Part shown: positions 1 through 64,000 of the stretch, in pieces
How positions within the stretch are numbered: position 1 is the first letter of the stretch
Layout of the letters: every line of letters begins with the position of its first letter
Origin: a bacterium
GTDB taxonomy: Bacteria > UBA8248
Direction of reading: 5' to 3'
Assembly (NCBI GenBank): GCA_965221165.1
Contig: CBDCRP010000002.1
Coordinates: 864,001-928,000 of the forward strand
Length of the DNA: 64,000 bases
The notes under the pieces: model-generated
Databases searched by the model: none
What the model saw: the letters and a program-made list of their open reading frames with translations, nothing else
Told to the model about the DNA's origin: nothing
Program-made: the position numbers and the translations under genes

Positions 1-378
1 GAGCGTCTTGTCGTCCCTGAAACGATCGCAAATCTCCTCGACCAAATCCTGAAACGCCACTTCGCTGCCCACCGCGTCCTCGGCGCTCATGATTCCAAAC
101 AGCAAGAACGTGTGGATTCTCCTGGCAAGACCTGCAGGCGTGAAGCCGCCGGGCGCATTCGAGCCGATGGATGCGGCTTCCTCCCCGGCCCTCTCGCGCG
201 TCAGCACCCAGCCCCTGATTTGGGCGAGGCCATCGCTTGCCTCCCACCGGAAAAGGTCGAGGTATTTTCCCAGGTCGGCCGACCAGCGCTGATAGCTGTG
301 CACCCGCCCCGCTCCCGCCACACTCGATATTTCCGCCAAAATGGCGTCGCCAATTGCTCTGTATTGTGATTTAGCCAC
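1..378 (-). CDS. Phage tail-completion/terminator-like protein (runs off the left edge of the window)
   Basis: Not in the ORF track. Manual translation from GTG 378: MAKSQYRAIGDAILAEISSVAGAGRVHSYQRW...IRGWVLTRE...SEVAFQDLVEEICDRFRDDKTL, resembling Mu/D3112-type tail-completion proteins. Overlaps the stop of the upstream gp10-like gene. Confidence 0.65.
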   Translation of the reverse strand, partial: MAKSQYRAIGDAILAEISSVAGAGRVHSYQRWSADLGKYLDLFRWEASDGLAQIRGWVLTRERAGEEAASIGSNAPGGFTPAGLARRIHTFLLFGIMSAEDAVGSEVAFQDLVEEICDRFRDDKTL

Positions 379-880
379 CGATTCTCCTCGCAATCTCATC
401 AAGCAGTTCACGAATGCGCCCCTCGATGCGGCTTTGGTTTTCCTCGAAAGCGCGCGCGAACATGCGGCGTCCCGGTATCCCGCGCCGGGCGATCGCTCGA
501 GCAACGAGGAAGGACACCCTTTCGATATGCCCATCGGGCGGGTCCAGTTTGTGGACCACCCAGCGATACAGAGACGAACCCTCCCTCCAGGGCGGAATTC
601 TGCCGCCCGGCCGGCGTCCGAATTCCACGTACCTGGCGTAAGGGGTGCGCGAGGCGACCACGCCGCGCAACGCGCCTCGGCCCTCTCCTCTGATTTCGGT
701 GTAAATACTGCCCCTGAGGTTTCCGCTCGCGCCGATGGGCGTTCGCGTCATTACCTCGCGTCTGAGCATTTCGGTGACCTCGGCCATCGCCTCGTGCGCA
801 AGGCGAAAAATTTCCGCCTCCTCCCGGCCTCCGGACGGCAATTCCGCCAGGGCTTCAAGCGTTATATATCTACGAAACAC
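371..880 (-). CDS. HK97 gp10-like phage neck/tail-completion protein
   Basis: Motifs TPIGASGNLRGSI, YARYVEFG, IARRGIPGRRMFARAF; position after the head-tail adaptor. Confidence 0.8.
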   Translation of the reverse strand: MFRRYITLEALAELPSGGREEAEIFRLAHEAMAEVTEMLRREVMTRTPIGASGNLRGSIYTEIRGEGRGALRGVVASRTPYARYVEFGRRPGGRIPPWREGSSLYRWVVHKLDPPDGHIERVSFLVARAIARRGIPGRRMFARAFEENQSRIEGRIRELLDEIARRIGG

Positions 881-898
881 TTCGCCTCTCCTCCCCGC

Positions 899-1609
899 CT
901 AGCGATCCCCGGACGCGCCGTGCGTGAAGTATTCGCCGCGCCTCATCGAGAGGAGCCCGTCCCAATCGAGAGATGCGCCCGTGGGGCCCGCCACTTCGCC
1001 CTCCTTTTGGCCGATATGGGTTTGGTACTTGCGCTCGAGTTCTCGCGCGAGGCGCGTGTATTCCCTGGCCTTGTTCGGGTAATCCACCGAATCCGCCGCG
1101 AGGGTCGGGTTCGAGGATTGGGCGAAGCGGCGGGCCAGAAGGTGACAGCCCTCCGAGGCCGCCAGCCACGCCACGGCGGTCAAATCGTTTCCGGGAACGC
1201 TCGTCCGGGCGTCACCGGCCGTGTGCCCCAGCGTGTAGAACAGGCGAAGCTTCTTGCCCTTTTGCGGGGTGTGGTACAAAAGCCTGAACTTCTCCGCCGG
1301 TGTTCCTTTCCCGTAGATGGTCCAATAACTTCTTCTGAGATAGGAGGGCTTTCTCTCGCCCTGGGGGTATTCCACCGCCCGGACGATAGAAAGAGAATCG
1401 TCCCAGTCCCCGGGCAAGGGAAAATCAAAGGTGACGCCATCGCCTGCGAAATCGGCGAAAGAAGTCAGCGGCCTGTCCTTGCTGTAGCGCGCGAGCGCGG
1501 CGCTCACCAAATCGGCGTAATCCGCCTCCTCGACCCCGAACTCCTGGGGCAGCGCGCCCGCCTTCAACAAAATCTTCACCTCTTTGATGATCGTCTGCCT
1601 GCTGGCCAT
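899..1609 (-). CDS. Phage head-to-tail adaptor/connector-like protein
   Basis: Co-oriented 236-aa ORF with AGGAG RBS between the capsid and gp10-like genes; call rests mainly on synteny. Confidence 0.6.
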   Translation of the reverse strand: MASRQTIIKEVKILLKAGALPQEFGVEEADYADLVSAALARYSKDRPLTSFADFAGDGVTFDFPLPGDWDDSLSIVRAVEYPQGERKPSYLRRSYWTIYGKGTPAEKFRLLYHTPQKGKKLRLFYTLGHTAGDARTSVPGNDLTAVAWLAASEGCHLLARRFAQSSNPTLAADSVDYPNKAREYTRLARELERKYQTHIGQKEGEVAGPTGASLDWDGLLSMRRGEYFTHGASGDR

Positions 1610-1650
1610 TTCTGCTTCTCCTTTGCTCGCTCACCCGATATGGGCGGGTT

Positions 1651-1992
1651 CTAAGTCTTGAGCGTGAGCCTGGCCTCGAACGTGAACGAAGGCTCCTCAC
1701 CCCCCACCGACCACGCGAGCCTGAGCCAGGGGCCGATGTTCGCGAGCTTGACGAGGGTTTTTCCCACCGAGGTGATCTGCGCGGGCCTGGTATGGACGAA
1801 AAGGGGTCCATCGTCCGCCGGCCCGGCTTCCACCGCGAAATCAAGCGTGGGCGATGCTCCCGCAACCGCCGTCACGTCGATGAACAACAGCGCCTCGGTG
1901 AAGCGGCTCACCTCGAACGCCGTGCTGCCTCCCGCCGCGCCGCGTACCGCCGAGGGAGCGAGAACTATCGTGTGGGTTCGCCTGTCGGACAT
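1651..1992 (-). CDS. Small beta-rich virion protein (possible capsid decoration)
   Basis: MSDRRTHT... with AAAGGAG RBS directly downstream of the capsid gene; beta-strand-like composition. Confidence 0.55.
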   Translation of the reverse strand: MSDRRTHTIVLAPSAVRGAAGGSTAFEVSRFTEALLFIDVTAVAGASPTLDFAVEAGPADDGPLFVHTRPAQITSVGKTLVKLANIGPWLRLAWSVGGEEPSFTFEARLTLKT

Positions 1993-2026
1993 GGCTTCTC
2001 CTTTGAATGCGCAAACGGCCCGCGAA

Positions 2027-4159
2027 CTACGCGGGCGCTCCGCGATAGAAGCCGCGAAAGTCCAGGACGGCGCCGCCATAGACGTGTCTGATCTTGTAGC
2101 GAATCTTGTCGGCGCTGAATCCGCTGCCGGCAGAAGGGTTGTCCTCGATGAACAACTCGGGCTCCCGCATATCGTCCATGAAGCCGATTTCGATAGTGTC
2201 CATCAGGCTCGGGTCGGCGATCATGTACCAATCGTTCGCGTCGGTGAGTTCGGGCACCCACAAAGGCTCCATACCCAGGCGGTTGATGACGCTCGGCTGC
2301 GTGGAGTTCTCGCCCGCGACGACCTTGACGGACGACTGGGTGACGTCGAACGCCTCCTCGAGCAGTTCCGTGGGGTGAACCAGATATTTGGGCCGCGCCT
2401 GCGCCGCTGTCTCGACGCCCTCTTCCCCGTAAAACGTCTGCTGGCCCATCGCCTTGATCCCGGCGATGACGTTGTCATACGTCAGCGCGTTCGTGGAGGT
2501 GTTATTGTGGTTGGCGTGGAACAGCGCGTCCCCATCGTATATGTCCGTGTTGGCCGTGAGGAAATCGAACACGAAGCTGTTCAGGGTGCGCTGGGCCGCG
2601 CGGGCGAGGCGCTGGGGAATCATGCGAATCGCGCCCATGTCGTCGTTCTGGATCATCTCCCAGGTGAGGTCCTCCACCCCGCCGCGCTTGGCCACGGCGT
2701 AGGTCACCTCCTCATCCGTCGGGGAGGTCAGCGCCGGATAGGTGGCCTGTTCGGCGACCTTTTGCAAATCGCCGTAGCCGCCGACGCGCACCCGGCGATT
2801 CGTCCTGAAATCCTTGACGGGCGTCACGGAGGAGACGATTTTTTTCCACTGGTGGAATCTCTCGTCCCGGAAATCGCGCAACATGGCGCGGCGGATCGAA
2901 TCCCCGAACGCCTCTCCCCACGTGCTCGTCTGCAAGGAGGCCGAGAGGCGGCGCACTCCGTTCCAGTTCTCGGCGGCGCGATGATAGTGGAACGTCTCGG
3001 CAAAGAACTGGCGCGGGGTGAGCCGATGGCCCGTGAAATCCTGAAACGCCTCGCTCATGAAGCGATAGGGCCGCTCCCCGTCGACTACCTGATCGCGGGA
3101 ATTCCAAAGCCCGTCGAGGGCCGCCTTTTTCCTGTCCGCCTCATCGCGCATCACTTCCGCGCGTGCGCCGAACCCCCGAAGCGCGCCGCTCGCCGTGAGT
3201 TTTTCCAGCGTGGACGCCTCGATGCGAATCGCTTCTTCGATTTCCTCCTCCGTGAAGCTCCCGCCCCCGAATTGCGCGCGCATTTTCTCCTGAACCGCCT
3301 CGGGCAGTGTGGACGCCGCAAGTTTTTGCGCGAGCACCCGGCGCGACGCGGCCCCCTGGGTACTGGTTTCATTCTTCATGGCGCCTCCTCCATTTTCCTT
3401 GAAGTCCAGTTCGAGGCCCGCGTCTTCACAGGCCGCGAGGAGTTGTTGCGGCGTCCATCTGTCGCCGAGCCTATCGGCCGATGCGGGCGCCACGCTTTTG
3501 AGTTTTTTCCCCAGTTTTTCGAACATCTTCACCTCCGATACAGTGGAATGATTGGCGGCGAGACCCAGAATCCCGCCCCCGAGCTTGCCTTTGTGCACGA
3601 TGTCGACGGAATGGACCGCCAGAATTTTCTCGAAATGCAAAACGAGCCCCTCGCCCTCCTCTCGAAACTCCGCCCGGGCCATCACATCGAACGAAAACCC
3701 GAACGGCTCCTCGAGACCCCGGGCCAGCGCATCGTGCGCCAGCTTCTGGAACCACGCCGCCGAGCGCGAAACCGCGAACGTGCTCAAAAGCCCCTCCTCG
3801 CCCATGCGGACCTCGCGGTGCCAGCCGACCAGATCCTTGATGTCGGGGCCGCCCGACCCGGTGTGGTTCGCGAACGCCTGCGCGCCCTCGAACAAGGGAG
3901 CGGCCTCACGCAGAACATCCCGGGGCAGGAACCACTCCCCGTCCCTCGAATAGCCGGCCCGGGCGATCAGCACGTCGAAATCCCAGGCTTCACCCGGCGG
4001 CTGGGCTTCTTGCCCGATGGCGCGGATGAGGTGGCCATGCAGCCTGACGGGGTGAGAATCTTTTTGCGCTTCCGCGCCCGCCCATATGCGATTCATCCAT
4101 CTTTTCAAGGGAAACTCCTTTTCTCGTTGGTCTTTTCGGATTCCGGTTTCCGGCGGCAT
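2027..4159 (-). CDS. Fused prohead protease-scaffold-major capsid protein (Mu gpT/HK97-fold type)
   Basis: N-terminal protease motifs (FANH, GFSFD, HSVDIV); C-terminal capsid motifs (LTWEMIQNDDMGAI, YDGDALFHANHNN, KIRHVYGGAVLDFRGFY). True start may be TTG 4108 (AAGGAG RBS). Confidence 0.88.
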   Translation of the reverse strand: MPPETGIRKDQREKEFPLKRWMNRIWAGAEAQKDSHPVRLHGHLIRAIGQEAQPPGEAWDFDVLIARAGYSRDGEWFLPRDVLREAAPLFEGAQAFANHTGSGGPDIKDLVGWHREVRMGEEGLLSTFAVSRSAAWFQKLAHDALARGLEEPFGFSFDVMARAEFREEGEGLVLHFEKILAVHSVDIVHKGKLGGGILGLAANHSTVSEVKMFEKLGKKLKSVAPASADRLGDRWTPQQLLAACEDAGLELDFKENGGGAMKNETSTQGAASRRVLAQKLAASTLPEAVQEKMRAQFGGGSFTEEEIEEAIRIEASTLEKLTASGALRGFGARAEVMRDEADRKKAALDGLWNSRDQVVDGERPYRFMSEAFQDFTGHRLTPRQFFAETFHYHRAAENWNGVRRLSASLQTSTWGEAFGDSIRRAMLRDFRDERFHQWKKIVSSVTPVKDFRTNRRVRVGGYGDLQKVAEQATYPALTSPTDEEVTYAVAKRGGVEDLTWEMIQNDDMGAIRMIPQRLARAAQRTLNSFVFDFLTANTDIYDGDALFHANHNNTSTNALTYDNVIAGIKAMGQQTFYGEEGVETAAQARPKYLVHPTELLEEAFDVTQSSVKVVAGENSTQPSVINRLGMEPLWVPELTDANDWYMIADPSLMDTIEIGFMDDMREPELFIEDNPSAGSGFSADKIRYKIRHVYGGAVLDFRGFYRGAPA

Positions 4160-4207
4160 GCCGGAGGCCGCCGCCTCGGCGAAAAAGCCGGCGGATGCGA
4201 CGGCGAC

Positions 4208-4259
4208 AATCTAGGGCAAGGGGTCGTAAACACGGGCAGCGCAAATGCGGGGAAATGCG
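4208..4259 (-). promoter_or_regulatory. Module promoter 1 (capsid/head-tail): direct-repeat box plus -10 TAGATT
   Basis: + strand CGCAAATGCGGGGAAATGCG at 4240-4259 and AATCTA at 4208-4213; 26-bp gap. Confidence 0.8.
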
Positions 4260-4460
4260 TATTAGACGTGTTTTTATGCGGAATTTTTATTTTTGCTAAT
4301 TGTAAATTTTAAGTAAATGCGGTAACATACGGAAAATTCTGGAGTTGCGGACGATGCGGGTGGTCCCGGCGTCTACCAATTCTGGATTCTTCGCCCGCCA
4401 CTCGGAAATTCCCGGATTCGCCGAGCGACAAAGACCGCCCCTAATACGACGTGGACGAGG

Positions 4461-5765
4461 GTGCATATCATGTGGGGCGTCGCTCAACCGGCCTTGAATT
4501 TCATCCAGAACCTCTCCTGGAACCATGTGATCGACATCGGGATCATGTGGTTTCTGCTCTATCAGGTCTACATCCGCTTCAAGGGCACCCAGGCGATGCG
4601 CCTTCTCGTGCGCGTGTTCGCGGTATGGCTCATCTACCTCGCCTCCCAAGCCGCGGGCCTACACCTGACCTCATTCCTGCTTTGGGCCATCTGGATCGCC
4701 GTGCTCATCCTGTTTCTCATCAATTTCCACGGAGAAATCCAAAAGATATTCTTTCAACTCAACCCGGTGCGCAGAATCTCCACCCTGCTGCGCCGGGCGA
4801 TGCGCATCCGCCTGCCGGACGAGAGGGTCGCCACCATCGCCGAATCCGCATTCTCCCTCGCCTCCAAGAGTCTGGGCGCCATCATCGTCGTGGAACGCCG
4901 GGATTTGACCGAAGCGCTGCTGAGCAGCCCGGGCGAGGAGATTGAGGCGGATATCCGGCCGGCGCTGCTTGAAACCATTTTCTTCAAGGGAGCGCCCTAC
5001 CACGACGGCGCCGCCGTGGTCCGCGAGAACAAGGTCTCGCGCGTGGGCTGCCTTTTGCCTCTTTCCGAGAACCGCGCCCTGCCGCCGGAGTTCGGCACCC
5101 GCCACAGGGCGGCGGTGGGCATCACGGAGCGCTGCGACGCCCTGGCGATCGTCATATCCGAGGAGCGGGGGGAGATCACCTGCGTGGAAGGCAGCCATGT
5201 AAAGACGATAGAACATGAGGAGGAACTCGCCTCCTGGCTCACCACGCGCCTGCGCGCGGCCCGCGAAGCGGGGCAAACGAAAGGACGCATATCGCTCGCG
5301 CAGGTTTTCGAGAACTGGAAGCCCAAGCTCGCCGCCCTGGCCGCCGTCATCTTCCTTTGGTCGCTCGGCGGGCAGGAACGTCAAAATCCGCAGAATTTTT
5401 TCCCGCAACTCGAAAGCAAAGTGGAAGAGGAGTTCCGGGTTCCGCTCCATTATTACAACATTCCCAGTGGCGTCATCCTGCCGGACGATTTGGCGAAAAA
5501 CATCAAAATTCGCATCAGGGGCAGGCGCGACCTGCTGAACTACATCGACGCCACCCGCCTGCGCATGAATGTGAACCTTGCCAAAATGACGCCCGGAGCG
5601 CATTCGCGCACGTTCTCCGGACGCGATATCGACCTGCCGAGCGGCCTCGAATTCCTGAGCGCGGAGCCAAAAACCATCCAGTTGAACCTCGCCAAAGCGC
5701 CTAGACCTGAGAAAATGACGAAATCGAGCGCTTCCGCTGAAACAAAAGAATCCTCGAATTTCTAA
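4461..5765 (+). CDS. dacA: Diadenylate cyclase (CdaA/DacA) fused to a C-terminal YbbR/CdaR-like domain
   Basis: Three N-terminal TM segments; HDGA and GTRHRAA catalytic motifs; TM plus YbbR-like C-terminus. Confidence 0.9.
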   Translation: MHIMWGVAQPALNFIQNLSWNHVIDIGIMWFLLYQVYIRFKGTQAMRLLVRVFAVWLIYLASQAAGLHLTSFLLWAIWIAVLILFLINFHGEIQKIFFQLNPVRRISTLLRRAMRIRLPDERVATIAESAFSLASKSLGAIIVVERRDLTEALLSSPGEEIEADIRPALLETIFFKGAPYHDGAAVVRENKVSRVGCLLPLSENRALPPEFGTRHRAAVGITERCDALAIVISEERGEITCVEGSHVKTIEHEEELASWLTTRLRAAREAGQTKGRISLAQVFENWKPKLAALAAVIFLWSLGGQERQNPQNFFPQLESKVEEEFRVPLHYYNIPSGVILPDDLAKNIKIRIRGRRDLLNYIDATRLRMNVNLAKMTPGAHSRTFSGRDIDLPSGLEFLSAEPKTIQLNLAKAPRPEKMTKSSASAETKESSNF

Positions 5766-5842
5766 GACCATTTTTTTCAGCCACTTAAATTTTCTGCATT
5801 TGAAAATTTGCTTTTTTCACTCAAAGAACCCATATTGAACCT

Positions 5843-6131
5843 ACCGGATCATGGCCGCCGAAACGCTCAGATCGCTTTGATGAGCGGCATGGGCGAACCA
5901 TCTCAGATGGTGCTTGGCCTGGCCGAGTGAGGCGGGAAGGAGCCGACGCAGCAAGCGGTTCCGGTCCGGTTTAAGGGAGCCCTCAAAACAAAGGGGGATG
6001 CGATGATATCCACGATAAATCGCTTCAGCCGTGCGGAGACGCCATCCTCCCCGGCCCCATCGCATCAGCCGGGCGGGGAGGAAACCTCAAGGCTGATGCC
6101 TTTATAAAGGCGACAGAACGCCTTTTTGAGG
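5843..6131 (+). ncRNA. Putative structured non-coding RNA, family unknown
   Basis: Sigma70-like TTGCTT-17bp-CATATT promoter (5808-5836) followed by several perfect stems and no credible ORF. Confidence 0.35.
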
Positions 6132-6198
6132 TGAGATGAATTCTCACCCTGGAAAAAAGACAAAAGAGAGCGGGGCGCAATGTCCCGCTCTTCTTTTT

Positions 6199-6411
6199 TT
6201 ACGAACCTCCGGCGACCTGGTTCTTCGCGTCGAGTTTCCGCATCTCGATTTCCAGTTGCTGGAGTCTGTTCTTGATCATGTTGAAGTCGTACTCGAATCC
6301 CTCGGCGAGCAACATGAGACCCCGATACAACTGGTGTTTCTCCGGCTCTTCTTCCTCGCTCACCGAATCGAGCATTTCGACGAAAACCTCTCTCGCATGA
6401 TGAAAGCTCAA
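6199..6411 (-). CDS. Small hypothetical coiled-coil protein
   Basis: 70-aa ORF with amphipathic helical composition and a purine-rich RBS. Confidence 0.5.
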   Translation of the reverse strand: MSFHHAREVFVEMLDSVSEEEEPEKHQLYRGLMLLAEGFEYDFNMIKNRLQQLEIEMRKLDAKNQVAGGS

Positions 6412-6552
6412 AACGCTTTCCCCCTTTTCGAATGAGAACGCACACTACGAAGCAATAAACCTTTTCGCGGGAAGAAATCCCCCCCCCCCGCATCCCTGCT
6501 AGAATCCATCGCATCGACAAATAAACCACAACGCTTTCAAGGAGTCATCTTC

Positions 6553-7047
6553 ATGCCGGAAAGACCGAACACGCCGCAAGTCATCCTGCGCCACATTCAG
6601 GGCACTCAGCTTCAGATGCTCACCACCACGGGAAAACACTCCTACGTGCTCGATGAACCCGAGACCCGGGGAGGCACGGACCTCGCCGCCACGCCGTTTG
6701 AGTTCTTCATCGCGGGCCACGCGGGCTGAGGCCTCTATACGCTGCTGGGAGCAGCGCAGGCCAAGGGCATCCACATCGAGGACGTGGAAGTCCACGCGGA
6801 GTTCAAGCGAAACATCTCACCAAAGTTTCACGCGGATTATCACGCAGACCCCGAGCGAAGAAAACTGGCCATCGGCGTCATTCGCACAAGTTATTATATT
6901 CACGGCGACGTAACAGAAGAGCAAAAGGCGGAACTTCTCGATGAACTCGCTAACTGCCCCATCCACAACACGTTGATGACGCCGCCCAGGCTCGAGGAGC
7001 GAATCGTCGTTTTAGGAGAAGACCAAACCACGCCTGAGAAAGTTTGA
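6553..7047 (+). CDS. OsmC/Ohr-family selenoprotein (UGA = Sec at 6727-6729)
   Basis: ATG 6553 with AAGGAG RBS reads DEPETRGGTDLAATPFEFFIAGHAG-U-GLYTL...LANCPIHNTL in one frame; SECIS-like hairpin at 6740-6756. Confidence 0.85.
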
Positions 7048-7162
7048 TACCGGCAGGGAAGGAAGCCACTTTTCAATAATTAGAGCCTTGAACGCGATAG
7101 AAGCCACCTTCCAGGAAGTTTGATGCCGGCAGGGAGGGAGCACCTTCTTACAGAATCGGGAG

Positions 7163-7690
7163 CTAATAAGAAATTTTATTGTCCATCTGCTCCCATAATC
7201 TGAAAGACTCGAGCGCTTCATTCTCCAGAAACCGCGTTGATTCCAGCTTTCTTTCGTGGACCGGCAACGCAATTTCCTTGTAGAGAAATTCATCGGAAAA
7301 CCCGATCGCATCGGCCTCGACGATGGTGTTTCCATAAAACATGTGCTCGATTTTCGCCCAGTAAATGGCGCTCAGACACATCGGGCACGGCTCGCAACTC
7401 GTATATATCTCACACCCGGACAAATCGAAATTTTTCAGTTTCGCGCTGGCCGCCCGTATGGCGAGCATCTCGGCGTGAGCGGTGGGATCGCAAGAAGACG
7501 TCACCCGGTTCGTGCCCTCGCCGATGATCTCGCCGTCCTTGACGACGACGGACCCGAAAGGTCCGCCCAGTTTGTCCATCACATTTTGAGAAGCGAGCGA
7601 TATCGCCCTTCTCATGAAAGATTCCCGAGTCGTCATTTTCTTAATCTCCCGTGTGGCTCCACTATTCCGCCGTTGTTTTCTGTTCATCAC
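7163..7690 (-). CDS. guaD: Nucleoside/guanine deaminase (cytidine deaminase-like fold)
   Basis: GGPFG, DPTAHAE and CEPCPMC zinc motifs; start may be a downstream Met. Confidence 0.85.
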   Translation of the reverse strand: MMNRKQRRNSGATREIKKMTTRESFMRRAISLASQNVMDKLGGPFGSVVVKDGEIIGEGTNRVTSSCDPTAHAEMLAIRAASAKLKNFDLSGCEIYTSCEPCPMCLSAIYWAKIEHMFYGNTIVEADAIGFSDEFLYKEIALPVHERKLESTRFLENEALESFRLWEQMDNKISY

Positions 7691-7842
7691 GTATCAAGTA
7701 TTTCTCCAGATTCCCTTCATCTTAACTTGTTTTTGGAATGGTTTACATTTATTTTACAGGTTCTTCTTTTATAGTCTCCAAAACCGGGGTCTGGAACGAG
7801 AGAGATACAACTCCGCGAAATTCGCAACCCAAAAAGGGACAG

Positions 7843-8748
7843 ATGATGAAAATCGGATTTATCGGACTGGGAAACATGGGGGCGGGCATGGCGGCCAACC
7901 TCCAGAAAGCGGGCTATGAGCTCATCGTTCACGACATCGTCCGCGAGGCCGCGGCGGATCACATCGAGCGAGGCGCACTCTGGGCGGACACTCCCGAAGA
8001 AGTGGCCCGCGCGAGTGAGATCGTCTTCACCTCGCTGCCGGGTCCCAAGGAGGTGGAGAGCGTCGCCACGGGACCGAACGGCATTCTCGCAGGCGTCAGC
8101 GGGGGGAAAGTCTATGTAGACTTGAGCACGGTATATCCTTCCGTCGTCCGCCGCATCCACGAAAAGTTCACGGAAGCCGGCGCACATATGCTCGAAGCCC
8201 CCGTGAGCGGCTCCACCATAGGCGCGAACACGGGGCGTCTGGCCATCATGGCGGGAGGTGAGAAGGAGGTGTATGAGCGCTGCAAGCCCCTTCTCGACGC
8301 CATGGGAGACCGACCCTCCTATACCGGCCCTATCGGCACCGGCGCCGTGTGCAAGCTCGCCCACAATTGCCTGAGCTACGGCATTCAGGCCATCGCGGCG
8401 GAATGCTTTACCCTGGGCGTCAAGGCGGGGGCGGACCCCGCGGTATTGGCCGAAGTGATCCGAAACGGCGCGGTGGGCCGGGCCGTGCACTTCAACTTCG
8501 TCTTCTACGAGACATTCTTCAAGGGGAAATTCGACGAGCCCCATTTTCCCATCAAGGGCGCGGTAAAAGACGTAGGGCTCGCGCTCGAACTCGCCCGCGA
8601 ACACGACGTTCCCATGACGATAGGCAACATCGCCTACGGGGAACTCATTTCAGGTCTCAACCGCGGCTGGGGGGATGATGACGCGAGGCGCGCCATGACG
8701 CTCCAGGAAGAACGCGCGGGCGGCGTGCAGGTGAGAATTTCAGAATAG
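7843..8748 (+). CDS. NAD(P)-dependent oxidoreductase, 3-hydroxyisobutyrate dehydrogenase family
   Basis: KIGFIGLGNMG, EAPVSG, catalytic KLAHN. Confidence 0.9.
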   Translation: MMKIGFIGLGNMGAGMAANLQKAGYELIVHDIVREAAADHIERGALWADTPEEVARASEIVFTSLPGPKEVESVATGPNGILAGVSGGKVYVDLSTVYPSVVRRIHEKFTEAGAHMLEAPVSGSTIGANTGRLAIMAGGEKEVYERCKPLLDAMGDRPSYTGPIGTGAVCKLAHNCLSYGIQAIAAECFTLGVKAGADPAVLAEVIRNGAVGRAVHFNFVFYETFFKGKFDEPHFPIKGAVKDVGLALELAREHDVPMTIGNIAYGELISGLNRGWGDDDARRAMTLQEERAGGVQVRISE

Positions 8749-8760
8749 AAGATAATACGC

Positions 8761-9765
8761 GTGAAACACGGAATCGCCATGCTGCCTCCTGCGCCGGAGA
8801 CCTACGCGCACTGGTGCCGACTCTCAGAAGAAGCGGGCTTCGACGTCATCTGGGTGCCGGATTCACAATCCCTCTACAGGGAGCTTTATGTTTCGTGCGC
8901 CATCTGCGCGGCGAACACCTCGCGCGTCCTGCTGGGACCAAACGTCACCAACCCGCTTACGCGGCATCCTGCAACGGCGGCGAGCGCCATCGCCACGGTG
9001 GATGAGTTCTCGGGCGGGCGCGCGCTGTTCGGGATCGCAACGGGCGACAGCGCCGTCCTGAATCTGGGCCTGCGCCCCGGACGCGTGGACGACATGCGCG
9101 ATTACGTGCTCGCCATGCGCGGAATGCTCGAAGAGGGCGCGGTGCACTACCGGGGAAAACCCTGCACGCTTAAATGGCGCAAAAAGCGCATCCCGCTCTA
9201 CGTCGCCGCCGAGGGGCCGCGCACCATCCGCCTTGCGGGCGAGATTGCCGACGGCGTCACCATCGGCACAGGTCTCACGCCGGAAGTGGTGGCGGATTCC
9301 CTCACCTGGCTCGAGGAGGGCGCGAGAAAATCGGGCCGCAAGGTGAACGATCTGGACGTCTGGTGGCTGGCGAAGGTGAACGTACGCGAAGACGGCGAGA
9401 CCGCGCGTGAGGAGATTCGCATGGCCCTTGCAGCGAGCGCGCACCATGCTTTTCGCTTCACGCTCGAGGGCAAACGAATCCCCAAGGAACTGCTTTCCGC
9501 CGTCGAAACCCTGAAAAAAGAATACGCATTCCACGAACACGAGATGGTGGACAAGCAGACGAACGCCGAACTCGTGGACAGGCTCGACCTTCGCGAGTAT
9601 CTACTCGATCGCTTCGCCATCGCGGGCTCGCCCGCCGAATGCAGGCAGAAGATCGAGGACATGAAAGCGACTGGTGTCGAGAACTTGAGAATCGCCGCCC
9701 ACGTGCACGACAAACCCGCCTTCATCCGGGCGTGGGGCCGTGAGATTATCAGCCAAATCAAGTAA
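8761..9765 (+). CDS. LLM-class flavin-dependent oxidoreductase (Mer-like)
   Basis: WVPDSQ, VTNPLTRHP, GIATGDS, AGEIADG motifs. Confidence 0.9.
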   Translation: MKHGIAMLPPAPETYAHWCRLSEEAGFDVIWVPDSQSLYRELYVSCAICAANTSRVLLGPNVTNPLTRHPATAASAIATVDEFSGGRALFGIATGDSAVLNLGLRPGRVDDMRDYVLAMRGMLEEGAVHYRGKPCTLKWRKKRIPLYVAAEGPRTIRLAGEIADGVTIGTGLTPEVVADSLTWLEEGARKSGRKVNDLDVWWLAKVNVREDGETAREEIRMALAASAHHAFRFTLEGKRIPKELLSAVETLKKEYAFHEHEMVDKQTNAELVDRLDLREYLLDRFAIAGSPAECRQKIEDMKATGVENLRIAAHVHDKPAFIRAWGREIISQIK

Positions 9766-9782
9766 CGAAAGAGGACATCTTC

Positions 9783-10784
9783 ATGAGACACGGCATTTCA
9801 TTCAGACCGCCCGACACGGATTCATTCGCCCATTGGTGTAAGTGCGCGGAAGAACTCGGCTTCGATGCGGTATTCATCCCCGATACCCAGTCCCTTTACC
9901 GGGAGGTCTACGTCTCGAGCGCGATATGCGCGATGGAGACGAGCGAGATCATCTTCGGCCCTTGCGTCACGAACCCCGTCACGAGGCACCCGGCGGTTGC
10001 CGCGAGCGCCATCGGCACCATCAGCGAGCTATCCGGCGGGCGCGCCTTCTGGGGTATCGCCACGGGCGACAGCGCGGTTTTGAACTTGGGTCTCAGGCCC
10101 GCGAAGCTCGCCGAGATGCGCGAATACATCCTCGCCGTGCGGGGCATGCTCGAAGAAGGAAGCGCCCGGTTCAAGGGTAAGAACACCCGGCTGAGCTGGC
10201 ACAAATCCCACGTGCCCATCCACATCGCCGCCGAAGGCCCCAAAACCTTAAGCCTGGCGGGCGAGGTGGCCGACGGCGTCATCATCGGAACCGGCCTCAT
10301 CCCCGAGGTCATCGCGGATACGCTCGGGTTCATCGACGAGGGCGCCAAGAAATCAGGCAAAAGGGTGGAAGATCTGGATCTCTGGTGGCTGGTGGACGCC
10401 CACGTGGACGCAGACGGCGAGCGCGCCCGCGAGGACATCCGCACCGCTCTCGCCGCGAGCGCGCATCACTCCTTCGCCTTCACGATGGAGAACAAGCGAA
10501 TCCCCAAGGAACTCGAATCCGCCATCCGCGCGCTGAGAGACGGCTACCAGACTTCGGAGCACGGCTTCATGGACAAGTCGAACAATGCAGGCCTAGTCGA
10601 TGAGTTCGGGCTGAGAGATTACCTCGCCGAGCGTTTCGCCATCGTCGGCACGCCTGAAGAATGCCAGAAGAGACTCCAGGACCTCGAAAACCTGGGCGTC
10701 AAGGGGCTTCGCATCAACAACAACCTGCCCGACAGAACCGTCTTCATGAACGCCTGGGCCAAGGAGGTGCGGGGGAGAGTTTGA
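9783..10784 (+). CDS. LLM-class flavin-dependent oxidoreductase (tandem paralog)
   Basis: Same motifs as the upstream gene; clearly paralogous. Confidence 0.9.
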   Translation: MRHGISFRPPDTDSFAHWCKCAEELGFDAVFIPDTQSLYREVYVSSAICAMETSEIIFGPCVTNPVTRHPAVAASAIGTISELSGGRAFWGIATGDSAVLNLGLRPAKLAEMREYILAVRGMLEEGSARFKGKNTRLSWHKSHVPIHIAAEGPKTLSLAGEVADGVIIGTGLIPEVIADTLGFIDEGAKKSGKRVEDLDLWWLVDAHVDADGERAREDIRTALAASAHHSFAFTMENKRIPKELESAIRALRDGYQTSEHGFMDKSNNAGLVDEFGLRDYLAERFAIVGTPEECQKRLQDLENLGVKGLRINNNLPDRTVFMNAWAKEVRGRV

Positions 10785-10937
10785 GGAACCAAAATTCCAG
10801 GTGATCGAAGCGCCAAAGTCCTACTGGATGGATATTAACGGGAGATTTCCCTAAGGCCTTGCCTTCGGTTAGAATGGGGCAAATTCTAAAGACGGGTGAA
10901 TTCGACCTCCCCGTACAATCTCTTACTGGAGGATGAC

Positions 10938-11492
10938 ATGAACGAAATGACGAAGGAAAAGGAGAAAATTCTCGTCTACGAACCCGTGGCGGAGGCTCCG
11001 GGCGCGAGCGCCGTCATGGCCGAGCGGCCCGAGAGCTTAAACGGCAAGAGCGTCGGTCTCATCAACAACACCAAGGATTTCACCGATGAGATTTTCGATG
11101 TGATGGGCGCCGCGCTTGAAAAACAGTTCCCCGGCGTGCGCGTCGTGCGCTACCGGAAAGAATCCGTGAGCGGCGCATCGCCCGCCCTCATGGAGCAGGT
11201 GGAAGGAGAGTGCGACGCCGTCGTATCCGCACTCGGCGACTGAGGCTCGTGCACGTCGTGGAGTATCCACGACAGCGTTGCTCTCGAGAAAAGAGGGCTG
11301 GCCACGGTCACCATCGTCACCGACGCATTCGAGAATTACGCGAAGCAGCTCACCAAGCTGCACAAGATGAACGAGCTTCCCCTCGTCGCACTTCCCCATC
11401 CCATTGCGGGCAGAAAGCGCGAGGAGGTGGATGAGATGTCGGCGAGAGCGAGCGAATTTCTGGCGCACGCCCTCACACAGGCGAGCGGCTGA
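10938..11492 (+). CDS. UGSC-family selenoprotein (UGA = Sec at 11241-11243)
   Basis: ...VVSALGD-U-GSCTSWSIHDSVALEKRG... continues in frame for 83 codons; SECIS-like hairpin at 11255-11273. Confidence 0.9.
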
Positions 11493-11499
11493 TATCGGC

Positions 11500-12600
11500 A
11501 TGAGTTCGCCACAGCCTGCCCGCCAGATAGCGCTCGATGAAGACCCAGGCGCGATATTCGAGCACTTCTACGAAGAAGGCTGGACGGACGGGCTGCCCAT
11601 CATCCCACCGACGGAAGAGCGCGTCGCTGAGACCTTACGCTTCACGGACTATGCGCCGCATGACGTCATCGCCAACGTTCCGCCGAGAAACGCGCCCGCC
11701 ACGTTGGAGAACATCGCCATAAACGCCGTGATGGCGGGCTGCAGACCGGAGTATCTGCCCGTGCTCATCGCCGCAGTAGGGGCCATGACGGAACCCGCCT
11801 ACAACCTCTACGGCCGCCAGACGACCACCCACCCCGGCGCGCACCTGATGATAGTCCACGGGCCGGTACGAAACGAACTGGAAGTCAACTGCCGCCAGAA
11901 CGCCTTCGGCCAGGGCCGACGCGCGAACGCGACGCTCGGGCGCGCGGTGAGGCTCCTGATGATGAACGCCGGCGGCGGCATCCCCGGCGTGACGGACATG
12001 GCCACCCACGGGCATCCGGGAAAATACTCCTACACCATCGGTGAGGACGAGGAGGGAAGCCCCTGGCAGCCATTTCATGTCGACAGGGGTTTCTCGCCCG
12101 ATACTTCCGCCGTCACCATGCTCTGCGCCGAGTCGCCCCACAACGTGAACGATCTGGTGAGCAAGACGACCCATAAGTATCTCGGCACCGCGGCTTCGGC
12201 CATGAGTCACTTAGGCGCCAACGGCGTCTACCGGAGCGGGCTGCCGAGCGAGCAGATGCTGGTGCTGACCGCCGAGGCGGCGACGTGGCTGTCGGATCAG
12301 GGGTGGACGAAGGCCGACGTATCCCAGTTCATCTACGAAACGGCGCGCCAGCCGATTCGCCTCATGCGCGACCGCGGCGGCTTCGACATGACGCCGCTCG
12401 CTCCTTTCGTGAACCTCGATGAGGATGAGGACATGGCCCCCATCGTCCCGAGACCCGAAGACATCCTCATCGTGGTCGCAGGCGGCCACGGCCGCCACAT
12501 GCAGGCCGTCCTCACGGCGAGCTACAACCTGAGCGTCACCAAGCCCATCACCAGAAAAGACGGAACGCCGGTTGGGTCGGTAAGGGAGTTTGTGGAGTAG
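11500..12600 (+). CDS. Conserved UGSC-associated protein (GWTDGLPIIPPT family)
   Basis: GWTDGLPIIPPT, AVMAGCRPEY and RANATLGRA motifs; usual partner of UGSC genes. Confidence 0.8.
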   Translation: MSSPQPARQIALDEDPGAIFEHFYEEGWTDGLPIIPPTEERVAETLRFTDYAPHDVIANVPPRNAPATLENIAINAVMAGCRPEYLPVLIAAVGAMTEPAYNLYGRQTTTHPGAHLMIVHGPVRNELEVNCRQNAFGQGRRANATLGRAVRLLMMNAGGGIPGVTDMATHGHPGKYSYTIGEDEEGSPWQPFHVDRGFSPDTSAVTMLCAESPHNVNDLVSKTTHKYLGTAASAMSHLGANGVYRSGLPSEQMLVLTAEAATWLSDQGWTKADVSQFIYETARQPIRLMRDRGGFDMTPLAPFVNLDEDEDMAPIVPRPEDILIVVAGGHGRHMQAVLTASYNLSVTKPITRKDGTPVGSVREFVE

Positions 12601-12611
12601 AGCGCACCCCC

Positions 12612-13988
12612 CTACCTCTCGAGGTTCATGCCGAACTGGCCCGCGATGTGGGTGATGAGCTTGCCTGCGGCATCGTCGCTCATCCAGCCGCGCGTGGTGG
12701 CCGTCTCAAGCGCCGTGCTCACGCGCAAAAGGGCCTGGGATATCTTCTCGGTATCGCGCACGGATATCTCCGGCAGAACGGGCGAGACGCCCGAGCGCAG
12801 CGCCTCTTCAGACAATGCGCCCGCACGGTGGGCTTCTTCGAGTTGTTTGTCGGCTATGGCTTGCAGAATGTGGCGCACGGTGCGCTGGCACCGCGTCATC
12901 TTCTTGAGCGTGGGCTGATCCATCGACTCGGCCGAGGCGCGGTTCACGTCCTCCCCCTGGGCGAACCAGTGGGAAGGGATGCCCACGCCGCCCAGGAGAA
13001 GCCCCCGCATCATCTTGGCGATTCCCTGAGCGCCGGTTTCTCCGCCTTTCAAGTCGGGCGAGACGGCCTGCCACTCCTCCTTCTCGTTATGCACGCGCAC
13101 GCTCGAGGGCTTGGGCGCGACGCCGTTCTCAGACAGCCACTCGGCTATCTTCTCGGGGCCTGCGCCCTTTAAGGTGACGTCGTAGATGAAGCTGTTCTGC
13201 AGACGCGCGCGCTCCACGGCGTCGAAGATGAAGCGCTCATAGGTGTCTATCCAGTCGATGGCGGCGAGCAAATCAGAAGCCCCCCGCGCCGCGTCACTCG
13301 CCTTGTTGATCTGGAACAAGAACGCCTCCCCGTCCGTGAAGCGCGCGCGCTCCTTCTGGGCGGATGCGCTCAGATAACCGCGCGGGTCGCCCCCCAGAAC
13401 CGTTTTGATTCTCTTGCCCTTGCGCGCCGCTCCGCTTGGGCCTTGGGCGCGCAGGACGACCCCGATGGGCAGGGCGCAGTTGTCCGGGTCCATCACCACC
13501 TCTTCTATCAGGCGGGGGCTGACGTAGCCCAGGCGAACACGCCCCTCGAAGCGCGAGACGGCGACCGGCAGAATGAGTTCCCCGAAAATGCCGAGTTCCG
13601 AGACCAGCCGCTCGAAGCGGATGTCCATCTGGTTCACGGGGTCGCTCCAGAACGCCTCTACCGCGCGCAGGGCGCGCTCGTCCTCCGCATACCAGCTCAC
13701 CCCCTCGCCCACGACGTGATCCGTCACGATTTCGATCAGGCGCTGGCCCATGAGGTTCGTGAGCCACAACTCGTGCGCCAAGGCCTGCATGCGCGCGTGG
13801 GTGTGGGGAGCGACCCCGCTCCGCCCCTCGCCCAGGGGCCGCCAGATTCTCTCATCCGGGTCAATCTCCGCGCTCATTCGCCCGGAACGCTGCGCGGCCG
13901 CTTTTACTCGCGCCGCAACGTCCCCTTTTCTCTTGAGTCCCGTCCTCCGACCGGGAGCCTTCACGCTCTTTGCTTTCTCCATTCTCAT
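12612..13988 (-). CDS. Phage portal protein
   Basis: 458 aa, ATGA-coupled downstream of the terminase; motifs ARGASDL, GVGIPSHWF, DVNRASAESM. Confidence 0.8.
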   Translation of the reverse strand: MRMEKAKSVKAPGRRTGLKRKGDVAARVKAAAQRSGRMSAEIDPDERIWRPLGEGRSGVAPHTHARMQALAHELWLTNLMGQRLIEIVTDHVVGEGVSWYAEDERALRAVEAFWSDPVNQMDIRFERLVSELGIFGELILPVAVSRFEGRVRLGYVSPRLIEEVVMDPDNCALPIGVVLRAQGPSGAARKGKRIKTVLGGDPRGYLSASAQKERARFTDGEAFLFQINKASDAARGASDLLAAIDWIDTYERFIFDAVERARLQNSFIYDVTLKGAGPEKIAEWLSENGVAPKPSSVRVHNEKEEWQAVSPDLKGGETGAQGIAKMMRGLLLGGVGIPSHWFAQGEDVNRASAESMDQPTLKKMTRCQRTVRHILQAIADKQLEEAHRAGALSEEALRSGVSPVLPEISVRDTEKISQALLRVSTALETATTRGWMSDDAAGKLITHIAGQFGMNLER

Positions 13989-14632
13989 CTCCTCCTGAGC
14001 ATCCGCTGATCCAAAGTCTGCGGAACCACCGTTCCCCCGGCGAGGGGGGCCAGCATTCCCTCGCTCTGCGCCAGGGATTCGGCCAGCCGCGCATAGGCGC
14101 AGGCGAACCCGAAGTGGTTCTCGTTTCGCTCATACGCCAGCACCGTCTCCCCGGAGGAGCGGATGCGCGGCTTTTTCCTCAAATTCATCAGATGACGCTC
14201 CACCTCGCTCAAAAGCGCCTCCTCCCCGGTATCCTTAGGACCCGGCAGCAAGACCCGCCCGGCTCCCTCGTGAAACTCCTCCACCAGGTGATCGAGAAGG
14301 TCCTCGCGGTTCATCCGCACGTGGCGGCGCTCCACCCCCAGGAACGAGACCCCCTTGGTCTGCATCTCCCCTTCGGTATGCCGCCAGATGAAGCCGCCAT
14401 CGGGATTCAGGTCGTACACCGCGCGCGCGGCCTGGGTGTGGGGTCCGCCGTCGACCACGAACGCCTCGACGCCCAGACTCGAGAATATCACGCAGCACCG
14501 CTCGCTGAGCCGCTCGACCGGCGGGGCTTCAAAATAAATCCACCGGACGGGCCGGCCTCCCTCGCCCTCGCGCACCGCAACCGCGCAAACATCGCCCGTG
14601 TCGATTCCGCAGAAGCGATGGGGCGCGCTCAT
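13985..14632 (-). CDS. Terminase large subunit, stand-alone nuclease (RNase H-like) part
   Basis: Starts MSAPHRFCGIDTGD with own GGAGG RBS and an ATGA overlap with the ATPase gene; acidic motifs GIDTG and VVDGGP; C-terminal ENHFGFA. Confidence 0.75.
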   Translation of the reverse strand: MSAPHRFCGIDTGDVCAVAVREGEGGRPVRWIYFEAPPVERLSERCCVIFSSLGVEAFVVDGGPHTQAARAVYDLNPDGGFIWRHTEGEMQTKGVSFLGVERRHVRMNREDLLDHLVEEFHEGAGRVLLPGPKDTGEEALLSEVERHLMNLRKKPRIRSSGETVLAYERNENHFGFACAYARLAESLAQSEGMLAPLAGGTVVPQTLDQRMLRRR

Positions 14633-15687
14633 GCGGGCGCCTCCACCAAACGATAGGGTGCGGCATCGCGCAGAATTCTGAGCAGTTCCCTGGAAATCGG
14701 CTGGACGTCCCCCGCATCCGGGGTGGCGAGCGTCGAGCAGCGAAACCGCGCCTTCTCGCTCGGAAGCGTGGCGGCGGCCCATTTCGCCGCGATGCGATCG
14801 AGACGCACCGCGCCGATTGCGAGCTGGGAGAGGCGGTAGCTCCTGTTCCGCCGACCCGCCCGCGCGGCCTCCCACCGTCCGGCTCCCCGGTCGAGCGCGC
14901 CGCCGCAGGCCGGACACGCGAGGCCGCCTGCACACAGGATTCGCGGCCAGTTCTCCTCTAATACGCTCTCCGCACGACACTTTGGACAAGTCACATGCCA
15001 GCGCCTCTGGTCGCCCGCCTCGTACATGGCGTGAATGCCCGCGCCCGGGCTTCGTCCCACGGCGAGGTTCAGCGTCAGGGCGAGCGGTGAGGCGTCGATG
15101 CGGTCGTTCGACCATTTGAGATTATCCGGCGGGAGGTCGTCCACCTCGTCGCGGACAAGGACGTCGAGCGGGATAGATATGGCGTTGCCCACGTCTCTAA
15201 GGCCCAGTATGTACAAAAAACGCGAACCCCCGGAGCAGGGGAACTCCTTGAGTCCCTTGGGCGATGCGCCCTTGTATTTCCCGTCGCGCATGATCGAAGC
15301 GATTTTTTCGTTCCGAAGCGCCGGGCGCACCCGCGTCTGATCGAAGCGGTCGGCGAAATCCTGATCGGGCAAAAAATAGCCCACGTTCAGGCGGTGGACG
15401 ATGACGCCGTACAGCGCGAGGCCAATCGCGAGGGTGGTCATGCCCACCTGCGCGCCCTTCAAGACGCTGATGGTCTGATCGGGCGTGCGTTTTTCGAGAA
15501 TATCGTCGAGCGCGGCGGTGGGCTCCAGGAGCGCTTCACGGCCCTTAAACGCGAACGAGCCGGTATCGGTCCTTATCTCGCTCGTCAGAAACCGAGCCAG
15601 CCCGCGCGCCTCGCCCGAGAAGCGGGACGCCCCGCCGGCAACCAAAGTGATGCCGGGCGTTCGGATGATTTTTCGGGAACTGCGCAA
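14629..15687 (-). CDS. Terminase large subunit, ATPase part (lambda GpA-like)
   Basis: Walker A-like VLKGAQVGMT, Walker B RDEVD, GDQRRWHVTCPKC...CPACG zinc ribbon; TTG start with GGAGG RBS. Confidence 0.85.
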   Translation of the reverse strand: MRSSRKIIRTPGITLVAGGASRFSGEARGLARFLTSEIRTDTGSFAFKGREALLEPTAALDDILEKRTPDQTISVLKGAQVGMTTLAIGLALYGVIVHRLNVGYFLPDQDFADRFDQTRVRPALRNEKIASIMRDGKYKGASPKGLKEFPCSGGSRFLYILGLRDVGNAISIPLDVLVRDEVDDLPPDNLKWSNDRIDASPLALTLNLAVGRSPGAGIHAMYEAGDQRRWHVTCPKCRAESVLEENWPRILCAGGLACPACGGALDRGAGRWEAARAGRRNRSYRLSQLAIGAVRLDRIAAKWAAATLPSEKARFRCSTLATPDAGDVQPISRELLRILRDAAPYRLVEAPA

Positions 15688-15738
15688 AGCCTGTATTCCT
15701 CCATACCGAGGATGCCGCGCGCATCCTCACGGGGGAGG

Positions 15739-15790
15739 AATATAGGGGAGCAAAGCGGGGAACCATGACACGCAAATGCGGGGAAATGCG
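15739..15790 (-). promoter_or_regulatory. Module promoter 2 (terminase-portal): direct-repeat box plus -10 TATATT
   Basis: CGCAAATGCGGGGAAATGCG at 15771-15790 (20/20 identical to 4240-4259); AATATA at 15739-15744; 26-bp gap. Confidence 0.8.
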
Positions 15791-15818
15791 CGCTCGGACG
15801 CGCCGGGGGCGCGCGCCT

Positions 15819-16057
15819 CTAATCACGCATGTTCTCGAACTGGAGCGCGAGCCTTAAGTTCAGCCCCCGGCAGAGGGACATCACCTGCTGTAAGTCGTCT
15901 CGCTTCTTGCCGCTCACTCTCAGCTGATCCCCTTGAACCGCGACCTGAACCTTCATTTTCGCCGCCTTCACCTTCTTGACGATCTCGCGCGCCGAATCCT
16001 GATCCACCCCTTGTTTCACGAGGAGGGTTTGTCTGAGCGCGCCGCCCGAGGCGTATT
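15819..16057 (-). pseudogene. yajQ: YajQ (nucleotide-binding protein), C-terminal half only
   Basis: ASGGALRQ...KMKVQVAVQGDQLRVSGKKRDDLQ...LQFENMRD is the YajQ C-terminus; the N-terminal half is absent. Confidence 0.8.
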
Positions 16058-16283
16058 CGTCGCCAAGGGATTCGGCGGCGTTGGCTTTGCCGAGGGCGTC
16101 GGCATGGGCGGACAGGTCTGGATCCAGACCGTGAGCGTCGTCGCCACGCTCGTCTATTCGGGCGTCGTCTCCTTCCTCATCCTGAAAATAGTGGACGCCA
16201 TGGTGGGCTTGAGAGCCGACGCCAACGAGGAATCGGGCGGTCTCGACCTCATGATGCACAACGAATCGGCCTACGAACGCTAG
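16050..16283 (+). pseudogene. amtB: Ammonium transporter AmtB, C-terminal fragment
   Basis: GVF...QVWIQ...LILKIVDAMVGLRADANEESGGLDLMMHNESAY matches the Amt C-terminal motif; the rest of the gene is missing. Confidence 0.8.
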
Positions 16284-16290
16284 GCCGTAC

Positions 16291-16322
16291 AGAAAAAGAC
16301 CCCGGGGCGCGTCCCCGGGGTT
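16291..16322. terminator. Intrinsic terminator-like hairpin between convergent genes
   Basis: ACCCCGGGG-CGCGT-CCCCGGGGT preceded by an A-run. Confidence 0.6.
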
Positions 16323-16441
16323 GCACGTTCCCGTGAACGTGCAACTTCCCCGAGAAGGGGAGGCGCGAAAAACCCTCTACGGAATTCCGATTGAAAAGAT
16401 GATTCCCGGCGGCGGCCAGAAGCCGCAACGGACGCCTCGGT

Positions 16442-18289
16442 TTACGCCGAGGCGGCGGATTCCCTGATTCGCTCGAAATACGCCTTGGCGTCATCGGGCA
16501 AAGAAGTGAAGCGAAGCATCAATCTGTTGCCGTCCGATTCCACGACTTTCGCGTAGATATCGGAAAGGTCCGCTACTTCCGCCACGCGAAGCATGAGGTT
16601 CGCGTTCCTCTCGAAGGGGGATTCCGCTTCCACGTCCATGCAATTCTCCGAGGCGCGCTTGATTTCCGCGCCCACCGCTTCGTCCGACACCGTCTTGCCC
16701 TCGACCGCGAACATCCGCACTTCGACCGGCGAAGAGAGGTCCACAAACACCTCGGGCGCGGCTTCGGGCATCTCGCACGCATAAGGCCCCGACATCCCCC
16801 GCACCTCATAGACGCGGACAGGCTCCTCCAGCCCCTTGAAGCGCAGGTTCTGGGTTTCGCCTACCTGAACGACTTCCGCCATCTTCTGATAAGTATCGAC
16901 GCTGATGAGCACCTGCCCGCTCACGGTGTAGGACTCGATGCGGTAGGCCATGTTGATGGCCGTGCCCATCGCCCCGTATTTCGTGCGCTTCTCCGAACCG
17001 ATGTTGCCGACGATCACCTCGCCCGTGTTGATGGCGATCCCCATGTGAAGATCGGGCATGCCGCGCGCGCGCTGCTCTTGGTTGATCTCGACGAGCGCGC
17101 GCTGCATCTCCACGGCGCAGGCCACCGCCCGGGCCGAGTCGTCGGGGGCGGCGAGCGGCGCTCCGAAGAACGCGAGAATCCCGTCTCCCTGGAACTCGTC
17201 CACCGTGCCCCTGTACTTGGTGATGATCTCCACCATCGGCTCGAGAAAACGGTTCACGACATCGATGACCTCCGCAGGCTCAAGGCGTGAGGAAAGCGCG
17301 GTGAACCCCCGCAAGTCAGAGACCAGAAACGTCACCTCGCGCACCTCGCCGCCGAGCTTCAGCCCGTCGGGCGAGTTCAAGAGCTCATCCACGATCTCCT
17401 TGCTGATGTAGCGCCCGAAGGTGTCGCGGATGAAATCGCGCTGCTTCAAGCCCTCGATCATGCCCTCGAACGAGGTGGCCAAGCGGCCCACCTCGTCGTG
17501 GCTCCTCTTCGCGGGAACCGTGACGTCGAGGTTGCCCTGGCTCACTTCTTCCGCCGCGGACGTCAAGTTTCTGAGCAGGCGCAGCATTCTCGTTGAAGCC
17601 ACCCAGAAGAGGATGAGGCCCAGGGCGATCAGGATGACCGTGAAGCGGAGCAGTTTGAAGGTGTTCGTCCTCACCTGTTCGGCCACGGGGTTCGCAAGCT
17701 TGTTGAGCGTCAGGATGGCCACCACTTTGCCGTTCAACTTGAGCGGCGCGTTGAGCTGCAGGAACTTGTCGAACTCCCGGTCCCCCACCTTTCCGCCGAA
17801 AAGTCGGGAGCGCATCATCTCGCCGCGATTCCAGGTGTCGTTCGTGGCCTTGTAGGTGGCCGGAAAGAGCCGGTGAATGTGGGCGTCCTGGCCGATGCGG
17901 AATCCGTCGTGCGCGGCGGCGACGTATTCGTAGCTGCCGCCCGGCCGCCTGCGCAAGATGATGGCGTTGTCCACGCCCGAGATTTTCTTGATGCGCCGAA
18001 GCGCGGCGAGCACTTCCCGGTAGGCGTCGGTTCTCTTGTCCCCGGGCTGTCTTAAGCTGTGGACGGCTTCTGCGTCTATCGAAGAGGAACCGCGCTCGGC
18101 GATGAACTCGAGCTTGGCCGCCAGCACGTTGAGCTCGTAATTGTAACTCGATTGAAAATAGCGGAACGACATCGGAACGATGGCGACGATGAGAATAATC
18201 AGAACAAGGATAAGGCTCTTGAAGACGATGGAACAGTAAAACCCCTGCTTACCTCGGGTGCTTGACTCCGGACTGCTCGGTTGGGACAT
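16442..18289 (-). CDS. Membrane class III adenylate/guanylate cyclase with HAMP domain
   Basis: Two TM segments, HAMP (DEVGRLA), SDLRGFT, FQGDGI, GNIGSEKR, INMAYRIE. Confidence 0.9.
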   Translation of the reverse strand: MSQPSSPESSTRGKQGFYCSIVFKSLILVLIILIVAIVPMSFRYFQSSYNYELNVLAAKLEFIAERGSSSIDAEAVHSLRQPGDKRTDAYREVLAALRRIKKISGVDNAIILRRRPGGSYEYVAAAHDGFRIGQDAHIHRLFPATYKATNDTWNRGEMMRSRLFGGKVGDREFDKFLQLNAPLKLNGKVVAILTLNKLANPVAEQVRTNTFKLLRFTVILIALGLILFWVASTRMLRLLRNLTSAAEEVSQGNLDVTVPAKRSHDEVGRLATSFEGMIEGLKQRDFIRDTFGRYISKEIVDELLNSPDGLKLGGEVREVTFLVSDLRGFTALSSRLEPAEVIDVVNRFLEPMVEIITKYRGTVDEFQGDGILAFFGAPLAAPDDSARAVACAVEMQRALVEINQEQRARGMPDLHMGIAINTGEVIVGNIGSEKRTKYGAMGTAINMAYRIESYTVSGQVLISVDTYQKMAEVVQVGETQNLRFKGLEEPVRVYEVRGMSGPYACEMPEAAPEVFVDLSSPVEVRMFAVEGKTVSDEAVGAEIKRASENCMDVEAESPFERNANLMLRVAEVADLSDIYAKVVESDGNRLMLRFTSLPDDAKAYFERIRESAASA

Positions 18290-18435
18290 CCTTACGCCTC
18301 CGGGGCGGCTCCAGAGGCCAGTATACACCACCGGAACGGTAGGAAAAGCCGAAAGCGAGGAGGATAGCCACCCCTTGAAACGGGCGGCGGGGCGGGCACT
18401 TCTCTACACACAAGAACGCCGCAGGGAGGCCCGTC

Positions 18436-19446
18436 TTACGCCGTGCGCTTTTTCCCCACGTAGTCGAGCAGCACCGCCAGGATGATGATCGCCCCCACCG
18501 CCAGCAGTTGCCAGTCGGCGGCGATGCCCAGCAGATTCAGGCCGTTTCTGATACACGCGATGATGAGCGTGCCGATGACGGTGCCGATAACGCGCCCCTC
18601 GCCGCCCAGCAGCGAGGCGCCGCCGATGACGACCGCGGCGATGACGTCCATCAAATCGAACATGCCCATGATGGCCTGGGCGGCCATCAGGCGCGAGGCC
18701 ATTACCACGCCCGCGAGCGCGCCGCAGAAACCGCTGAAGACGAGCACGAACAGCTTGACGGCGAATACGTTCACGCCGGCGACGCGGGCGGCCTCCTTGT
18801 TGCCGCCCACGGCGTAGATGTTCGTGCCCAAAACGGTGCGCGAGAGGATGAGGTGCGCGGCCAGAAAGACGACGGCCATGATGACGGCGGCCATGGGAAA
18901 CGGACCCAAGTAGCCCTGCCCCACTACGCTGAACGCCTCGGGCAGGCCGAAGATGGACTGCTCGCCCGTCAGGATGAGCGCGCCCCCGCGCGCGAGGCTG
19001 TCCATCGCCAGCGTGAGGATGAAGGCGGGAATCGCGAACCAGCCCACGAACACCCCGCTGACCCCGCCCAGAATCACTCCAAGAAGCAGGGTGGCGAGCA
19101 CGGCCGGCACGATGGGCACGCCGTAGTTCTTGAGCAACAGGGCGACGACGACTGCGCCCATCGACTGGATGGAGGCCACCGAGAGGTCGATCTCCGCACA
19201 GATGATGACGAGCGTGAGACCCGCCGCCATGATGCCGATGTTGGCAGACTGGAGCAGGATGTTCATCATGTTCGAGACGGTGAAGAAGTTCTCCGCCGTG
19301 ATGGAGAGAAAGACGATCAACAAGATGAGCGCGAGGTTGAGGCCGTATTTGGAAAAACCAGAGGCGATGAGAGAGGAGATGCCGTATCCCCCACTCGCAC
19401 CGGCGGCGGGGCCTCGCCCGCTATCCGATTTCACCTCATTGCTCAT
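18436..19446 (-). CDS. Sugar ABC transporter permease (RbsC-like)
   Basis: EIDLSV, YAVGGNKEAARVAG, IAAVVIGGASLLGG. Confidence 0.9.
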   Translation of the reverse strand: MSNEVKSDSGRGPAAGASGGYGISSLIASGFSKYGLNLALILLIVFLSITAENFFTVSNMMNILLQSANIGIMAAGLTLVIICAEIDLSVASIQSMGAVVVALLLKNYGVPIVPAVLATLLLGVILGGVSGVFVGWFAIPAFILTLAMDSLARGGALILTGEQSIFGLPEAFSVVGQGYLGPFPMAAVIMAVVFLAAHLILSRTVLGTNIYAVGGNKEAARVAGVNVFAVKLFVLVFSGFCGALAGVVMASRLMAAQAIMGMFDLMDVIAAVVIGGASLLGGEGRVIGTVIGTLIIACIRNGLNLLGIAADWQLLAVGAIIILAVLLDYVGKKRTA

Positions 19447-19473
19447 GGTTTCTCTCCCCCGCAGGCGCGCCCC

Positions 19474-21066
19474 TTACGCCGCTGTGCTCGTCGCGTAGCG
19501 CATGATCGTTTCGGCGTCGGCGTCTTCGCGAAGAACCTCGCCGGTGATGCGGCCCTCGTTCATCACGATTATCCGGTTGCAAATCGCCGTGACCTCGGGC
19601 AATTCCGAGGAAATCACGATAATCGCCACCCCGAGCTGCGCCAACTCCTCGAGTATCCCGTAGATCTCCACCTTGGCGCCCGCGTCGACGCCCTTGGTCG
19701 GCTCATCGAGAATGACGATTCGCGCTCCCGTGGATATCCCCCGCGCGAGCAGCACCTTCTGCTGGTTCCCGCCGCTGAGCTGAGCGATCTGATCCGTCAG
19801 GGAGGCGACCTTGATCCGGAGCCTCTCCACGTAGCCGCGCGATAGGCTATCTGCGCCCGAGCCGTTGATGTAGCCCATCAGGCGCGTGAGTTTTCGAGAG
19901 CGGCTCTCTCTACCGAAGTTGAACAGGGTGATCAGCAGATTCTCCAGCACCGAGAGGAGCGGGAACACGCCCTGGTTCTTGCGATCCTCGGTCAGGAAGG
20001 AGAGCCCGTAGCGTATGGCGTCGCGGGGCTTGCGGATTCTCGCCCTTTTCTGATCGATGAACACCTCGCCACCGTCGGGCCGCTCGAGACCGAAGAGCGC
20101 GCGGAGCAGGTCCGTCCTCCCCGCGCCGACAAGTCCAGCAAAACCGAGAATCTCACCCTGCCTGATACGGAAACTCACGTCGCTGAACACGCCGCTTTTC
20201 GTGAAATTCCTGACCTCGAGAACCTCTTGGCCTATCTTTCCTGAAATCCTGGGATAGCGCTCGCTGAAGGTGCGCCCCGTCATCATCCGGATCAGGGTGT
20301 CGATGTCGGTGTTTTGGGCGGGGATCGTCCCGACGTGGCGTCCGTCGCGCAGCACGGAAATCCGGTCGCCAATCGCGAGGCAATCCTCCAGGGTGTGGGA
20401 GACGTAGACGACCCCGATGCCCCGCGCCTTCAACCGTTCGATGACGCCGAAGAGCGCTTCCTTTTCCCCGGGGCCTAAGGAGGTGGTGGGCTCGTCCATC
20501 AGGATGACCCTCGCATCGAACGCCACCGCCTTGGCGATCTCGAGAAACTGCATGTCCGACAAACTCAAACCCGATACCCCGGCGTCGGGGTCTATATCTA
20601 TCCCGAGTTCTGCGAATATCTCCCGGCAGCGCCGGTCCATCGCCGCCTCGTCACGCACGCCCAGCCGCCCGAGCAACCGGTTCTTCACTCTCAAATCGCG
20701 GCCCAGGAAAAGATTGCTCTTCACGTCCATCAGCCGCACGAGGCTCAACTCCTGATGGATCACGCTGATCCCGAGTTCCCGCGTGAGGGCGGGGGAGCAT
20801 CTCTCGACGGCCCGGCCCTCGAACACCATCTCGCCCGCATCTTTTTCGACGACGCCCGAGATAATCTTGATGAGAGTCGACTTGCCGGCCCCGTTCTCGC
20901 CCAGGAGTACATGGACCTCGCCGGGCCGCACGTTGAAATCCACGTCATCGAGCGCCACGACGCCCGGAAACTCCTTGCCGACTCCGCGCATATCGAAGAT
21001 GAGCGGATCGTGCTCGCTCCCGCCCTCTGGCGGAGACTCCGGTGGGTTGTGGGGGAATGACGTCAT
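19474..21066 (-). CDS. Sugar ABC transporter ATP-binding protein (RbsA-like)
   Basis: GENGAGKST, LSGGNQQK; tandem NBDs. Confidence 0.92.
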   Translation of the reverse strand: MTSFPHNPPESPPEGGSEHDPLIFDMRGVGKEFPGVVALDDVDFNVRPGEVHVLLGENGAGKSTLIKIISGVVEKDAGEMVFEGRAVERCSPALTRELGISVIHQELSLVRLMDVKSNLFLGRDLRVKNRLLGRLGVRDEAAMDRRCREIFAELGIDIDPDAGVSGLSLSDMQFLEIAKAVAFDARVILMDEPTTSLGPGEKEALFGVIERLKARGIGVVYVSHTLEDCLAIGDRISVLRDGRHVGTIPAQNTDIDTLIRMMTGRTFSERYPRISGKIGQEVLEVRNFTKSGVFSDVSFRIRQGEILGFAGLVGAGRTDLLRALFGLERPDGGEVFIDQKRARIRKPRDAIRYGLSFLTEDRKNQGVFPLLSVLENLLITLFNFGRESRSRKLTRLMGYINGSGADSLSRGYVERLRIKVASLTDQIAQLSGGNQQKVLLARGISTGARIVILDEPTKGVDAGAKVEIYGILEELAQLGVAIIVISSELPEVTAICNRIIVMNEGRITGEVLREDADAETIMRYATSTAA

Positions 21067-21161
21067 GGACGAGTTCTTTCCGTCGGGTCAGTGGAGCGAC
21101 GTAAGCGGCCGCCGCGTTCGCTTTGCCTGAGCGCGCAAATCCACCGGCCCCGCCCGCGCCG

Positions 21162-22367
21162 CTATATCTCGAGCGGCTCCTTGGGGAAGGCCGTAAAGGA
21201 AACACCGCCGTCCTTCGTCACGTGCACCATGTCCTCGTTGCCGAACAGATAGGTGTCGTCGACGGCGATGCGCGGCTCGACCGCGAGCACCATGTTCTCC
21301 TCCAGCGGCAGTTCCTCGATTCCCATGTCCGGGCGTTCGTGAATGTCCCATCCCAGGCCGTGGCCCAGGAACCTGTCCCACAAATCGAACCCGGCTTCAC
21401 GGGCCATATCCTCGGCCAGATCGACGAGTTTGCTGGCCAGGATCCCCGGCTTCGCCGCGTCGATGACCGCGCTCTGAACATCCAGTATCGTCTCGTAGGC
21501 GCGCCGGTGGGCTTCCGTCACCGGCCCCATGGCGCGGGTGCGCGAGGAGTCGACCGGATAGCCCTCGAAGCGCATGCAGATGTCCCAATGCACGACGTTG
21601 CCGCGCTCGATCGCCTTGGACGGACTGGGCATGTGCAACAGCGCGCCGGCCACCGGATAGCCGCTGCAGATGAGGCTCGGCGAAGAGCTGCACGAATCTT
21701 CATAAATCGGGTCGGCGGAGCGCATCGCGTGCTCGGCGGCGCGGATGAGTTCGAGTTCGGTCGTGCCGACGCTCTCCGTACCCAGGATGGCGGCGACGGT
21801 CTCATGCCCCAAATCCGCGACACGGCCCGCCTTGCGCATCATCTCGAGATCAAAATCGCTCTTCACCATCCGGAGTTCTTCGACGATGGTCGAGCGCACG
21901 ATCTCCAGGTTCGGGAACGTCTCCCTCATCCCGACGTAGAGCGGCGCCGGAAACTTATCGAAGGTCTCGATACCGACGCGGCGCACGTTCCCTGCGTCGA
22001 GAATCAGCATCTCCAGGTTCTCGACGGACAGCCCGTCGCCCTTTTTCGCCGAAAACCCCTCCCCGGCCACGATGCGCGGGACGCAGACTTCGCGCGTCGG
22101 CATGAGGCCCGGATCGACCAGGAGCGCGGGCTCGTCCTTTTGCGTGATGAAGACCGCCCCCCCGTCGACGATGGCGGTCTCCGTGCGCGTGAGGCTAATC
22201 CACCCCGCCCGGTCGGGGAAGTAATCGGTGAGGTAGCGCAGGCTGCCGGAGAGCTTGTTGTTCCCGTAGACGATGAGGGCGTCGTATTCGCGCTCCGCCA
22301 TCATCTGCCGGGTCTTCGCCAGCCGCCTGTCGATTTCGGCCTGAAGCACGTCGCGTGGAATGGGCAT
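21162..22367 (-). CDS. M24-family (Xaa-Pro peptidase/creatinase-like) hydrolase
   Basis: LRMVKS, D..RT, GHGLGWDIHE, EP, EDMV motifs. Confidence 0.85.
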   Translation of the reverse strand: MPIPRDVLQAEIDRRLAKTRQMMAEREYDALIVYGNNKLSGSLRYLTDYFPDRAGWISLTRTETAIVDGGAVFITQKDEPALLVDPGLMPTREVCVPRIVAGEGFSAKKGDGLSVENLEMLILDAGNVRRVGIETFDKFPAPLYVGMRETFPNLEIVRSTIVEELRMVKSDFDLEMMRKAGRVADLGHETVAAILGTESVGTTELELIRAAEHAMRSADPIYEDSCSSSPSLICSGYPVAGALLHMPSPSKAIERGNVVHWDICMRFEGYPVDSSRTRAMGPVTEAHRRAYETILDVQSAVIDAAKPGILASKLVDLAEDMAREAGFDLWDRFLGHGLGWDIHERPDMGIEELPLEENMVLAVEPRIAVDDTYLFGNEDMVHVTKDGGVSFTAFPKEPLEI

Positions 22368-22447
22368 GTCGTCCCCCCGGCGAGTGGACGCGCGAGGAGA
22401 CGGGGAATCAAAACCCCGCCTCCGCCGCGCGGCGTCGCGCGTGATTC

Positions 22448-23404
22448 CTATTTGACCCCGGCTTTTAAGCTCTTACCGACCGCCTGGAGCAGCTTCGTCT
22501 CGAGCGGAATCGTTCCGGTGTCTATCGTGTACTTGGATTTATCGTCCCGATCCATCGCCACGTCGACGCCCGTGCGGACGAGTTGTTTGCCGACGGAATC
22601 GCAAAAAGTCAGCACGGTCGCCAGCATGTTTCCGCGATAGACTTCCTGCACCGCCTCTTCGACGCCGTTGAAACCCGTAACGATGATCTTGCCCAGCTTG
22701 CCGCGCGCCTTGACGGCCTGGAGCGCGCCCAGCGCCATGTCGTCGTTCACGGCGATGATGGCCGAGATATCCGGATGCGCCGTCAGGATGTCCTCCGCTT
22801 TCTTGAGTCCCTGCGCGCGGTCCCAGTTGGCCGCCCAGGTGCCGACCACCTTGATGCCCTTGTACTTGGCCAGCGTGTCTTTCGCGCCCCTTTTCCGCAG
22901 GATGCTGGACATGTTGCCCGGCACGCCTTCCATGAGCGCGACCTTGCCCTTGCCGCCCAATTCCTCGGCGGCGGCCCTGGCGACCGCGGACTGCCCGTAA
23001 TACTGATCCGGGCCGACGAAATGCCGCGCTACCTGCTTGGCCAAATCGTCGGAATGAATCAGCACGCGGATGCCGCTTTTCTGCACCTTCTTGACCGTCT
23101 GCACCATCGCGTTCGGGTCGATGGCGCTGAAGGCGAGAACGTGCACTCGCTTCTGGATCATGTCGTCGATCATCTTGGTCACGCCGATCAAGTCGGTGCC
23201 CAGGGCGCCGCTCAATACCGTGAGCTTGACGTTGGGATTTTTCTTGGCTTCCGCCTCGGCGGAGCGTTTGAGACACGCGAAGTAGGGGTTCCCCAGCGTT
23301 TCCACCACGATGCCAATCTTGATGTCCTTCGCGAACGCGGGCGATGTGAACCCGGCGAACGTGACCGCCACTGCTACGATAACGATGCCGATCATGCGCT
23401 TCAT
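22448..23404 (-). CDS. Sugar ABC transporter substrate-binding protein (RbsB-like)
   Basis: Signal peptide MKRMIG...AFA; NPYF, ANWDR, NDDMALG. Confidence 0.9.
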   Translation of the reverse strand: MKRMIGIVIVAVAVTFAGFTSPAFAKDIKIGIVVETLGNPYFACLKRSAEAEAKKNPNVKLTVLSGALGTDLIGVTKMIDDMIQKRVHVLAFSAIDPNAMVQTVKKVQKSGIRVLIHSDDLAKQVARHFVGPDQYYGQSAVARAAAEELGGKGKVALMEGVPGNMSSILRKRGAKDTLAKYKGIKVVGTWAANWDRAQGLKKAEDILTAHPDISAIIAVNDDMALGALQAVKARGKLGKIIVTGFNGVEEAVQEVYRGNMLATVLTFCDSVGKQLVRTGVDVAMDRDDKSKYTIDTGTIPLETKLLQAVGKSLKAGVK

Positions 23405-23558
23405 AGACTTTCCTCCCCGGTTAGATCTATGGACCAGTGTGCAATCGTATTCTCTGAAATGTATTGATGGGAAAATCATCACACACAGGCTTCGGCCCGT
23501 CAAGAAAGGAGACCGGCGGCGGGCGTGAGTGGACAACCCGCCGCCGGTGGAAAACTCC

Positions 23559-25316
23559 CTACTTCGGCGGAATGATCGGCAAGAGCACGTGGGAGGGATA
23601 CTCGGGACCGGTGTGGACCGTCACCTCGCCGCCGAACACCTCAGGCGGCCTGTCGAGTGGATCGTTGTGCCTAAAGGGTCCCACGCCCGAGAAGACGGCG
23701 GGCATGTTCGGAAGCCCCTTGGCGACGCCGCCCGGGTAGACGTAATCACACCCCCGGATGCTGAGAGCGAGGCGATGGCCCCTGGGAATCACGATGCAGG
23801 TGGGCCAAATCTCGACGTCCAGTTCGTATATCTCGCCGGGTGTCAAGGGCTGCGCCTCGTCGTGCGTGTGGTAGGGCCGATAGGGCAGCGTGCGATTTTC
23901 ATCCAGCTTTCGGTGCGAGGCCCTGAGCCAGCCCTGGGCGACCGGTGTTTTGGGGTCGAGCGCGCCCTGAAAGGTGACCTCCTTGAAATCGGGCGTGAAG
24001 AGCCTTAAAACCAGGAACAGGTCGGCGTCTTCGGTGGCGGAAGACACCCACAGCCTGGACGCCAGGGGGCCCGTGATCTCGGTTTCACTCTTCAAGGGAG
24101 GCGAGACGAACGTCACCCCGTCGCCCAGGCCCGAATAGGTGGCGGAACCCGCCTCGGCGGGCGCGGCCTCGCCGAGCAGGTGGCCCTCGCTCTGGAGAAA
24201 GAGCTTCGTCCACTGCGTGCGCGCGATGGGCCACTCGTTCTCCGCGCGCTCCACGAATTTCTCTCCCGGGTGGCGCACCTGGAGCAGGACTCTGGGCTGA
24301 TCCTTCCAGCCCGTGTCCTCATCTTTCAGGAAATGACCAAAGAATTTCTTCTGTAGCATCACGCCGTAATCGGTGTAAAACTCCGTCCAGTGCTCGATGC
24401 CGTGGCTCTCGAGCCATTTTTCTTCCGAGGCCGCGTTCATGAAGGCCTCGCAGTTCCCGCGCGGGTGAAGACCCTGGCCGCCCCAGTTGTTCGAGGAGAG
24501 AAACGGAACCTCGATTTGGGACCAGTCGGGGGTTTTCCCCTTCCAGTATTCATCATCGAGCGGGTGCGCGCGCATCTCCGCTCCCAGGCGGCAGCGGTTA
24601 GCACCCAACTCCTCCTCGCTCAGGGTGTCCGGCCCCGAGACCCAGTCGCCCGTCACCCTGCTCCTGTAGCCGCGCTCACCCAGGCCATGCTGTTTGGAGC
24701 GCGCCCTTCGCTCGTACCAGTTCTCCGTGAACGTGCAGTAAATGCCCCCGTGGTAGTTCATGTCGCGATAGAAATCCGCCGCCCCCTCCCAGGCGCACAT
24801 GGCGACGAGATGCGGCGGCTTCAAGCACGCGACCTGCCACTGGTTGATGGCGTAATACGAGATGCCGTTGATACCCACCTTCCCGTTGCTCCAGGGCTGC
24901 ACGCCCGCCCACTCGATGCAGTCGTAGAAATCCCTGGTTTCGCGATCCGAGAAGGGATCCATATATCCCGGCGAGCGGCCAGCGCCCCTCGAGTCCACGC
25001 GCAGGCATACGTAGCCCTCGGGCACCCATTTTTCCGGGTCCACGACCTCCCAGTTCTGGTACTTGTTGGAGGAGCCGGCGGCGACGTCGGGGTGTTGCTC
25101 CACCATGCGCCGCCACTGTTCGGGATAGCCGTCCTCGAAGTGGAGCCACTTCCCGTAAATCCCGTAAGTGATCAGGACGGGATAGCGTCCCTCGCCGGTG
25201 GGCCGGTAGACGTCGCAGCGCAGCACGACGCCGTCGTCCATCTCGATGGGAACTTCCCAGTCGATCCGCATGCCGTCGGCTATTTCAGATTTACGCCCTC
25301 TCATCGCACACCTCAC
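23559..25316 (-). CDS. CocE/NonD-family hydrolase
   Basis: DSRGAGRSPG, nucleophile elbow GISYY, C-terminal GWLRASHR. Confidence 0.9.
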   Translation of the reverse strand: MRCAMRGRKSEIADGMRIDWEVPIEMDDGVVLRCDVYRPTGEGRYPVLITYGIYGKWLHFEDGYPEQWRRMVEQHPDVAAGSSNKYQNWEVVDPEKWVPEGYVCLRVDSRGAGRSPGYMDPFSDRETRDFYDCIEWAGVQPWSNGKVGINGISYYAINQWQVACLKPPHLVAMCAWEGAADFYRDMNYHGGIYCTFTENWYERRARSKQHGLGERGYRSRVTGDWVSGPDTLSEEELGANRCRLGAEMRAHPLDDEYWKGKTPDWSQIEVPFLSSNNWGGQGLHPRGNCEAFMNAASEEKWLESHGIEHWTEFYTDYGVMLQKKFFGHFLKDEDTGWKDQPRVLLQVRHPGEKFVERAENEWPIARTQWTKLFLQSEGHLLGEAAPAEAGSATYSGLGDGVTFVSPPLKSETEITGPLASRLWVSSATEDADLFLVLRLFTPDFKEVTFQGALDPKTPVAQGWLRASHRKLDENRTLPYRPYHTHDEAQPLTPGEIYELDVEIWPTCIVIPRGHRLALSIRGCDYVYPGGVAKGLPNMPAVFSGVGPFRHNDPLDRPPEVFGGEVTVHTGPEYPSHVLLPIIPPK

Positions 25317-25336
25317 GTCTTTTATGAGAAATTTAC

Positions 25337-27082
25337 TTATTTTTCAGGAATCACCGGCAGCAACACGTGCGATGGATGCGCCGGGCCGGTGTGAAGCGTC
25401 ACCTTTCCGCCGAACAACTCCGTCGGCCTGTCTTCTTTCAAATCATGCTTGAAGGGCCCCACGCCGTAATAGATGCGGCCCGATATTTTGGGTGCTGTCG
25501 GCTCGTAGCCCGGCCAGACGTAATCGCGCCCGCGAACGCTCAAGGCGAGGCGGTATTCCTTGGGGATCACGATGGAAGTCGGCCAGATTTCTACGTCCAG
25601 TTCGTATATCTCGCCCGGCGTCAGGGGCTGAATCTCATCGTGCGTGTGGTAGGGCCGATAGGGCAGCGTGAGCGCCTCATCGAGCTTTCTGTGCGAGGCC
25701 CTGAGCCAGCCGATGGCCACGGGCGTGTGCGGGTCGTTCGCACCCCGGTAGAGGATCTCCGTCATGTCCGGCGAGAAGACGCGCAGGGTGAGGAACAAAT
25801 CCGCGTCTTCCGTATCCGAGGAGATGAACATCTTGGCCGCCACGGGGCCCGTGATCTCGGTTTCCTCGGCGAAAGGAGACGAGACGTATATAAGCCCGTC
25901 TCCCAGGGCGTCATAGGTCTTCGCCCGTTCGTTGGTCTGGGGTTCCGCCCTGAAGGCGCCGGATCCTGAATGCAGGTAATACTTCGTCCACTGCGTGCGC
26001 GCGATGGGCCACTCGCTCTCCGCGCGCGCCACGAATTTCTCGCCCGGATGACGCACCTGGAGCAGGACTTTCGGCTGCTCCTCCCAGCCCGTATCCTCAC
26101 CTTTTAAGAAATGGCCAAAAAATTTCTTCTGGAGCGCAACGCCGTAATCTGTATAAAAATGCGTGAAATGCTCGAGGCCGTGCATTTCCAGCCATTTCTC
26201 CCCGGTGGCCGATTGCACGAAGCCCTCCGTGTTGCCCCTGGGATGCAGACCCACGCCGCCCCAGTTGCCCGCCGATAAGAGCGGCACGTTGATTTTAGAA
26301 TAATCGGGCATGCGCGCGCGCCAGTAATCATCCACGAGAGGATGATCCAGGATGTCGCGCCCGAAATCGCTCCTGTTCGAAGCGAGTTCTTCTTCGCTCA
26401 GGTTCGCAGGGCCTGATATCCAGTCTCCGTTCAGTCGGCTCTTGATGCCGCGCTCCCCCTTGCCGTACTGCCGGGGCACGACGGCCTCGCGGTACCAGGT
26501 CTCAGAAAACCGACAGGCGATGCCCCCGTGGTGGGCGAGATCGCGGTAGAAATCGGCCGCCCCCTCCCAGACGCACATGGCCGCCAGGTGCGGCGGCTGG
26601 AGCGATGCCACCTGCCACTGGTTCATCCCGTAATAAGAGATGCCGTTCAGCCCCACCTTCCCGTTGCTCCAGGCCTGTACGCCCGCCCACTCGATGCAGT
26701 CATGAAAATCCCGCGCTTCGCGCGGCGACCACACCTCGAGATAGCCCGGCGAACGCCCGGCGCCCCTTGAATCCACCCGCACGCAGGCGTAGCCCTCGGG
26801 CACCCATTTCTCGGGGTCCACCAGTTCCCAGTTCTGGTATTTATTGCTCGTCCCCATGACGGTTTCCGGATAATCGTTCACCATCAGGCTCCACTGGTGG
26901 GGGTAGCCGTCTTGTAGATGAAGCCACTTGGCGTAGGGGCCGTAGCTCATGATGACGGGATATTCCCCATCGTCATCGGGCCGGTAGACGTCGCAGCGCA
27001 GCACCACGCCGTCGTCCATCTCGACCGGCACGTCCCAGTCGATGCGCATCCCGTCTCTTGCCTCGCTCTTGTACTCGCTCAT
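25337..27082 (-). CDS. CocE/NonD-family hydrolase (tandem paralog)
   Basis: Same motifs; highly similar to its neighbour. Confidence 0.9.
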   Translation of the reverse strand: MSEYKSEARDGMRIDWDVPVEMDDGVVLRCDVYRPDDDGEYPVIMSYGPYAKWLHLQDGYPHQWSLMVNDYPETVMGTSNKYQNWELVDPEKWVPEGYACVRVDSRGAGRSPGYLEVWSPREARDFHDCIEWAGVQAWSNGKVGLNGISYYGMNQWQVASLQPPHLAAMCVWEGAADFYRDLAHHGGIACRFSETWYREAVVPRQYGKGERGIKSRLNGDWISGPANLSEEELASNRSDFGRDILDHPLVDDYWRARMPDYSKINVPLLSAGNWGGVGLHPRGNTEGFVQSATGEKWLEMHGLEHFTHFYTDYGVALQKKFFGHFLKGEDTGWEEQPKVLLQVRHPGEKFVARAESEWPIARTQWTKYYLHSGSGAFRAEPQTNERAKTYDALGDGLIYVSSPFAEETEITGPVAAKMFISSDTEDADLFLTLRVFSPDMTEILYRGANDPHTPVAIGWLRASHRKLDEALTLPYRPYHTHDEIQPLTPGEIYELDVEIWPTSIVIPKEYRLALSVRGRDYVWPGYEPTAPKISGRIYYGVGPFKHDLKEDRPTELFGGKVTLHTGPAHPSHVLLPVIPEK

Positions 27083-27637
27083 GTCTCGCCTTTCTGAAAA
27101 AAGGTTGGAATCACCGTCGGTGACATATTTAGGGATGGGAGGAATATAACCGAGGGGATGGGGCTAGTCCAGGTATGGAGGGGTGATTCAGCGAGAGCTT
27201 TTATGCCGGAGAATACGCTCTACGACTCTTACCTATTGGCAAAATCGCGCAGATGGGAATGTTGTGGCCAAGTAGATTGCTAAAGACATTTACAACTAAA
27301 TCACACCAATTTAAGAACAATTCCATAAACTGATTAATGCCCAACACAACATTTTGTAGATAAATGAGTTATTTTTGATTTTTATCCACAAAATGTGGTA
27401 TATTTTGAAACTTACTAGCCTTTGGAATGGGGCACCAAAGGATAGTAAGTTTAACGACAGACGAACTAACTGAAAACGTGAAGCAACATAAGATGTGGAT
27501 AAAGATTGAGTGCCTCCGATCTTCACCATCGAAGGCACTCATGCTGATGTGTTGCCGGGAGCATCAGCAACCGGGGGCAGATGGACAGGCCATTTCGCTT
27601 CTATTATCTGTCAACCCCGGCAATAGGAGGAAGGGAT

Positions 27638-27772
27638 ATAACCCCTTCCAAAGGCTCTGAAGATTACATTGTGATCTTCAGAAAATCTATTACCCTTCCG
27701 AATGGGAGAGTCATTCATGCCAGCGATTATGGCAAGGTGGCTTTCCCCATTCGAATTAAAAAGAAAGGGTAG
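27638..27772 (+). CDS. Small basic hypothetical protein (start uncertain)
   Basis: AGGAGG RBS 7 nt before ATA 27638 (alternative GTG 27671); ...VIFRKSITLPNGRVIHASDYGKVAFPI...; followed by a strong hairpin. Confidence 0.4.
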   Translation: MTPSKGSEDYIVIFRKSITLPNGRVIHASDYGKVAFPIRIKKKG

Positions 27773-27781
27773 TAGATGAGT

Positions 27782-27813
27782 GGGCATCGGGGAGTGGACA
27801 CTCCCCGATGCCC
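27782..27813. terminator. Perfect hairpin between convergent mini-ORFs
   Basis: GGGCATCGGGGAGTG-GA-CACTCCCCGATGCCC. Confidence 0.65.
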
Positions 27814-27816
27814 TAC

Positions 27817-27939
27817 TTATTTCGGAGCAATTTTTTTATCCGCCGCCTTGAACACGGCCTTAGCGATTTGCTGAGCCGTAGCAGGTATCCGTTCTATAAC
27901 GTTTTTTACTGGCCTGCCTGGTGGTTTAGCATTACTCAT
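27817..27939 (-). CDS. 40-aa mini-protein, copy 1
   Basis: MSNAKPPGRPVKNVIERIPATAQQIAKAVFKAADKKIAPK; paralog at 28811-28933. Confidence 0.6.
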   Translation of the reverse strand: MSNAKPPGRPVKNVIERIPATAQQIAKAVFKAADKKIAPK

Positions 27940-28179
27940 GAGACACCCCCACGTCGAATACCTTTTTTAGATATCCAATGTTCCTTTTATTGTAATTTTT
28001 TGAGGCGGATAGTTACATACGATGCAACGTGTTGCAAATGTAACCGAAATGAAATTTTTGTCAACAATATTTTCACGACTTTTCCACGCCTTATCCACAA
28101 GGCAATGGGTAACTTTCCGCCTAATTAAGTATATAATCCCCCAAATTTTTTTCAGTCGTACGCGGCCACTCGAAGCCAT

Positions 28180-28644
28180 TCAGGCGGCGACGGCTCTTGG
28201 CTCATCCAGCATATTGTGTTGGGCTGTGGGTTTCTTCACCGTCCTTACTTGCACATAGGGCCGATGCTCGTCTGCGTTTTTCTTTTCCATTCCTTCGGCT
28301 TCAATATCCCCTCGGCGCACTGCTTCGACGGCTTCAGCCCATTCTTGTTTCGTCTCTTCGCAGATTTCGTTGAAGAATGTCTCCACTCGCTGTTTGAACA
28401 TCGAGAAATCGTCGGCTTCCTCAGCCATGTCGAACAGGACGGACGTGTAGGTCCGCCGGAACGTGGAGAATGCCTCATCCTCGTTCTGTCCGGTCGCGGC
28501 GATTCCACCCGGCTGTATTCCGTACATCCATGTGGAATCATCCTCTTTCATCCCGAGGAGCGTTCCCATCATTTTCACATTCGCCACGAAGCCGTTTCCT
28601 TCCACCTTGTCCGAGAAGGTAAAAAAGAACGGAAACGCGCTCAT
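28180..28644 (-). CDS. Hypothetical protein with a HicB-like segment
   Basis: AAGGAG RBS; PGGIAATGQNEDEAF resembles the HicB partial RNase H fold; no intact HicA seen. Confidence 0.55.
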   Translation of the reverse strand: MSAFPFFFTFSDKVEGNGFVANVKMMGTLLGMKEDDSTWMYGIQPGGIAATGQNEDEAFSTFRRTYTSVLFDMAEEADDFSMFKQRVETFFNEICEETKQEWAEAVEAVRRGDIEAEGMEKKNADEHRPYVQVRTVKKPTAQHNMLDEPRAVAA

Positions 28645-28810
28645 GTCACTCTCCTTTTCGGTTTTTGAAAAACCTTATCTCCAGATAGACTAATCCATCT
28701 GTCTTATCCGTGTTTCAAATTCGTTATGATTGTTCCATTATTTGCCCTGAAGAACTTTTCTGTCAAGGAAGGTAATTTCAGGCGACAACGGGTCCAACCC
28801 TAAAAACTCC

Positions 28811-28933
28811 CTATTTTAATACAAGAATCTTCGTATTCGCCGCTCGATAGATGGCTTTAGCAATTTCTTGTGGCGACGCCGGGGCCGGTTGCACAACGTT
28901 CTTCACCGGACACCCCGGTGATTTGGTACTCAT
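28811..28933 (-). CDS. 40-aa mini-protein, copy 2
   Basis: MSTKSPGCPVKNVVQPAPASPQEIAKAIYRAANTKILVLK. Confidence 0.55.
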   Translation of the reverse strand: MSTKSPGCPVKNVVQPAPASPQEIAKAIYRAANTKILVLK

Positions 28934-29111
28934 TAGATGCCCCTTTGCCAAGCGAATGAATTCGACCGCCGTCTCACACAGCGCACCCTATTACATAACT
29001 TGTAGCACTTTGCAACTTTTCAGCACACTTTTTTCGCATTTTATCAACACAACCAAAGTTATATATTATTCCCTTTTTTACCAATCCTCCGGAATTTTCC
29101 GCCCCCCCCCA

Positions 29112-29683
29112 TCACTCGATGCGCTCCTCGAGCTTGCGCGTCGCCTCGGCGGTGAGTTCGCATATCTTCTCCATCACCTCGGGATGATCGCGGAGCGATT
29201 CGCGCACCTCGTTGACAATCGCCATCTTGGCGGCGGCGAACCCGTCCTCGTACTGAAGCCTGAGACGCTCGGCCGATATGCGGCTGTTCTCGAGCGTGTT
29301 CACCATCTTCGCGATTTTTTCGGGGGTCAAGCCCTCGAAGGATTTCCGTTCCATGTGCGAGACGGCCTCGACCGCCTGCGCCATCAGCATCCGCCGCGCG
29401 GCGGCGGCCACCTTCTCGCCCGGGTCCCTGCCCTCACCGTCGTAGGCCATGACTTCTTCGATCAGCTCATCCACCATGGCTTCGACCTGCTTACTCTTGC
29501 GGATGCCCTCGAGCAGGCGCCGTTGTGCCTGAATACGGAAGATATCTGCAGCGGCTCCCCGGTGGCGTTCTCGAAGGCCCGCGCCACTTCCTTGTAGGTC
29601 TTCCCCTCGGCGAGCATGGGATCGACGAACTTCTCCGCGTCGTATCGCTCGATTTTCGCACGGCGTCCCCGTCTTCTCTCCAT
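29112..29683 (-). pseudogene. Mu gp27/DUF3486-like putative small terminase with a 1-nt frameshift near 29523
   Basis: N-terminal MERRRGRRAKIE...TYKEVA...ISSVFRH in one frame; helical C-terminal RRLLEGIRKSKQ...LRDHPEVMEKI in another; coupled to the gp26-like gene. Confidence 0.65.
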
Positions 29684-30015
29684 CACAACTCTCCCACGAG
29701 GATGTCGGGCGACCCCGATACGGCTCCCTCGAGCAGGCCCCGCCCCCGGCGGGTGAGGTGGACCTCGTAGTCGGTGAGCAGGCGGCCGAAACCGCCCGGG
29801 GTGCGCTTTTCCACCAAGCCCCGCTCCGCCAGATCGTCCACGAAGGCCTCGAGCGTCTCCCGGCCGATGGGCGCGCCGTCCTCGTGGTGGCCCGCCTCGC
29901 GCAGCGCGCTCCACAGAAGAAGGCTGCCGACGCTCGATTTCTCCTGAAAGGCATCCTGGTAATAAAGCGTCTTCAATATGTCGCCGCGCAGAACGCGGGC
30001 CGCCAACTCGTTCAC
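29683..30015 (-). CDS. Mu gp26-like winged-helix protein
   Basis: LRGDILKTL...LAERGLVE...LTRRGRGLLEG pattern; lies immediately before the DUF3486-like gene, as in Mu-like phages. Confidence 0.7.
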   Translation of the reverse strand: MNELAARVLRGDILKTLYYQDAFQEKSSVGSLLLWSALREAGHHEDGAPIGRETLEAFVDDLAERGLVEKRTPGGFGRLLTDYEVHLTRRGRGLLEGAVSGSPDILVGEL

Positions 30016-30152
30016 GCCAAAACACCTCCTGGATAACTTTGACCCTCAAACGCCGGACGCGGCACGCCTGGATTCGGCGTCTCTCGCGGATGATGAAATA
30101 CGCCCCGGGCGTCTCGGCACGCCCCTCCCCCGCGCGCGGCGGGGATTCGGGC

Positions 30153-30204
30153 AATATAGGGTGCGGCGCAGGTTCCGGCGGCCCCGTAAATGCGGGCAAA
30201 TGCG
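30153..30204 (-). promoter_or_regulatory. Module promoter 3 (gp26/small terminase): direct-repeat box plus -10 TATATT
   Basis: CGTAAATGCGGGCAAATGCG at 30185-30204; AATATA at 30153-30158; 26-bp gap. Confidence 0.8.
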
Positions 30205-30267
30205 GGGGCCTGTGCGTTGAGAAAAAAAACCAGCAAGCCCACAATGCTCCCCGGGGAGGACGCTTCG

Positions 30268-30666
30268 ATGCGCGCGCGCGACTGGAAAATCACCGCCACG
30301 GCCGCCATCTGCACGCTGTGGTTCTTGTGGCTGCCCGATTCGCCGGCCTCAGGCCACGGGGAGGAGGAAATCCTCCTGTTCGCCTATCTGGCGGAAGAGC
30401 AAAACCTCCTGAGAATCTCGACCGCCATCGTGGGCGGCATCATCCTGGCGATGGGCGCCTTTATCACCCAGCAATCGCGCGCCGAGGCGAGAGAGGGAGC
30501 AGGAGCCGAATACTCGGGCTTCAAGGTGATGGCGCCGGGGCTGCTCGTCACCTGTCTGGGCGTCGGCGTGTTGTTCACGGCCGCCTTCATCCTGCCCGAG
30601 CAGATCAAGATCGTGCACGATCATCCTCTGGGCCAATCCGAGACAAAGGCTCACGAGAGGCGCTGA
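30268..30666 (+). CDS. Hypothetical membrane protein
   Basis: GGAGG RBS, three hydrophobic segments; opposite strand, interrupting the phage modules. Confidence 0.6.
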   Translation: MRARDWKITATAAICTLWFLWLPDSPASGHGEEEILLFAYLAEEQNLLRISTAIVGGIILAMGAFITQQSRAEAREGAGAEYSGFKVMAPGLLVTCLGVGVLFTAAFILPEQIKIVHDHPLGQSETKAHERR

Positions 30667-30720
30667 ACCACCCGCGCCCGGCAAACCGCGCCGGTGAATT
30701 TTCTGCGACCGGGAACCCTC

Positions 30721-31143
30721 TCACCTCGCTTTTCCCGTCAATTTCTCGACGGTGCGCAGAGCGCCGAGACCCAGCATCCCCAGGGTGAGCTCTAAAAGCC
30801 CCTCCGCCGAGACGGGATAGGGAACCAGCGCGCCGCCCATCAGCACCTGCCGCGTCCAGAGCCAGGCGCCCAGGGCGTACTGGGGGATGAAATAAAAGGC
30901 GAGCGACACGCCGCAGGTCCACAATATGAACGGCCTCCCCCCGGCGACGAAGGCGCTGCGGTGCGCCGCCTCGATTTTGTTTATCTCGTTCTGGGCTTCC
31001 AAGGGGCGCATCATCAGCTTTTGTTTTATCGCCTCCGCCGCCCGTCTCTCATCGGGCGTTTCGACGAACTTGTCGATGACGTTGGCGACGCCCTCGGCCG
31101 CCGTAACGACGCCTCCGCCGATGAGTTTTTCGAAAAAAGCCAT
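30721..31143 (-). CDS. 3TM holin (GTA_holin_3TM-type family)
   Basis: MAFFEKLIGGG...IEAAHRSAFVAGGRPFILW...LGMLGLGALRTVEK; start overlaps the lysozyme stop. Confidence 0.85.
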   Translation of the reverse strand: MAFFEKLIGGGVVTAAEGVANVIDKFVETPDERRAAEAIKQKLMMRPLEAQNEINKIEAAHRSAFVAGGRPFILWTCGVSLAFYFIPQYALGAWLWTRQVLMGGALVPYPVSAEGLLELTLGMLGLGALRTVEKLTGKAR

Positions 31144-31556
31144 CACGCGCTCCTCATCATCCCGGCGACCCTGCCCGCCCGGGCGGGCAACTCGCGCGCG
31201 TAATCGGAATCGAGCGCCTCCGCAGCCGCTCCCTCGTAATCGCCCTCCGCAAGCGCCGCCCACATTTTCCTGAAACCAAGAAGGCTCGGCACGCCCATGT
31301 TGTAGGCCATGTTCAAAACCGCGCGCTGTGCGCCGGGCCTTAAATTCGCATATACCCCGTCGACGGAGGAGCGCTCGATTTCTTCGGCCATCAGCCCCAG
31401 GCGATGCCGAAGAAGCAGTTCGGCTTCGGCCTCGGATATACCGTCCTCGATAAGCGTCCCGTAGCCGATGGTCTGCTTGCCCCTGGTGTCCAAATACACC
31501 CTGGGCTTGAAACCCTCCTCTTGCTTGATCTCCTCGATCAGTTCGTCCGTGAGCAT
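31143..31556 (-). CDS. Phage lysozyme/endolysin (GH24, T4-like)
   Basis: EEG...YLDTRGKQTIGYG catalytic region; NMAYNMG; FRKMWAAL. Confidence 0.9.
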   Translation of the reverse strand: MLTDELIEEIKQEEGFKPRVYLDTRGKQTIGYGTLIEDGISEAEAELLLRHRLGLMAEEIERSSVDGVYANLRPGAQRAVLNMAYNMGVPSLLGFRKMWAALAEGDYEGAAAEALDSDYARELPARAGRVAGMMRSA

Positions 31557-31774
31557 GGCTTCTCCTCATTCATCAGCGAATCCTCGCCGTCATTTGCCTC
31601 TCTCATCAGACGCCGCAGCGACGCCGCTCCCTTGTGAGCGCCCACGCGGCCCGCGTAGGCCTGGCTCGAGGCCAGGATGCGTCCGTTTTTCGCCCTGACG
31701 CGGAAACGATGCCGCCCGGATTCGTCCTCGAAAATCTCGATGGGACGCCGTCCCGATCTTTTCACGGCGCGCAT
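31538..31774 (-). CDS. DUF1508/YegP-like small protein
   Basis: IEIFEDESGRHRFRVRAKNGRILASSQAY. Confidence 0.75.
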   Translation of the reverse strand: MRAVKRSGRRPIEIFEDESGRHRFRVRAKNGRILASSQAYAGRVGAHKGAASLRRLMREANDGEDSLMNEEKPCSRTN

Positions 31775-31977
31775 GTCGAAACCCCCAGGTAAATCCCCAA
31801 ACCCAAAAGACACGCGGCGACGGCGGCGAGGCGAAAGGCAGCATGCCTGCCGTTCACCCAGCGCCACACAATGGAGCCCGTTCGCTTTTCGAATTCATTT
31901 TTCTCGGACATGATTTTCCTCTCTCTTCAGGGGGAATCCCGCGCGCCGCCCTTAGGCTGCGCGCCTCGACCCGGGAG

Positions 31978-32029
31978 ATCCTAGGCCTTGATGACACCGG
32001 GCCTATGACGCAAAATGCGGGCAACTGCG
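31978..32029 (-). promoter_or_regulatory. Module promoter 4 (lysis): direct-repeat box plus -10 TAGGAT
   Basis: GCAAAATGCGGGCAACTGCG at 32010-32029 (third TGCG at 32036-32039); ATCCTA at 31978-31983; 26-bp gap. Confidence 0.72.
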
Positions 32030-32183
32030 GGGTGATGCGCCGCTCGGCCCTCGGATGTGCGCGCAAAATCCCGCGGTGTTTCAACCCAAGGGGAGTAGTG
32101 CTAAAATGCGCATCGCCCGAGGGTCGTATGAATACAAAAGGGCGCGCGCCCTCGCGCACGCCGCCGCACACAGGAGATGAACC

Positions 32184-32672
32184 ATGAAGAGAGTAATGGC
32201 CACTGCACTGATAGCCGCATTCAGCCTGGGACTCGCCGGGTGCGACCCCAGCCAGGGACGCATGAAGCAGACCGGCGGCGCGATTCTGGGCGGAATCGCG
32301 GGCGGCATGCTCGGCTCGCGGGTCGGCAAGGGCCGGGGTCGCCAGGTGGCGACGATAGCGGGCGTCGTCCTCGGCAGCCTCGTGGGCAGTTCCATCGGAC
32401 GGCAACTCGACGAGCGCGACCGGCTCCTGATGTCACGGAGCACACAAAAATCCTTGGAGCGCGGGAAAACGAACGTGGCCAGCACATGGGTGAACCCCGA
32501 CTCGGGAAACCGGGGCACCATCACCCCCCGGCGCACCTACCGGGTCCAAAGAGGCTCGACCACCAGGTATTGCCGCGAGTTCCGGCAGAGCATCACCGTG
32601 GGCGGCAAAACCGAGCGCGCCTACGGCCGGGCCTGCCGCCAGCCCGACGGAAGCTGGAAGATCGTCAACTAG
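32184..32672 (+). CDS. Glycine-zipper outer-membrane lipoprotein (17-kDa surface antigen/LipA-like)
   Basis: Lipobox LAGC, glycine zipper, WVNPDSG, CREF, ACRQPDGSW. Confidence 0.9.
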   Translation: MKRVMATALIAAFSLGLAGCDPSQGRMKQTGGAILGGIAGGMLGSRVGKGRGRQVATIAGVVLGSLVGSSIGRQLDERDRLLMSRSTQKSLERGKTNVASTWVNPDSGNRGTITPRRTYRVQRGSTTRYCREFRQSITVGGKTERAYGRACRQPDGSWKIVN

Positions 32673-32804
32673 GCTCGCGCGCCGCACCACAAGCGCGCCC
32701 GGTGCATACCCCTCGACCTCGCCCGGTCAATCCGCGCTCGCTTGGAGCTTCCCCTCGCAAGGGATATAATCCGGGTTCACGGGATCATCCGAGAGGGGCG
32801 TTTC

Positions 32805-33203
32805 ATGAAAAGACGCATCTGCGCCGGCGTGGCGTTCATGTTCTTCCTATCCGGATGCGCAGGTTCAGGGCCGAAACCGGTGGCGCGCTATGCGCTTACG
32901 GATGAGAAGCGCAACTGCGCGTCGATTAAGGCGGAAATCAAGGCGAATAAAACCGAAATCGCGAAAAAGAACACCGAGCGAAAGAACAAGACGAACAAAA
33001 ACCTCACCCTGGGCGCTGCGGGCGTGTTCCTTATCGTGCCGTGGTTCTTCATGGACTTGAAGGGCAAGGAAGCGGGCGAGACCGAAGCGCTCGAGCGCCG
33101 CAACGCCGCACTTCGCCGGATCGCCTTCACCAAGGGCTGCATCGCGCCGCTTCCCATCGTCACCCATCAGAGAAAACCGAAAACGGGGAAGAAAGCGAAA
33201 TAG
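32805..33203 (+). CDS. Hypothetical lipoprotein
   Basis: Lipobox LSGC; conserved-looking PWFFMDL segment. Confidence 0.7.
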   Translation: MKRRICAGVAFMFFLSGCAGSGPKPVARYALTDEKRNCASIKAEIKANKTEIAKKNTERKNKTNKNLTLGAAGVFLIVPWFFMDLKGKEAGETEALERRNAALRRIAFTKGCIAPLPIVTHQRKPKTGKKAK

Positions 33204-33365
33204 GAGTAAGACTCAAAAACAAACCAAGCAAGCCATGAACGAGACGGCCCGCGCTTATCTGGAATTTCCGTCTTTTAAGGAATATAATCCATATTTTAGA
33301 AAAACCCTGGGCCAAATAGTTCGGAGCGTGGACAAGAGATATTTCCAACACCTGGGATCAATAGC

Positions 33366-34310
33366 GTGAATACCGACGTAACCATCCACTCATCAAACCT
33401 TAACGCCACAGGAGAGAGTTCCTGCCGCCGAACACGGCTTTCATCACCCTCACAAATCGGCTACCTCAGAGTAGACGATCCTGAGGGCCCTCCCTTTGGT
33501 TCCATAGGGAGGTCTCTACTCATACACGGGGATGCCCATCAAGCACTTGATTTGTTACCGGATGAATCCGTACAAACTGTCGTTACCTCCCCACCGTACT
33601 GGTCGCTTCGGGATTATGAGGTGGAGGACCAGATCGGACGTGACGACGCTTTGGAGGATTATACAAACAGCATCGTGACAACTTTTGGAAAACTAAGACG
33701 CGTTCTCCGAACTGATGGAACGGTGTGGTTGAACATTGGAGACGCATACACGTCGGGAAACCGCCGCTACCGAGCACCGGACAAAAAGAATCGCGCTCGT
33801 GCAATGAAAGTCAGGCCGCCGACTCCGGGCGGACTGAAACCGAAAGACCTGATCGGAGTTCCGTGGCGATTGGCGTTTGCGCTGCAAAACGCCGGGTGGT
33901 GGCTTCGTTCGGAAGTGATCTGGCACAAGCCGAACGCGCATCCGGAATCGGTTCGGGACCGGCCTACGAAAGCACACGAGACATTGTTTCTACTTTCTCA
34001 GAACCAAAATTATTATTACGACGTTGGAGCCGTCCGAGGGCCGAATAATCGGAGGCTCCGCACTGTTTGGGACATTCCTACGGAACCTAGAAAGAACGGA
34101 CATGTGGACGATCACCCAGCGATCATGCCAATGTCGCTCGCAAGCAGATGCGTCAGCATTACCACCAAACCAGAAAGCGTTGTGCTCGATCCCTTCGCCG
34201 GATCGGGAACAACTTTGCTCGCCGCGCAAAAACTCGGTCGAAAATGGGTGGGTGTCGAACTCAAAGCCTCATTCGTGAACCTGATAGAGCGACGAATGAA
34301 CGGCAAATGA
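33366..34310 (+). CDS. N4-cytosine DNA methyltransferase, beta class (M.SmaI/M.Cfr9I-like)
   Basis: TSPPYW motif IV before DPFAGSGT motif I; RPPTPGGLKPKDLIGVPWRLAFAL. Confidence 0.9.
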   Translation: MNTDVTIHSSNLNATGESSCRRTRLSSPSQIGYLRVDDPEGPPFGSIGRSLLIHGDAHQALDLLPDESVQTVVTSPPYWSLRDYEVEDQIGRDDALEDYTNSIVTTFGKLRRVLRTDGTVWLNIGDAYTSGNRRYRAPDKKNRARAMKVRPPTPGGLKPKDLIGVPWRLAFALQNAGWWLRSEVIWHKPNAHPESVRDRPTKAHETLFLLSQNQNYYYDVGAVRGPNNRRLRTVWDIPTEPRKNGHVDDHPAIMPMSLASRCVSITTKPESVVLDPFAGSGTTLLAAQKLGRKWVGVELKASFVNLIERRMNGK

Positions 34311-35053
34311 CTCTCCAAGAGCTTAAATCTAAACTAGACCAATTATCACCAGTCAAAGTGCAGTTCGTGGCGAAGGTTATCGAGGCCCTTACAAATCCGC
34401 CACAAGTAAGCATCAAAAAGGGAACTTGGATTACCCACTCCGCGGATTGGATGGAGTATTTCGGTCTCGCGCTTTCGTTGCATCACGGAACAACCACAGA
34501 ACCTCTGGACCGGACCAGGTTCGAGACCGTATTCAGGAATGCCTGTACTTCCGTAAACTGGAAAGTCGATGAACCGGGAAGCCCGACCAGGCGCTTTGTC
34601 GACCTTGAAGTTCAAGCAGGCGATGATCTTAAAAGACGAATTTCATTGAAATCGACCTCTGCAAAAAACTTGTCAGAAACGAGAGTTCATATTTCTAAAC
34701 TGACCGAAGCAGCATGGATACAGGATCTGCGCAGAGCGCAAGAACGACGCAACCAAACGCTCAGTTTGTTCAAAGAGTATACGAGCGCCGTAGATGCAAT
34801 CGTTATGTTGAGGGCATTTAGGGAGGGAAACAATATCCCGCATCGCTACCAGCTTATTGAGATTCCGACTGCGATTTTCGATTCAGTTCAAAAAGCTCCG
34901 GTGGAAACTTTCAGGAATGACGCGCCGGTTATCGAATCCAATATGAAAGGAGTTACCGTCGCTCGGGTTGCGATAGATCGTTCCGATGCAAAAATTACAG
35001 TCCGTAGTATCCTCTTGAGCGCGTGCGTTGTTCATGCGGAATGGCTTACCTGA
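34307..35053 (+). CDS. Type II restriction endonuclease, SmaI-like
   Basis: 248 aa, ATGA-coupled to the MTase; FG..L..HH, ISLKS, HISK, YQLIEIP, C.VH..W resemble R.SmaI (recalled from memory). Confidence 0.7.
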   Translation: MTLQELKSKLDQLSPVKVQFVAKVIEALTNPPQVSIKKGTWITHSADWMEYFGLALSLHHGTTTEPLDRTRFETVFRNACTSVNWKVDEPGSPTRRFVDLEVQAGDDLKRRISLKSTSAKNLSETRVHISKLTEAAWIQDLRRAQERRNQTLSLFKEYTSAVDAIVMLRAFREGNNIPHRYQLIEIPTAIFDSVQKAPVETFRNDAPVIESNMKGVTVARVAIDRSDAKITVRSILLSACVVHAEWLT

Positions 35054-35127
35054 CCAACCCTACGTGTTAACCAGTGAAAAATTACTTAACCCATCGCCTC
35101 GCCGCCATGTAACGTAAAGGGCCGCGC

Positions 35128-35979
35128 ATGCCGAAAAACCACGCAGGAAACTTTCTTCTTAAATCCTTGCTCATCGCCGTCTTGGGAGTCTGCTTCCTGG
35201 GCGTCCCCCGCGCAGAGGCAGCGGAATGCTCCTACGGCCCCTACACGGGGCGCTGCCGCGACATCGGGCTCATGCGGTCGGTCAAGCGCAATTCGGAAAA
35301 ACTCACCTCCGCGCGCTCTATACTCTGGGTGGAAAAACACTATCTCTCCCCTGATGCGGCGAGCGATTTGCACCGGCGGATAGATGCAGGCATAGAGGCC
35401 GTCGAGAAGTTTCTGGGCTTTAAGTTCTCACGCGCGGCCTACGGGCAGGAGAAATTAGAATTCTTCGTCCATAGCAGGCGCGCGCCCTCACACACCATAA
35501 CCGGCTACCAACCACGAGAATACATGCACCCGGTCGTGTTTCTCTCTTTCGCCAAAAGAAAAAGAACGCCCTACCTGCACGAGACGGTCCACATCATCGC
35601 GTGGGACTGGAACGCGCTGTGGCTCAAGGAGGGCCTCGCCGTTCACTTGAACGATCGCTTAAGCGGCTACCCCGCCTTTCCTAATTTCGGGGAATCGGTG
35701 GACGATTTCGCGAGCCGCGTCCTCAGGCGCGAGTTCCCTCCCGCGACGAAAGCGCTCGACCTCATGGGCGAAAACGGAGTGCCCGGATTCGAGAACAGGC
35801 GCGTGCGGCGCATGTTCTACATACTCGCAGGCTCCTACGTCGGCTATCTTCTCGATAAGATGGGCGTAAAGAAACTCATGCGGGTCTACGCCGCAAAGGA
35901 CACCAAGGCCGCCATTCTCAAGGAGACGGGAAAACCCGCCTGGCGGTGGAAGGAGGCGTGGCTGGGTGAGGTGAGGTAG
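35128..35979 (+). CDS. Secreted protein with HExxH metallopeptidase motif
   Basis: Signal peptide; HETVH...WLKEGLA gluzincin-like motif. Confidence 0.7.
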   Translation: MPKNHAGNFLLKSLLIAVLGVCFLGVPRAEAAECSYGPYTGRCRDIGLMRSVKRNSEKLTSARSILWVEKHYLSPDAASDLHRRIDAGIEAVEKFLGFKFSRAAYGQEKLEFFVHSRRAPSHTITGYQPREYMHPVVFLSFAKRKRTPYLHETVHIIAWDWNALWLKEGLAVHLNDRLSGYPAFPNFGESVDDFASRVLRREFPPATKALDLMGENGVPGFENRRVRRMFYILAGSYVGYLLDKMGVKKLMRVYAAKDTKAAILKETGKPAWRWKEAWLGEVR

Positions 35980-36360
35980 TCAATCCCGCATGCCGCCGAA
36001 TTTCCATTCCAGATCCAGGGGAAATTCCTCCTGCATCTTCTCGACGTAGGCGAGCACGTCCTCGCGGCGAAAGCGCGCGCTCTTGAACGAGGGATGGTTT
36101 TCGGGCCGCCTTTCACCCGCGCGCGGGGGCGGGCGGCGCAGGTAGACGGGCCGGAGGCAGGGACTCTCGCTCGCGCAGTCCTCGGCGATGATGGCGTCGA
36201 GCGTACGGTAGCTCTTATAGCCCAAAACCCTGGCCAGCATGGGTTTTGTGAGAAACGCCTCTTCCTCGAGAATCCGGCGCGGGGTTCTCGGGTCCGGCGG
36301 GGATTGTTTCGCCCTTCTCTCGCGCCGCTTGCGCACGGGGGCCTTCTTTGAGGGCGGCAT
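35980..36360 (-). CDS. Excisionase/AlpA/MerR-like HTH DNA-binding protein (candidate activator of the phage modules)
   Basis: FLTKPMLARVLGYKSYRTL...ARFRREDVLAYVE is an HTH_17-type pattern; ATG 36360 overlaps the upstream stop. Confidence 0.65.
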   Translation of the reverse strand: MPPSKKAPVRKRRERRAKQSPPDPRTPRRILEEEAFLTKPMLARVLGYKSYRTLDAIIAEDCASESPCLRPVYLRRPPPRAGERRPENHPSFKSARFRREDVLAYVEKMQEEFPLDLEWKFGGMRD

Positions 36361-36641
36361 CAGCAAAGCGCCTCGGCGAGCGGCAGAACGCGCACGTCGC
36401 GCCTGCGCGCTCTCTTCGCCCGGATGAGCGCATCGGCGCGCGCGCGGGCGGATTCCACATTCGGGAAGAGGAGGCGCACGCACCTCTCGCGATTTAAGTC
36501 CCGATAGACGAGCAGCACGCCCCCTTCGGGCACGCCGAAACCCTCATCCACCAGATCGGCCAGCGTCCGCTCGTGCGTTCCGATGAAGGAGACGGCCTCG
36601 TTCATGACGCCTCTCCCGGACATCCGCATGGTGATATGCAT
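36360..36641 (-). CDS. Hypothetical protein coupled to the HTH gene
   Basis: GGAGGAGG RBS; TGATG overlap with the downstream gene. Confidence 0.55.
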   Translation of the reverse strand: MHITMRMSGRGVMNEAVSFIGTHERTLADLVDEGFGVPEGGVLLVYRDLNRERCVRLLFPNVESARARADALIRAKRARRRDVRVLPLAEALC

Positions 36642-37080
36642 GGCGCCTCCTCCGTGAGAAGTAATAAATGCCCGGATGACCCACGTGGTCTTGAAGGTGC
36701 GGTGGTGTCAGAAGGGAGCGTCTCACGGGCGGTGTGAGACGCCGTATTCGGTGGGGAAGATGGTGGGGATTTGCGGGACGGATCATCCGGGCGAGTCGAA
36801 TTTGCGAAAACATCGCTAAATCTGGATATGTTCACGACGTTTTTCGAAAAATCCATGAAATTTCCTTTTTCTCCATAAAAAAAGCAACATCAACGAGATG
36901 AACGGTTCAATCACTTGTGCGCGATCTTCTCGTTCACAGGTCAAGCAAAGCGAATATATCTATATATAACCAATATGTCAATAAAAATATCTAAAAATAA
37001 TTATATCGGGAAAGATGCCCGGATAATCGTTGATAAAAAGGGAGATGTGGAGGAAGTACGGCGGCGGCGAGCGGATGCGG

Positions 37081-37977
37081 CTAGTCGAGATCCCTGTCCA
37101 GCAGTTCGATGAAGCGCTTCACGCCGCCGTGGAGCGGTTTGTCGCGCCTGTAGATGATGCCCAGGGGCCGGATGATGCGCTCCCCCTCGAAGGGCAGCAC
37201 GGTCAGCGTGTTCATGGCTCTTTCGTTCTGAACGGCCGAACCCGGGAGAATGCTCACCCAGGTGTCGATGAAAAGCGCTTCCTTGATGCTCTCCACGTTG
37301 TCGAACTCCATGACGACGTCCACGCTCACGCCCGCTTTGCGGAAGGCCCTGTCTATCGCGCTGCGGATCCGGAGGTCGCCATCGAACGCCACGAACGGCT
37401 CGCCTGCGAGATCGGATAGTTTCACCATGTGCCGAAAAGCCAGTTGATGCCCCGGATGGGATACGAAGAACATGGGCTCCTCCTTGAAGGGAACGACCCG
37501 GAGCGCCTTGTCTCGCGGAGGATAGGAGAGAATCCCGATGTCCGCCGCGTCATCCAGAACCGATTGCACCACCTTCTCGGGATGCAGGCATTCCAGGAGA
37601 ACCCGCGCCTGGGGATACAAGGCGCGAAACCGCTGCATGTACGCGCCCATCTGGTGAAGCCCCACCGAGTAGATGGCGGCGACGTGCACCTGCCCGTGCA
37701 CCTCGCCGATGCCGTGTGATATTTCCGTGCACACCTGGTCGAATTCCCCGAGCAGCTTCCGGCACCCCTCGTAAAACCGGGCGCCTTCTTCCGTGATGTC
37801 GAAGGGCCGCTTGCTTCTGTCGAGCAACTCGACGCTCAAATCCCCTTCCAACTGGCGAAGGGCCTGACTCGCCGCGGACTGGGTCACGCCGCTTTGAGCA
37901 GCTCCCTTGGAAAAACTTCTCTCCTGGATAATGCGGCAATACAGCCTCAAGGTCTCGATATTCATGGGGAAGAACAT
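37081..37977 (-). CDS. LysR-family regulator divergent from gltBD
   Basis: SFSKGA...TQSAASQALRQLE HTH plus substrate-binding domain. Confidence 0.9.
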   Translation of the reverse strand: MFFPMNIETLRLYCRIIQERSFSKGAAQSGVTQSAASQALRQLEGDLSVELLDRSKRPFDITEEGARFYEGCRKLLGEFDQVCTEISHGIGEVHGQVHVAAIYSVGLHQMGAYMQRFRALYPQARVLLECLHPEKVVQSVLDDAADIGILSYPPRDKALRVVPFKEEPMFFVSHPGHQLAFRHMVKLSDLAGEPFVAFDGDLRIRSAIDRAFRKAGVSVDVVMEFDNVESIKEALFIDTWVSILPGSAVQNERAMNTLTVLPFEGERIIRPLGIIYRRDKPLHGGVKRFIELLDRDLD

Positions 37978-38173
37978 ACAATATAAATAATTCTAATGCA
38001 ATATATTAAATATTTTAGTTTGTCTTATTTTCAAGGGTATGTTACAGTCCAGATTCTGTTGTATGGAAATCACCACACGATATCCATAAGACACATTCAG
38101 GAGTTCCCTCGGACCATGGGAAGACAGGGAACTTGCCGAGCGAGATTCCCTGAGAAAGAAAGTTGGTGAAACG

Positions 38174-41100
38174 ATGAGAAAGCCCTTACAAAAACAGGGT
38201 CTGTATGATCCTGCCTTCGAACACGACGCATGCGGCGTCGCTTTTGTCGTGGACATCAAGGGACGCAAATCCCACGACATCGTCGAAAAATCCCTCACCA
38301 TTCTCCGCAACCTCGCCCACCGGGGGGCCACGGGTTCTGAAATCAACACGGGCGACGGGGCGGGAGTTTTAATCCAGATACCCGACAAGTTCCTGCGCAA
38401 GGCCTGTGAGGCCGAAAAATTCAGGATTCCGGCGGAAGGCCGCTACGGGGTGGGTTCGGTGTTTCTCCCCAAATCCCCGAGCCGGGCGAATGAGTGCGAG
38501 CAAATCTTCGAGTCCATCGTGTACGAGGAGGGCGCCGTCGTTCTCGGCTGGAGGCCGGTGCCGAACGATCTCTCCTCGGTCGGGCCCACGGCGCGCGAAG
38601 CCGCGCCGCAATTTCGCCAGGTCTTCATCGGCGGATTCGACGACTCCCTCGACGCCATGGGGATAGAACGACGGCTCTACGTCATCAGAAAGCGCGTGGA
38701 GCACGCGATTCGCGAGTCGGACATAAGAGACAGGGACGAGTTCTTCATCCCCTCGCTCTCCGCGCGCACGATGGTCTACAAGGGTATGCTCACCGCGAAA
38801 CAACTCGAAGACGTATTTCCGGATCTGAGCGACCCGGACATGGAATCGGGACTGGCCTTGATCCACTCGCGCTTCTCCACCAATACGTTCCCCTCCTGGC
38901 CCCTGGCGCACCCGTATCGATGCCTCGCCCACAACGGCGAGATCAACACCTTGCGCGGCAACATCAACTGGATGCGCGCCCGGGAGGTGTTTTGCGAATC
39001 TCCGCATCTGCCCGATCTCGAAAAAGTCCTGCCCATCATCGTCGAGGGCGGAAGCGATTCGGCGATCTTCGACAACGTGCTGGAATTTCTCTACATGGCC
39101 GGCCGGGAAATGCCGCATGCCGTGTTGATGATGATTCCCGAGCCCTGGGTGGGCCATGAGTCCATGAGCGCGGAGAGAAAGGCATTTTACGGGTTCCACG
39201 CCAGCCTCATGGAGCCGTGGGACGGCCCCGCCTGCATCACGTTCACCGATGGTTCGGTCATCGGCGCCGCGCTGGACAGAAACGGCCTGCGGCCCGCCAG
39301 ATACTACGTCACGCACGACGACCTGCTCGTCATGGCGTCCGAGGTGGGCGTTCTCGACATTCCGCCCGAGAACGTAAAGCTCAAAGAACGCCTACACCCG
39401 GGACGAATCCTCCTCGTGGACACCGAAGAGGGCCGCATCGTCGACGATGAGGAAATCAAGTCGCGCTATGCGTCGGAGCATCCATACAAGGAGTGGCTGG
39501 AGGCGCACCTGGTGCACCTGAACAAGCTGCCGGACGCTTCGGAACTTCCCGAACCCGACCACCAGACCATCCTCAAAAGACAAAAAATCTTTGGGTACAC
39601 CCAGGAAGATCTGCGATTTTTCATCGGCCCCATGGTGAACCTGAAAAACGATCCCACGGGTTCTATGGGCAACGACGCGGCGCTTGCCGTCCTCTCGAAC
39701 CGGCCCCGTCTCCTGTACGATTATTTCAAGCAGCTTTTCGCCCAGGTGACGAACCCGCCCATCGACGCCATTCGCGAAGAAATCGTCACGCAGCTATCCT
39801 CCACCGTAGGCCCGCAGAAAAACCTGCTGGCCTCGGAACCCGACTCCTGCCAGCAGGTGAAGCTCGATTCCCCCATTCTCAGCAACGGGGATATCCACAA
39901 ACTCGCCCGCATCAATCGGCCGGGTCTGAGAGCGGTCACCCTGCCCATTCTCTTCTGGGCCGAAGATGGCCCCGAGGGCCTCAAGCAGGCGATGGAGGAG
40001 TTGTGCAGAAAGGCCAGCCGCGCCATCGAGCAGGGCTATAGTTTCATCATCCTCTCGGACCGAGGCGTATCGAAAGAATACGCCCCGATCCCCGCCCTTC
40101 TGGCCACCGCCGGCGTTCATCACCATCTCGTGCGGGAGGGAACCAGAACGCGCATCGGGCTTATCCTCGAAACGGGCGAAGCGCGTCAGGTGCATCATTT
40201 GTGCCTGCTGCTCGGCTTCGGGGCCGCGGCCATCAACCCGTATCTCGTTTTTGAAACCATCGACGACATGATCAGAAACGGGCTTATCGAGGACATCGAC
40301 CCCGACACGGCCAGGAAGAACTACATCGCCGCGCTCAACAAGGGCATCCTCAAGGTGATGTCCAAGATGGGCATCTCGACCATTCAGTCGTATCGCGGCG
40401 CGCAGATATTCGAGGCCATCGGCTTAAAACGCGATTTCGTCAAAAAATATTTCACCTGGACGGCCTCGCGCATCGGTGGAATCGGCATCGACGTCGTGGC
40501 CCAGGAAACGCTGAAGCGGCTCAAAACCGCTTTTCCCGACCGGCCCGTCGGCTCCCAGGAACTCGAAGGGGGAGGAGACATCCAGTGGCGCCGGGACGGG
40601 GAATTCCACCTGTTCAACCCCGAGACGGTCTTCAAGCTGCAGCACTCCACGATGTCGGGACGATACGAGATTTTCAAGGAATATACGGACAAGGTCGACA
40701 ACCAGAACAAGCATCTGGCCACGCTGCGCGGTCTTCTGGATTTCAGGACGGCGGAGAAACCCATCCCCCTCGAGGAGGTGGAGCACGCCGAGGAAATCAT
40801 GAAGCGCTTCAACACGGGAGGCATGTCCTACGGCGCCTTGAGTTCCGAGGCCCACGAGACGCTGGCCATCGCCTTAAACCGCATCGGCGGCAAGTCCAAC
40901 TCGGGCGAAGGCGGAGAGGACTCGAAGCGCTATACCCCCGATGAGAACGGCGACCTCAGGCGAAGCGCCGTTCACCAGGTGGCGTCGGGGCGCTTCGGCG
41001 TGACGAGCGAGTATCTGGTCAACTGCACCGACCTGCAGATAAAAATAGCCCAGGGCGCGAAGCCCGGTGAGGGAGGACAGCTCCCCGGCCACAAGGTCTA

Positions 41101-42730
41101 TCCCTGGATAGCCAAAACCAGGCACTCCACGCCCGGGGTGGGGCTCATCTCCCCGCCGCCGCATCACGACATCTATTCGATTGAAGATCTGGCGCAGTTG
41201 ATATACGACCTCAAAAACTCGAATCCGCAAGCGGGCGTTCACGTGAAGCTCGTCTCAGAAGTCGGCGTCGGCACCGTCGCGGCGGGAGTCTCCAAGGCCC
41301 ATGCCGATACGATCCTCATCTCGGGCCACGACGGCGGAACGGGCGCCTCTCCCATCACGAGCATCCTCCACGCGGGCACCCCCTGGGAGTTGGGGCTTGC
41401 CGAAACCCAGCAGGTCCTCGTGCTCAACAGGCTGCGCGACAGGGTGGCCGTCCAGGTGGACGGGCAGATGAAAACCGGGCGCGACGTAATCGTGGGCGCT
41501 TTGCTGGGCGCGGATGAATTCGGGTTTTCCACCGCGCCGCTCGTCGTCATGGGCTGTATTATGATGCGCGTGTGCCATCTGAACACCTGCCCCGTCGGCG
41601 TCGCCTCCCAGGACCCGAAACTGCGCGAGAAATTCGACGGAAAGCCGGAGTTCGTGGAGAATTTCTTCCGCTTCGTCGCCGATGAAGCGCGCGAATACAT
41701 GGCCATGCTCGGCTTCCGATCGATGGCCGAGATGATCGGGCGCGTGGACAGGCTCGACACCAAAAAGGCGGTGAACCACTGGAAGGCGAAGGGCCTTGAT
41801 TTCTCGGCCATCCTCCATAAGCCGGACGCCGGACCCGACGCGGCGATGCACCAGATCACCAGGCAGGACCACGGACTCGAACGCTCGCTCGACATGCGGG
41901 AACTGCTTCCCAGGTGCAAGGATGCGATCGAGGGCAAAACGCCGATAGCCTTCGAGCTTCCCATCCGCAATACCCACAGAACCGTCGGCACCATCACGGG
42001 TTCCGAGGTAACGCGCGCGCATGGCGCGGAGGGCTTGCCCGAAGACACCATCCGCATTCACTTCACCGGCTCCGCCGGGCAGAGCTTCGGCGCCTTCGTA
42101 CCCAAGGGCATGACCCTGACGCTCGAGGGCGACGCAAACGATTACATGGGCAAGGGGCTCTCGGGCGGGAAACTGATCGCCTATCCCCCGAAAGGGGCGG
42201 GTTTCGCGCCGGAGGAGAACATCATCATCGGAAACGTGGCGCTCTTTGGAGCCACGTCGGGAGAGGCGTATTTCCGGGGCGTGGCCGGCGAGCGTTTCTG
42301 TGTGCGAAACAGCGGCGCGCATACGGTGGTGGAGGGCGTGGGTGACCACGGTTGTGAATACATGACGGGCGGCCTCGTCGTCATACTCGGAAAAGCGGGG
42401 CGAAACTTCGCCGCGGGAATGTCGGGAGGCGTCGTCTACGTGCTGGATGAAGAGGGCGACTTCGAGAGGCGCTGCAATACGGAAATGGTGGATATCGAAC
42501 CCTTGCGGGCGCCGGATGACGTCGAAGAAGTGAAGGCCCTCATCCAAAAACACATCGAACATACGGACAGCGCGCGGGCCAGGGATATTCTCGACGCCTG
42601 GGATGCGCACCAGCCCATGTTCGTAAGGGTGATGCCCCGGGACTACAAGCGCGCGCTCACCGCCATCGAGGAGGCGAAAGAAAAAGGCATCCCGTGGGAA
42701 GAAGCCGTCATGGAGGGAGCCCATGGGTAA
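38174..42730 (+). CDS. gltB: Glutamate synthase large subunit
   Basis: [37 protein letters not shown]. Confidence 0.98.
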
Positions 42731-44174
42731 GCCGACGGGATTTGTGGAATTCGGCAGGGAAGCGCCCAGGACGAGGCCCGTGGACGAGCGCGTCCAGGAC
42801 TGGAACGTGGTCTACCTCCCCACACCGCACGAGACGCTCCAGCGCCAGGGTGCGCGGTGCATGGACTGCGGCATTCCCTTCTGCCATGAGGGATGCCCGC
42901 TGGGAAACCTGATTCCCGACTGGAACGACCTGGTCTACAAGGACTTATGGAAAGACGCCATCGATCGGCTCCACGCGACGAACAATTTCCCCGAGTTCAC
43001 CGGCTGGCTCTGCCCGGCTCCGTGCGAGGATTCCTGCGTTCTCACGATCAACGACTCTCCGGTGACGATAAAAGAGATCGAAAAATCCATCATCGAGCAC
43101 GCTTTCGAGCAAGGCTGGGTGGAGCCGACTCCCCCCGAAGTCCGCACGGGCAAGAAAGTCGCCGTCGTGGGTTCGGGTCCTGCGGGCCTGGCCGCGGCCC
43201 AGCAACTCAACTGGGCGGGGCACTATGTGACCGTGTTCGAGCGCGACGACAAGCTCGGCGGCCTCATGCGCTACGGCATACCGGATTTCAAGATGGACAA
43301 GACCTACATCGACCGGCGCACGCGCCAGATGGAAGAAGAGGGGGTGGCGTTCCGGGTGAACGCGAACGTGGGCGTCGACCCCAAGGTGTCCGACTTAGAG
43401 GAAGAGTTCGACGCGGTCGTGCTGGCCGCAGGCGCTCTGCAGCACAGGGATTTACAGATTCCGGGCCGCGAGATGGAAGGCATCTACTTCGGCATGCAGT
43501 ATCTCACCATGCAGAACCGAAGGCTCGCGGGCGAGGACATACCGGATGAGGAGTTCATCACCGCGCGCGACAAGCACGTGGTCGTCATCGGAGGCGGCGA
43601 TACGGGCGCCGACTGCGTGGGCACCGCGCACAGACAAGGGGCCAAATCCATCCGGCAGTTCCAGTACCACCCGCGTCCGCCGGACAAGAGAGACCTGCTG
43701 AGCGACCCCTGGCCGAACTACGCGCACATTTTCCGCACCCCACCGATCTATGAAGAAGGCGGTAAGCGCATCTTCCAGATTCAGACCCGCCGGTTTATGG
43801 GCGAAGACGGCCACGTCAAGAAAATCGACACCGTGCGGGTGGACGAAACCCAGGACGAGAACGGAAGGGCCGTATTCACAGAGATTCCGAATACGGAAGA
43901 AGAAATCGAAGCGGACCTCGTCCTCCTCGCCATCGGCTTTCAGGGGCCCGACTGTCATCCCCTGATGGACGAGTTGGCGCTCGAGCGCACCGAGCGCGGC
44001 GCGGTGGACCGCGATGAGCGATGGATGACCAGCGCGCCCGGCGTCTTCGTGGCGGGCGACATGATGCGCGGCGCCTCCCTGGTCGTCTGGGCGATTGCGG
44101 ATGGACGCTCCTGCGCCCGCGCCGTGGATAAATACCTGATGGGAGAATCCTACCTGCCCGCTCCGCTGGATTAG
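42723..44174 (+). CDS. gltD: Glutamate synthase small subunit
   Basis: [30 protein letters not shown]. Confidence 0.97.
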
Positions 44175-44346
44175 GGGCGCGGACACCAACTATCCCACCA
44201 AATCCCCTCTCGAAACTGCACCTCCTGGGCGCTCAAAGGGTTCTATTTTTGAACGGACGGACAAAAGAGTTGACACGGCCGTTATTCCCGTATATTCTCA
44301 GTGCAATGCGAATGCAAAACGAATGTTATGCGAACGGAGTATCATC

Positions 44347-44718
44347 ATGAGCCAGGAAATTCTCACCGCCATCGCCAAGCTAGACGAGAAAACGACCGGC
44401 GCCATCGCCAAGCTAGACGAGAAAACGACCGGCGCTATCGCTAAACTGGACGAAAAAACAAGCAAGGCCGTTTCAGATATAAGAAACGAAATCGCCGCTT
44501 TCAGGAAAGAAACCAACCAGCGGTTCGAGGGATTGGAGCAACGGTTCAAGGGGATGGAGCAGCGATTCGAAGGATTGGAGCAGCGGTTCGAGGGAATGGA
44601 GCAGCGATTCGACAAACTTGAATCAGAGATGAGCGATGGTTTCGTAAAACTCGACGGCCGCATGGTGAGTTTGGAGGCGCAAGTAGAAGCCCTAAGAGAT
44701 AACAAGGAGTGGGAATAA
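44347..44718 (+). CDS. Coiled-coil protein with internal tandem repeats
   Basis: AIAKLDEKT(T/S) x3 (33-bp unit) and about four QRFEG(L/M)E heptads (21-bp unit). Confidence 0.7.
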   Translation: MSQEILTAIAKLDEKTTGAIAKLDEKTTGAIAKLDEKTSKAVSDIRNEIAAFRKETNQRFEGLEQRFKGMEQRFEGLEQRFEGMEQRFDKLESEMSDGFVKLDGRMVSLEAQVEALRDNKEWE

Positions 44719-44989
44719 GGAACATACAAGGAAATCCCGTCCGGGAAATACCGCGCCCAAGGCAGGATTCGCCCCGCATCTTCCCAATCGCGGGTCAGGC
44801 CCTTCATACATCAAGCTGCACGAAAACCCAGAGGGGAGGCGAAAGCCTCTCCTCCTTTTTGTCGCTTCCGATGATTCGACCATCAAGCCACATAATTACC
44901 GGAGGAACAAGCCCGGCAAAGCGCACCTTTGTCAAGCTCGTTGCTTTATCGCTCTGCTGCTGCGGAACCCCCTGCAAAATCGAAACGCC

Positions 44990-46003
44990 CTAATTCGCCA
45001 GCGCCTTGTTCTTGATGGGCCGGATATCGAAAACCCCGGGCTTTTTGATATCCACCATCACCTTCACGGCGTGCATGTGTTTCGCGCCGAAAACCTCGAG
45101 GGCAAGGAGGTTCGCCGCTTTTTTCTGGAGCGGGCGCGTGATCCGGTGTTTATGGCTGTCGCCGTAGATCAGCAGGACCGGCTTTTTGAACGCGACGGCC
45201 TTGGCCGTCAGCGCATCGCCGAACCTCTTGAAGCCCGATGCGCCCGAAAACGCTTCTTTTTTCCTGGAAAAAAACCCGGCCCTGAACATATCGGCGTGAA
45301 CCGCGAGCACGAGCGCCTTGGCGTTTGCGGCGATGGCCTTATCGAAACCCGCGTTCAGCCAGGCGACGTTCGCCTTATCGCGGGCGAAGAACTCCGCGAC
45401 GGCGCGCCGATCGCGCACCTCGAAGTTGTTGTTCGAACCCACGACGTGGGCCGTCACGAAATGCACGCCCTCTTTTACGAAGCGCGCGTTCTCGGGGTAC
45501 TTGTCGAAATCCTTCATGGCGTCCGGCTGGCGCACGAGCTTCATCGTGGCCTTGCCGAGCGAGCGCGGGCCGCCTGCGAAGAACGTCTTTCGCAAGAAGG
45601 CGAGCCTCTCGAGCGGCGAGAAACGGCCGGCTTTCTTGCGGTGGCAATCGGTCCATTCATTATCGCCGGGCGTGTAGACGAGAGGACCTTCGAAGGAATT
45701 CATGAAATTAAGCTGATCGCGCAGCATCTTGTCCGAACACGGGGTGGAGCCTGATTTGATGTCGCCTATGTGTATCGTGAAGGCGGGTTTCAGGGCGTTT
45801 ACCTGGGAGATCAACGTCCTGAACGGCCCGTAAACCTTCTCCGGCTTTCCGTAAGGCATGTCGCCGAGGGCCACGAACGTGAACGGCTTGTCGGCCGAGG
45901 CGGACCCCGCCGTCAGTATGAGGAGCGCCAGCGCGCAGAACAACGCGCCGAACCATTTGCGCAAGGGCAAAGCGAAATTCTTCATCGACCCCATTCCGTC
46001 CAT
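44990..46003 (-). CDS. Secreted calcineurin-like metallophosphoesterase
   Basis: GDMPY, HIGDIK, PGDNEWTDC, GDSH motifs; signal peptide. Confidence 0.8.
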   Translation of the reverse strand: MDGMGSMKNFALPLRKWFGALFCALALLILTAGSASADKPFTFVALGDMPYGKPEKVYGPFRTLISQVNALKPAFTIHIGDIKSGSTPCSDKMLRDQLNFMNSFEGPLVYTPGDNEWTDCHRKKAGRFSPLERLAFLRKTFFAGGPRSLGKATMKLVRQPDAMKDFDKYPENARFVKEGVHFVTAHVVGSNNNFEVRDRRAVAEFFARDKANVAWLNAGFDKAIAANAKALVLAVHADMFRAGFFSRKKEAFSGASGFKRFGDALTAKAVAFKKPVLLIYGDSHKHRITRPLQKKAANLLALEVFGAKHMHAVKVMVDIKKPGVFDIRPIKNKALAN

Positions 46004-46247
46004 CTCCTATTCATACCACAATAAAAGATTCGGCATCTCCGCCTAAGTACGAAGACGCCGTCCTAAAAACTGGAGATAACATCCGTTCCAAGACCTGTGT
46101 TTTTGTTTCTACTCACAGCCTGCAACAGGGTGGAATATAGAGAATAAATTTGGGGAAGGTGTTACAAAAAGGTGGCGATTCCATGTTTTTTCGACAAATC
46201 GAGACGCTGAACTGCGTCCGCGCCTCACCCGCGCAGCGGGGCGAAAC

Positions 46248-47153
46248 CTACCTGCGCCAATCCAGTCTCTCCGCCATGCGCAGGATGATGTCCGCTCGGT
46301 TGAGCGCGTAGATGTGGAAATGCCTGACGCCCATCGCCATCAACTCCTGAATCTGGGCCGCCGCCAGGTCTGCTGATTTTTCCTGAAACGCCTCAGGCTT
46401 ATCCTCGTAGGGCGCGAGAGCATCGACGACGCTTCCGGGCACGCTCGCCCCGCATTTTTGGGCGAAGCGCTGCACCTGCGCCACGTCGCGCACGGGCAGG
46501 ATGCCGGGGGCCAGGGGTATGCGCACGCCTCTTTTTTTCGTCTGCTCGAGAAACCGCTCCCAGACATGCGCCTCGAAAAAGAACTGGGAAGCCGCGTAAT
46601 CGACCCCCTCGTCCACTTTCTGGACGAAGTGATCCATATCCCTGGTCTTATCGGGCGTTTCGGGGTGGCCCTCGGGATAGCACGCCACGCCTATCGAGGA
46701 GAACCCGCCGAGAGCCTTCAGCCAGCGCACCAGGTCGGCGGCGTAGCGAAATCCGCCGGCCACGGCCTCATCGCGCGTCATTTCTTCGGGAATGTCTCCG
46801 CGAAGCGCCAGAATGTCGCGCACATCGTTTTCCTGATAAACCGCCATCAGGCGCGAGATTTCCGCCTCGTTCGCACCCACGCAGGTGAGATGCGCCACCA
46901 CGCGCCCCGGATAGCGCCTCGCCAGTTCGAGCACGAGTTCCAGCGTGCCCTCCCGCGTGGAGCCGCCCGCCCCGTAGGTGACCGAGGTGAAGGCTATATC
47001 CATCACCTCCTGAATCGCGGCCACCTCGCGCAGCGCGCGCTCCACGGCCTTGCGCCCCTTGGGCGGATAGAGCTCTATGGAAACGCTGACCTCAGGAGAG
47101 CGGATGCTCTCGATAATCGCGGACAATCCACTACCCCTGCCCGGCCCCGCCAT
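46248..47153 (-). CDS. metF: Methylenetetrahydrofolate reductase
   Basis: SIELYPPK, SVTYGAGG, AHLTC, LALRGD, YPEGHPE. Confidence 0.93.
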   Translation of the reverse strand: MAGPGRGSGLSAIIESIRSPEVSVSIELYPPKGRKAVERALREVAAIQEVMDIAFTSVTYGAGGSTREGTLELVLELARRYPGRVVAHLTCVGANEAEISRLMAVYQENDVRDILALRGDIPEEMTRDEAVAGGFRYAADLVRWLKALGGFSSIGVACYPEGHPETPDKTRDMDHFVQKVDEGVDYAASQFFFEAHVWERFLEQTKKRGVRIPLAPGILPVRDVAQVQRFAQKCGASVPGSVVDALAPYEDKPEAFQEKSADLAAAQIQELMAMGVRHFHIYALNRADIILRMAERLDWRR

Positions 47154-47239
47154 ACGGACTCCGGGTGCATGAGAGACGCAAAAAAACGGGCACGGGGCAA
47201 ATCCACCCCGCGCCCAGCAACACGAAATCCAAAAACAGG

Positions 47240-47704
47240 TTAGCCCAGACCCTCGACAGCCGCAAAGAGTTTCTCATCGTCTGGCTTCTCGGGCGGAGCG
47301 GCCGTCACCTCCATGTAGGCGACGTTCCCCTCTTTGTTGACGAGAACCACCGCGCGGTTGCTGAACCCCTTATCGTTCAGGAACCCGTAGGCCGCACACG
47401 TTCCCTTGCCGAAGAAATCGCTCAGCAGCGGGAATTCGATGCCGTATTTCTCCGCCCAGGCGGCATGCGCGAACGGACTGTCCACGCTGATGCCGATAAC
47501 CTCGCAGTCGGCGGCGTCGAATTTCGCCTTCTCCGCCTGATAGGCGGGCAACTGCTCGCTGCACACGGAGGAGAAATCGAACGGGTAGAAGCAAAGGAGA
47601 ACGTTTTTCTCTCCGCGAAAATCACTCAGCTTCACCGTATCGCCCTCGGCGAGGGTTCTCGGCAGTTCAAAATCAGGTGCTGCATCACCTACGCTCAGAC
47701 TCAT
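47240..47704 (-). CDS. Peroxiredoxin (AhpC/TSA, AhpE-like)
   Basis: [29 protein letters not shown]. Confidence 0.9.
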
Positions 47705-47717
47705 GAAATAGCCCCCC

Positions 47718-48305
<588 letters not shown>

Positions 48306-48556
48306 TTCGTTTTCTCCTAGATGGGAATGGAATGTTCCTATTCACATGGTAAAAACCAAACCAATGAGGCCGCGGCCTCGTACATTCTCAAAAAACCGCC
48401 GAATCACACGAGCGGCGAAAATAAGACGCTGCGGAGAAGTTTTTCATTTTTGCGCAAACTCGAATCTCTGCCCCTGGTTCACAAGAGGCCGCATTCTACT
48501 TTTAGGGATTAGCTTACGTCAAATCTCATCCTGCACGGAATCCGCCCGAGTCCCGT

Positions 48557-49455
48557 CTATTCGGGCGCGCCCATTCTCTGGATTTGGTCGAAATCGCGGT
48601 AGAGTAGCGATAAATCCTCCTCGATCATCCCCCGCGCGACGGCTTTTCGCAAAAACGCGAGGGTGCCCTCGGCCAACTGGACGTCCGCGCGGCGCTTTTT
48701 CCCGATGCCGACGGCTAACCCTACGTCTTTTTGCAGGTTGTAGATGCGCGCCTGCCCGTTCCACGCGCCCGAGAGGATGTTGTTGGGAAAGCGGTGGCGG
48801 CTTGCGTAGCTATAAGCCGTCGATGCGTTGAAGACGTCTATCATGTCCTCGACGCGCATCCCGAGCCGCTCGACGAGGCGCGCTCCCTCGCACGTCGCCA
48901 GAAACATCGTGTGAAGCACCATGTTGTGGATGAGCTTCATGGTGTGGCCGGAGCCCTGCGCTCCCAGATGAAAGGTGTTCGAAACGAAGGGTTTCAAGTA
49001 TTTCCTCGTGCGCTTAAGGAGCGCCTCGTCCCCCCCGATCATGAGCGTCAGCTTGCCCTCCAGGATGCCGGCCGGCCCGCCGCTCATGCCTGCGTCGAGA
49101 TAACCCGCGCCCGCGCGCTCGGCGCGCTTGGCCAGGCGTTTCGTCTTCGCCGGGTCCGAGGTCGTGAGGTCGTAGATAACCAGCCCTTTTCGCGCGTTTT
49201 TGAGCAATCCGTCCTTTCCCCGAAAACACGCCGCGATTTCATCAGAAGAAGGCACGACGAAGAAAACGACCGCGCAGGATTTCCCCATCTCACCGGGGGT
49301 GGCGAGCGTGACGCCCTTGGTCTTCTCGAACGGTCGGTGGCATCTTCTGAAACATCCCAGAGCATCAAGGGCATCTTCGCGCCGATGAACCGCTGCGCCA
49401 CGGGATTCCCCATGCGGCCCAGACCGATGACGCCCACGCTGTTTCGTTTCGCCAC
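48557..49455 (-). pseudogene. 3-hydroxyisobutyrate dehydrogenase-family oxidoreductase with a 1-nt frameshift near 49340
   Basis: GVIGLGRMG N-terminus in one frame; DAGMSGG/KLIHN body in another. Confidence 0.75.
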
Positions 49456-49495
49456 GTAACACCTCGGAGGGGATAATCCGGATGATGAATTCTGA

Positions 49496-49572
49496 TGGAG
49501 CCGACGACCGGACTTGAACCGGTGACCTGCTGATTACGAATCAGCTGCTCTACCTGTCTGAGCTACGTCGGC
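49496..49572 (-). tRNA. tRNA-Thr(CGT)
   Basis: Cloverleaf; anticodon arm CTGAT-TCGTA-ATCAG; GGTTCAAGTCC; CCA end. Confidence 0.95.
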
Positions 49573-49756
49573 TGAAAGAGCATGGAACCCTGGTGAGGCT
49601 CGCGTTCCCCATGAGGATGGTATTGAACACGCCGCTCCCGCCTTCGTCAAGCCGAGAGGCGGCGAGACGGCCCGAAATTTGCGATTTCCCGCCACTTGTG
49701 GTTTCATTCTAAGGCTTGACTTGCGAGCCGACGCATCGTAAACCTCTTTTCTCTTT

Positions 49757-49829
<73 letters not shown>

Positions 49830-50007
49830 CTACAAATCACCCCGAACTTCATTCGGGTTCCGTTTAATTTCCGAAGGAACGCCCCTCCCCCCCATCGTTG
49901 GATGGGGAACGGGCTTGTTCCCATAGACGGCCGGGCCGGTTGGCGCGCCGTTTTGGAGGAACGCGGACTTTTAGACTGATTTTTTCATATTTTCTGGGAG
50001 ACACCGC

Positions 50008-50745
50008 ATGGACAGAAGCATCTGGGCGACCTGGTACGACCTGCCGAAAGAAGACGAAGAAGAGTACAACGACTGGCTGCACCACACGCACATCAAGGAT
50101 GCGCTCAAACGTCCCGGCTACATGTGGGCGGCCCATTATGAGCTCGTGGACAGGGAATCGCCCAAATCGAAGAAAAAAGACCACTTGGCCTACACGGACG
50201 ACCCATCGATCCCCGGCGGCACGGAGTTTCTTCTCCTCTTCGGGGCCGCGAGCGCGGAGGTATTCCTGAGTCCCAACCCGGCCCAGCTCAAAGAAACCTA
50301 TTCCGATGAAACGAACGCGATGCTCACCAAGAGAATCGGCGAGCGCACGGGCATCTTCACGGAAGTCGACAGGGTGAACGGCCCGGACGCAGCCACCCGC
50401 GCAGTCGGCGGCGTGCCCGCGCCGATAGTCCAGATGGGCACGTTCAACTGCTTCACGCCCGAGGACGATTTCGACCTGAGTTCCTGGTACGCGCAGGACC
50501 GCCTGCCCGCGATGAAGTACATGCGCGGCTGCGTCGGCACGCGCAAGCTCGTCTCCGTGGCGGGCTGGGCGAAGCACAGCATTTTTTATGAATTCGCCTC
50601 GCTCGAGAAAGTCCTCGAGCACTACCCGCGTGTGGACAAGCTCTTCCCGGGCGAGAACGACTGGTCGTATCACGTATGCCAGCGCCTGCTCCACGCGCCC
50701 GGCTCGCCCACGCGCGGCAAGCGCATCTGGCCGCCGGTGGAATAA
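50008..50745 (+). CDS. Hypothetical protein (duplicated EthD/DUF4286-like alpha-beta barrel)
   Basis: Two W(L/Y)...H/R.P repeats; first gene of the operon. Confidence 0.65.
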   Translation: MDRSIWATWYDLPKEDEEEYNDWLHHTHIKDALKRPGYMWAAHYELVDRESPKSKKKDHLAYTDDPSIPGGTEFLLLFGAASAEVFLSPNPAQLKETYSDETNAMLTKRIGERTGIFTEVDRVNGPDAATRAVGGVPAPIVQMGTFNCFTPEDDFDLSSWYAQDRLPAMKYMRGCVGTRKLVSVAGWAKHSIFYEFASLEKVLEHYPRVDKLFPGENDWSYHVCQRLLHAPGSPTRGKRIWPPVE

Positions 50746-50760
50746 GTGGAGGACGCACTC

Positions 50761-51333
50761 GTGAACTACATGAAACCTATCCGGGTCGACGAAGCCGAAG
50801 GTGAGACCGCGAAACTATTCGAAGGCGTGACGAAAATGCTCGGCCGCGTGGCGAATTCCTTCGCCGTCATCAAGACGAGCCACCTGAACGGGTGTGAATA
50901 CTGACTCGGGCACAATACGGCGCTCGGTCGAGACGCCGGGGTCACCGGAGAGCAGGTGCGCGAGATTTGCTCGGACGCCTATATGGACTCCCCTACGATG
51001 AGCCCAAGGGAGAAAACCGCCGTCCTGTGGGCGGAGCACGTGACGCGCAACACCGCCAAGACGCGCGACGACGTGTTCCAAGAGGTGCGGCGGCATTACG
51101 ATGATCGCGAATTCGTCGAACTCTCCATGGTCATCACCTACTTCAACATGAGAAACCGCTTTCAGGACGCCCTGCGCATTCCGCTGGATGAACCCAAGAC
51201 GATATCGGGCATCACGCTCGGGCGCAGGCAGGACCCGGAAAACCTCAAAACCTATTTCGAGGACATGGCGGCGGACTGGCCCGAGAGTTTCCCCGGGCCG
51301 GAGGAAGACGATAAAGGGGAGCGTAACGCATGA
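50761..51333 (+). CDS. AhpD/carboxymuconolactone-decarboxylase-family selenoprotein (CxxU, UGA at 50902-50904)
   Basis: GTG 50761 with GGAGG RBS; KTSHLNGCEY-U-LGHN continues in frame into the 50956 ORF; hairpin at 50918-50938. Confidence 0.85.
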
Positions 51334-51773
51334 ACGACAAGCCCGATTTCGTCTGGGAGAATTTACGGGTCGGCATGACCATCGGCGAGCGCAGCCTCAC
51401 GGTGACGCAAGAGATGGTGGACGCGCACTGCGACGCCGTGGGCGCAAAGCGGGAGTGGTATGAGGGCGCCTCTCCCGCAGGCGGCCCCATCGCGCCACCG
51501 ATGATATTCATCAACGACCTGCTCGCCATTTATGATGAGAACTACAAGCGCTTCGGCACCATCCACGCGAAGCTGGGCTACCGCTTCCACCGGCCCGTGC
51601 GCGTCGGCGAAACCGTGCATCAAAAAGTCACGGTCACGGACTTATACGTGAAACGCGAGAAAGGCTGGATAGTGAGCGAGCTTGCCGTTACGAACGAAGC
51701 GGGCGAATTGCTCTTGACCTCCTCTCATACTTCCGTTTTGAGCTTGACGAGAAAGCACCAGGATAATGACTGA
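51330..51773 (+). CDS. MaoC-family (hot-dog) dehydratase
   Basis: IAPP, IHAK...FHRPVRVGE. Confidence 0.8.
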   Translation: MNDKPDFVWENLRVGMTIGERSLTVTQEMVDAHCDAVGAKREWYEGASPAGGPIAPPMIFINDLLAIYDENYKRFGTIHAKLGYRFHRPVRVGETVHQKVTVTDLYVKREKGWIVSELAVTNEAGELLLTSSHTSVLSLTRKHQDND

Positions 51774-52203
51774 AGCGCGCACGGAACTCGAAAAAATGAA
51801 AATCGGCGACGCTCTGCCCGAGCGGACGTATGAAGTGGGCCGGGAGGATATCCTGAAATTCAACCGCTACGTCACCGGCGGCGTGGATACCAAGAACATC
51901 CACACGGACGATGAGGTGGCCCGAAAGGCGGGACTGCCCCGCGCGGTGGCGACGGGCCGCCACCCGGTGTCCTTCATCTCCGAACTCATGGCCGATCATC
52001 TGGGCATAGGCTTCATCACGGGAGGTGAACTGGATGTCTCTTTCGTGAAGCCCATCTTTCCGGGCGACGTGCTCCGCCTTTCGGCGACGCTGAAAGAGAA
52101 AAAACAAGAAAACGGGGGGGCGCGCTATATATTCGAAGTTTCATTCACGAACCAGGACGGCGTCGCCGTCACGCTCGGCACCGCCGGCGGTCGCCTTGCC
52201 TAG
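51766..52203 (+). CDS. MaoC-family dehydratase
   Basis: NIHTDDEVARKAG, FVKPIFPGD. Confidence 0.85.
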   Translation: MTEARTELEKMKIGDALPERTYEVGREDILKFNRYVTGGVDTKNIHTDDEVARKAGLPRAVATGRHPVSFISELMADHLGIGFITGGELDVSFVKPIFPGDVLRLSATLKEKKQENGGARYIFEVSFTNQDGVAVTLGTAGGRLA

Positions 52204-52218
52204 CAGCCTCCACACCCC

Positions 52219-54327
52219 ATGAACCCACGAAAATCCCTAAAAAGCCTCTTTCACCCGAAATCCTTCGCCGTGGTGGGCGCAACCTCGAACCTGAACCGCC
52301 TGGGCGGCATCCCCCTTAGGCTTACGATGAAATACGGCTTTCCCGGCCCCATCTACCCCATCAACCCGAGGCGTGAGGAGATAGCGGGGCTTACGTGCTA
52401 CCCCGACGTCTCCTCCCTGCCCGAAGCGCCCGAATTCGCCCTCATCTGCACGCCGAGAGAAGACGTCCTCCCCGCTCTCGTCCAGTGCGCGGAGCGAGGC
52501 GTGAAGGCCGCCGCCGTCATCACCTCGGGCTTCGCCGAAGCGGGAGCGGAGGGCGTGGCGCTCCAGGAGAAAATCCTGGAACTCCGCGACGCATCTGGCA
52601 TGCGCGTGCTCGGCCCCAACTGCATGGGGGTGGTGCACGTGCGCTCTAAGCTCATGGCCACGTTTACGATATCCATCCGCGATGAGGACCCGCTCATTCC
52701 GGGGGCGGTGGCCATCGTCACCCAAAGCGGGGCCATGGGGGCGTGCATGCTCACGGGCTTTCAGGAGAGCGGCGCAGGGATCAGCAGCCTCGTGAGCCTG
52801 GGCAACGAGGTGGACGTTGATTTCGCGGAATGCGTCGAATACTTCCTTGACGACCCGCACACGCGCGTCATCTGCGGCTATCTCGAATCGGTTCGCGACG
52901 GCAAGCGCCTTAAAAAAGCCGCCCGGCGCGCTCTGGAGATCGGGAAACCCATCGTCCTGCTCAAGGGCGGCAAAACAGAAGAGGGCGCGCGCGCCGCGCG
53001 CAGCCACACCGCAGCCATCACGACTTCAAGCGACGTTTTCGACGCCTTCGCCGCGCAATACGGGATTCAGGTGCCGGGCTCCATGGATGAGTTCATCGAA
53101 ATAGCGGATTTCCTCGCGCGCTCAAAACCGATTCAAGGAAACGGAGTGGGGATTTTAAGCTTCTCGGGGGGGCTCGGCGCGCTGGCCGCAGATTTGGCGT
53201 CCGAAGCGGGCCTCACGCTGCCCGTCCTCGACGAGAAGACGCAAGAGAAGCTCGGAACCATCCTCCCCGACTACGCGCCCAAGGACAATCCGGTGGACCT
53301 CGTATCCCTGATGGTCAGCCGGCCCGAGAGCCAGCCGCTCAGAACCGCAGGCGAGGCGGTGGCATCGGACGATAACGTAGACGCCCTGCTCTTCCTCATG
53401 GGCATTTATCACCACGTGGGCGCGCAAATTGCGCAGGAGGTGAAGGCGCTGTTCAAATCCTCGGACATACCCGTAGCCTTCACCTGGCTCACCGGGCCGC
53501 GAGAGCAAATACAGGCGTTAAAGAAACAATCCGTGCCCGTCTTCGGCGATTACTCGCGGGCGATTCGGGGACTGGAATCCCTCTTGTCACTCAAACACGC
53601 GAGAGAAGCGGCCTCGTCTCAGCACCTCTCGAAAAACCGCGCACGGAAAGAAGCGGCCCGGCGAAGCATCAAGCGGAGCCGCGCATCCGCCGATGGCTTT
53701 CTCCCGCCCGAGACTTGCGCCGAAATCCTGGACCTCTACGGAATCCCGAGGCCACGGGAAATTCTCGTCGATACGGCGGAAGAAGCACGCAAGATATGGG
53801 AGGAGTATCAAACCCCCGTCGCGCTTAAAACTGTGTCGGAAAGCCTCGCGCACAAGACGGAAGCAGGCGGCGTGCTCCTTCATCTCGATACGCCGGAGCA
53901 GGTTCTGGCCGGGGCCGAAAGGCTCCTCTCCCTTGGCGGTGACGCCCGCCTTCTCGTTCAGGAGATGATCGGAGGCGGCATAGAACTTCTGGTCGGCATA
54001 TCGCGTGATGCGACGTTCGGCCCGTGCATCACGGCGGGATTGGGCGGGGTGTACGTGGAAGCCTTGGACGACGTGGCCCGCCTGCTGCCGCCCTTCGGCG
54101 CCGACCAGGCCCAAAGAGCGCTCTTACGCCTTCGCTCGCGCGTTATCTTCGATGGATTCCGGGGCGGGCCTGCCGTTCAAATTCCGCGCATATCCGATAT
54201 AATGATCAAAATCTCGAGACTGGCGCTTGAATTGAGACACGATATCGCCGAGATGGATTTGAACCCGCTCATCGCCACGGCGAGCGGCTGCCATGCCGTG
54301 GACGTTCGGATAAAAAAGAACTCCTGA
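52219..54327 (+). CDS. Acyl-CoA synthetase (NDP-forming)/acetate-CoA ligase family
   Basis: GPNCMG, QSGA, SHT, NPVDL, HKTEAGGV, DLNP. Confidence 0.9.
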   Translation: MNPRKSLKSLFHPKSFAVVGATSNLNRLGGIPLRLTMKYGFPGPIYPINPRREEIAGLTCYPDVSSLPEAPEFALICTPREDVLPALVQCAERGVKAAAVITSGFAEAGAEGVALQEKILELRDASGMRVLGPNCMGVVHVRSKLMATFTISIRDEDPLIPGAVAIVTQSGAMGACMLTGFQESGAGISSLVSLGNEVDVDFAECVEYFLDDPHTRVICGYLESVRDGKRLKKAARRALEIGKPIVLLKGGKTEEGARAARSHTAAITTSSDVFDAFAAQYGIQVPGSMDEFIEIADFLARSKPIQGNGVGILSFSGGLGALAADLASEAGLTLPVLDEKTQEKLGTILPDYAPKDNPVDLVSLMVSRPESQPLRTAGEAVASDDNVDALLFLMGIYHHVGAQIAQEVKALFKSSDIPVAFTWLTGPREQIQALKKQSVPVFGDYSRAIRGLESLLSLKHAREAASSQHLSKNRARKEAARRSIKRSRASADGFLPPETCAEILDLYGIPRPREILVDTAEEARKIWEEYQTPVALKTVSESLAHKTEAGGVLLHLDTPEQVLAGAERLLSLGGDARLLVQEMIGGGIELLVGISRDATFGPCITAGLGGVYVEALDDVARLLPPFGADQAQRALLRLRSRVIFDGFRGGPAVQIPRISDIMIKISRLALELRHDIAEMDLNPLIATASGCHAVDVRIKKNS

Positions 54328-54340
54328 CGAGAGGACGCGC

Positions 54341-54775
54341 ATGAGCCAAAGAATCACGCCCGAAATACGCTCCCTGGTGGGGCAAAGACACGGCCCCTAC
54401 CGCGTCCGGGTCGAGCAGGGGGCGATTGAGAAATTCGCCGACGCGGTCGGCGACCCGAACCCGGCCTACCGGGGGCGGGAGGCGATCGCGCCGCCCACGT
54501 TTCCCACCACCTTCAGAGCAAAAGACGCCTATCCCGACTTGCCGCCTAATTTCGGCGACGTGGGCCTTCACGCCTCACAAGTCTATGAGGTGGAGCGGCC
54601 CATCCGCGCGGGCGATGAACTCGACGTTTCCTTCACCATCGTGAACATCAAGGAAAAATCGGGCCGCTCGGGCGACCTCGTGTTCGTCGAGCGCGAATAC
54701 GAGTTCCTGGACGCGCGCGACGGCTCCCGCGTGGGCGGGGGCAAGTGGATATCGCTCAGGCGATTCAAGAACTGA
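54341..54775 (+). CDS. MaoC N-terminal/FAS1-like dehydratase subunit
   Basis: FADAVGDPNP, APPTF, LHASQ. Confidence 0.85.
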   Translation: MSQRITPEIRSLVGQRHGPYRVRVEQGAIEKFADAVGDPNPAYRGREAIAPPTFPTTFRAKDAYPDLPPNFGDVGLHASQVYEVERPIRAGDELDVSFTIVNIKEKSGRSGDLVFVEREYEFLDARDGSRVGGGKWISLRRFKN

Positions 54776-54785
54776 AGGAGAGGCG

Positions 54786-55187
54786 ATGAACTACGAAAAG
54801 GGCGACGCGCTCCCCGAACTCGTGAAAGACCCCGTCTCGCGGACGCAACTCGTGAAATACGCGGGCGCCAGCGGGGATTTCAACCCGATCCACTATGACG
54901 ACGAGGCGGCGCGCGCGGGCGGTCTCGAGGGCGTCATCGCCCACGGGATGCTCTCGATGGGGTTTCTGGGGCATTTCGTCGAAAACGCCTTCGGCGCAGG
55001 AAGCTACAAGAGGCTCGAAGTCCGCTTTCAGGGCATGGTGAAATTGGGCGAGGTCATCACCTGCCGGGGCGTCGTCACCGAGGTCACGCAAGAGAAAAAC
55101 CGGCTTCTGGCCGTCTGTGAGATCGAGGCGGTAGACTCCGGCGGCCGCGTCGTCACGAAAGGCACGGCCCAGGCCTGGCTGGACTGA
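54786..55187 (+). CDS. MaoC-family dehydratase subunit
   Basis: YAGASGDFNPIH, IAHGML. Confidence 0.9.
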   Translation: MNYEKGDALPELVKDPVSRTQLVKYAGASGDFNPIHYDDEAARAGGLEGVIAHGMLSMGFLGHFVENAFGAGSYKRLEVRFQGMVKLGEVITCRGVVTEVTQEKNRLLAVCEIEAVDSGGRVVTKGTAQAWLD

Positions 55188-55215
55188 ATCCATAGAATAG
55201 AAAGAGAGGAATTCC

Positions 55216-55959
55216 ATGAGACTGGAAAACAAGAACGCCATCGTCACGGGAGCAGCGCAGGGCATCGGTCGTTCGGTCTGTATGCGCTTCGCCGAAGAGG
55301 GCGCAAAGGTGCTCGTCGTCGACATGAACGAGGAAGGCGGCGAGGAGACGGCGCGGCTCATCCGGGAGGCCGGGGGCGAGGCCATATTCCATAAGGCCGA
55401 CGTGAGCAGTCTGGAAGAAGTGGAGGGCGCGCTCGACGTTTCAGAATCCGCGCACGGCCCCATAAACGTCATGGTGAACAATGCAGGCATCGTCCGCGCG
55501 GCCATGCTGCACAAGATGACCGAAGAGCAATGGGACTCCGTGATCGCCGTGCACCTAAAGGGCACGTGGGCGGGAATCCACGCGGCGGCCAAGCGCATGA
55601 TCCCCCGAAAGGAAGGCCGCATCATCAACGTCACTTCGGGCGCGGGGCTTCGCGGCACCATCGGCCAGATCAACTACTCCTCCGCCAAGATGGGCATCGT
55701 CGGCGCGACGCAAAGCGCCGCGCGCGAACTGGGACGCCACAACATCACCGTGAACTGCGTCTCGCCCGCGGCCATCACCCCGATGACGGAGACGATTCGC
55801 ACCGATGAGCGCTTTGAATCCAAATACCTGGAGCGCATCTGCCTCGGCCGGTGGGGAGAACCCGAGGAGATGGCGGCGGGGTTCGTCTTTTTGGCATCGG
55901 ACGAGGCGAGCTACGTGACCGGCATCGTGCTCAGAATCGACGGCGGGTTGGGGATGTAG
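55216..55959 (+). CDS. SDR-family oxidoreductase (FabG-like)
   Basis: TGAAQGIG, NNAG, YSSAK. Confidence 0.9.
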   Translation: MRLENKNAIVTGAAQGIGRSVCMRFAEEGAKVLVVDMNEEGGEETARLIREAGGEAIFHKADVSSLEEVEGALDVSESAHGPINVMVNNAGIVRAAMLHKMTEEQWDSVIAVHLKGTWAGIHAAAKRMIPRKEGRIINVTSGAGLRGTIGQINYSSAKMGIVGATQSAARELGRHNITVNCVSPAAITPMTETIRTDERFESKYLERICLGRWGEPEEMAAGFVFLASDEASYVTGIVLRIDGGLGM

Positions 55960-55977
55960 GCGGGGGGAAGCACTCCC

Positions 55978-56003
55978 GTAGGGGCGGACCGGTGTGTCCG
56001 CCC
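55978..56003 (+). repeat. GTAG-type REP palindrome
   Basis: GTAG-GGGCGGAC-CGGTGT-GTCCGCCC. Confidence 0.8.
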
Positions 56004-56015
56004 GGAGCAGAAAAC

Positions 56016-56651
56016 ATGAACGTGAAACAAAATAGGCGAAAATCGAATCGGTTGGAAGGATACGATTATTCGCAGGCCGGATGTTATTTCGTGACGGTTT
56101 GCGCGCAGGACAGGCAATGTCTGTTCGGTGAAGTCGTAGAGGACGGAGTAGTTTTGAACGAGATGGGGAGGATGGCCGCCCGTTGGTGGAGCGAAACAAC
56201 GAATAAATTTTCGCATGTCGAATTGGATGAATACGTCGTGATGCCGAATCACATCCACGGCATCATTGTAATCGTAGGGTCAGACATATATGTCTGCCAC
56301 CTATGTGTCCGCCCGCAAGGCGAAGATCGCAAATCAAACGAACATCAACCAGCAGAACACCAGCGACAAGAAAAAGATCGACAGAGCGAACACCAAAGCC
56401 AGGGCGGACACGCAGGTCCGCCCCTACGGGAAATCATTCAATGGTTCAAGACGATGACCACGAATGAATACATCAACGAGGTGAAATACGGACGTTTCCC
56501 GCCGTTCGAGAAACGCATATGGCAACGATCATTCTACGATCACGTCATTCGTTGCGATGACGATCTCAATCGGGTTCGAGAATACATCCAGAACAATCCG
56601 TTAAAATGGGCGCTTGATGAGGAAAACCCCGCCAATCAGGTGGAATTGTAG
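56016..56651 (+). mobile_element. REP-associated tyrosine transposase (RAYT/Y1 HUH), copy 1
   Basis: YDYSQAGCYFVT, MPNHIHG (HUH), WQRSFYDHVIR, YIQNNP. Confidence 0.9.
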
Positions 56652-56801
56652 GGGCGGACCTGCGTGTCCGCCCGCAAGGCGAAGATCGCAAATCAAACGA
56701 ACATCAACCGGCAGAACACCAGCGACAAGAAAAAGATCGACAGAGCGAACACCAAAGCCAGGGCGGACACGCAGGTGGCGGGCATATATGCCCGCCCCTA
56801 C
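56648..56801. repeat. REPIN (inverted REP pair) duplicating the RAYT-internal segment 56274-56427
   Basis: GTAG...CTAC ends; spacer of about 95 bp nearly identical to the segment inside the RAYT ORF. Confidence 0.8.
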
Positions 56802-56912
56802 GAGACAACCATCGCCCCCAAATTACTCACCCCCATCTGGCGTCGCCACCACGGGACTGCTAGAATCGCCTCCGATGCGCTCCTAAGACCAGTAAAACGG
56901 AGGAAACCGCCC

Positions 56913-57941
56913 ATGAAGGCCATGATTCTCAAACAATTCGGCCGGCCCCTCGCCTACGAGGAAGCGCCCGAACCCAAAATCGGCCCCCGCCAGGTTCTGG
57001 TGGAATCGAAGGCGAACGGCCTGTGCGCGACGGACTTGAAAATCGTGGACGGTAACGTCAAATCATCGCCCACGCCCCTGATGCTCGGCCATGAGAATTC
57101 CGGCGTCGTGCTGGAAGTGGGCGCCGAGGTGGATTCCGTCTCACCGGGCGACCGCGTGGTCGTCGTAAGCAAGCAGACCTGCGGGCGCTGCCGCATGTGC
57201 CGCCTGGGTCATGAAGAGATGTGCCAGAACTCGCCGGGGCGCTTGGGAATAGAGATAGACGGCGGCTTCGGCCAGCTCGTCGCGGTATCAGAAAGAAACC
57301 TCGTCAAAATCGCCGATAACGTATCGCTCGCGGCCGCCTCCCTCATCGGCGGGACGCTCGGCTCCCCGCTCCACGCCATCCGCATGGCGCGGCCCGAACT
57401 CGGCGAGTGCGCCGTCATCTTCGGCGTCGGGGGCCTGGGACTGCACGCTTTGCAGATCCTCCGCCACCTGGGGACGAACGTCATCGCCGTGGACGTGAAG
57501 GACGAGAAGCTGGCGAAGGCGCGCGAACTCGGCGCGTTCGAGACGGTGAACGCGGTGCAGACCGACCCGGTAAAGGCGGTGATGGACATCACGAACGGCT
57601 TCGGGGCGGACATCGCGCTCGAGATCGTGGGCGGGGCCGCCGTGCCGCCCGTGCTCCAGCAGTGCATCGACCTGCTCCGGCCCGGCGGACGCCTCGTCGT
57701 CCTGGGCTACGTCTTCGGCCAGAAAATGGAAATCGAACCTGCGCAACTCATCACCAAATGGATCCAGATCATCGCGTCGCACAACCACACGGTGCGCGAC
57801 GTGGCCGACGCCGCGAGCCTGGTGAACGATGGCCGCGTGCGCGCCGTCATCACCGAGGAGGCGCCGATGCCCGACGCCAACGACGCGCTGGCCGCCCTGC
57901 GCGCGGGCGACCCGGTGGGCCGCATCGTGCTCACCTGGTGA
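56913..57941 (+). CDS. Zinc-dependent alcohol dehydrogenase (MDR)
   Basis: GLCATD, GHE, CGRCRMC...C, GVGGLG. Confidence 0.9.
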   Translation: MKAMILKQFGRPLAYEEAPEPKIGPRQVLVESKANGLCATDLKIVDGNVKSSPTPLMLGHENSGVVLEVGAEVDSVSPGDRVVVVSKQTCGRCRMCRLGHEEMCQNSPGRLGIEIDGGFGQLVAVSERNLVKIADNVSLAAASLIGGTLGSPLHAIRMARPELGECAVIFGVGGLGLHALQILRHLGTNVIAVDVKDEKLAKARELGAFETVNAVQTDPVKAVMDITNGFGADIALEIVGGAAVPPVLQQCIDLLRPGGRLVVLGYVFGQKMEIEPAQLITKWIQIIASHNHTVRDVADAASLVNDGRVRAVITEEAPMPDANDALAALRAGDPVGRIVLTW

Positions 57942-58045
57942 CTTAGAGGCCGCGCTACAAGAGCCGCCGTCACGAGACGCCGACCGGCCTGCCCGATGAG
58001 ACCATAAAACCGACAAACCTGTACAACGCATCCGCAGGAGGCGAC

Positions 58046-59437
58046 ATGGCGTATCGAATCGAAACGGACAGCATGGGCGAGATCGAGGTGCCCGAAGATA
58101 AATACTACGGCGCGCAGACGGCGCGCTCGCTCGTTCACTTCAAAATCGGCGGCGACCGCTTCCCGCGCGAGATCATCCGCGCGCTGGGGATATTGAAGAA
58201 AGCCGCCGCCATGACGAACGAGGAACTGGGCATCCTGGGCGCTGAAAAGGCCGCGCTCATCATCCGGGCGGCGGATGAGGTGATCGCGGGCGATCTGGAC
58301 GAACATTTCCCCCTGGTCGTCTGGCAGACCGGCAGCGGAACGCAGACGAACATGAACGCGAACGAGGTCATCGCCAACCGCGCCATCGAAATCGCGGGCG
58401 GGCGGATGGGCTCCAAAGACCCTATCCACCCGAACGACGACGTGAACAAGGCCCAGTCCTCGAACGACACCTTCCCCACGGCGATGCACATCGCGGCGGG
58501 CGAGCAGATGACGAAGAAACTCATCCCCGCCGTGGAGACGTTAAGAGATACGCTCGCGGCGAAGGCGGAGGCTTTCGAGACGATCATCAAGATCGGCCGC
58601 ACGCACCTGATGGACGCCGTTCCCTTAACATTGGGACAGGAGTTCTCGGGCTACGCCCAACAATTAGAAAACGGCATCGCGCGCGTCAAGATGTCGCTGG
58701 ACGGCATTTATGAGCTGGCGCTTGGCGGTACGGCGGTGGGCACGGGTCTCAACACGCATCCCGACTTCGCGGATAAAGCGGCCGCCAGAATCGCCGATAT
58801 GACGGGGCTTCCCTTCCGCAGCGCACCGAATAAATTCGAGGCCTTGGCCGCGCACGATGCGGTCGTATTCGCGAGCGGGGCGGTGAAGACCCTGGCGGCG
58901 TCTTTGATGAAGATAGCCAACGATATCCGTATGCTGGCCTCGGGCCCCCGGTGCGGCGTGGGCGAGTTGCTCATCCCCGAGAACGAGCCCGGAAGCTCCA
59001 TCATGCCCGGCAAGGTGAACCCCACCCAGAGCGAGGCGATGACGATGGTGTGCGCCCAGGTGATGGGCAACGACGTGGCGGTGAACGTAGGAGGTGCTAC
59101 GGGTCATTTCGAGTTGAACGTCTTCAAGCCCGTGATGATCTTCAACCTCCTGAACTCGGTGCGCCTGCTGGCCGATGCGTGCGATTCGTTCAACACCCAT
59201 TGCGCGGTGGGGGTCGAACCCAACCGGCCCGCGATAGACGCCTACTTACAGAACTCGCTCATGCTGGTGACGGCGCTCAATCCCGTCATCGGGTATGACA
59301 ACGCGGCCAGGGTGGCGAAAAAGGCCTTCTCGGATGGCGGCACCCTGCGCGATGCGGCCATTGCGCTGGACCTCCTCACCGGAGAGGAATTCGACGCGGC
59401 GGTGAAGCCCGAGAACATGATTGGGCCCACGGGGTGA
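58046..59437 (+). CDS. fumC: Class II fumarate hydratase
   Basis: [25 protein letters not shown]. Confidence 0.97.
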
Positions 59438-59463
59438 GGGGGCACATCCCAATTATTTAATCC

Positions 59464-59555
59464 GTAGCAGACAACCCGAAAGGGTTGTCTGACCCCTCGT
59501 GGTTGTTTCTTGTAAGGTGGATACGATCAGGACAGGCACGGGGGCCTGTCCCTAC
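59464..59555. repeat. REP pair flanking RAYT copy 2 (similar clusters near 60216-60330 and 63591-63722)
   Basis: GTAG-CAGACAACCC-GAAA-GGGTTGTCTG ... GGACAGGC-ACGGGG-GCCTGTCC-CTAC. Confidence 0.7.
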
Positions 59556-60174
59556 GGTTTTTCCGATTATCCGGGTTGTATTCATCAAGCGCCCATTTCA
59601 ACGGATTGTTCCGGATGTATTCACGGACGCGGCCCAGGTCGTCATCGTCGCGAATGACGTGATCGTAGAATGATCGTTGCCATATGCGTTTCTCGAAAGG
59701 CGGAAAACGCCCGGATTTCACCTCGTTGATATATTCATTCGTGGTCATCATTTTGACCCATTGAATGATTTCCTGTAGGGGCGGACCTGTGTGTCCGCCC
59801 TCGCTTTGGTCTTCGCCCTGTTGAATTTCTTTTTGCCGTTGGCGTTTTGCCTGTCGATGTTCGTTCGATTTGCGATCTTCGCGTTCCGGGCGGACACATA
59901 GGTGGCAGACATATATGTCTGACCCTACGATTACAACGATGCCGTGAAGGTGATTCGGCATAAGGACATATTCATCCAATTCGACATGCGGAAATTTGTT
60001 CTCTGTTTCGTCCCACCAACGGGCCACCATCTTCCCCGCCTCGTTCAAAACCATCTCACCTTCTATGATTTCACCGAAAAGACATTTCCTGTCCTGTACG
60101 CAAACCGTCACGAAATAACATCCCGCCTGTGAATAATCGTATTCCCGCAACCTGTTCGCCTTCCTGTCTTTCAT
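59527..60174 (-). mobile_element. REP-associated tyrosine transposase, copy 2
   Basis: Same motifs as copy 1; internal REP pair at 59775-59928. Confidence 0.9.
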
Positions 60175-60360
60175 CTCCAAAAACTCCCGATTTTCACCTC
60201 TCGCCGATTGCCTTTGTAGTCGGACAACCCTTTTGGATTGTCCGACCCCCTGTGGTTGTCCCTTGTCAGGATGGATATGACCTGGACAGGCACAGGGGTC
60301 TGTGGGGCAGTCCCGATGAGAGACTGCCACTACACAAAGGCGGCCGGCCCCGAAGCAATC

Positions 60361-60470
60361 CAAACCCTCCCTCCTCGGTCGGCAAACCCTCCTTCTTCAG
60401 TCGGCAGCCCCTCCCCCTTCGGTCAGCAGCCCCTCCTTCTTCAGTCGGCAAACCCTCCCTCCTCGGTCGG
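60361..60470. repeat. 22-bp tandem repeat x5
   Basis: CAAACCCTCCCTCCTCGGTCGG and variants, contiguous, no spacers. Confidence 0.85.
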
Positions 60471-60478
60471 GTTTGACC

Positions 60479-61525
60479 CTACACCCGCTCCGCGTAGCCC
60501 GTGAACGCCGCCGGAATCGTCTGGATGTCCTCTATCAAATCGGGCGGCAGGTCCTTATCCGCCGTGGGCAGCATCCCTGCATAGAGGGTATCGACGCCGC
60601 CGCCGAAGTGCGCCTCTATCGCCTTTTTCACCTCCCCGTGTACGCCCACCGCGGCGAAAAGACGCACGAGGTCGTCGGGAATCTCATCCGCGAGCGCGTC
60701 CCATTTACCCTCGCGCGTCATCTGTCTGAGCTTACGGCCCAGATCGCCGTAGCCGTGCATCTCGAGCACCGGCCAGTAATCGGGCGTGGAGCCGTAAAAG
60801 CCCAGGCGCACCTTGACCTCATTCATCCCGCGGCGCAGGGCTTCCTCATCCGCTCCGGTGACGATGTAGCCCCCGCCCGTTATCTCGAAGTTCTCGCGCG
60901 AAATCTCGTTCTCCCCAAACCCTTCCTCCAGCTTCGGCAGGCAGAACTCCTCGAAATACCTGCTCGTGCAGAAAGGATGCAGCCTTACGCCGTCACAAGA
61001 GCGTCCCGCAACCTTGAGCATCCCAGGCCCCACCGCCGCGATGGTGACGGGCGCCATGGGCTGTCCTCCCGAGGGAGGCGTGAAGGCGGGCGTCATGAGG
61101 CTGAACTGGTAGTGTTCGCCCTGGTAATCGAGTTTTTCCCCGTTTCTCCAAGATCGCCATATCGCGCGCAGTGATTCCACGTATTCCCGCATGCGGGCTG
61201 CGGGCGCGCTCCAGGGCACGCTGAACCGCCGCACGTTGTGCGGCCTTATCTGCGGGCCCAAGCCCAACACGAACCTCCCGTCCGAGGCGACTTGTAAATC
61301 CCAGCCTGCGTTCGCGCACACCATGGGACTCCTCGGAAAGGCGATGGCCACGGCGGTCAAAAGCTCCACGCGTTTCGTCGCCACCGCCGCGACCGCCAAG
61401 GGCAGAAACGGGTGGTGCGCGTTTTCCATGGTCATCACGCCGTCAAAGCCCGCAGCTTCGAGGGCCAGGGCCGCCGGACCCGCTTTTTTCAAATCATCCA
61501 TAGGAAGGGTGGTAACAATCCGCAT
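60479..61525 (-). CDS. LLM-class (putatively F420-dependent) oxidoreductase
   Basis: AIAFPRSP, FVLGLG.QI, RLHPF, FYGSTPDY. Confidence 0.85.
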   Translation of the reverse strand: MRIVTTLPMDDLKKAGPAALALEAAGFDGVMTMENAHHPFLPLAVAAVATKRVELLTAVAIAFPRSPMVCANAGWDLQVASDGRFVLGLGPQIRPHNVRRFSVPWSAPAARMREYVESLRAIWRSWRNGEKLDYQGEHYQFSLMTPAFTPPSGGQPMAPVTIAAVGPGMLKVAGRSCDGVRLHPFCTSRYFEEFCLPKLEEGFGENEISRENFEITGGGYIVTGADEEALRRGMNEVKVRLGFYGSTPDYWPVLEMHGYGDLGRKLRQMTREGKWDALADEIPDDLVRLFAAVGVHGEVKKAIEAHFGGGVDTLYAGMLPTADKDLPPDLIEDIQTIPAAFTGYAERV

Positions 61526-61668
61526 GTCGTAGCTCCTGAAAGTGGAAAAAGAAGACGCCGCCCGGGAGGCTGCGCGGCGCATGATACATGATCCCAAGCC
61601 GCGGCACATCGTGATATGATGGGCGCATCGAACACACGCTCAAGCGCGCATCCAGCCGAGGAGCCTCC

Positions 61669-62412
61669 ATGGCCCAACCATGCCGTCTGGAATACCGGGG
61701 CTTTCATCAACTGGAACTCGTGCGCCACGGAGACGAGAAAATCCGTATCGGCGGGCGGCTGCGAACCCTGCAAGAACCTCCGCCCAAGGTGACCTCGCGG
61801 CCTCCCGTCGATACGGTGCAATACGTCTACGCGACGTGGGATGAGCGCAGAGAGCGCGTGAAGCTCATCGCCTCGACGGCAGGGCATGAAACCTTCGAGG
61901 ACGAGGAAGTGATGCGCGGCGATTCGTCCGCCCTCCTCGTCGGCATGGGAAGGCCCTATGAGAGCAGGCCCAAACACTACCACTGGGCGGACAGGCCCGA
62001 GCACAAAAAGCTCATCCTGAGCCGTCACAACCGAAAGCGGGTTGAGTGGAGGCAAAGATTGCGCTCGGATGCGACGATTCCACCGGGCGCGTGGCGGGAG
62101 GTATCGAAAGATTTAAGCGTTTCTTTTCTCGCATGGGGAGAGGAGGCGGCCCATCTCGAAATCGAGGGCGAAGTGAGAAGCGAAGATGCCGCCTCGCCGC
62201 TCCTGCTGGGCTTAGGCCTCGACGGCGCGCCGCCTCACTCGCCAAGCGTCGAAATCACGCCGCAGTCGCAGCGCTTTCAACTCAAAATCGAGAGACGCTT
62301 TCCCCGCGATGAGGAGGGTTTTCACACTCTCTCCCTGTACGGAAAAACGGAAAATGGCTCTTACACCGTCCTCAAAAACGTGAGCGAACTCGGATTCTCC
62401 ACCCCAGGCTAA
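61669..62412 (+). CDS. Hypothetical protein
   Basis: 247-aa ORF with GAGGAG RBS. Confidence 0.6.
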   Translation: MAQPCRLEYRGFHQLELVRHGDEKIRIGGRLRTLQEPPPKVTSRPPVDTVQYVYATWDERRERVKLIASTAGHETFEDEEVMRGDSSALLVGMGRPYESRPKHYHWADRPEHKKLILSRHNRKRVEWRQRLRSDATIPPGAWREVSKDLSVSFLAWGEEAAHLEIEGEVRSEDAASPLLLGLGLDGAPPHSPSVEITPQSQRFQLKIERRFPRDEEGFHTLSLYGKTENGSYTVLKNVSELGFSTPG

Positions 62413-62423
62413 GGAGTAAGGCG

Positions 62424-63557
62424 ATTAACGAATCCGCTGAAAACCCCAAATTCCTGAATGACTTAAAAATCCGCCGCGTCATCAGCGCGCGCACCCGCCA
62501 GACCCGCCTTGGCGGCGCGAAACTGAGGGCCGAAGTTTGGACCGCCATGCAGGAGGCGAACGCCGCCCAGGTGGAAATGACCGAACTGCACGCAAAAGCG
62601 GGCGCGCGCATCGCCGAGATGACGCAAAACGAGGCGGCCTACGTCACGAGCGGCTCCGCCGCCGGCCTCGTGCTGAGCGCCGCGGCCTGCATCACGGGCG
62701 CGAATCCGGCCCTCATGGACAAGCTCCCGTTCACCGACGGGCTCAAGAACGAAATCGTGATCCACCGCTTTCAGAGAAACCACTACGACATCAACATCCG
62801 CCAGGCGGGGGCGCGGCTCGTGGAGATCGGCTCTCATCGCCAGACCCACCCCTGGGAACTCGAAGAGGCCATCGGCGAGAAGACGGCGGCCGTCTTCTAT
62901 TTCCCGGGCCAGTATGCGGGCGGAAACATCCTCAAGCTCGAGACCATCATCGAGATCGCGCACGAAAGGAACGTGCCCGTGGTCGTGGACGCCGCGGCGC
63001 AGCTTCCCCCGTCCGGCAATCTCTGGCGTTTTACCAGGGAGATGGGAGCCGACGCCGCCATCTTCAGCGGGGGAAAGAGCATCGGCGGGCCGCAGAACAC
63101 CGGCATCATCCTGGGCAAAAAAGAGATCATCGAGGCCTGCGCCATGATGGGGAGCCCCAGGTACGCCATCGGCCGGCCCATGAAGGCGGGACGCGACGAC
63201 GTCGTGGGCCTGCTCGCGGCGCTTGCGCATTATCTGGACGGCGGCGAGGCCGCCCAGTACGCCCACAACGATAAGTGGTGTGAATTTTTCATGGAGCGCC
63301 TCGGCGGGATGAGGGGACTCTCGCCCCGCCTCAGACGCCCCAACGCCCTGGGGCAGGATTTGCCGGAAGTCGTGATTGAAATCGACCAAGAATCACTCGG
63401 GAAATCGCGCGATCAGGTCGCCGATGCGCTATGGGAGTGCGAGGTGCGGATCCAGATCGGCGCATCCAATGAGTCGGAACTCTACATCTCCCCCGATCCG
63501 CTCACCGATGCGGACGCGGAATACCTCTGGGCGCGGCTCAAAGAGGTCGTTTCATAA
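62424..63557 (+). CDS. SelA-like/DgaE-family PLP-dependent enzyme
   Basis: VVVDAAAQ, FSGGKSIGGPQ, IGRPMK; conserved N-terminus (IRRVISA...TRLGG) lies upstream of the first ATG; likely ATT start. Confidence 0.8.
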   Translation: MNESAENPKFLNDLKIRRVISARTRQTRLGGAKLRAEVWTAMQEANAAQVEMTELHAKAGARIAEMTQNEAAYVTSGSAAGLVLSAAACITGANPALMDKLPFTDGLKNEIVIHRFQRNHYDINIRQAGARLVEIGSHRQTHPWELEEAIGEKTAAVFYFPGQYAGGNILKLETIIEIAHERNVPVVVDAAAQLPPSGNLWRFTREMGADAAIFSGGKSIGGPQNTGIILGKKEIIEACAMMGSPRYAIGRPMKAGRDDVVGLLAALAHYLDGGEAAQYAHNDKWCEFFMERLGGMRGLSPRLRRPNALGQDLPEVVIEIDQESLGKSRDQVADALWECEVRIQIGASNESELYISPDPLTDADAEYLWARLKEVVS

Positions 63558-63800
63558 GGGGACGATTCAGACCTCGAATCGGATGGAACCGTAGCAGGGC
63601 AACCCTCTTGGGTTGCCATATCCCCCGTGGTTGTCCTTCATCAGGACAGGCACAGGGGCCTGTCCCTACGAAACCGCCGAAGCCTTTCGTAGGGGCGGCC
63701 AACCCCAAAGGGTTTTCCGACTAAGGAAAGAAGCAATTTCTATTTATCGTCAGCCTACTTGCATAGAATGGGCGAGGGGTGAGATTCGGAGCTTTTGGAG

Positions 63801-64000
63801 ATGAAAAATAGGAAGGCGAACAGGTTGCGGGAATACGATTATTCACAGGCGGGATGTTATTTCGTGACGGTTTGCGTACAGGACAGGAAATGTCTTTTCG
63901 GTGAAATCATCGACGACGGGATGGTTTTGAACGAGGCGGGAAAGATGGTTGCCCGTTGGTGGAGCGAAACAAAGAACAAATTTCCGTATGTCGAATTGGA
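63801..64000 (+). mobile_element. REP-associated tyrosine transposase, copy 3 (truncated by window edge)
   Basis: MKNRKANRLREYDYSQAGCYFVTVC..., nearly identical to copy 2. Confidence 0.85.

Follow-up and report, generated by a model that had tools for sequence, protein, structure and literature searches.

We have analyzed a stretch of 64,000 nucleotides (the window) from G000, the genome of an uncultured Nitrospinota bacterium, which holds four minus-strand phage modules separated by host genes, while a fifth module lies on another contig. Judging from the sequences, the five constitute a host-maintained, phage-derived particle set that is most likely GTA-like, with DNA transfer as its putative function. 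More specifically, we favor, with a probability of roughly 0.6, that the modules are a domesticated and vertically inherited Mu-like late region acting as a gene transfer agent (GTA) of independent origin. The view of a host-maintained particle system was based on the conservation of the modules, the selection acting on them, their trees, their all-or-none loss and the absence of mobility genes. An earlier note on this DNA had already proposed a host-maintained element, and the synteny, dN/dS, tree and genome-wide motif analyses all spoke in its favor.

Gene content and layout of the modules

The four modules described in the earlier note were all recovered, in place and on the minus strand. 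They comprise the lysis genes (module D), the winged-helix-like protein C1 with a Mu-gp27-like small terminase (C), the large terminase (TerL) with the portal (B), and a series running from a protease-capsid fusion to the tail tube (A). Module E, with tail-tip and tape-measure genes, is located at C3:1159193-1166085 and, in the relative G007, lies ~1.7 Mb away from modules A-D. As had been claimed, the ORFs separating the modules were identified as host genes, encoding DAC, a cytidine deaminase, a dehydrogenase, two luciferase-like monooxygenases, a UGSC-family protein, an adenylate cyclase, ABC transporter parts, an M24 peptidase and two S15/CocE peptidases. The host-like composition was also reproduced, with a module GC of 0.605-0.653 vs. 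0.59-0.62 in neighboring host genes (0.587 for the whole genome). As previously noted, neither the modules nor their immediate surroundings contained a visible integrase, transposase or replication gene, and tblastn revealed no MuA, MuB, Gam or MuF homologues anywhere in the G000 genome.

The genes were compared with those of six complete relatives (G007, G002, G020, G001, G006 and G019), and dN/dS was calculated by NG86 against the first four. Module D starts with an ORF of 49 aa whose C-terminal half is hydrophobic (31762-31911), the first after the promoter, followed by a small DUF1508 (YegP-like) protein (31538-31777; PF07411, 2e-9). Among the six relatives, the DUF1508 gene is present in G007, G002 and G020 (dN/dS 0.44-0.52) and was not found in G001, G006 and G019. 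The lysozyme-like endolysin (31143-31556; phrog_7, 6.9e-21) occurs in all six (dN/dS 0.17-0.27), and its stop is overlapped by the start of a three-TM holin (30721-31143; phrog_3427, 2.9e-23; dN/dS 0.04-0.18). The holin matched PF11351 (GTA_holin_3TM) with 2e-12 and 48.1 bits (cut-off 24.8), which confirmed its previous placement in the 3TM family of the RcGTA holin.

In module C, C1 (29683-30015) is a 110-aa, possibly winged-helix DNA-binding protein, and its gene shows the highest conservation among all the module genes (83-94% identity across the genus, dN/dS 0.07-0.19). It is present in 19 of the 22 other genus genomes and was not found in the other three (G001, G008 and G009). C1 matched no Pfam family; the nearest ESM Atlas clusters having a family belong to winged helix-turn-helix families and, since their scores were <0.9, we treat this identity as a lead. 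The second gene (29112-29683) is small-terminase-like (Mu gp27/DUF3486-like; PF11985, sub-threshold). It forms an intact 190-aa ORF in G006, G019, G007, G002 and G020, with the G007 orthologue matching PF11985 at 3.7e-5 and 24.6 bits, below the 28-bit cut-off. In G000 one nucleotide is missing near 29519, downstream of the part encoding the N-terminal helix-turn-helix, which breaks the gene; the deletion recurs in independent contigs of X1 and X2, two runs of one sample, which cover 29454-29859 gaplessly. The gp26/DUF3486 module of the earlier note stood as to its position (29112-30015), with the corrections that the small-terminase-like gene is frameshifted in G000 and that the DUF3486 match is below threshold. 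The intact orthologues align to positions 16-154 of the Mu gp27 profile, and hence the N-terminal part of the small terminase (TerS)-like protein is retained.

TerL is encoded in module B by two ORFs, a GpA-type ATPase half (14629-15687; PF05876, 8.8e-18; phrog_675 positions 25-339 of 576, 8.8e-52), single-copy in 20 of the 22 other genus genomes, and a separate nuclease half (13985-14632; phrog_675 positions 357-549 of 576, 2.4e-10). The ATG of the latter overlaps the stop of the former (ATGA), and this (A/G)TGA overlap with its frame change is identical in 7/7 genomes (dN/dS of the halves 0.16-0.26). The portal protein follows (12612-13988; phrog_10963, 1.3e-45; dN/dS 0.12-0.20).

Module A begins with a 710-aa fusion of head-maturation protease, scaffold and major capsid protein (2027-4159; PF25209, 8e-46; phrog_29592, 7.3e-135), which also matched phrog_4523, "major head and protease protein" (5.3e-52), and which shows 78-95% identity in the genus (dN/dS 0.10-0.23). 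A2 (1651-2079, 142 aa) is in the head-completion position and conserved in 6/6 relatives (dN/dS 0.29-0.57), with no family match in profile searches. A3 (899-1609, 236 aa; dN/dS 0.24-0.31) is a head-tail connector candidate, being 29% identical to and collinear with the gene adjoining the capsid gene of Microcystis phage Mae-JY22, and collinear also with genes of the G027/G032 prophages. A4 (371-880) is an HK97-gp10-like tail completion/neck protein (PF04883, 8.1e-8; phrog_5, 7.4e-17), and A5 (1-534, with its 3' end outside the window at C2:863845) is a 229-aa structural protein homologous to and collinear with genes of Mae-JY22 and the G027/G032 prophages. To the left of the window, the module continues with the tail tube A6 (C2:862633-863772; PF18906, 4.5e-11; phrog_290, 2.3e-20; dN/dS 0.15-0.20) and A7 (C2:861979-862302).

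Besides four further proteins, module E encodes a hub, a tape-measure protein and a candidate distal-tail protein (dN/dS of E1-E7, 0.09-0.47). E3 was assigned as the putative tail-tip hub from its AF2 model (mean pLDDT 66.8), whose 14 best PDB matches were all tail-tip or baseplate hub proteins, from siphophages and one prophage, including that of T5 (3.5e-8). E7 gave tape-measure PHROG matches (5.4e-7) and carries two GEAGPE motifs.

A promoter shared by the modules

Every module is preceded by CGCATTT-N3-CGCATTT-N29-TAnAnT, in agreement with the earlier claim that each has its own copy of the same promoter: four copies lie in the window and one before E1. The window copies, all on the minus strand, read CGCAKTT-SCC-CGCATTT followed at exactly 29 nt by the -10 hexamer, with starts at 4259, 15790, 30204 and 32029. 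Promoters A (4208-4259; CGCATTT-CCC-CGCATTT, N29, TAGATT; an AT-rich stretch ahead) and B (15739-15790; CGCATTT-CCC-CGCATTT, N29, TATATT) are conserved in 7/7 genomes, and a degenerate remnant of the latter persists in G009. Promoter C (30153-30204; CGCATTT-GCC-CGCATTT, N29, TATATT) was found, allowing up to three mismatches, in G000, G007, G002 and G020 and not in G001, G006 and G019. Promoter D (31978-32039) has three 10-bp-phased repeats, CGCATCA-CCC-CGCAGTT-GCC-CGCATTT, a 29-nt spacer and TAGGAT (31983-31978); its motif, spacing and -10 are kept in 7/7 genomes and its spacer sequence varies. The promoter also stands upstream of E1 in 8/8 relatives. In seven 60-kb regions, the 25 distinct matches were all on the module strand and immediately upstream of modules, with N29 fixed and the spacer diverged. 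This layout, a tandem 10-bp-phased heptamer operator, 29 nt and a -10 hexamer without a -35 consensus, is that of an activator-dependent promoter.

Other genera still have the capsid, tape-measure and tail-tip genes in one contiguous stretch, and there a variant of the promoter already stands before each operon. The promoters are retained ancestral phage late promoters, and the earlier idea that the fragments had gained matching promoters was not borne out.

The genome-wide motif scan proposed in the earlier note revealed the predicted additional tail module (E). The exact 17-mer had 19 copies in the G000 genome, with 16-52 copies in 18 of the 20 module-carrying genomes of the genus and none in either module-less species or in any of the 18 genomes from other genera; the reversed motif gave 0 in every genome scanned. 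The motif is present at the modules but not private to them, as ~46 of its 51 near-matches in G000 lie elsewhere, mostly in a dispersed repeat family.

Conservation, selection and coordinated loss

One copy of each of the genes for the capsid, TerL-N, E1 and E7 is present in 20 of the 22 other genus genomes. The modules and the interleaved host genes are collinear in 6/6 complete relatives, and the arrangement of module E and its left flank is shared by 8/8. The orthologue and synteny comparison suggested earlier thus recovered the tested markers in 19-20 of the 22 other species. Since six complete genomes of other species share the layout, a chimeric assembly, which the earlier note had raised as a refutation, could be excluded. 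The module genes overall gave dN/dS of about 0.04-0.5, far below 1, at dS of 0.2-0.75, the same range as in adjacent host genes.

Phage-gene and host-gene trees were nearly congruent. All well-supported deep splits were common to 13-taxon trees of module-A proteins and flanking host proteins, and 7- and 9-taxon trees agreed as well. The phage-gene tree conflicted with the host tree on the position of G000 relative to G007/G022 (100/99 vs. 90/93), and therefore some recombination is possible. G008 and G009, which belong to different well-supported clades, have lost all five modules while keeping every flanking host gene, G009 retaining a 26-aa portal remnant and the decayed promoter B. The loss of the modules was hence coordinated and all-or-none in two species.

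Origin, probable function and relation to known systems

The best explanation for the source of the modules, based on gene order and homology, is the late region of a Mu-like siphophage, passed down vertically both in neighboring genera and in this genus of uncultured Nitrospinota, which has retained complete head, tail, packaging and lysis genes throughout its history. As previously recognized, their order (lysis, DUF3486, TerL, portal, capsid, connectors, tube, tape measure, tail tip) is that of Mu-like siphophages. In the nearest sequenced one, Mae-JY22 (PP438414.1), homologues of the portal (39% identity), capsid fusion (32%), A3, A4, A5 and tube lie in the same order. The distant relative G027 has portal-MuF-capsid-A3-A4-A5-tube-chaperone-TMP-E1-E3 in one block, contiguous with MuA/MuB homologues. 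Mu has four C-dependent late promoters and several late operons, each with an activator-dependent promoter, an organization that the modules appear to share. Unlike Mu and Mae-JY22, they lack transposase A/B, Gam, MuF and repressor, and neither MuA, MuB, Gam and MuF of Mae-JY22 nor the non-structural ORFs of the G027/G032 prophages had a counterpart near the modules. Furthermore, their TerL is of another type than that of Mu, their operator is a direct repeat whereas the Mu C sites are dyads, their tail-tip proteins are unmatched in 50,697 phage records (E1 query), and the genes are vertically inherited host genes.

For the GTA reading, we infer co-activation, particle formation, packaging of host DNA and transfer. 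The early region (transposase, replication, repressor) has been lost, with host genes now standing between late operons that each keep the ancestral late promoter. A putative activator would turn on the five modules together in a fraction of cells, tailed particles would be assembled, the terminase would fill them with DNA present in the cell, and holin and endolysin would release them. This DNA would be chromosomal, given that the element has no replication of its own and is not gathered into a single headful-sized piece. C1 is the obvious candidate for the activator; against this role, it was not found in G001, a genome that retains the other modules along with 24 copies of the motif. Several features count against the GTA reading. 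A GpA-type TerL like that of lambda usually goes with cos-site packaging, whereas headful packaging would be expected for random DNA. For G000 there is also the small-terminase frameshift, by which this genome may be defective or make a truncated TerS. Lastly, the N-terminal part of TerS is retained, while the TerS of known GTAs is described, in the excerpted text of a review, as devoid of a DNA-binding domain (PMC11841831).

Selection and co-regulation are silent on the cargo or action of the particles, and a set domesticated for another purpose (a particle for killing competitors, programmed lysis with DNA release, or decoy/defense against related Mu-like phages) is a possible, although clearly less probable, explanation. 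It would fit the lysis cassette, where constraint is strongest (the three closest comparisons gave a holin dN/dS of 0.04-0.10), and the occurrence of related active Mu-like prophages within the same class. However, both TerL halves, the small-terminase-like protein and the portal are all under purifying selection, and a DNA-free killing particle is disfavored since conservation of terminase and portal would be needless; to our knowledge, tailocins have no head or packaging genes, unlike this set.

We consider it unlikely that the modules serve the dispersed motif repeats (~40 copies), acting as satellites or packaging/regulatory sites in a selfish partnership. The exact motif was confined to module carriers among the genomes scanned, and 34 of the 51 near-matches in G000 fall in one repeat family. 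Its members combine a second copy of the motif with arrayed A-tract units of ~10 nt, and its DNA gave 46 matches in G000 and 35 in G007, as against none in G008 or G009. Yet the repeats are non-coding, of 350-450 bp, and precede ordinary host genes (cyclase, TctC receptors, MnmA, SCO1, aceE), with aceE having its own conserved promoter besides the repeat. G001, despite its motif copies, had no blastn match to the repeat, and neutral decay of the 17-mer after activator loss would likewise leave G008 and G009 with no exact copy. At the modules, the constant spacing of 29 nt before the -10 points to a role in transcription and not in packaging. Useless remnants of a decaying Mu-like prophage, scattered by rearrangement, are highly improbable: the missing early region, the G000 frameshift and the loss of everything in two species would suit them, but every tested marker is an open single-copy gene in 19-20 of the 22 species, dN/dS is far below 1 at considerable dS (0.2-0.75), and operators and spacing are conserved despite diverged spacers, whereas G009, where selection ceased, has no module genes and a decayed promoter.

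Titles and abstract openings of the literature on GTAs and Nitrospinota mentioned no GTA-like element from Nitrospinota. RcGTA, from Rhodobacter capsulatus, has at least 24 genes over five loci (excerpt of PMC5026251), with expression governed by one activator class and GafA as the direct activator (excerpts of PMC6363796 and PMC9638019). Similarly, the modules, known here from their genes, are phage-derived head, tail and lysis genes kept by the host over several loci; the holins of both systems belong to PF11351, and the predicted hub fold of E3 matched the RcGTA virion chain 6tba_8A (6.7e-5). The ~15 kb core cluster of RcGTA is contiguous, whereas here the core head-to-tail cluster is itself interrupted by host genes. 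The modules further differ in their phylum (Nitrospinota vs. Alphaproteobacteria), in TerL being divided into two ORFs, in the TerS-like protein keeping its N-terminal part, and in their derivation from a Mu-like siphophage, the Mu-type head (PF25209 fusion) and GpA-type terminase (PF05876) setting them apart from RcGTA as the earlier note had stated. With VSH-1 of Brachyspira hyodysenteriae (a "divided genome" in reference titles of PMC11841831), and the other independently evolved GTAs BaGTA, Dd1 and VTA, as far as these excerpts describe them, the modules share a prophage-like gene set without self-transmission, although in lineages and hosts unrelated to theirs.

Gene content and Mu-like ancestry of the modules

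The assembly of the source genome (G000) consists of 58-kb, 1.48-Mb and 2.15-Mb contigs and has a GC content of 0.587. The earlier note had described four phage modules on the minus strand of the window, separated by host genes. All four were recovered by Pfam and PHROG matches, and the genes between them were borne out as host genes. Module A comprises the protease-capsid fusion (2027-4159; PF25209, 8e-46; phrog_29592, 7e-135), A2 (1651-2079), A3 (899-1609), the gp10-like A4 (371-880) and A5 (1-534), and extends left of the window to the tail tube (C2:862633-863772; PF18906, 4.5e-11; phrog_290, 2.3e-20). Reading the genome beyond the tube revealed a 107-aa ORF followed by F420-biosynthesis host genes. 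Module B is formed by the portal (12612-13988) and by the nuclease (13985-14632; phrog_675 positions 357-549) and GpA-type ATPase (14629-15687; PF05876, 8.8e-18; phrog_675 positions 25-339) halves of the large terminase. Module C carries a Mu-gp27/DUF3486-like small-terminase-like gene (29112-29683) and the gene of the 110-aa protein C1 (29683-30015). The lysis module D contains a three-TM holin (30721-31143; PF11351 GTA_holin_3TM, 2e-12; phrog_3427), an endolysin (31143-31556; phrog_7, 6.9e-21), a DUF1508 protein (31538-31777) and a 49-aa ORF (31762-31911).

Among the surrounding genes, a UGSC-family ORF (10896-11243; PF24696, 3.8e-15) adjoins two luciferase-like monooxygenase genes. The genome encodes a tRNA-Sec (C2:1080614-1080710). 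The match to the diadenylate cyclase gene (window 4461-5765) in G009, another species of the genus, has one in-frame TGA (G009:C4:422587-423885). Two islands have a low GC content, 27100-29100 (0.455) and 33200-35100 (0.50). They are probably recent insertions, since the ORFs at 28180-28644 and 34148-35053 have counterparts in only one (G007) of the six relatives compared.

The nearest sequenced phage was the Mu-like Microcystis phage Mae-JY22, in agreement with the Mu-like ancestry proposed earlier. The two capsid fusions share 32% identity along 97% of the query, and the portal, A3, A4, A5 and tube are collinear with the module genes. A contiguous element in G027, a relative at class level, includes MuA-, MuB- and MuF-like genes and has the order portal, MuF, capsid, A3, A4, A5, tube, chaperone, 752-aa tape measure, E1 and E3 (E1 and E3 belong to module E, described below). 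The early genes of this element had no homologue in G000. Likewise, a tblastn search of the whole genome (E 1e-4) returned no homologues of MuA, MuB, Gam or MuF, as the earlier reading of the window had suggested for MuA and MuB. An HMM search of the genome with PF02914 gave no match but was uninformative, its controls likewise failing to match.

The large terminase is encoded by separate ATPase and nuclease ORFs with an ATGA/GTGA start-stop overlap, an arrangement conserved in 7/7 genomes compared; in L058, a locus of another genus, the two halves lie ~60 nt apart. A frameshift pseudogene was ruled out, the two-ORF form and the (A/G)TGA overlap being identical in all seven genomes, and open frames of ~365 aa recurring throughout the genus. 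Such a split is unusual and may bear on a relaxation of packaging specificity. Five relatives have the small-terminase-like gene as an intact ORF of 190 aa. In G000 only, a 1-nt deletion near 29519 parts the N-terminal helix-turn-helix portion of the protein from its C-terminal portion. Logan contigs from two runs of one sample are gapless over 29454-29859 and reproduce the deletion, so it is real in that population, though these runs may be the source of the G000 assembly itself. No RNA run was among those listed as carrying 28900-32100. Logan contig joints that skipped 5521, 15015 and 1247 nt, with sides of 21-22 letters, were taken as repeat or other-organism artefacts.

A promoter common to five modules

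Each window module is preceded by CGCAKTT-SCC-CGCATTT and, exactly 29 nt further, by a -10 element (TAGATT, TATATT, TATATT or TAGGAT); the operator copies lie at 4259, 15790, 30204 and 32029. The module promoters have no -35-like hexamer in common, and promoter D has an additional third phased repeat. We have footprinted the promoter with up to 3 mismatches in seven syntenic 60-kb regions, those of G000 and of six complete relatives. Every match was on the module strand and directly upstream of a module. The 29 regex matches corresponded to 25 distinct promoters, the other four being a shifted register of promoter D, and promoter C was found in 4/7 regions. Throughout these regions the 29-nt distance is constant while the spacer sequence varies. 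Judged from sequence, this layout is that expected of an activator-dependent promoter.

Scanning the whole G000 genome for the motif, proposed earlier as a way to find the tail genes, gave 22 strict matches and 51 with up to 2 mismatches, and did lead to a tail module. One match outside the repeat family described below (C3:1159111) is followed at the right distance by TATATT and precedes seven ORFs, E1-E7 (C3:1159193-1166085; 381, 177, 403, 313, 233, 127 and 563 aa). E7 matched tape-measure PHROGs (5.4e-7 and 4.5e-6) and contains two GEAGPE motifs, which we take to be linked to tape measures. The AF2 model of E3, built from 26 input sequences (mean pLDDT 66.8), had only tail-tip or baseplate hub proteins among its 14 best PDB matches, including T5 (7zqp_b, 3.5e-8), DT57C, JBD30, Chi, lambda and an RcGTA virion chain (6tba_8A, 6.7e-5). 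For the E1 model (pLDDT 66.4), Foldseek found nothing at E 0.001; its best hit was a JBD30 baseplate chain (8rk3_D, 4.1e-3). VIA-align paired it with CBM32-like jelly rolls at Z 8.4, inside the tool's stated noise range, and the E1 sequence had no match in the phage database. E1 is a candidate distal tail protein on the ground that its gene follows the tape measure both in G027 and in L055, a locus of another genus. As the gene order in contiguous relatives is tape measure, E1, E3, module E is the portion of that one ancestral phage that encodes the tail tip.

Module E, its left flank and its promoter are alike in 8/8 relatives, and in G007 the module lies ~1.7 Mb from the others. A second promoter/operator copy precedes E7 in 4/8 relatives (G007, G022, G001 and G006) and is absent in G000. 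The 267-nt gap between E6 and E7 (C3:1164127-1164394, locus L060) contains a 40-aa hydrophobic ORF. A conserved, activator-type promoter is common to all five modules, and D carries a holin-endolysin cassette. C1 was not supported as the activator, as it was not found in G001; in the ESM Atlas it gave only wHTH leads, with scores below 0.9.

Other genera of the family show less scattering of the gene set. In L055, the genes from capsid to tube, the tape measure and E1 are all contiguous. In L058, the portal and capsid are separated by just a luciferase-like monooxygenase gene and a diadenylate cyclase gene, and in L051, a locus of another genus, they lie 1.5 kb apart. The capsid, the putative tape-measure operon and E1 of L051 each have a variant promoter, CGAATTT-CCC-CGAATTT, N29, TAGATT or TACATT. 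Since these less-scattered genera already have one promoter per operon, the promoters are ancestral late promoters; the break points follow operon boundaries. The earlier note had argued that a decaying prophage would not be expected to gain and keep matching promoters on each fragment. The matching promoters are indeed present, and the L051 arrangement indicates that they were inherited rather than gained. Mu itself has several C-dependent late promoters. Half-sites vary between genera, which implies an activator dedicated to these sites and evolving with them.

Conservation, coordinated loss and the dispersed operator

Among the 22 other species genomes of the genus, the capsid, the N-terminal half of the large terminase, E1 and E7 are each single-copy in 20, and C1 is found in 19. 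The modules and the interleaved host genes follow the order seen in the window in 6/6 complete relatives; G006 is missing part of the host genes that separate modules B and C, and G001 is without C1. The orthology and synteny expected of a host-maintained set were thus found, both in the window and around module E.

Pairwise NG86 estimates of dN/dS were 0.10-0.23 for the capsid, 0.12-0.20 for the portal, 0.16-0.26 for the terminase halves, 0.15-0.20 for the tube, 0.04-0.18 for the holin, 0.07-0.19 for C1, 0.2-0.57 for the other module-A proteins and 0.09-0.47 for E1-E7. The dS of module genes (0.2-0.75) was like that of neighbouring host genes. The overall range, 0.04-0.57, agrees with the proposed maintenance under selection. 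The predicted congruence of trees held for the deep splits: 13-taxon trees built from module-A proteins (concatenated) and from flanking host proteins agree in their deep, well-supported splits. It failed at the position of G000 relative to L034 and L050 (tips corresponding to G007 and G022; 100/99 vs 90/93) and at weakly supported tips. Trees of 7 and 9 taxa gave the same picture.

The capsid, terminase, C1, E1 and E7 were not found in G008 and G009. At the syntenic sites of these two genomes all five modules are gone, and the flanking and interleaved host genes are kept. What is left in G009 is 26 aa of the portal, promoter B in decayed form and a faint trace of the DUF1508 gene. The host-protein tree places G008 as sister of G001+G006 (99/99) and G009 as sister of G002+G020 (97/98). 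As they fall in different clades, the two losses are separate events. The exact operator 17-mer occurs in 16-52 copies in 18 carrier genomes of the genus, in 19 copies in G000, and in 1 and 0 copies in the carriers G019 and G015, G019 having promoters with variant operators. It has 0 copies in G008, in G009 and in all 18 genomes from other genera; as a control, the reversed 17-mer had 0 in all 41 genomes. This independent double loss of the modules and of all exact operators is a natural experiment that can be used for finding the activator and for measuring what the system contributes.

A repeat family takes 34 of the 51 near-matches in G000. It is non-coding and dispersed (C2:683840-684290, C2:422918-423330 and C3:1019290-1019741 are examples), occurs also on the 58-kb contig, and is represented in the window by operator copies only. 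In a typical unit an operator is followed by a -10-like TATGGN at 28-29 nt, a GC-rich stretch, an array of five to seven A-tract units (GTGAAAATA; 10-11 nt each) and an AT-rich block, after which there is often another operator. By blastn, the repeat DNA had 46 matches in G000 and 35 in G007; G001, G008 and G009 had none.

Several roles for the dispersed motif were considered. Repeat copies lie upstream of ordinary genes. One of them has inserted at aceE, a gene with a conserved TGGTATATT promoter of its own, and this insertion has decayed in G002 and G009. A tRNA promoter was rejected, as 0/51 sites fell in the 300 nt preceding any of the 50 tRNA/tmRNA genes, and so was a promoter of known RNAs (Rfam at E 0.01 matched none of 20 loci surrounding motif copies). 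An rRNA promoter was dismissed too: the copies at C2:3674 and C3:106770 do not adjoin the sole 16S site found, C3:1869301. These two copies lie in 86%-identical regions, with an operator-like repeat just upstream of a canonical TTGACT-N17-TAGAAT promoter. The 10 ORFs scanned downstream of dispersed copies included no regulator; five are ordinary enzymes or receptors and five are without family. A wider reading, to which we give a low probability, would be that an independent, sixth-lineage GTA arose in Nitrospinota and that its late-promoter operator was copied to 16-52 genomic sites, many inside the A-tract repeat. Such sites would form a network across the genus that is lost together with the particle genes and that either is under the control of the particle system or feeds it. 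The network might serve as a regulon tied to the lytic subpopulation of cells, or as a set of dispersed packaging-initiation sites spreading DNA sampling over the chromosome.

Comparison with known gene transfer agents

The phage-particle gene set is real, vertically inherited and selectively maintained, with five co-promoted modules in two distant genomic places. Distribution, synteny, dN/dS and near-congruent trees support the host-maintained particle set put forward in the earlier note. The gene set is without means of self-propagation. It shares with GTAs phage-like structural genes that are vertically inherited under purifying selection, the lack of a replication, integration or transposition module, and virion genes that are not all carried at one locus, module E being on another contig. 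By those GTA properties that can be tested in sequence, it would work like a multilocus GTA, and we infer that the particle may package and transfer host DNA.

To our knowledge, few independent GTA origins are known. Mechanistic work has mostly concerned alphaproteobacterial RcGTA-type elements, and Nitrospinota is a phylum known almost solely from metagenomes. A literature search, with supplementary files outside its scope, found no report of a Nitrospinota GTA or vertically inherited GTA-like prophage. The candidate combines genus-wide conservation with a phage ancestry unlike that of RcGTA-type elements. It would be a case in which a domesticated transposable Mu-like phage arrived at the same multilocus, single-switch architecture, and would bring GTA-type exchange to Nitrospinota.

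A review (PMC11841831) describes the TerS of known GTAs as being without a DNA-binding domain. Here, in contrast, the N-terminal part is retained in intact orthologues, as the G007 protein aligns to positions 16-154 of 173 of the Mu gp27 profile. The missing domain is a reported tendency among GTAs, not a definition. The system lies outside the RcGTA family, as the Mu-type head and GpA-type terminase had already suggested. The best family matches of its genes were Mu-like/HK97-type PHROGs, PF25209, PF05876 and PF18906 rather than the RcGTA g1-g15 head-tail cluster; just the holin family PF11351 and a generic hub fold are in common. It also differs from a Mu-like transposable prophage. In such a prophage, as in G027, DDE transposase A and ATPase B, together with ends and a repressor, adjoin the late region. 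In G000 tblastn found no homologue of A or B, and the late operons are parted by host genes that remain in place where the modules have been deleted.

Follow-up and report, generated by a model that had tools for sequence, protein, structure and literature searches.

A tandem-repeat promoter box precedes the dispersed units of a gene-transfer-agent-like gene set and is a putative activator site

Gene transfer agents (GTAs) are known in detail from few lineages, and the joint firing of their scattered genes is understood in fewer still. The direct activator GafA and CtrA jointly drive the multi-locus RcGTA of Rhodobacter capsulatus, as outlined in excerpts of PMC9638019 and PMC6363796; those of PMC9638019 place GafA binding around -10/-35 and give no consensus. 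Corresponding excerpts describe GafYZ activation plus anti-termination for CcGTA (PMC11150451) and, for BaGTA, an antiterminator that integrates the loci (bioRxiv 10.1101/2024.11.20.624540). Our literature search returned no relevant title on a CGCATTT direct-repeat promoter among the matches listed; on gene transfer agents it found only a salt-pan survey for Nitrospinota and none for Tectomicrobia. Relatives of the lineage studied here are labelled Nitrospinota or Candidatus Tectomicrobia. Outside the GTA field, regulators of the OmpR/PhoB type use promoter-proximal tandem sites, e.g. OmpR at ompF F3 and ompC C3, and late promoters of the Mu C / P2 Ogr type carry dyad-symmetric activator sites, that of Mu C overlapping -35. 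Here we describe a control element, defined by its sequence, that stands at every unit of what looks like a so far undescribed domesticated phage-particle system.

Four minus-strand sites of the form CGCA(T/G)TT-N3-CGCATTT had been reported in the initial annotation of the window (the whole analysed stretch, 64,000 nucleotides), and all four are present exactly where it placed them. They comprise two or three tandem repeats each, with a 10-bp period, direct and not inverted. As also stated there, sites 1 (4259-4240) and 2 (15790-15771) share the same 20-mer, CGCATTTCCCCGCATTTGCG; site 3 is CGCATTTGCCCGCATTTACG (30204-30185) and site 4 CGCAGTTGCCCGCATTTTGC (32029-32010), all read on the minus strand. 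The CC+TANNNT element 26 bp past the 20-bp box is likewise found at 4/4 sites, as CCTAGATT at site 1, CCTATATT at sites 2 and 3 and CCTAGGAT at site 4. Transcription would start ~7 nt past each -10; a search for RNA runs over 12500-20500 listed none.

4208..4213, minus strand: -10-like TAGATT of the capsid module, predicted start ~4201
4240..4259, minus strand: promoter box 1, two CGCATTT repeats with a 10-bp period, plus GCG
4312..4331, minus strand: distal degenerate box copy (C2_868331), 72 bp upstream of box 1, 2 mismatches
15739..15744, minus strand: -10-like TATATT of the packaging module, predicted start ~15732
15771..15790, minus strand: promoter box 2, identical to box 1
30153..30158, minus strand: -10-like TATATT of module 3, predicted start ~30146
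30185..30204, minus strand: promoter box 3, upstream of the winged-helix/small-terminase module
31978..31983, minus strand: -10-like TAGGAT of the lysis module, predicted start ~31971
32010..32039, minus strand: promoter box 4, including a weaker third repeat (CGCATCA) one helical turn upstream

Allowing at most one mismatch, the pattern CGCAKTTNNNCGCATTT gave 4 matches in the window against a mean of 0.12 expected from 100 shuffles, a number reached by 0/100 of them. A sigma-70 consensus scan of 12501-32500, with site 1 outside the scanned stretch, retrieved nine promoter-like sites, none of them at sites 2-4, so that the earlier statement that no -35 is recognisable is supported for those three.

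The four modules of the window and a fifth elsewhere form a dispersed phage-particle gene set, whose genes in the window are the following.

371..2079, minus strand: three head-tail genes (142 aa, 236 aa and 169 aa), the 169-aa product being HK97-gp10_like (8e-8)
2027..4159, minus strand: prohead protease / major capsid protein fusion (Pfam Phage_capsid_4 8e-46)
12612..13988, minus strand: portal protein (phrog_10963 1.3e-45)
13985..14632, minus strand: large terminase, nuclease part, separate ORF (phrog_675 positions 357-549)
14629..15687, minus strand: large terminase, ATPase part, 352 aa, lambda gpA type (GpA_ATPase 8.8e-18; phrog_675 8.8e-52)
29112..29683, minus strand: small-terminase-like gene (HTH and coiled coil), frame-broken in this genome only
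29683..30015, minus strand: 110-aa winged-helix-like protein, first gene of module 3, candidate DNA-binding factor
30721..31867, minus strand: lysis cassette of DUF1508 protein, phage lysozyme and three-TM holin
30721 to ~31140, minus strand: three-TM holin (GTA_holin_3TM 1.2e-11; phrog_3427 holin 2.9e-23)
31143-31556, minus strand: phage lysozyme (Phage_lysozyme 1.7e-13)
31538-31867, minus strand: DUF1508 protein (DUF1508 4e-9)

The protease-capsid fusion also matches PHROG phrog_29592 (7e-135) and NCBIfam scaf_prot_MCP2 (1e-56). Its module, with the same gene order in relatives, extends beyond the left end of the window, where a tail tube gene (Phage_tube_2 4.5e-11 on L067:16633-17772) and a 130-aa gene follow. 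In the packaging module, the nuclease ORF of the large terminase (TerL) overlaps the ATPase stop codon (ATGA). A programmed -1 frameshift was considered here and dropped: at 21/21 genus loci the second frame has its own ATG or GTG over the stop (ATGA/GTGA) behind a GGAGG ribosome-binding site, so the large terminase is a split gene. In relatives the small-terminase-like gene occupies a single frame, whereas here its N and C parts fall into two; compared with the window, DNA contigs of runs X1 and X2 reveal no indel. Because of this broken frame, the strain may not make functional particles. The 110-aa winged-helix-like protein has no match in Pfam, PHROG or NCBIfam; its neighbours in the protein atlas are viral hypothetical proteins and the YjcQ, MarR_2 and DUF2513 families, and its relatives are 84-94% identical, with a dN/dS of 0.15.

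The motif had been proposed as a search handle for the rest of the system, and used in this way it led to the fifth, tail module on another contig (G000:C3:1159111), whose genes adjoin capsid or tail genes in distant relatives. One of its proteins has a weak NCBIfam tape-measure match (RcGTA_tape, 1.1e-7), well under the family cut-off; otherwise PHROGs and NCBIfam gave for this module only one weak PHROG match of unknown function.

Order, host neighbours and promoters are kept in ~20 species of the genus, and in DNA searches homology with the relatives starts at the box. The box upstream of the capsid gene is exact in 15/26 related loci, with one mismatch in 2 more; a similar degenerate distal copy lies at the same distance in 13/26 of them, and CCTAGATT is kept at most loci of the genus. 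Box 2 is conserved at the genus TerL loci, where CTATATTCCT is invariant in 21/21, and the tail module box is conserved at 21/21 loci. Box 3 precedes the orthologous gene in 14 genomes and the three tandem repeats of box 4 are visible in 13, this genome included in both counts; in relatives the -10 is TATATT, TATGTT or TATACT for module 3 and TAGAAT, TAAACT or TAGATT for module 4. Exact motif copies number 21-65 in 18/22 genus relatives; many copies of the motif lie in young intergenic repeats or before host genes. Good box-like matches in G015 are limited to three, at the capsid, TerL and tail promoters. G008 and G009, devoid of the capsid gene and of modules 2-5, have 0 and 1 exact copies, respectively, and G009 retains a relic box at its empty TerL locus.

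In the sister genus (G045) the repeat reads CGAATTT-N3-CGAATTT, in 7 exact copies, and stands with the same spacing before capsid, tail, TerL and another unit. The change in sequence is a concerted one. The G045 promoters have a -35-like GTTGG at the right distance, so that the box may only assist an ordinary promoter; the absence of a -35 holds for the first genus only, and G045 differs in this respect. The winged-helix gene of G045 is not behind a box, and where a regulator was sought in the G045 cluster, only host-type genes turned up.

The description of these units as phage modules under one promoter is correct in that one architecture joins phage-like units, but they are not modules of a phage: the set is domesticated, dispersed and syntenic with host genes. 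Both host flanks are kept in 16/26 capsid loci, the flanking genes being luciferase-like monooxygenases, F420 genes, adenylate cyclase, an ABC transporter and peptidases, and no integrase, replication or lysogeny module was seen in the module flanks examined. The capsid gene occurs in 33/41 genomes of the family and in 9/11 genera of the order; all 4 genomes of one genus have a second partial capsid match. The only relative found in IMG/VR is 28% identical, and viral contigs gave 0 matches to CGCATTTSCCCGCATTTGC. The particle genes have a dN/dS of 0.12-0.26 against 0.135-0.19 for host neighbours, with equal dS; together with the distribution of the capsid gene, these values show long vertical inheritance under purifying selection. 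The modules are not a prophage but a vertically inherited gene set, which looks like a virus tamed long ago by an uncultured marine bacterial family. Encoding head, packaging, tail and lysis functions (protease-capsid, portal, terminase, gp10-like protein, tail tube, lysozyme, holin), the set appears gene-transfer-agent-like and may produce particles.

The architecture, its conservation at every module across the genus and its co-occurrence with the particle genes are shown by these data, together with the concerted change of the motif in a sister genus. We hold with moderate confidence that the 20-bp box is a tandem-binding activator site which co-induces the GTA-like system from promoters lacking a -35. 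The box would be the docking site of a putative sequence-specific activator, which would occupy the two, sometimes three, 7-bp direct repeats in head-to-tail order along a single helix face, at ~-58 to -39. Once bound, this factor would recruit sigma-70-type RNA polymerase to promoters with a good -10 (TAnnnT) and no -35, and a single type of site could in this way jointly switch on at least five separate operons, those for packaging, head and tail tube, tail, lysis, and winged-helix/small terminase. The box would activate rather than repress, and the 110-aa winged-helix protein is a candidate for the cognate activator.

It seems unlikely that the box is instead an UP-element-like site for the alpha subunits of RNA polymerase, in which case the promoters would be strong and factor-independent and co-regulation would come from elsewhere, e.g. 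from leader hairpins. The two ATTT patches do lie one turn apart at ~-55 and ~-45, about where the UP subsites of E. coli are found, and a -35-like hexamer directly follows the box in G045 and at GntR-type sites. Each module leader also contains a 5' hairpin, and that of TerL, which pairs CCUCC with the ribosome-binding site, could carry regulation. Yet the invariant part contains CGC and not A/T alone, and the shift of the whole motif family from CGCATTT to CGAATTT between genera is hard to square with a highly conserved alpha subunit. Moreover, the motif is gone from those genomes of the genus without particle genes, despite the same polymerase, and a constitutive holin-lysozyme cassette would presumably be lethal.

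The distribution of the motif across this genome bears on a further possibility. With at most one mismatch there are 44 copies, ~39 of them at non-module sites. The initial reading of a motif confined to phage modules does not survive this count: the observation that no full copy stands before host genes holds within the 64-kb window and fails genome-wide, where aceE, mnmA and a tctC-like gene lie behind copies. Frequent occurrence before unrelated genes, which had been named as an argument against the regulon, is thus formally found here; comparative data soften it, since the module sites are old and conserved and the two non-module sites tested are younger. TANNNT stands 44-46 nt from the motif start at 17/44 sites (11 at offset 46), for a background of 0.44% per position that the remaining offsets approach. 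It is not possible that every copy is a productive gene promoter, since at least 20/44 sites have no TA at the expected place and some face the 3' end of a convergent gene. A small-RNA family behind the non-module boxes was not supported: at gathering score, Rfam gave over 20 non-module loci only an unrelated cspA match at one locus edge, the tRNA search downstream of non-module boxes found 0 in 26 loci, and the GC-rich stretch after the -10 folded no better than shuffles in 17/17 copies (z -1.8 to +1.4).

From such a distribution one might take the box for a signal at the end of, or inside, a mobile or selfish intergenic repeat, or for a packaging or recombination site in DNA, its presence at the modules being a by-product; we deem this very doubtful. 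About 26 sites have in common a downstream stretch of ~200 nt that contains phased A-tract arrays, the copy adjacent to serS has a box at the orthologous place in 0/21 matching relatives and that upstream of aceE in 5-6/22, and species differ in copy number, from 0 to 65. A lambda gpA-type terminase such as this one recognises sites in which repeats are combined with bent DNA. Against this, the module copies hold fixed orthologous positions in ~20 species and the sister genus, at constant distance to the -10 and the first gene. Only 16-22 of the ~55 A-tract arrays in the genome have a box upstream, and G006 has 33 exact copies and zero arrays, which makes the non-module copies heterogeneous. 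By eye, neither terminal inverted repeats nor consistent hexamers of a sigma-54 or second promoter after the arrays were seen.

That the box is the operator of a repressor or silencer holding the particle genes off until its removal induces them is similarly improbable: co-occurrence and conservation would suit any trans factor equally well, but the box lies upstream of the -10 and -35 positions and overlaps neither, promoters without a -35 should be weak unaided, and the box is not an SOS (LexA) box, as none of the 44 copies lies near lexA (C2:1340971) or recA (C3:844782).

An extension of the activator-site reading, possible though on balance doubtful, makes the repeat an operator for a dedicated activator, maybe encoded by the set itself, that has accompanied the particle genes since before the family diversified; in this genus, dozens of intergenic repeats and host promoters would later have acquired copies of that operator. 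If so, particle induction would at the same time change the control of host metabolism genes and set off many orphan promoters, and a virus-derived regulon would have been adopted and enlarged by its host. The secondary spread to host loci may exemplify how a regulon grows through the propagation of a repeat. An element that predicted the missing tail module, changes in concert and vanishes with the particle genes offers a direct route to the regulator, for which the two genomes that lost the system provide a contrast set; it may also help to recognise such systems in metagenomes.

Compared with RcGTA as portrayed in the excerpts cited above, the present system shares genes for a phage-derived particle (here a predicted one), with head/tail, accessory and lysis functions at several chromosomal loci, vertical inheritance and, as proposed here, co-induction of these loci via promoter-proximal binding of a dedicated factor. 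It differs by an unrelated host lineage (relatives labelled Nitrospinota or Candidatus Tectomicrobia), by its fused protease-capsid and two-part terminase of lambda gpA type, and by its signal, a clear tandem repeat of 2x7 bp that lies upstream of the -35 position. A dedicated regulator uniting the loci, again proposed here, would be common to CcGTA and BaGTA, which in the excerpts concerned use anti-termination, whereas the leader hairpins here have no U-tracts, so that no terminator is seen for read-through. Mu C-dependent promoters had been suggested as the analogue. Late morphogenesis and lysis operons of the Mu C, Mor and P2 Ogr / P4 Delta systems indeed share an activator site without a good -35, but the analogy is not supported: the repeats here are direct and not dyad, they lie further upstream (~-58 to -39, not over the -35), and the genes are host-fixed, outside any phage genome. 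OmpR/PhoB-type sites resemble it in layout: they span 20 bp at ~-60 to -40 as two 10-bp units arranged head to tail, the -35 is weak or absent, and some promoters have extra copies upstream. The repeat sequence here is unrelated and its period is exactly 10 bp; direct repeats at this period in fixed register with the -10 are present, and a poor or absent -35 is found at sites 2-4, as in the OmpR/PhoB-like mode.

Four minus-strand copies of a 20-bp box, built of the 7-bp repeats CGCA(T/G)TT and CGCATTT with a 10-bp period, stand in the window before four units of phage-derived genes, as the initial annotation had claimed:

4240-4259, minus: site 1, before the capsid/head-tail module, in which a prohead protease/major capsid fusion (2027-4159, minus) is followed by three head-tail genes, one of them HK97-gp10-like
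past the left window edge: tail tube gene and 130-aa gene of the capsid module
15771-15790, minus: site 2, before a lambda gpA-type large terminase and a portal (minus)
30185-30204, minus: site 3, before a 110-aa winged-helix-like protein and a small-terminase-like gene (minus)
32010-32029, minus: site 4, before the lysis module with a DUF1508 protein, a phage lysozyme and a three-TM holin (minus)

Read on the minus strand, the 20-mers of sites 1 and 2 are indeed identical, and CC with a -10 hexamer follows exactly 26 nt past each box (TAGATT, TATATT, TATATT and TAGGAT at sites 1 to 4). The window contains four matches with at most one mismatch, compared with a mean of 0.12 in 100 dinucleotide-preserving shuffles, none of which reached four. 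The absence of a recognisable -35 was also found at sites 2-4: a sigma-70 consensus scan of 12501-32500 returned nine promoter-like sites, none of them there, and therefore these three promoters have no -35 hexamer at the usual distance. The units do not form a prophage, since ordinary host genes stand between them (luciferase-like monooxygenases, adenylate cyclase, an ABC transporter, S15 and M24 peptidases). On the opposite strand, between modules 4 and 3, lies a 158-aa ORF without family (30190-30666, plus). This stretch is also retained in two genus members devoid of the modules (G008 and G009), and the ORF is therefore a host gene splitting modules 4 and 3. Beside module 3, an AT-richer island (27100-29100, GC about 0.53-0.55) holds two paralogous ORFs of ~40 aa, one family-less ORF of 154 aa and near-consensus sigma-70-like promoters, and looks like an inserted element. 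The window also carries a type II restriction-modification pair (33366-35053, plus; N6_N4 DNA methylase and SmaI-like endonuclease) and a UGSC-family ORF (10896-11243, plus; Pfam UGSC, 3.8e-15).

In the whole genome (3.69 Mb, three contigs), CGCATTTNNNCGCATTT occurs as 21 exact and 23 one-mismatch copies, and the motif with K at position 5 gives 46 matches vs 2 for the reversed control pattern. TANNNT is found 44-46 nt from the motif start at 17 of the 44 sites, compared with a genome background of 0.44% per position, and the repeats accordingly lie at about -58 to -39. Genes downstream of these copies include aceE, mnmA, tctC-like, cyclase-family and SCO1-type genes, GntR regulators and many family-less ORFs. 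Since aceE, mnmA and others have boxes upstream, the statement that no full copy precedes host genes holds for the window only. The shared control element is thus real and more general than first proposed, but it is not exclusive to phage genes in this genome.

The motif did serve as the search handle it was expected to be, as the genome scan led to a fifth, tail module at C3:1159111 (on contig C3), where TATATT is one nucleotide nearer to the box than at the other modules. Behind it are seven ORFs (381, 177, 403, 313, 233, 127 and 563 aa), none with a strong family match; the 563-aa protein weakly matches the tape-measure model of the gene transfer agent of Rhodobacter capsulatus, RcGTA (1.1e-7, far under the model cut-off). 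In distant relatives, homologues of the 403-aa and 313-aa proteins adjoin the capsid gene, and the tail tube unit is followed by a homologue of the 563-aa protein.

As a control element of a domesticated phage-particle system, the box is as old as the family. Of 26 related capsid loci, 15 have an exact copy of the promoter box and two more a copy with one mismatch, with the same CCTAGATT behind it; the terminase promoter with its CTATATTCCT is retained in 21 loci and the tail promoter in 21/21, while those of modules 3 and 4 occur in 14 and 13 genomes respectively, this one counted. In DNA searches, similarity to relatives sets in at the box itself. In more distant relatives (labelled Candidatus Tectomicrobia or Nitrospinota), the repeats are variants, spaced as here from a TAGATT or TACATT. 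Both host flanks are as here in 16/26 capsid loci, the unit standing between a DisA-type DAC-domain gene and cupin plus F420 genes. Compared with this genome, ten particle genes have a dN/dS of 0.12-0.26 and three host neighbours one of 0.135-0.19, dS being alike in both (0.43-0.61). The capsid gene is present in 33/41 genomes of the family and 9/11 genera of the order, and the four genomes of one genus carry a second partial match; the sole IMG/VR relative found is 28% identical.

Motif and particle genes tend to occur together. Exact copies number 21-65 in 18 of the 22 other genus genomes, one in two and none in two; outside the genus no copy was found in 18 genomes, all controls being 0 as well. 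G008 and G009 lack the capsid, and DNA searches for modules 2-5 matched only their host flanks. They contain 0 and 1 exact copies, and their two-mismatch counts are the nearest to controls (42 vs 30 and 47 vs 15), with a relic box retained at the emptied terminase locus of G009. Another genome (G015) has just three good box-like matches at one mismatch, and these are the promoters of capsid, terminase and tail. In a sister-genus genome (G045), the version is CGAATTT-N3-CGAATTT, with seven exact copies; these or close variants stand with the same spacing before capsid, tail, terminase and one other unit, in promoters that also have a -35-like GTTGG, and the repeat is found upstream of a few host genes too. 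That one base changed in concert at all sites speaks for a single protein acting in trans.

Among the non-module copies, about 26 sites have ~200 nt of downstream sequence in common, in which a weaker TATGSY takes the -10 place, followed by a GC-rich stretch that varies, five or six GAAAA units phased at 10 bp and a TTGATA...GTTATG box. No excess folding was seen in the GC-rich part, and sequences downstream of non-module boxes matched no Rfam family or tRNA. Several composites of box and array adjoin the stop codon of a convergent gene. About 55 GAAAA arrays, each of four to seven 10-bp-phased units followed by TTTAnnnnnTTGATAnnTAnGGnGTTATG (e.g. C3:1663868-1663922 and C3:1681960-1682015), exist in the genome, only 16-22 of them with a box upstream. 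The array pattern gives 103 overlapping matches here vs 0 for the control and none in G006, G008 and G009; in G019 the unit is GC-richer, GAAAACCCGG. These arrays may be intrinsically curved DNA or a repeat family. At the two loci compared for age, a box occupies the orthologous place in 0/21 matching relatives for the composite beside serS and in 5-6/22 for that before aceE, which makes these two copies younger than the promoters of the modules. A further intergenic repeat, CCTCATCGGTCG...TTGACC, at times as tandem 21-mers, often lies upstream of boxes and arrays (C2:1049100-1049230, C3:123840-123970 and elsewhere).

Stably split terminases are unusual. Here the large terminase (13985-15687, minus) consists of two overlapping ORFs, one for the ATPase (352 aa) and one for the nuclease (215 aa), the nuclease start overlapping the ATPase stop (ATGA or GTGA) with GGAGG ahead; this layout is found in 21/21 genus loci, so that the gene is a conserved split gene and not a decaying one. 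In genus relatives and G045 the small-terminase-like gene (29112-29683, minus) is a single ORF, about 190-200 aa long, and it is in two frames in this genome only; DNA contigs from two runs agree with the window, with no indel. Judging from this frame break, packaging in this strain may be defective. Every module leader starts with a GC-rich hairpin. In that of the terminase (15690-15740, minus), a 5' CCUCC is predicted to pair with the ribosome-binding GGAGG; among 17 predicted pairs, two are backed by compensatory changes, with the outer helix invariant. This hairpin could lock translation or stabilise the mRNA.

How might the box act? The -10 geometry, the lack of a -35, the arrangement of two or three units head to tail and their evolution in concert are best explained by a tandem-binding activator, which would sit on the repeats at about -58 to -39 and recruit polymerase. 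Candidates for it are the 110-aa winged-helix-like protein of module 3 and the response regulators of this genome. Alternatively, the box could be an UP-like element, a repressor operator, or a repeat or packaging signal. An SOS box was rejected, no box being near lexA or recA. OmpR at its promoter-proximal sites is a tandem-binding activator that recruits polymerase, and the mode proposed here would resemble it.

We found no paper on the box motif, nor any linking gene transfer agents to Nitrospinota or Tectomicrobia. In RcGTA, the closest known case, GafA together with CtrA fires the scattered loci (PMC9638019). Its lineage, gene set and signal differ from those of the system described here.
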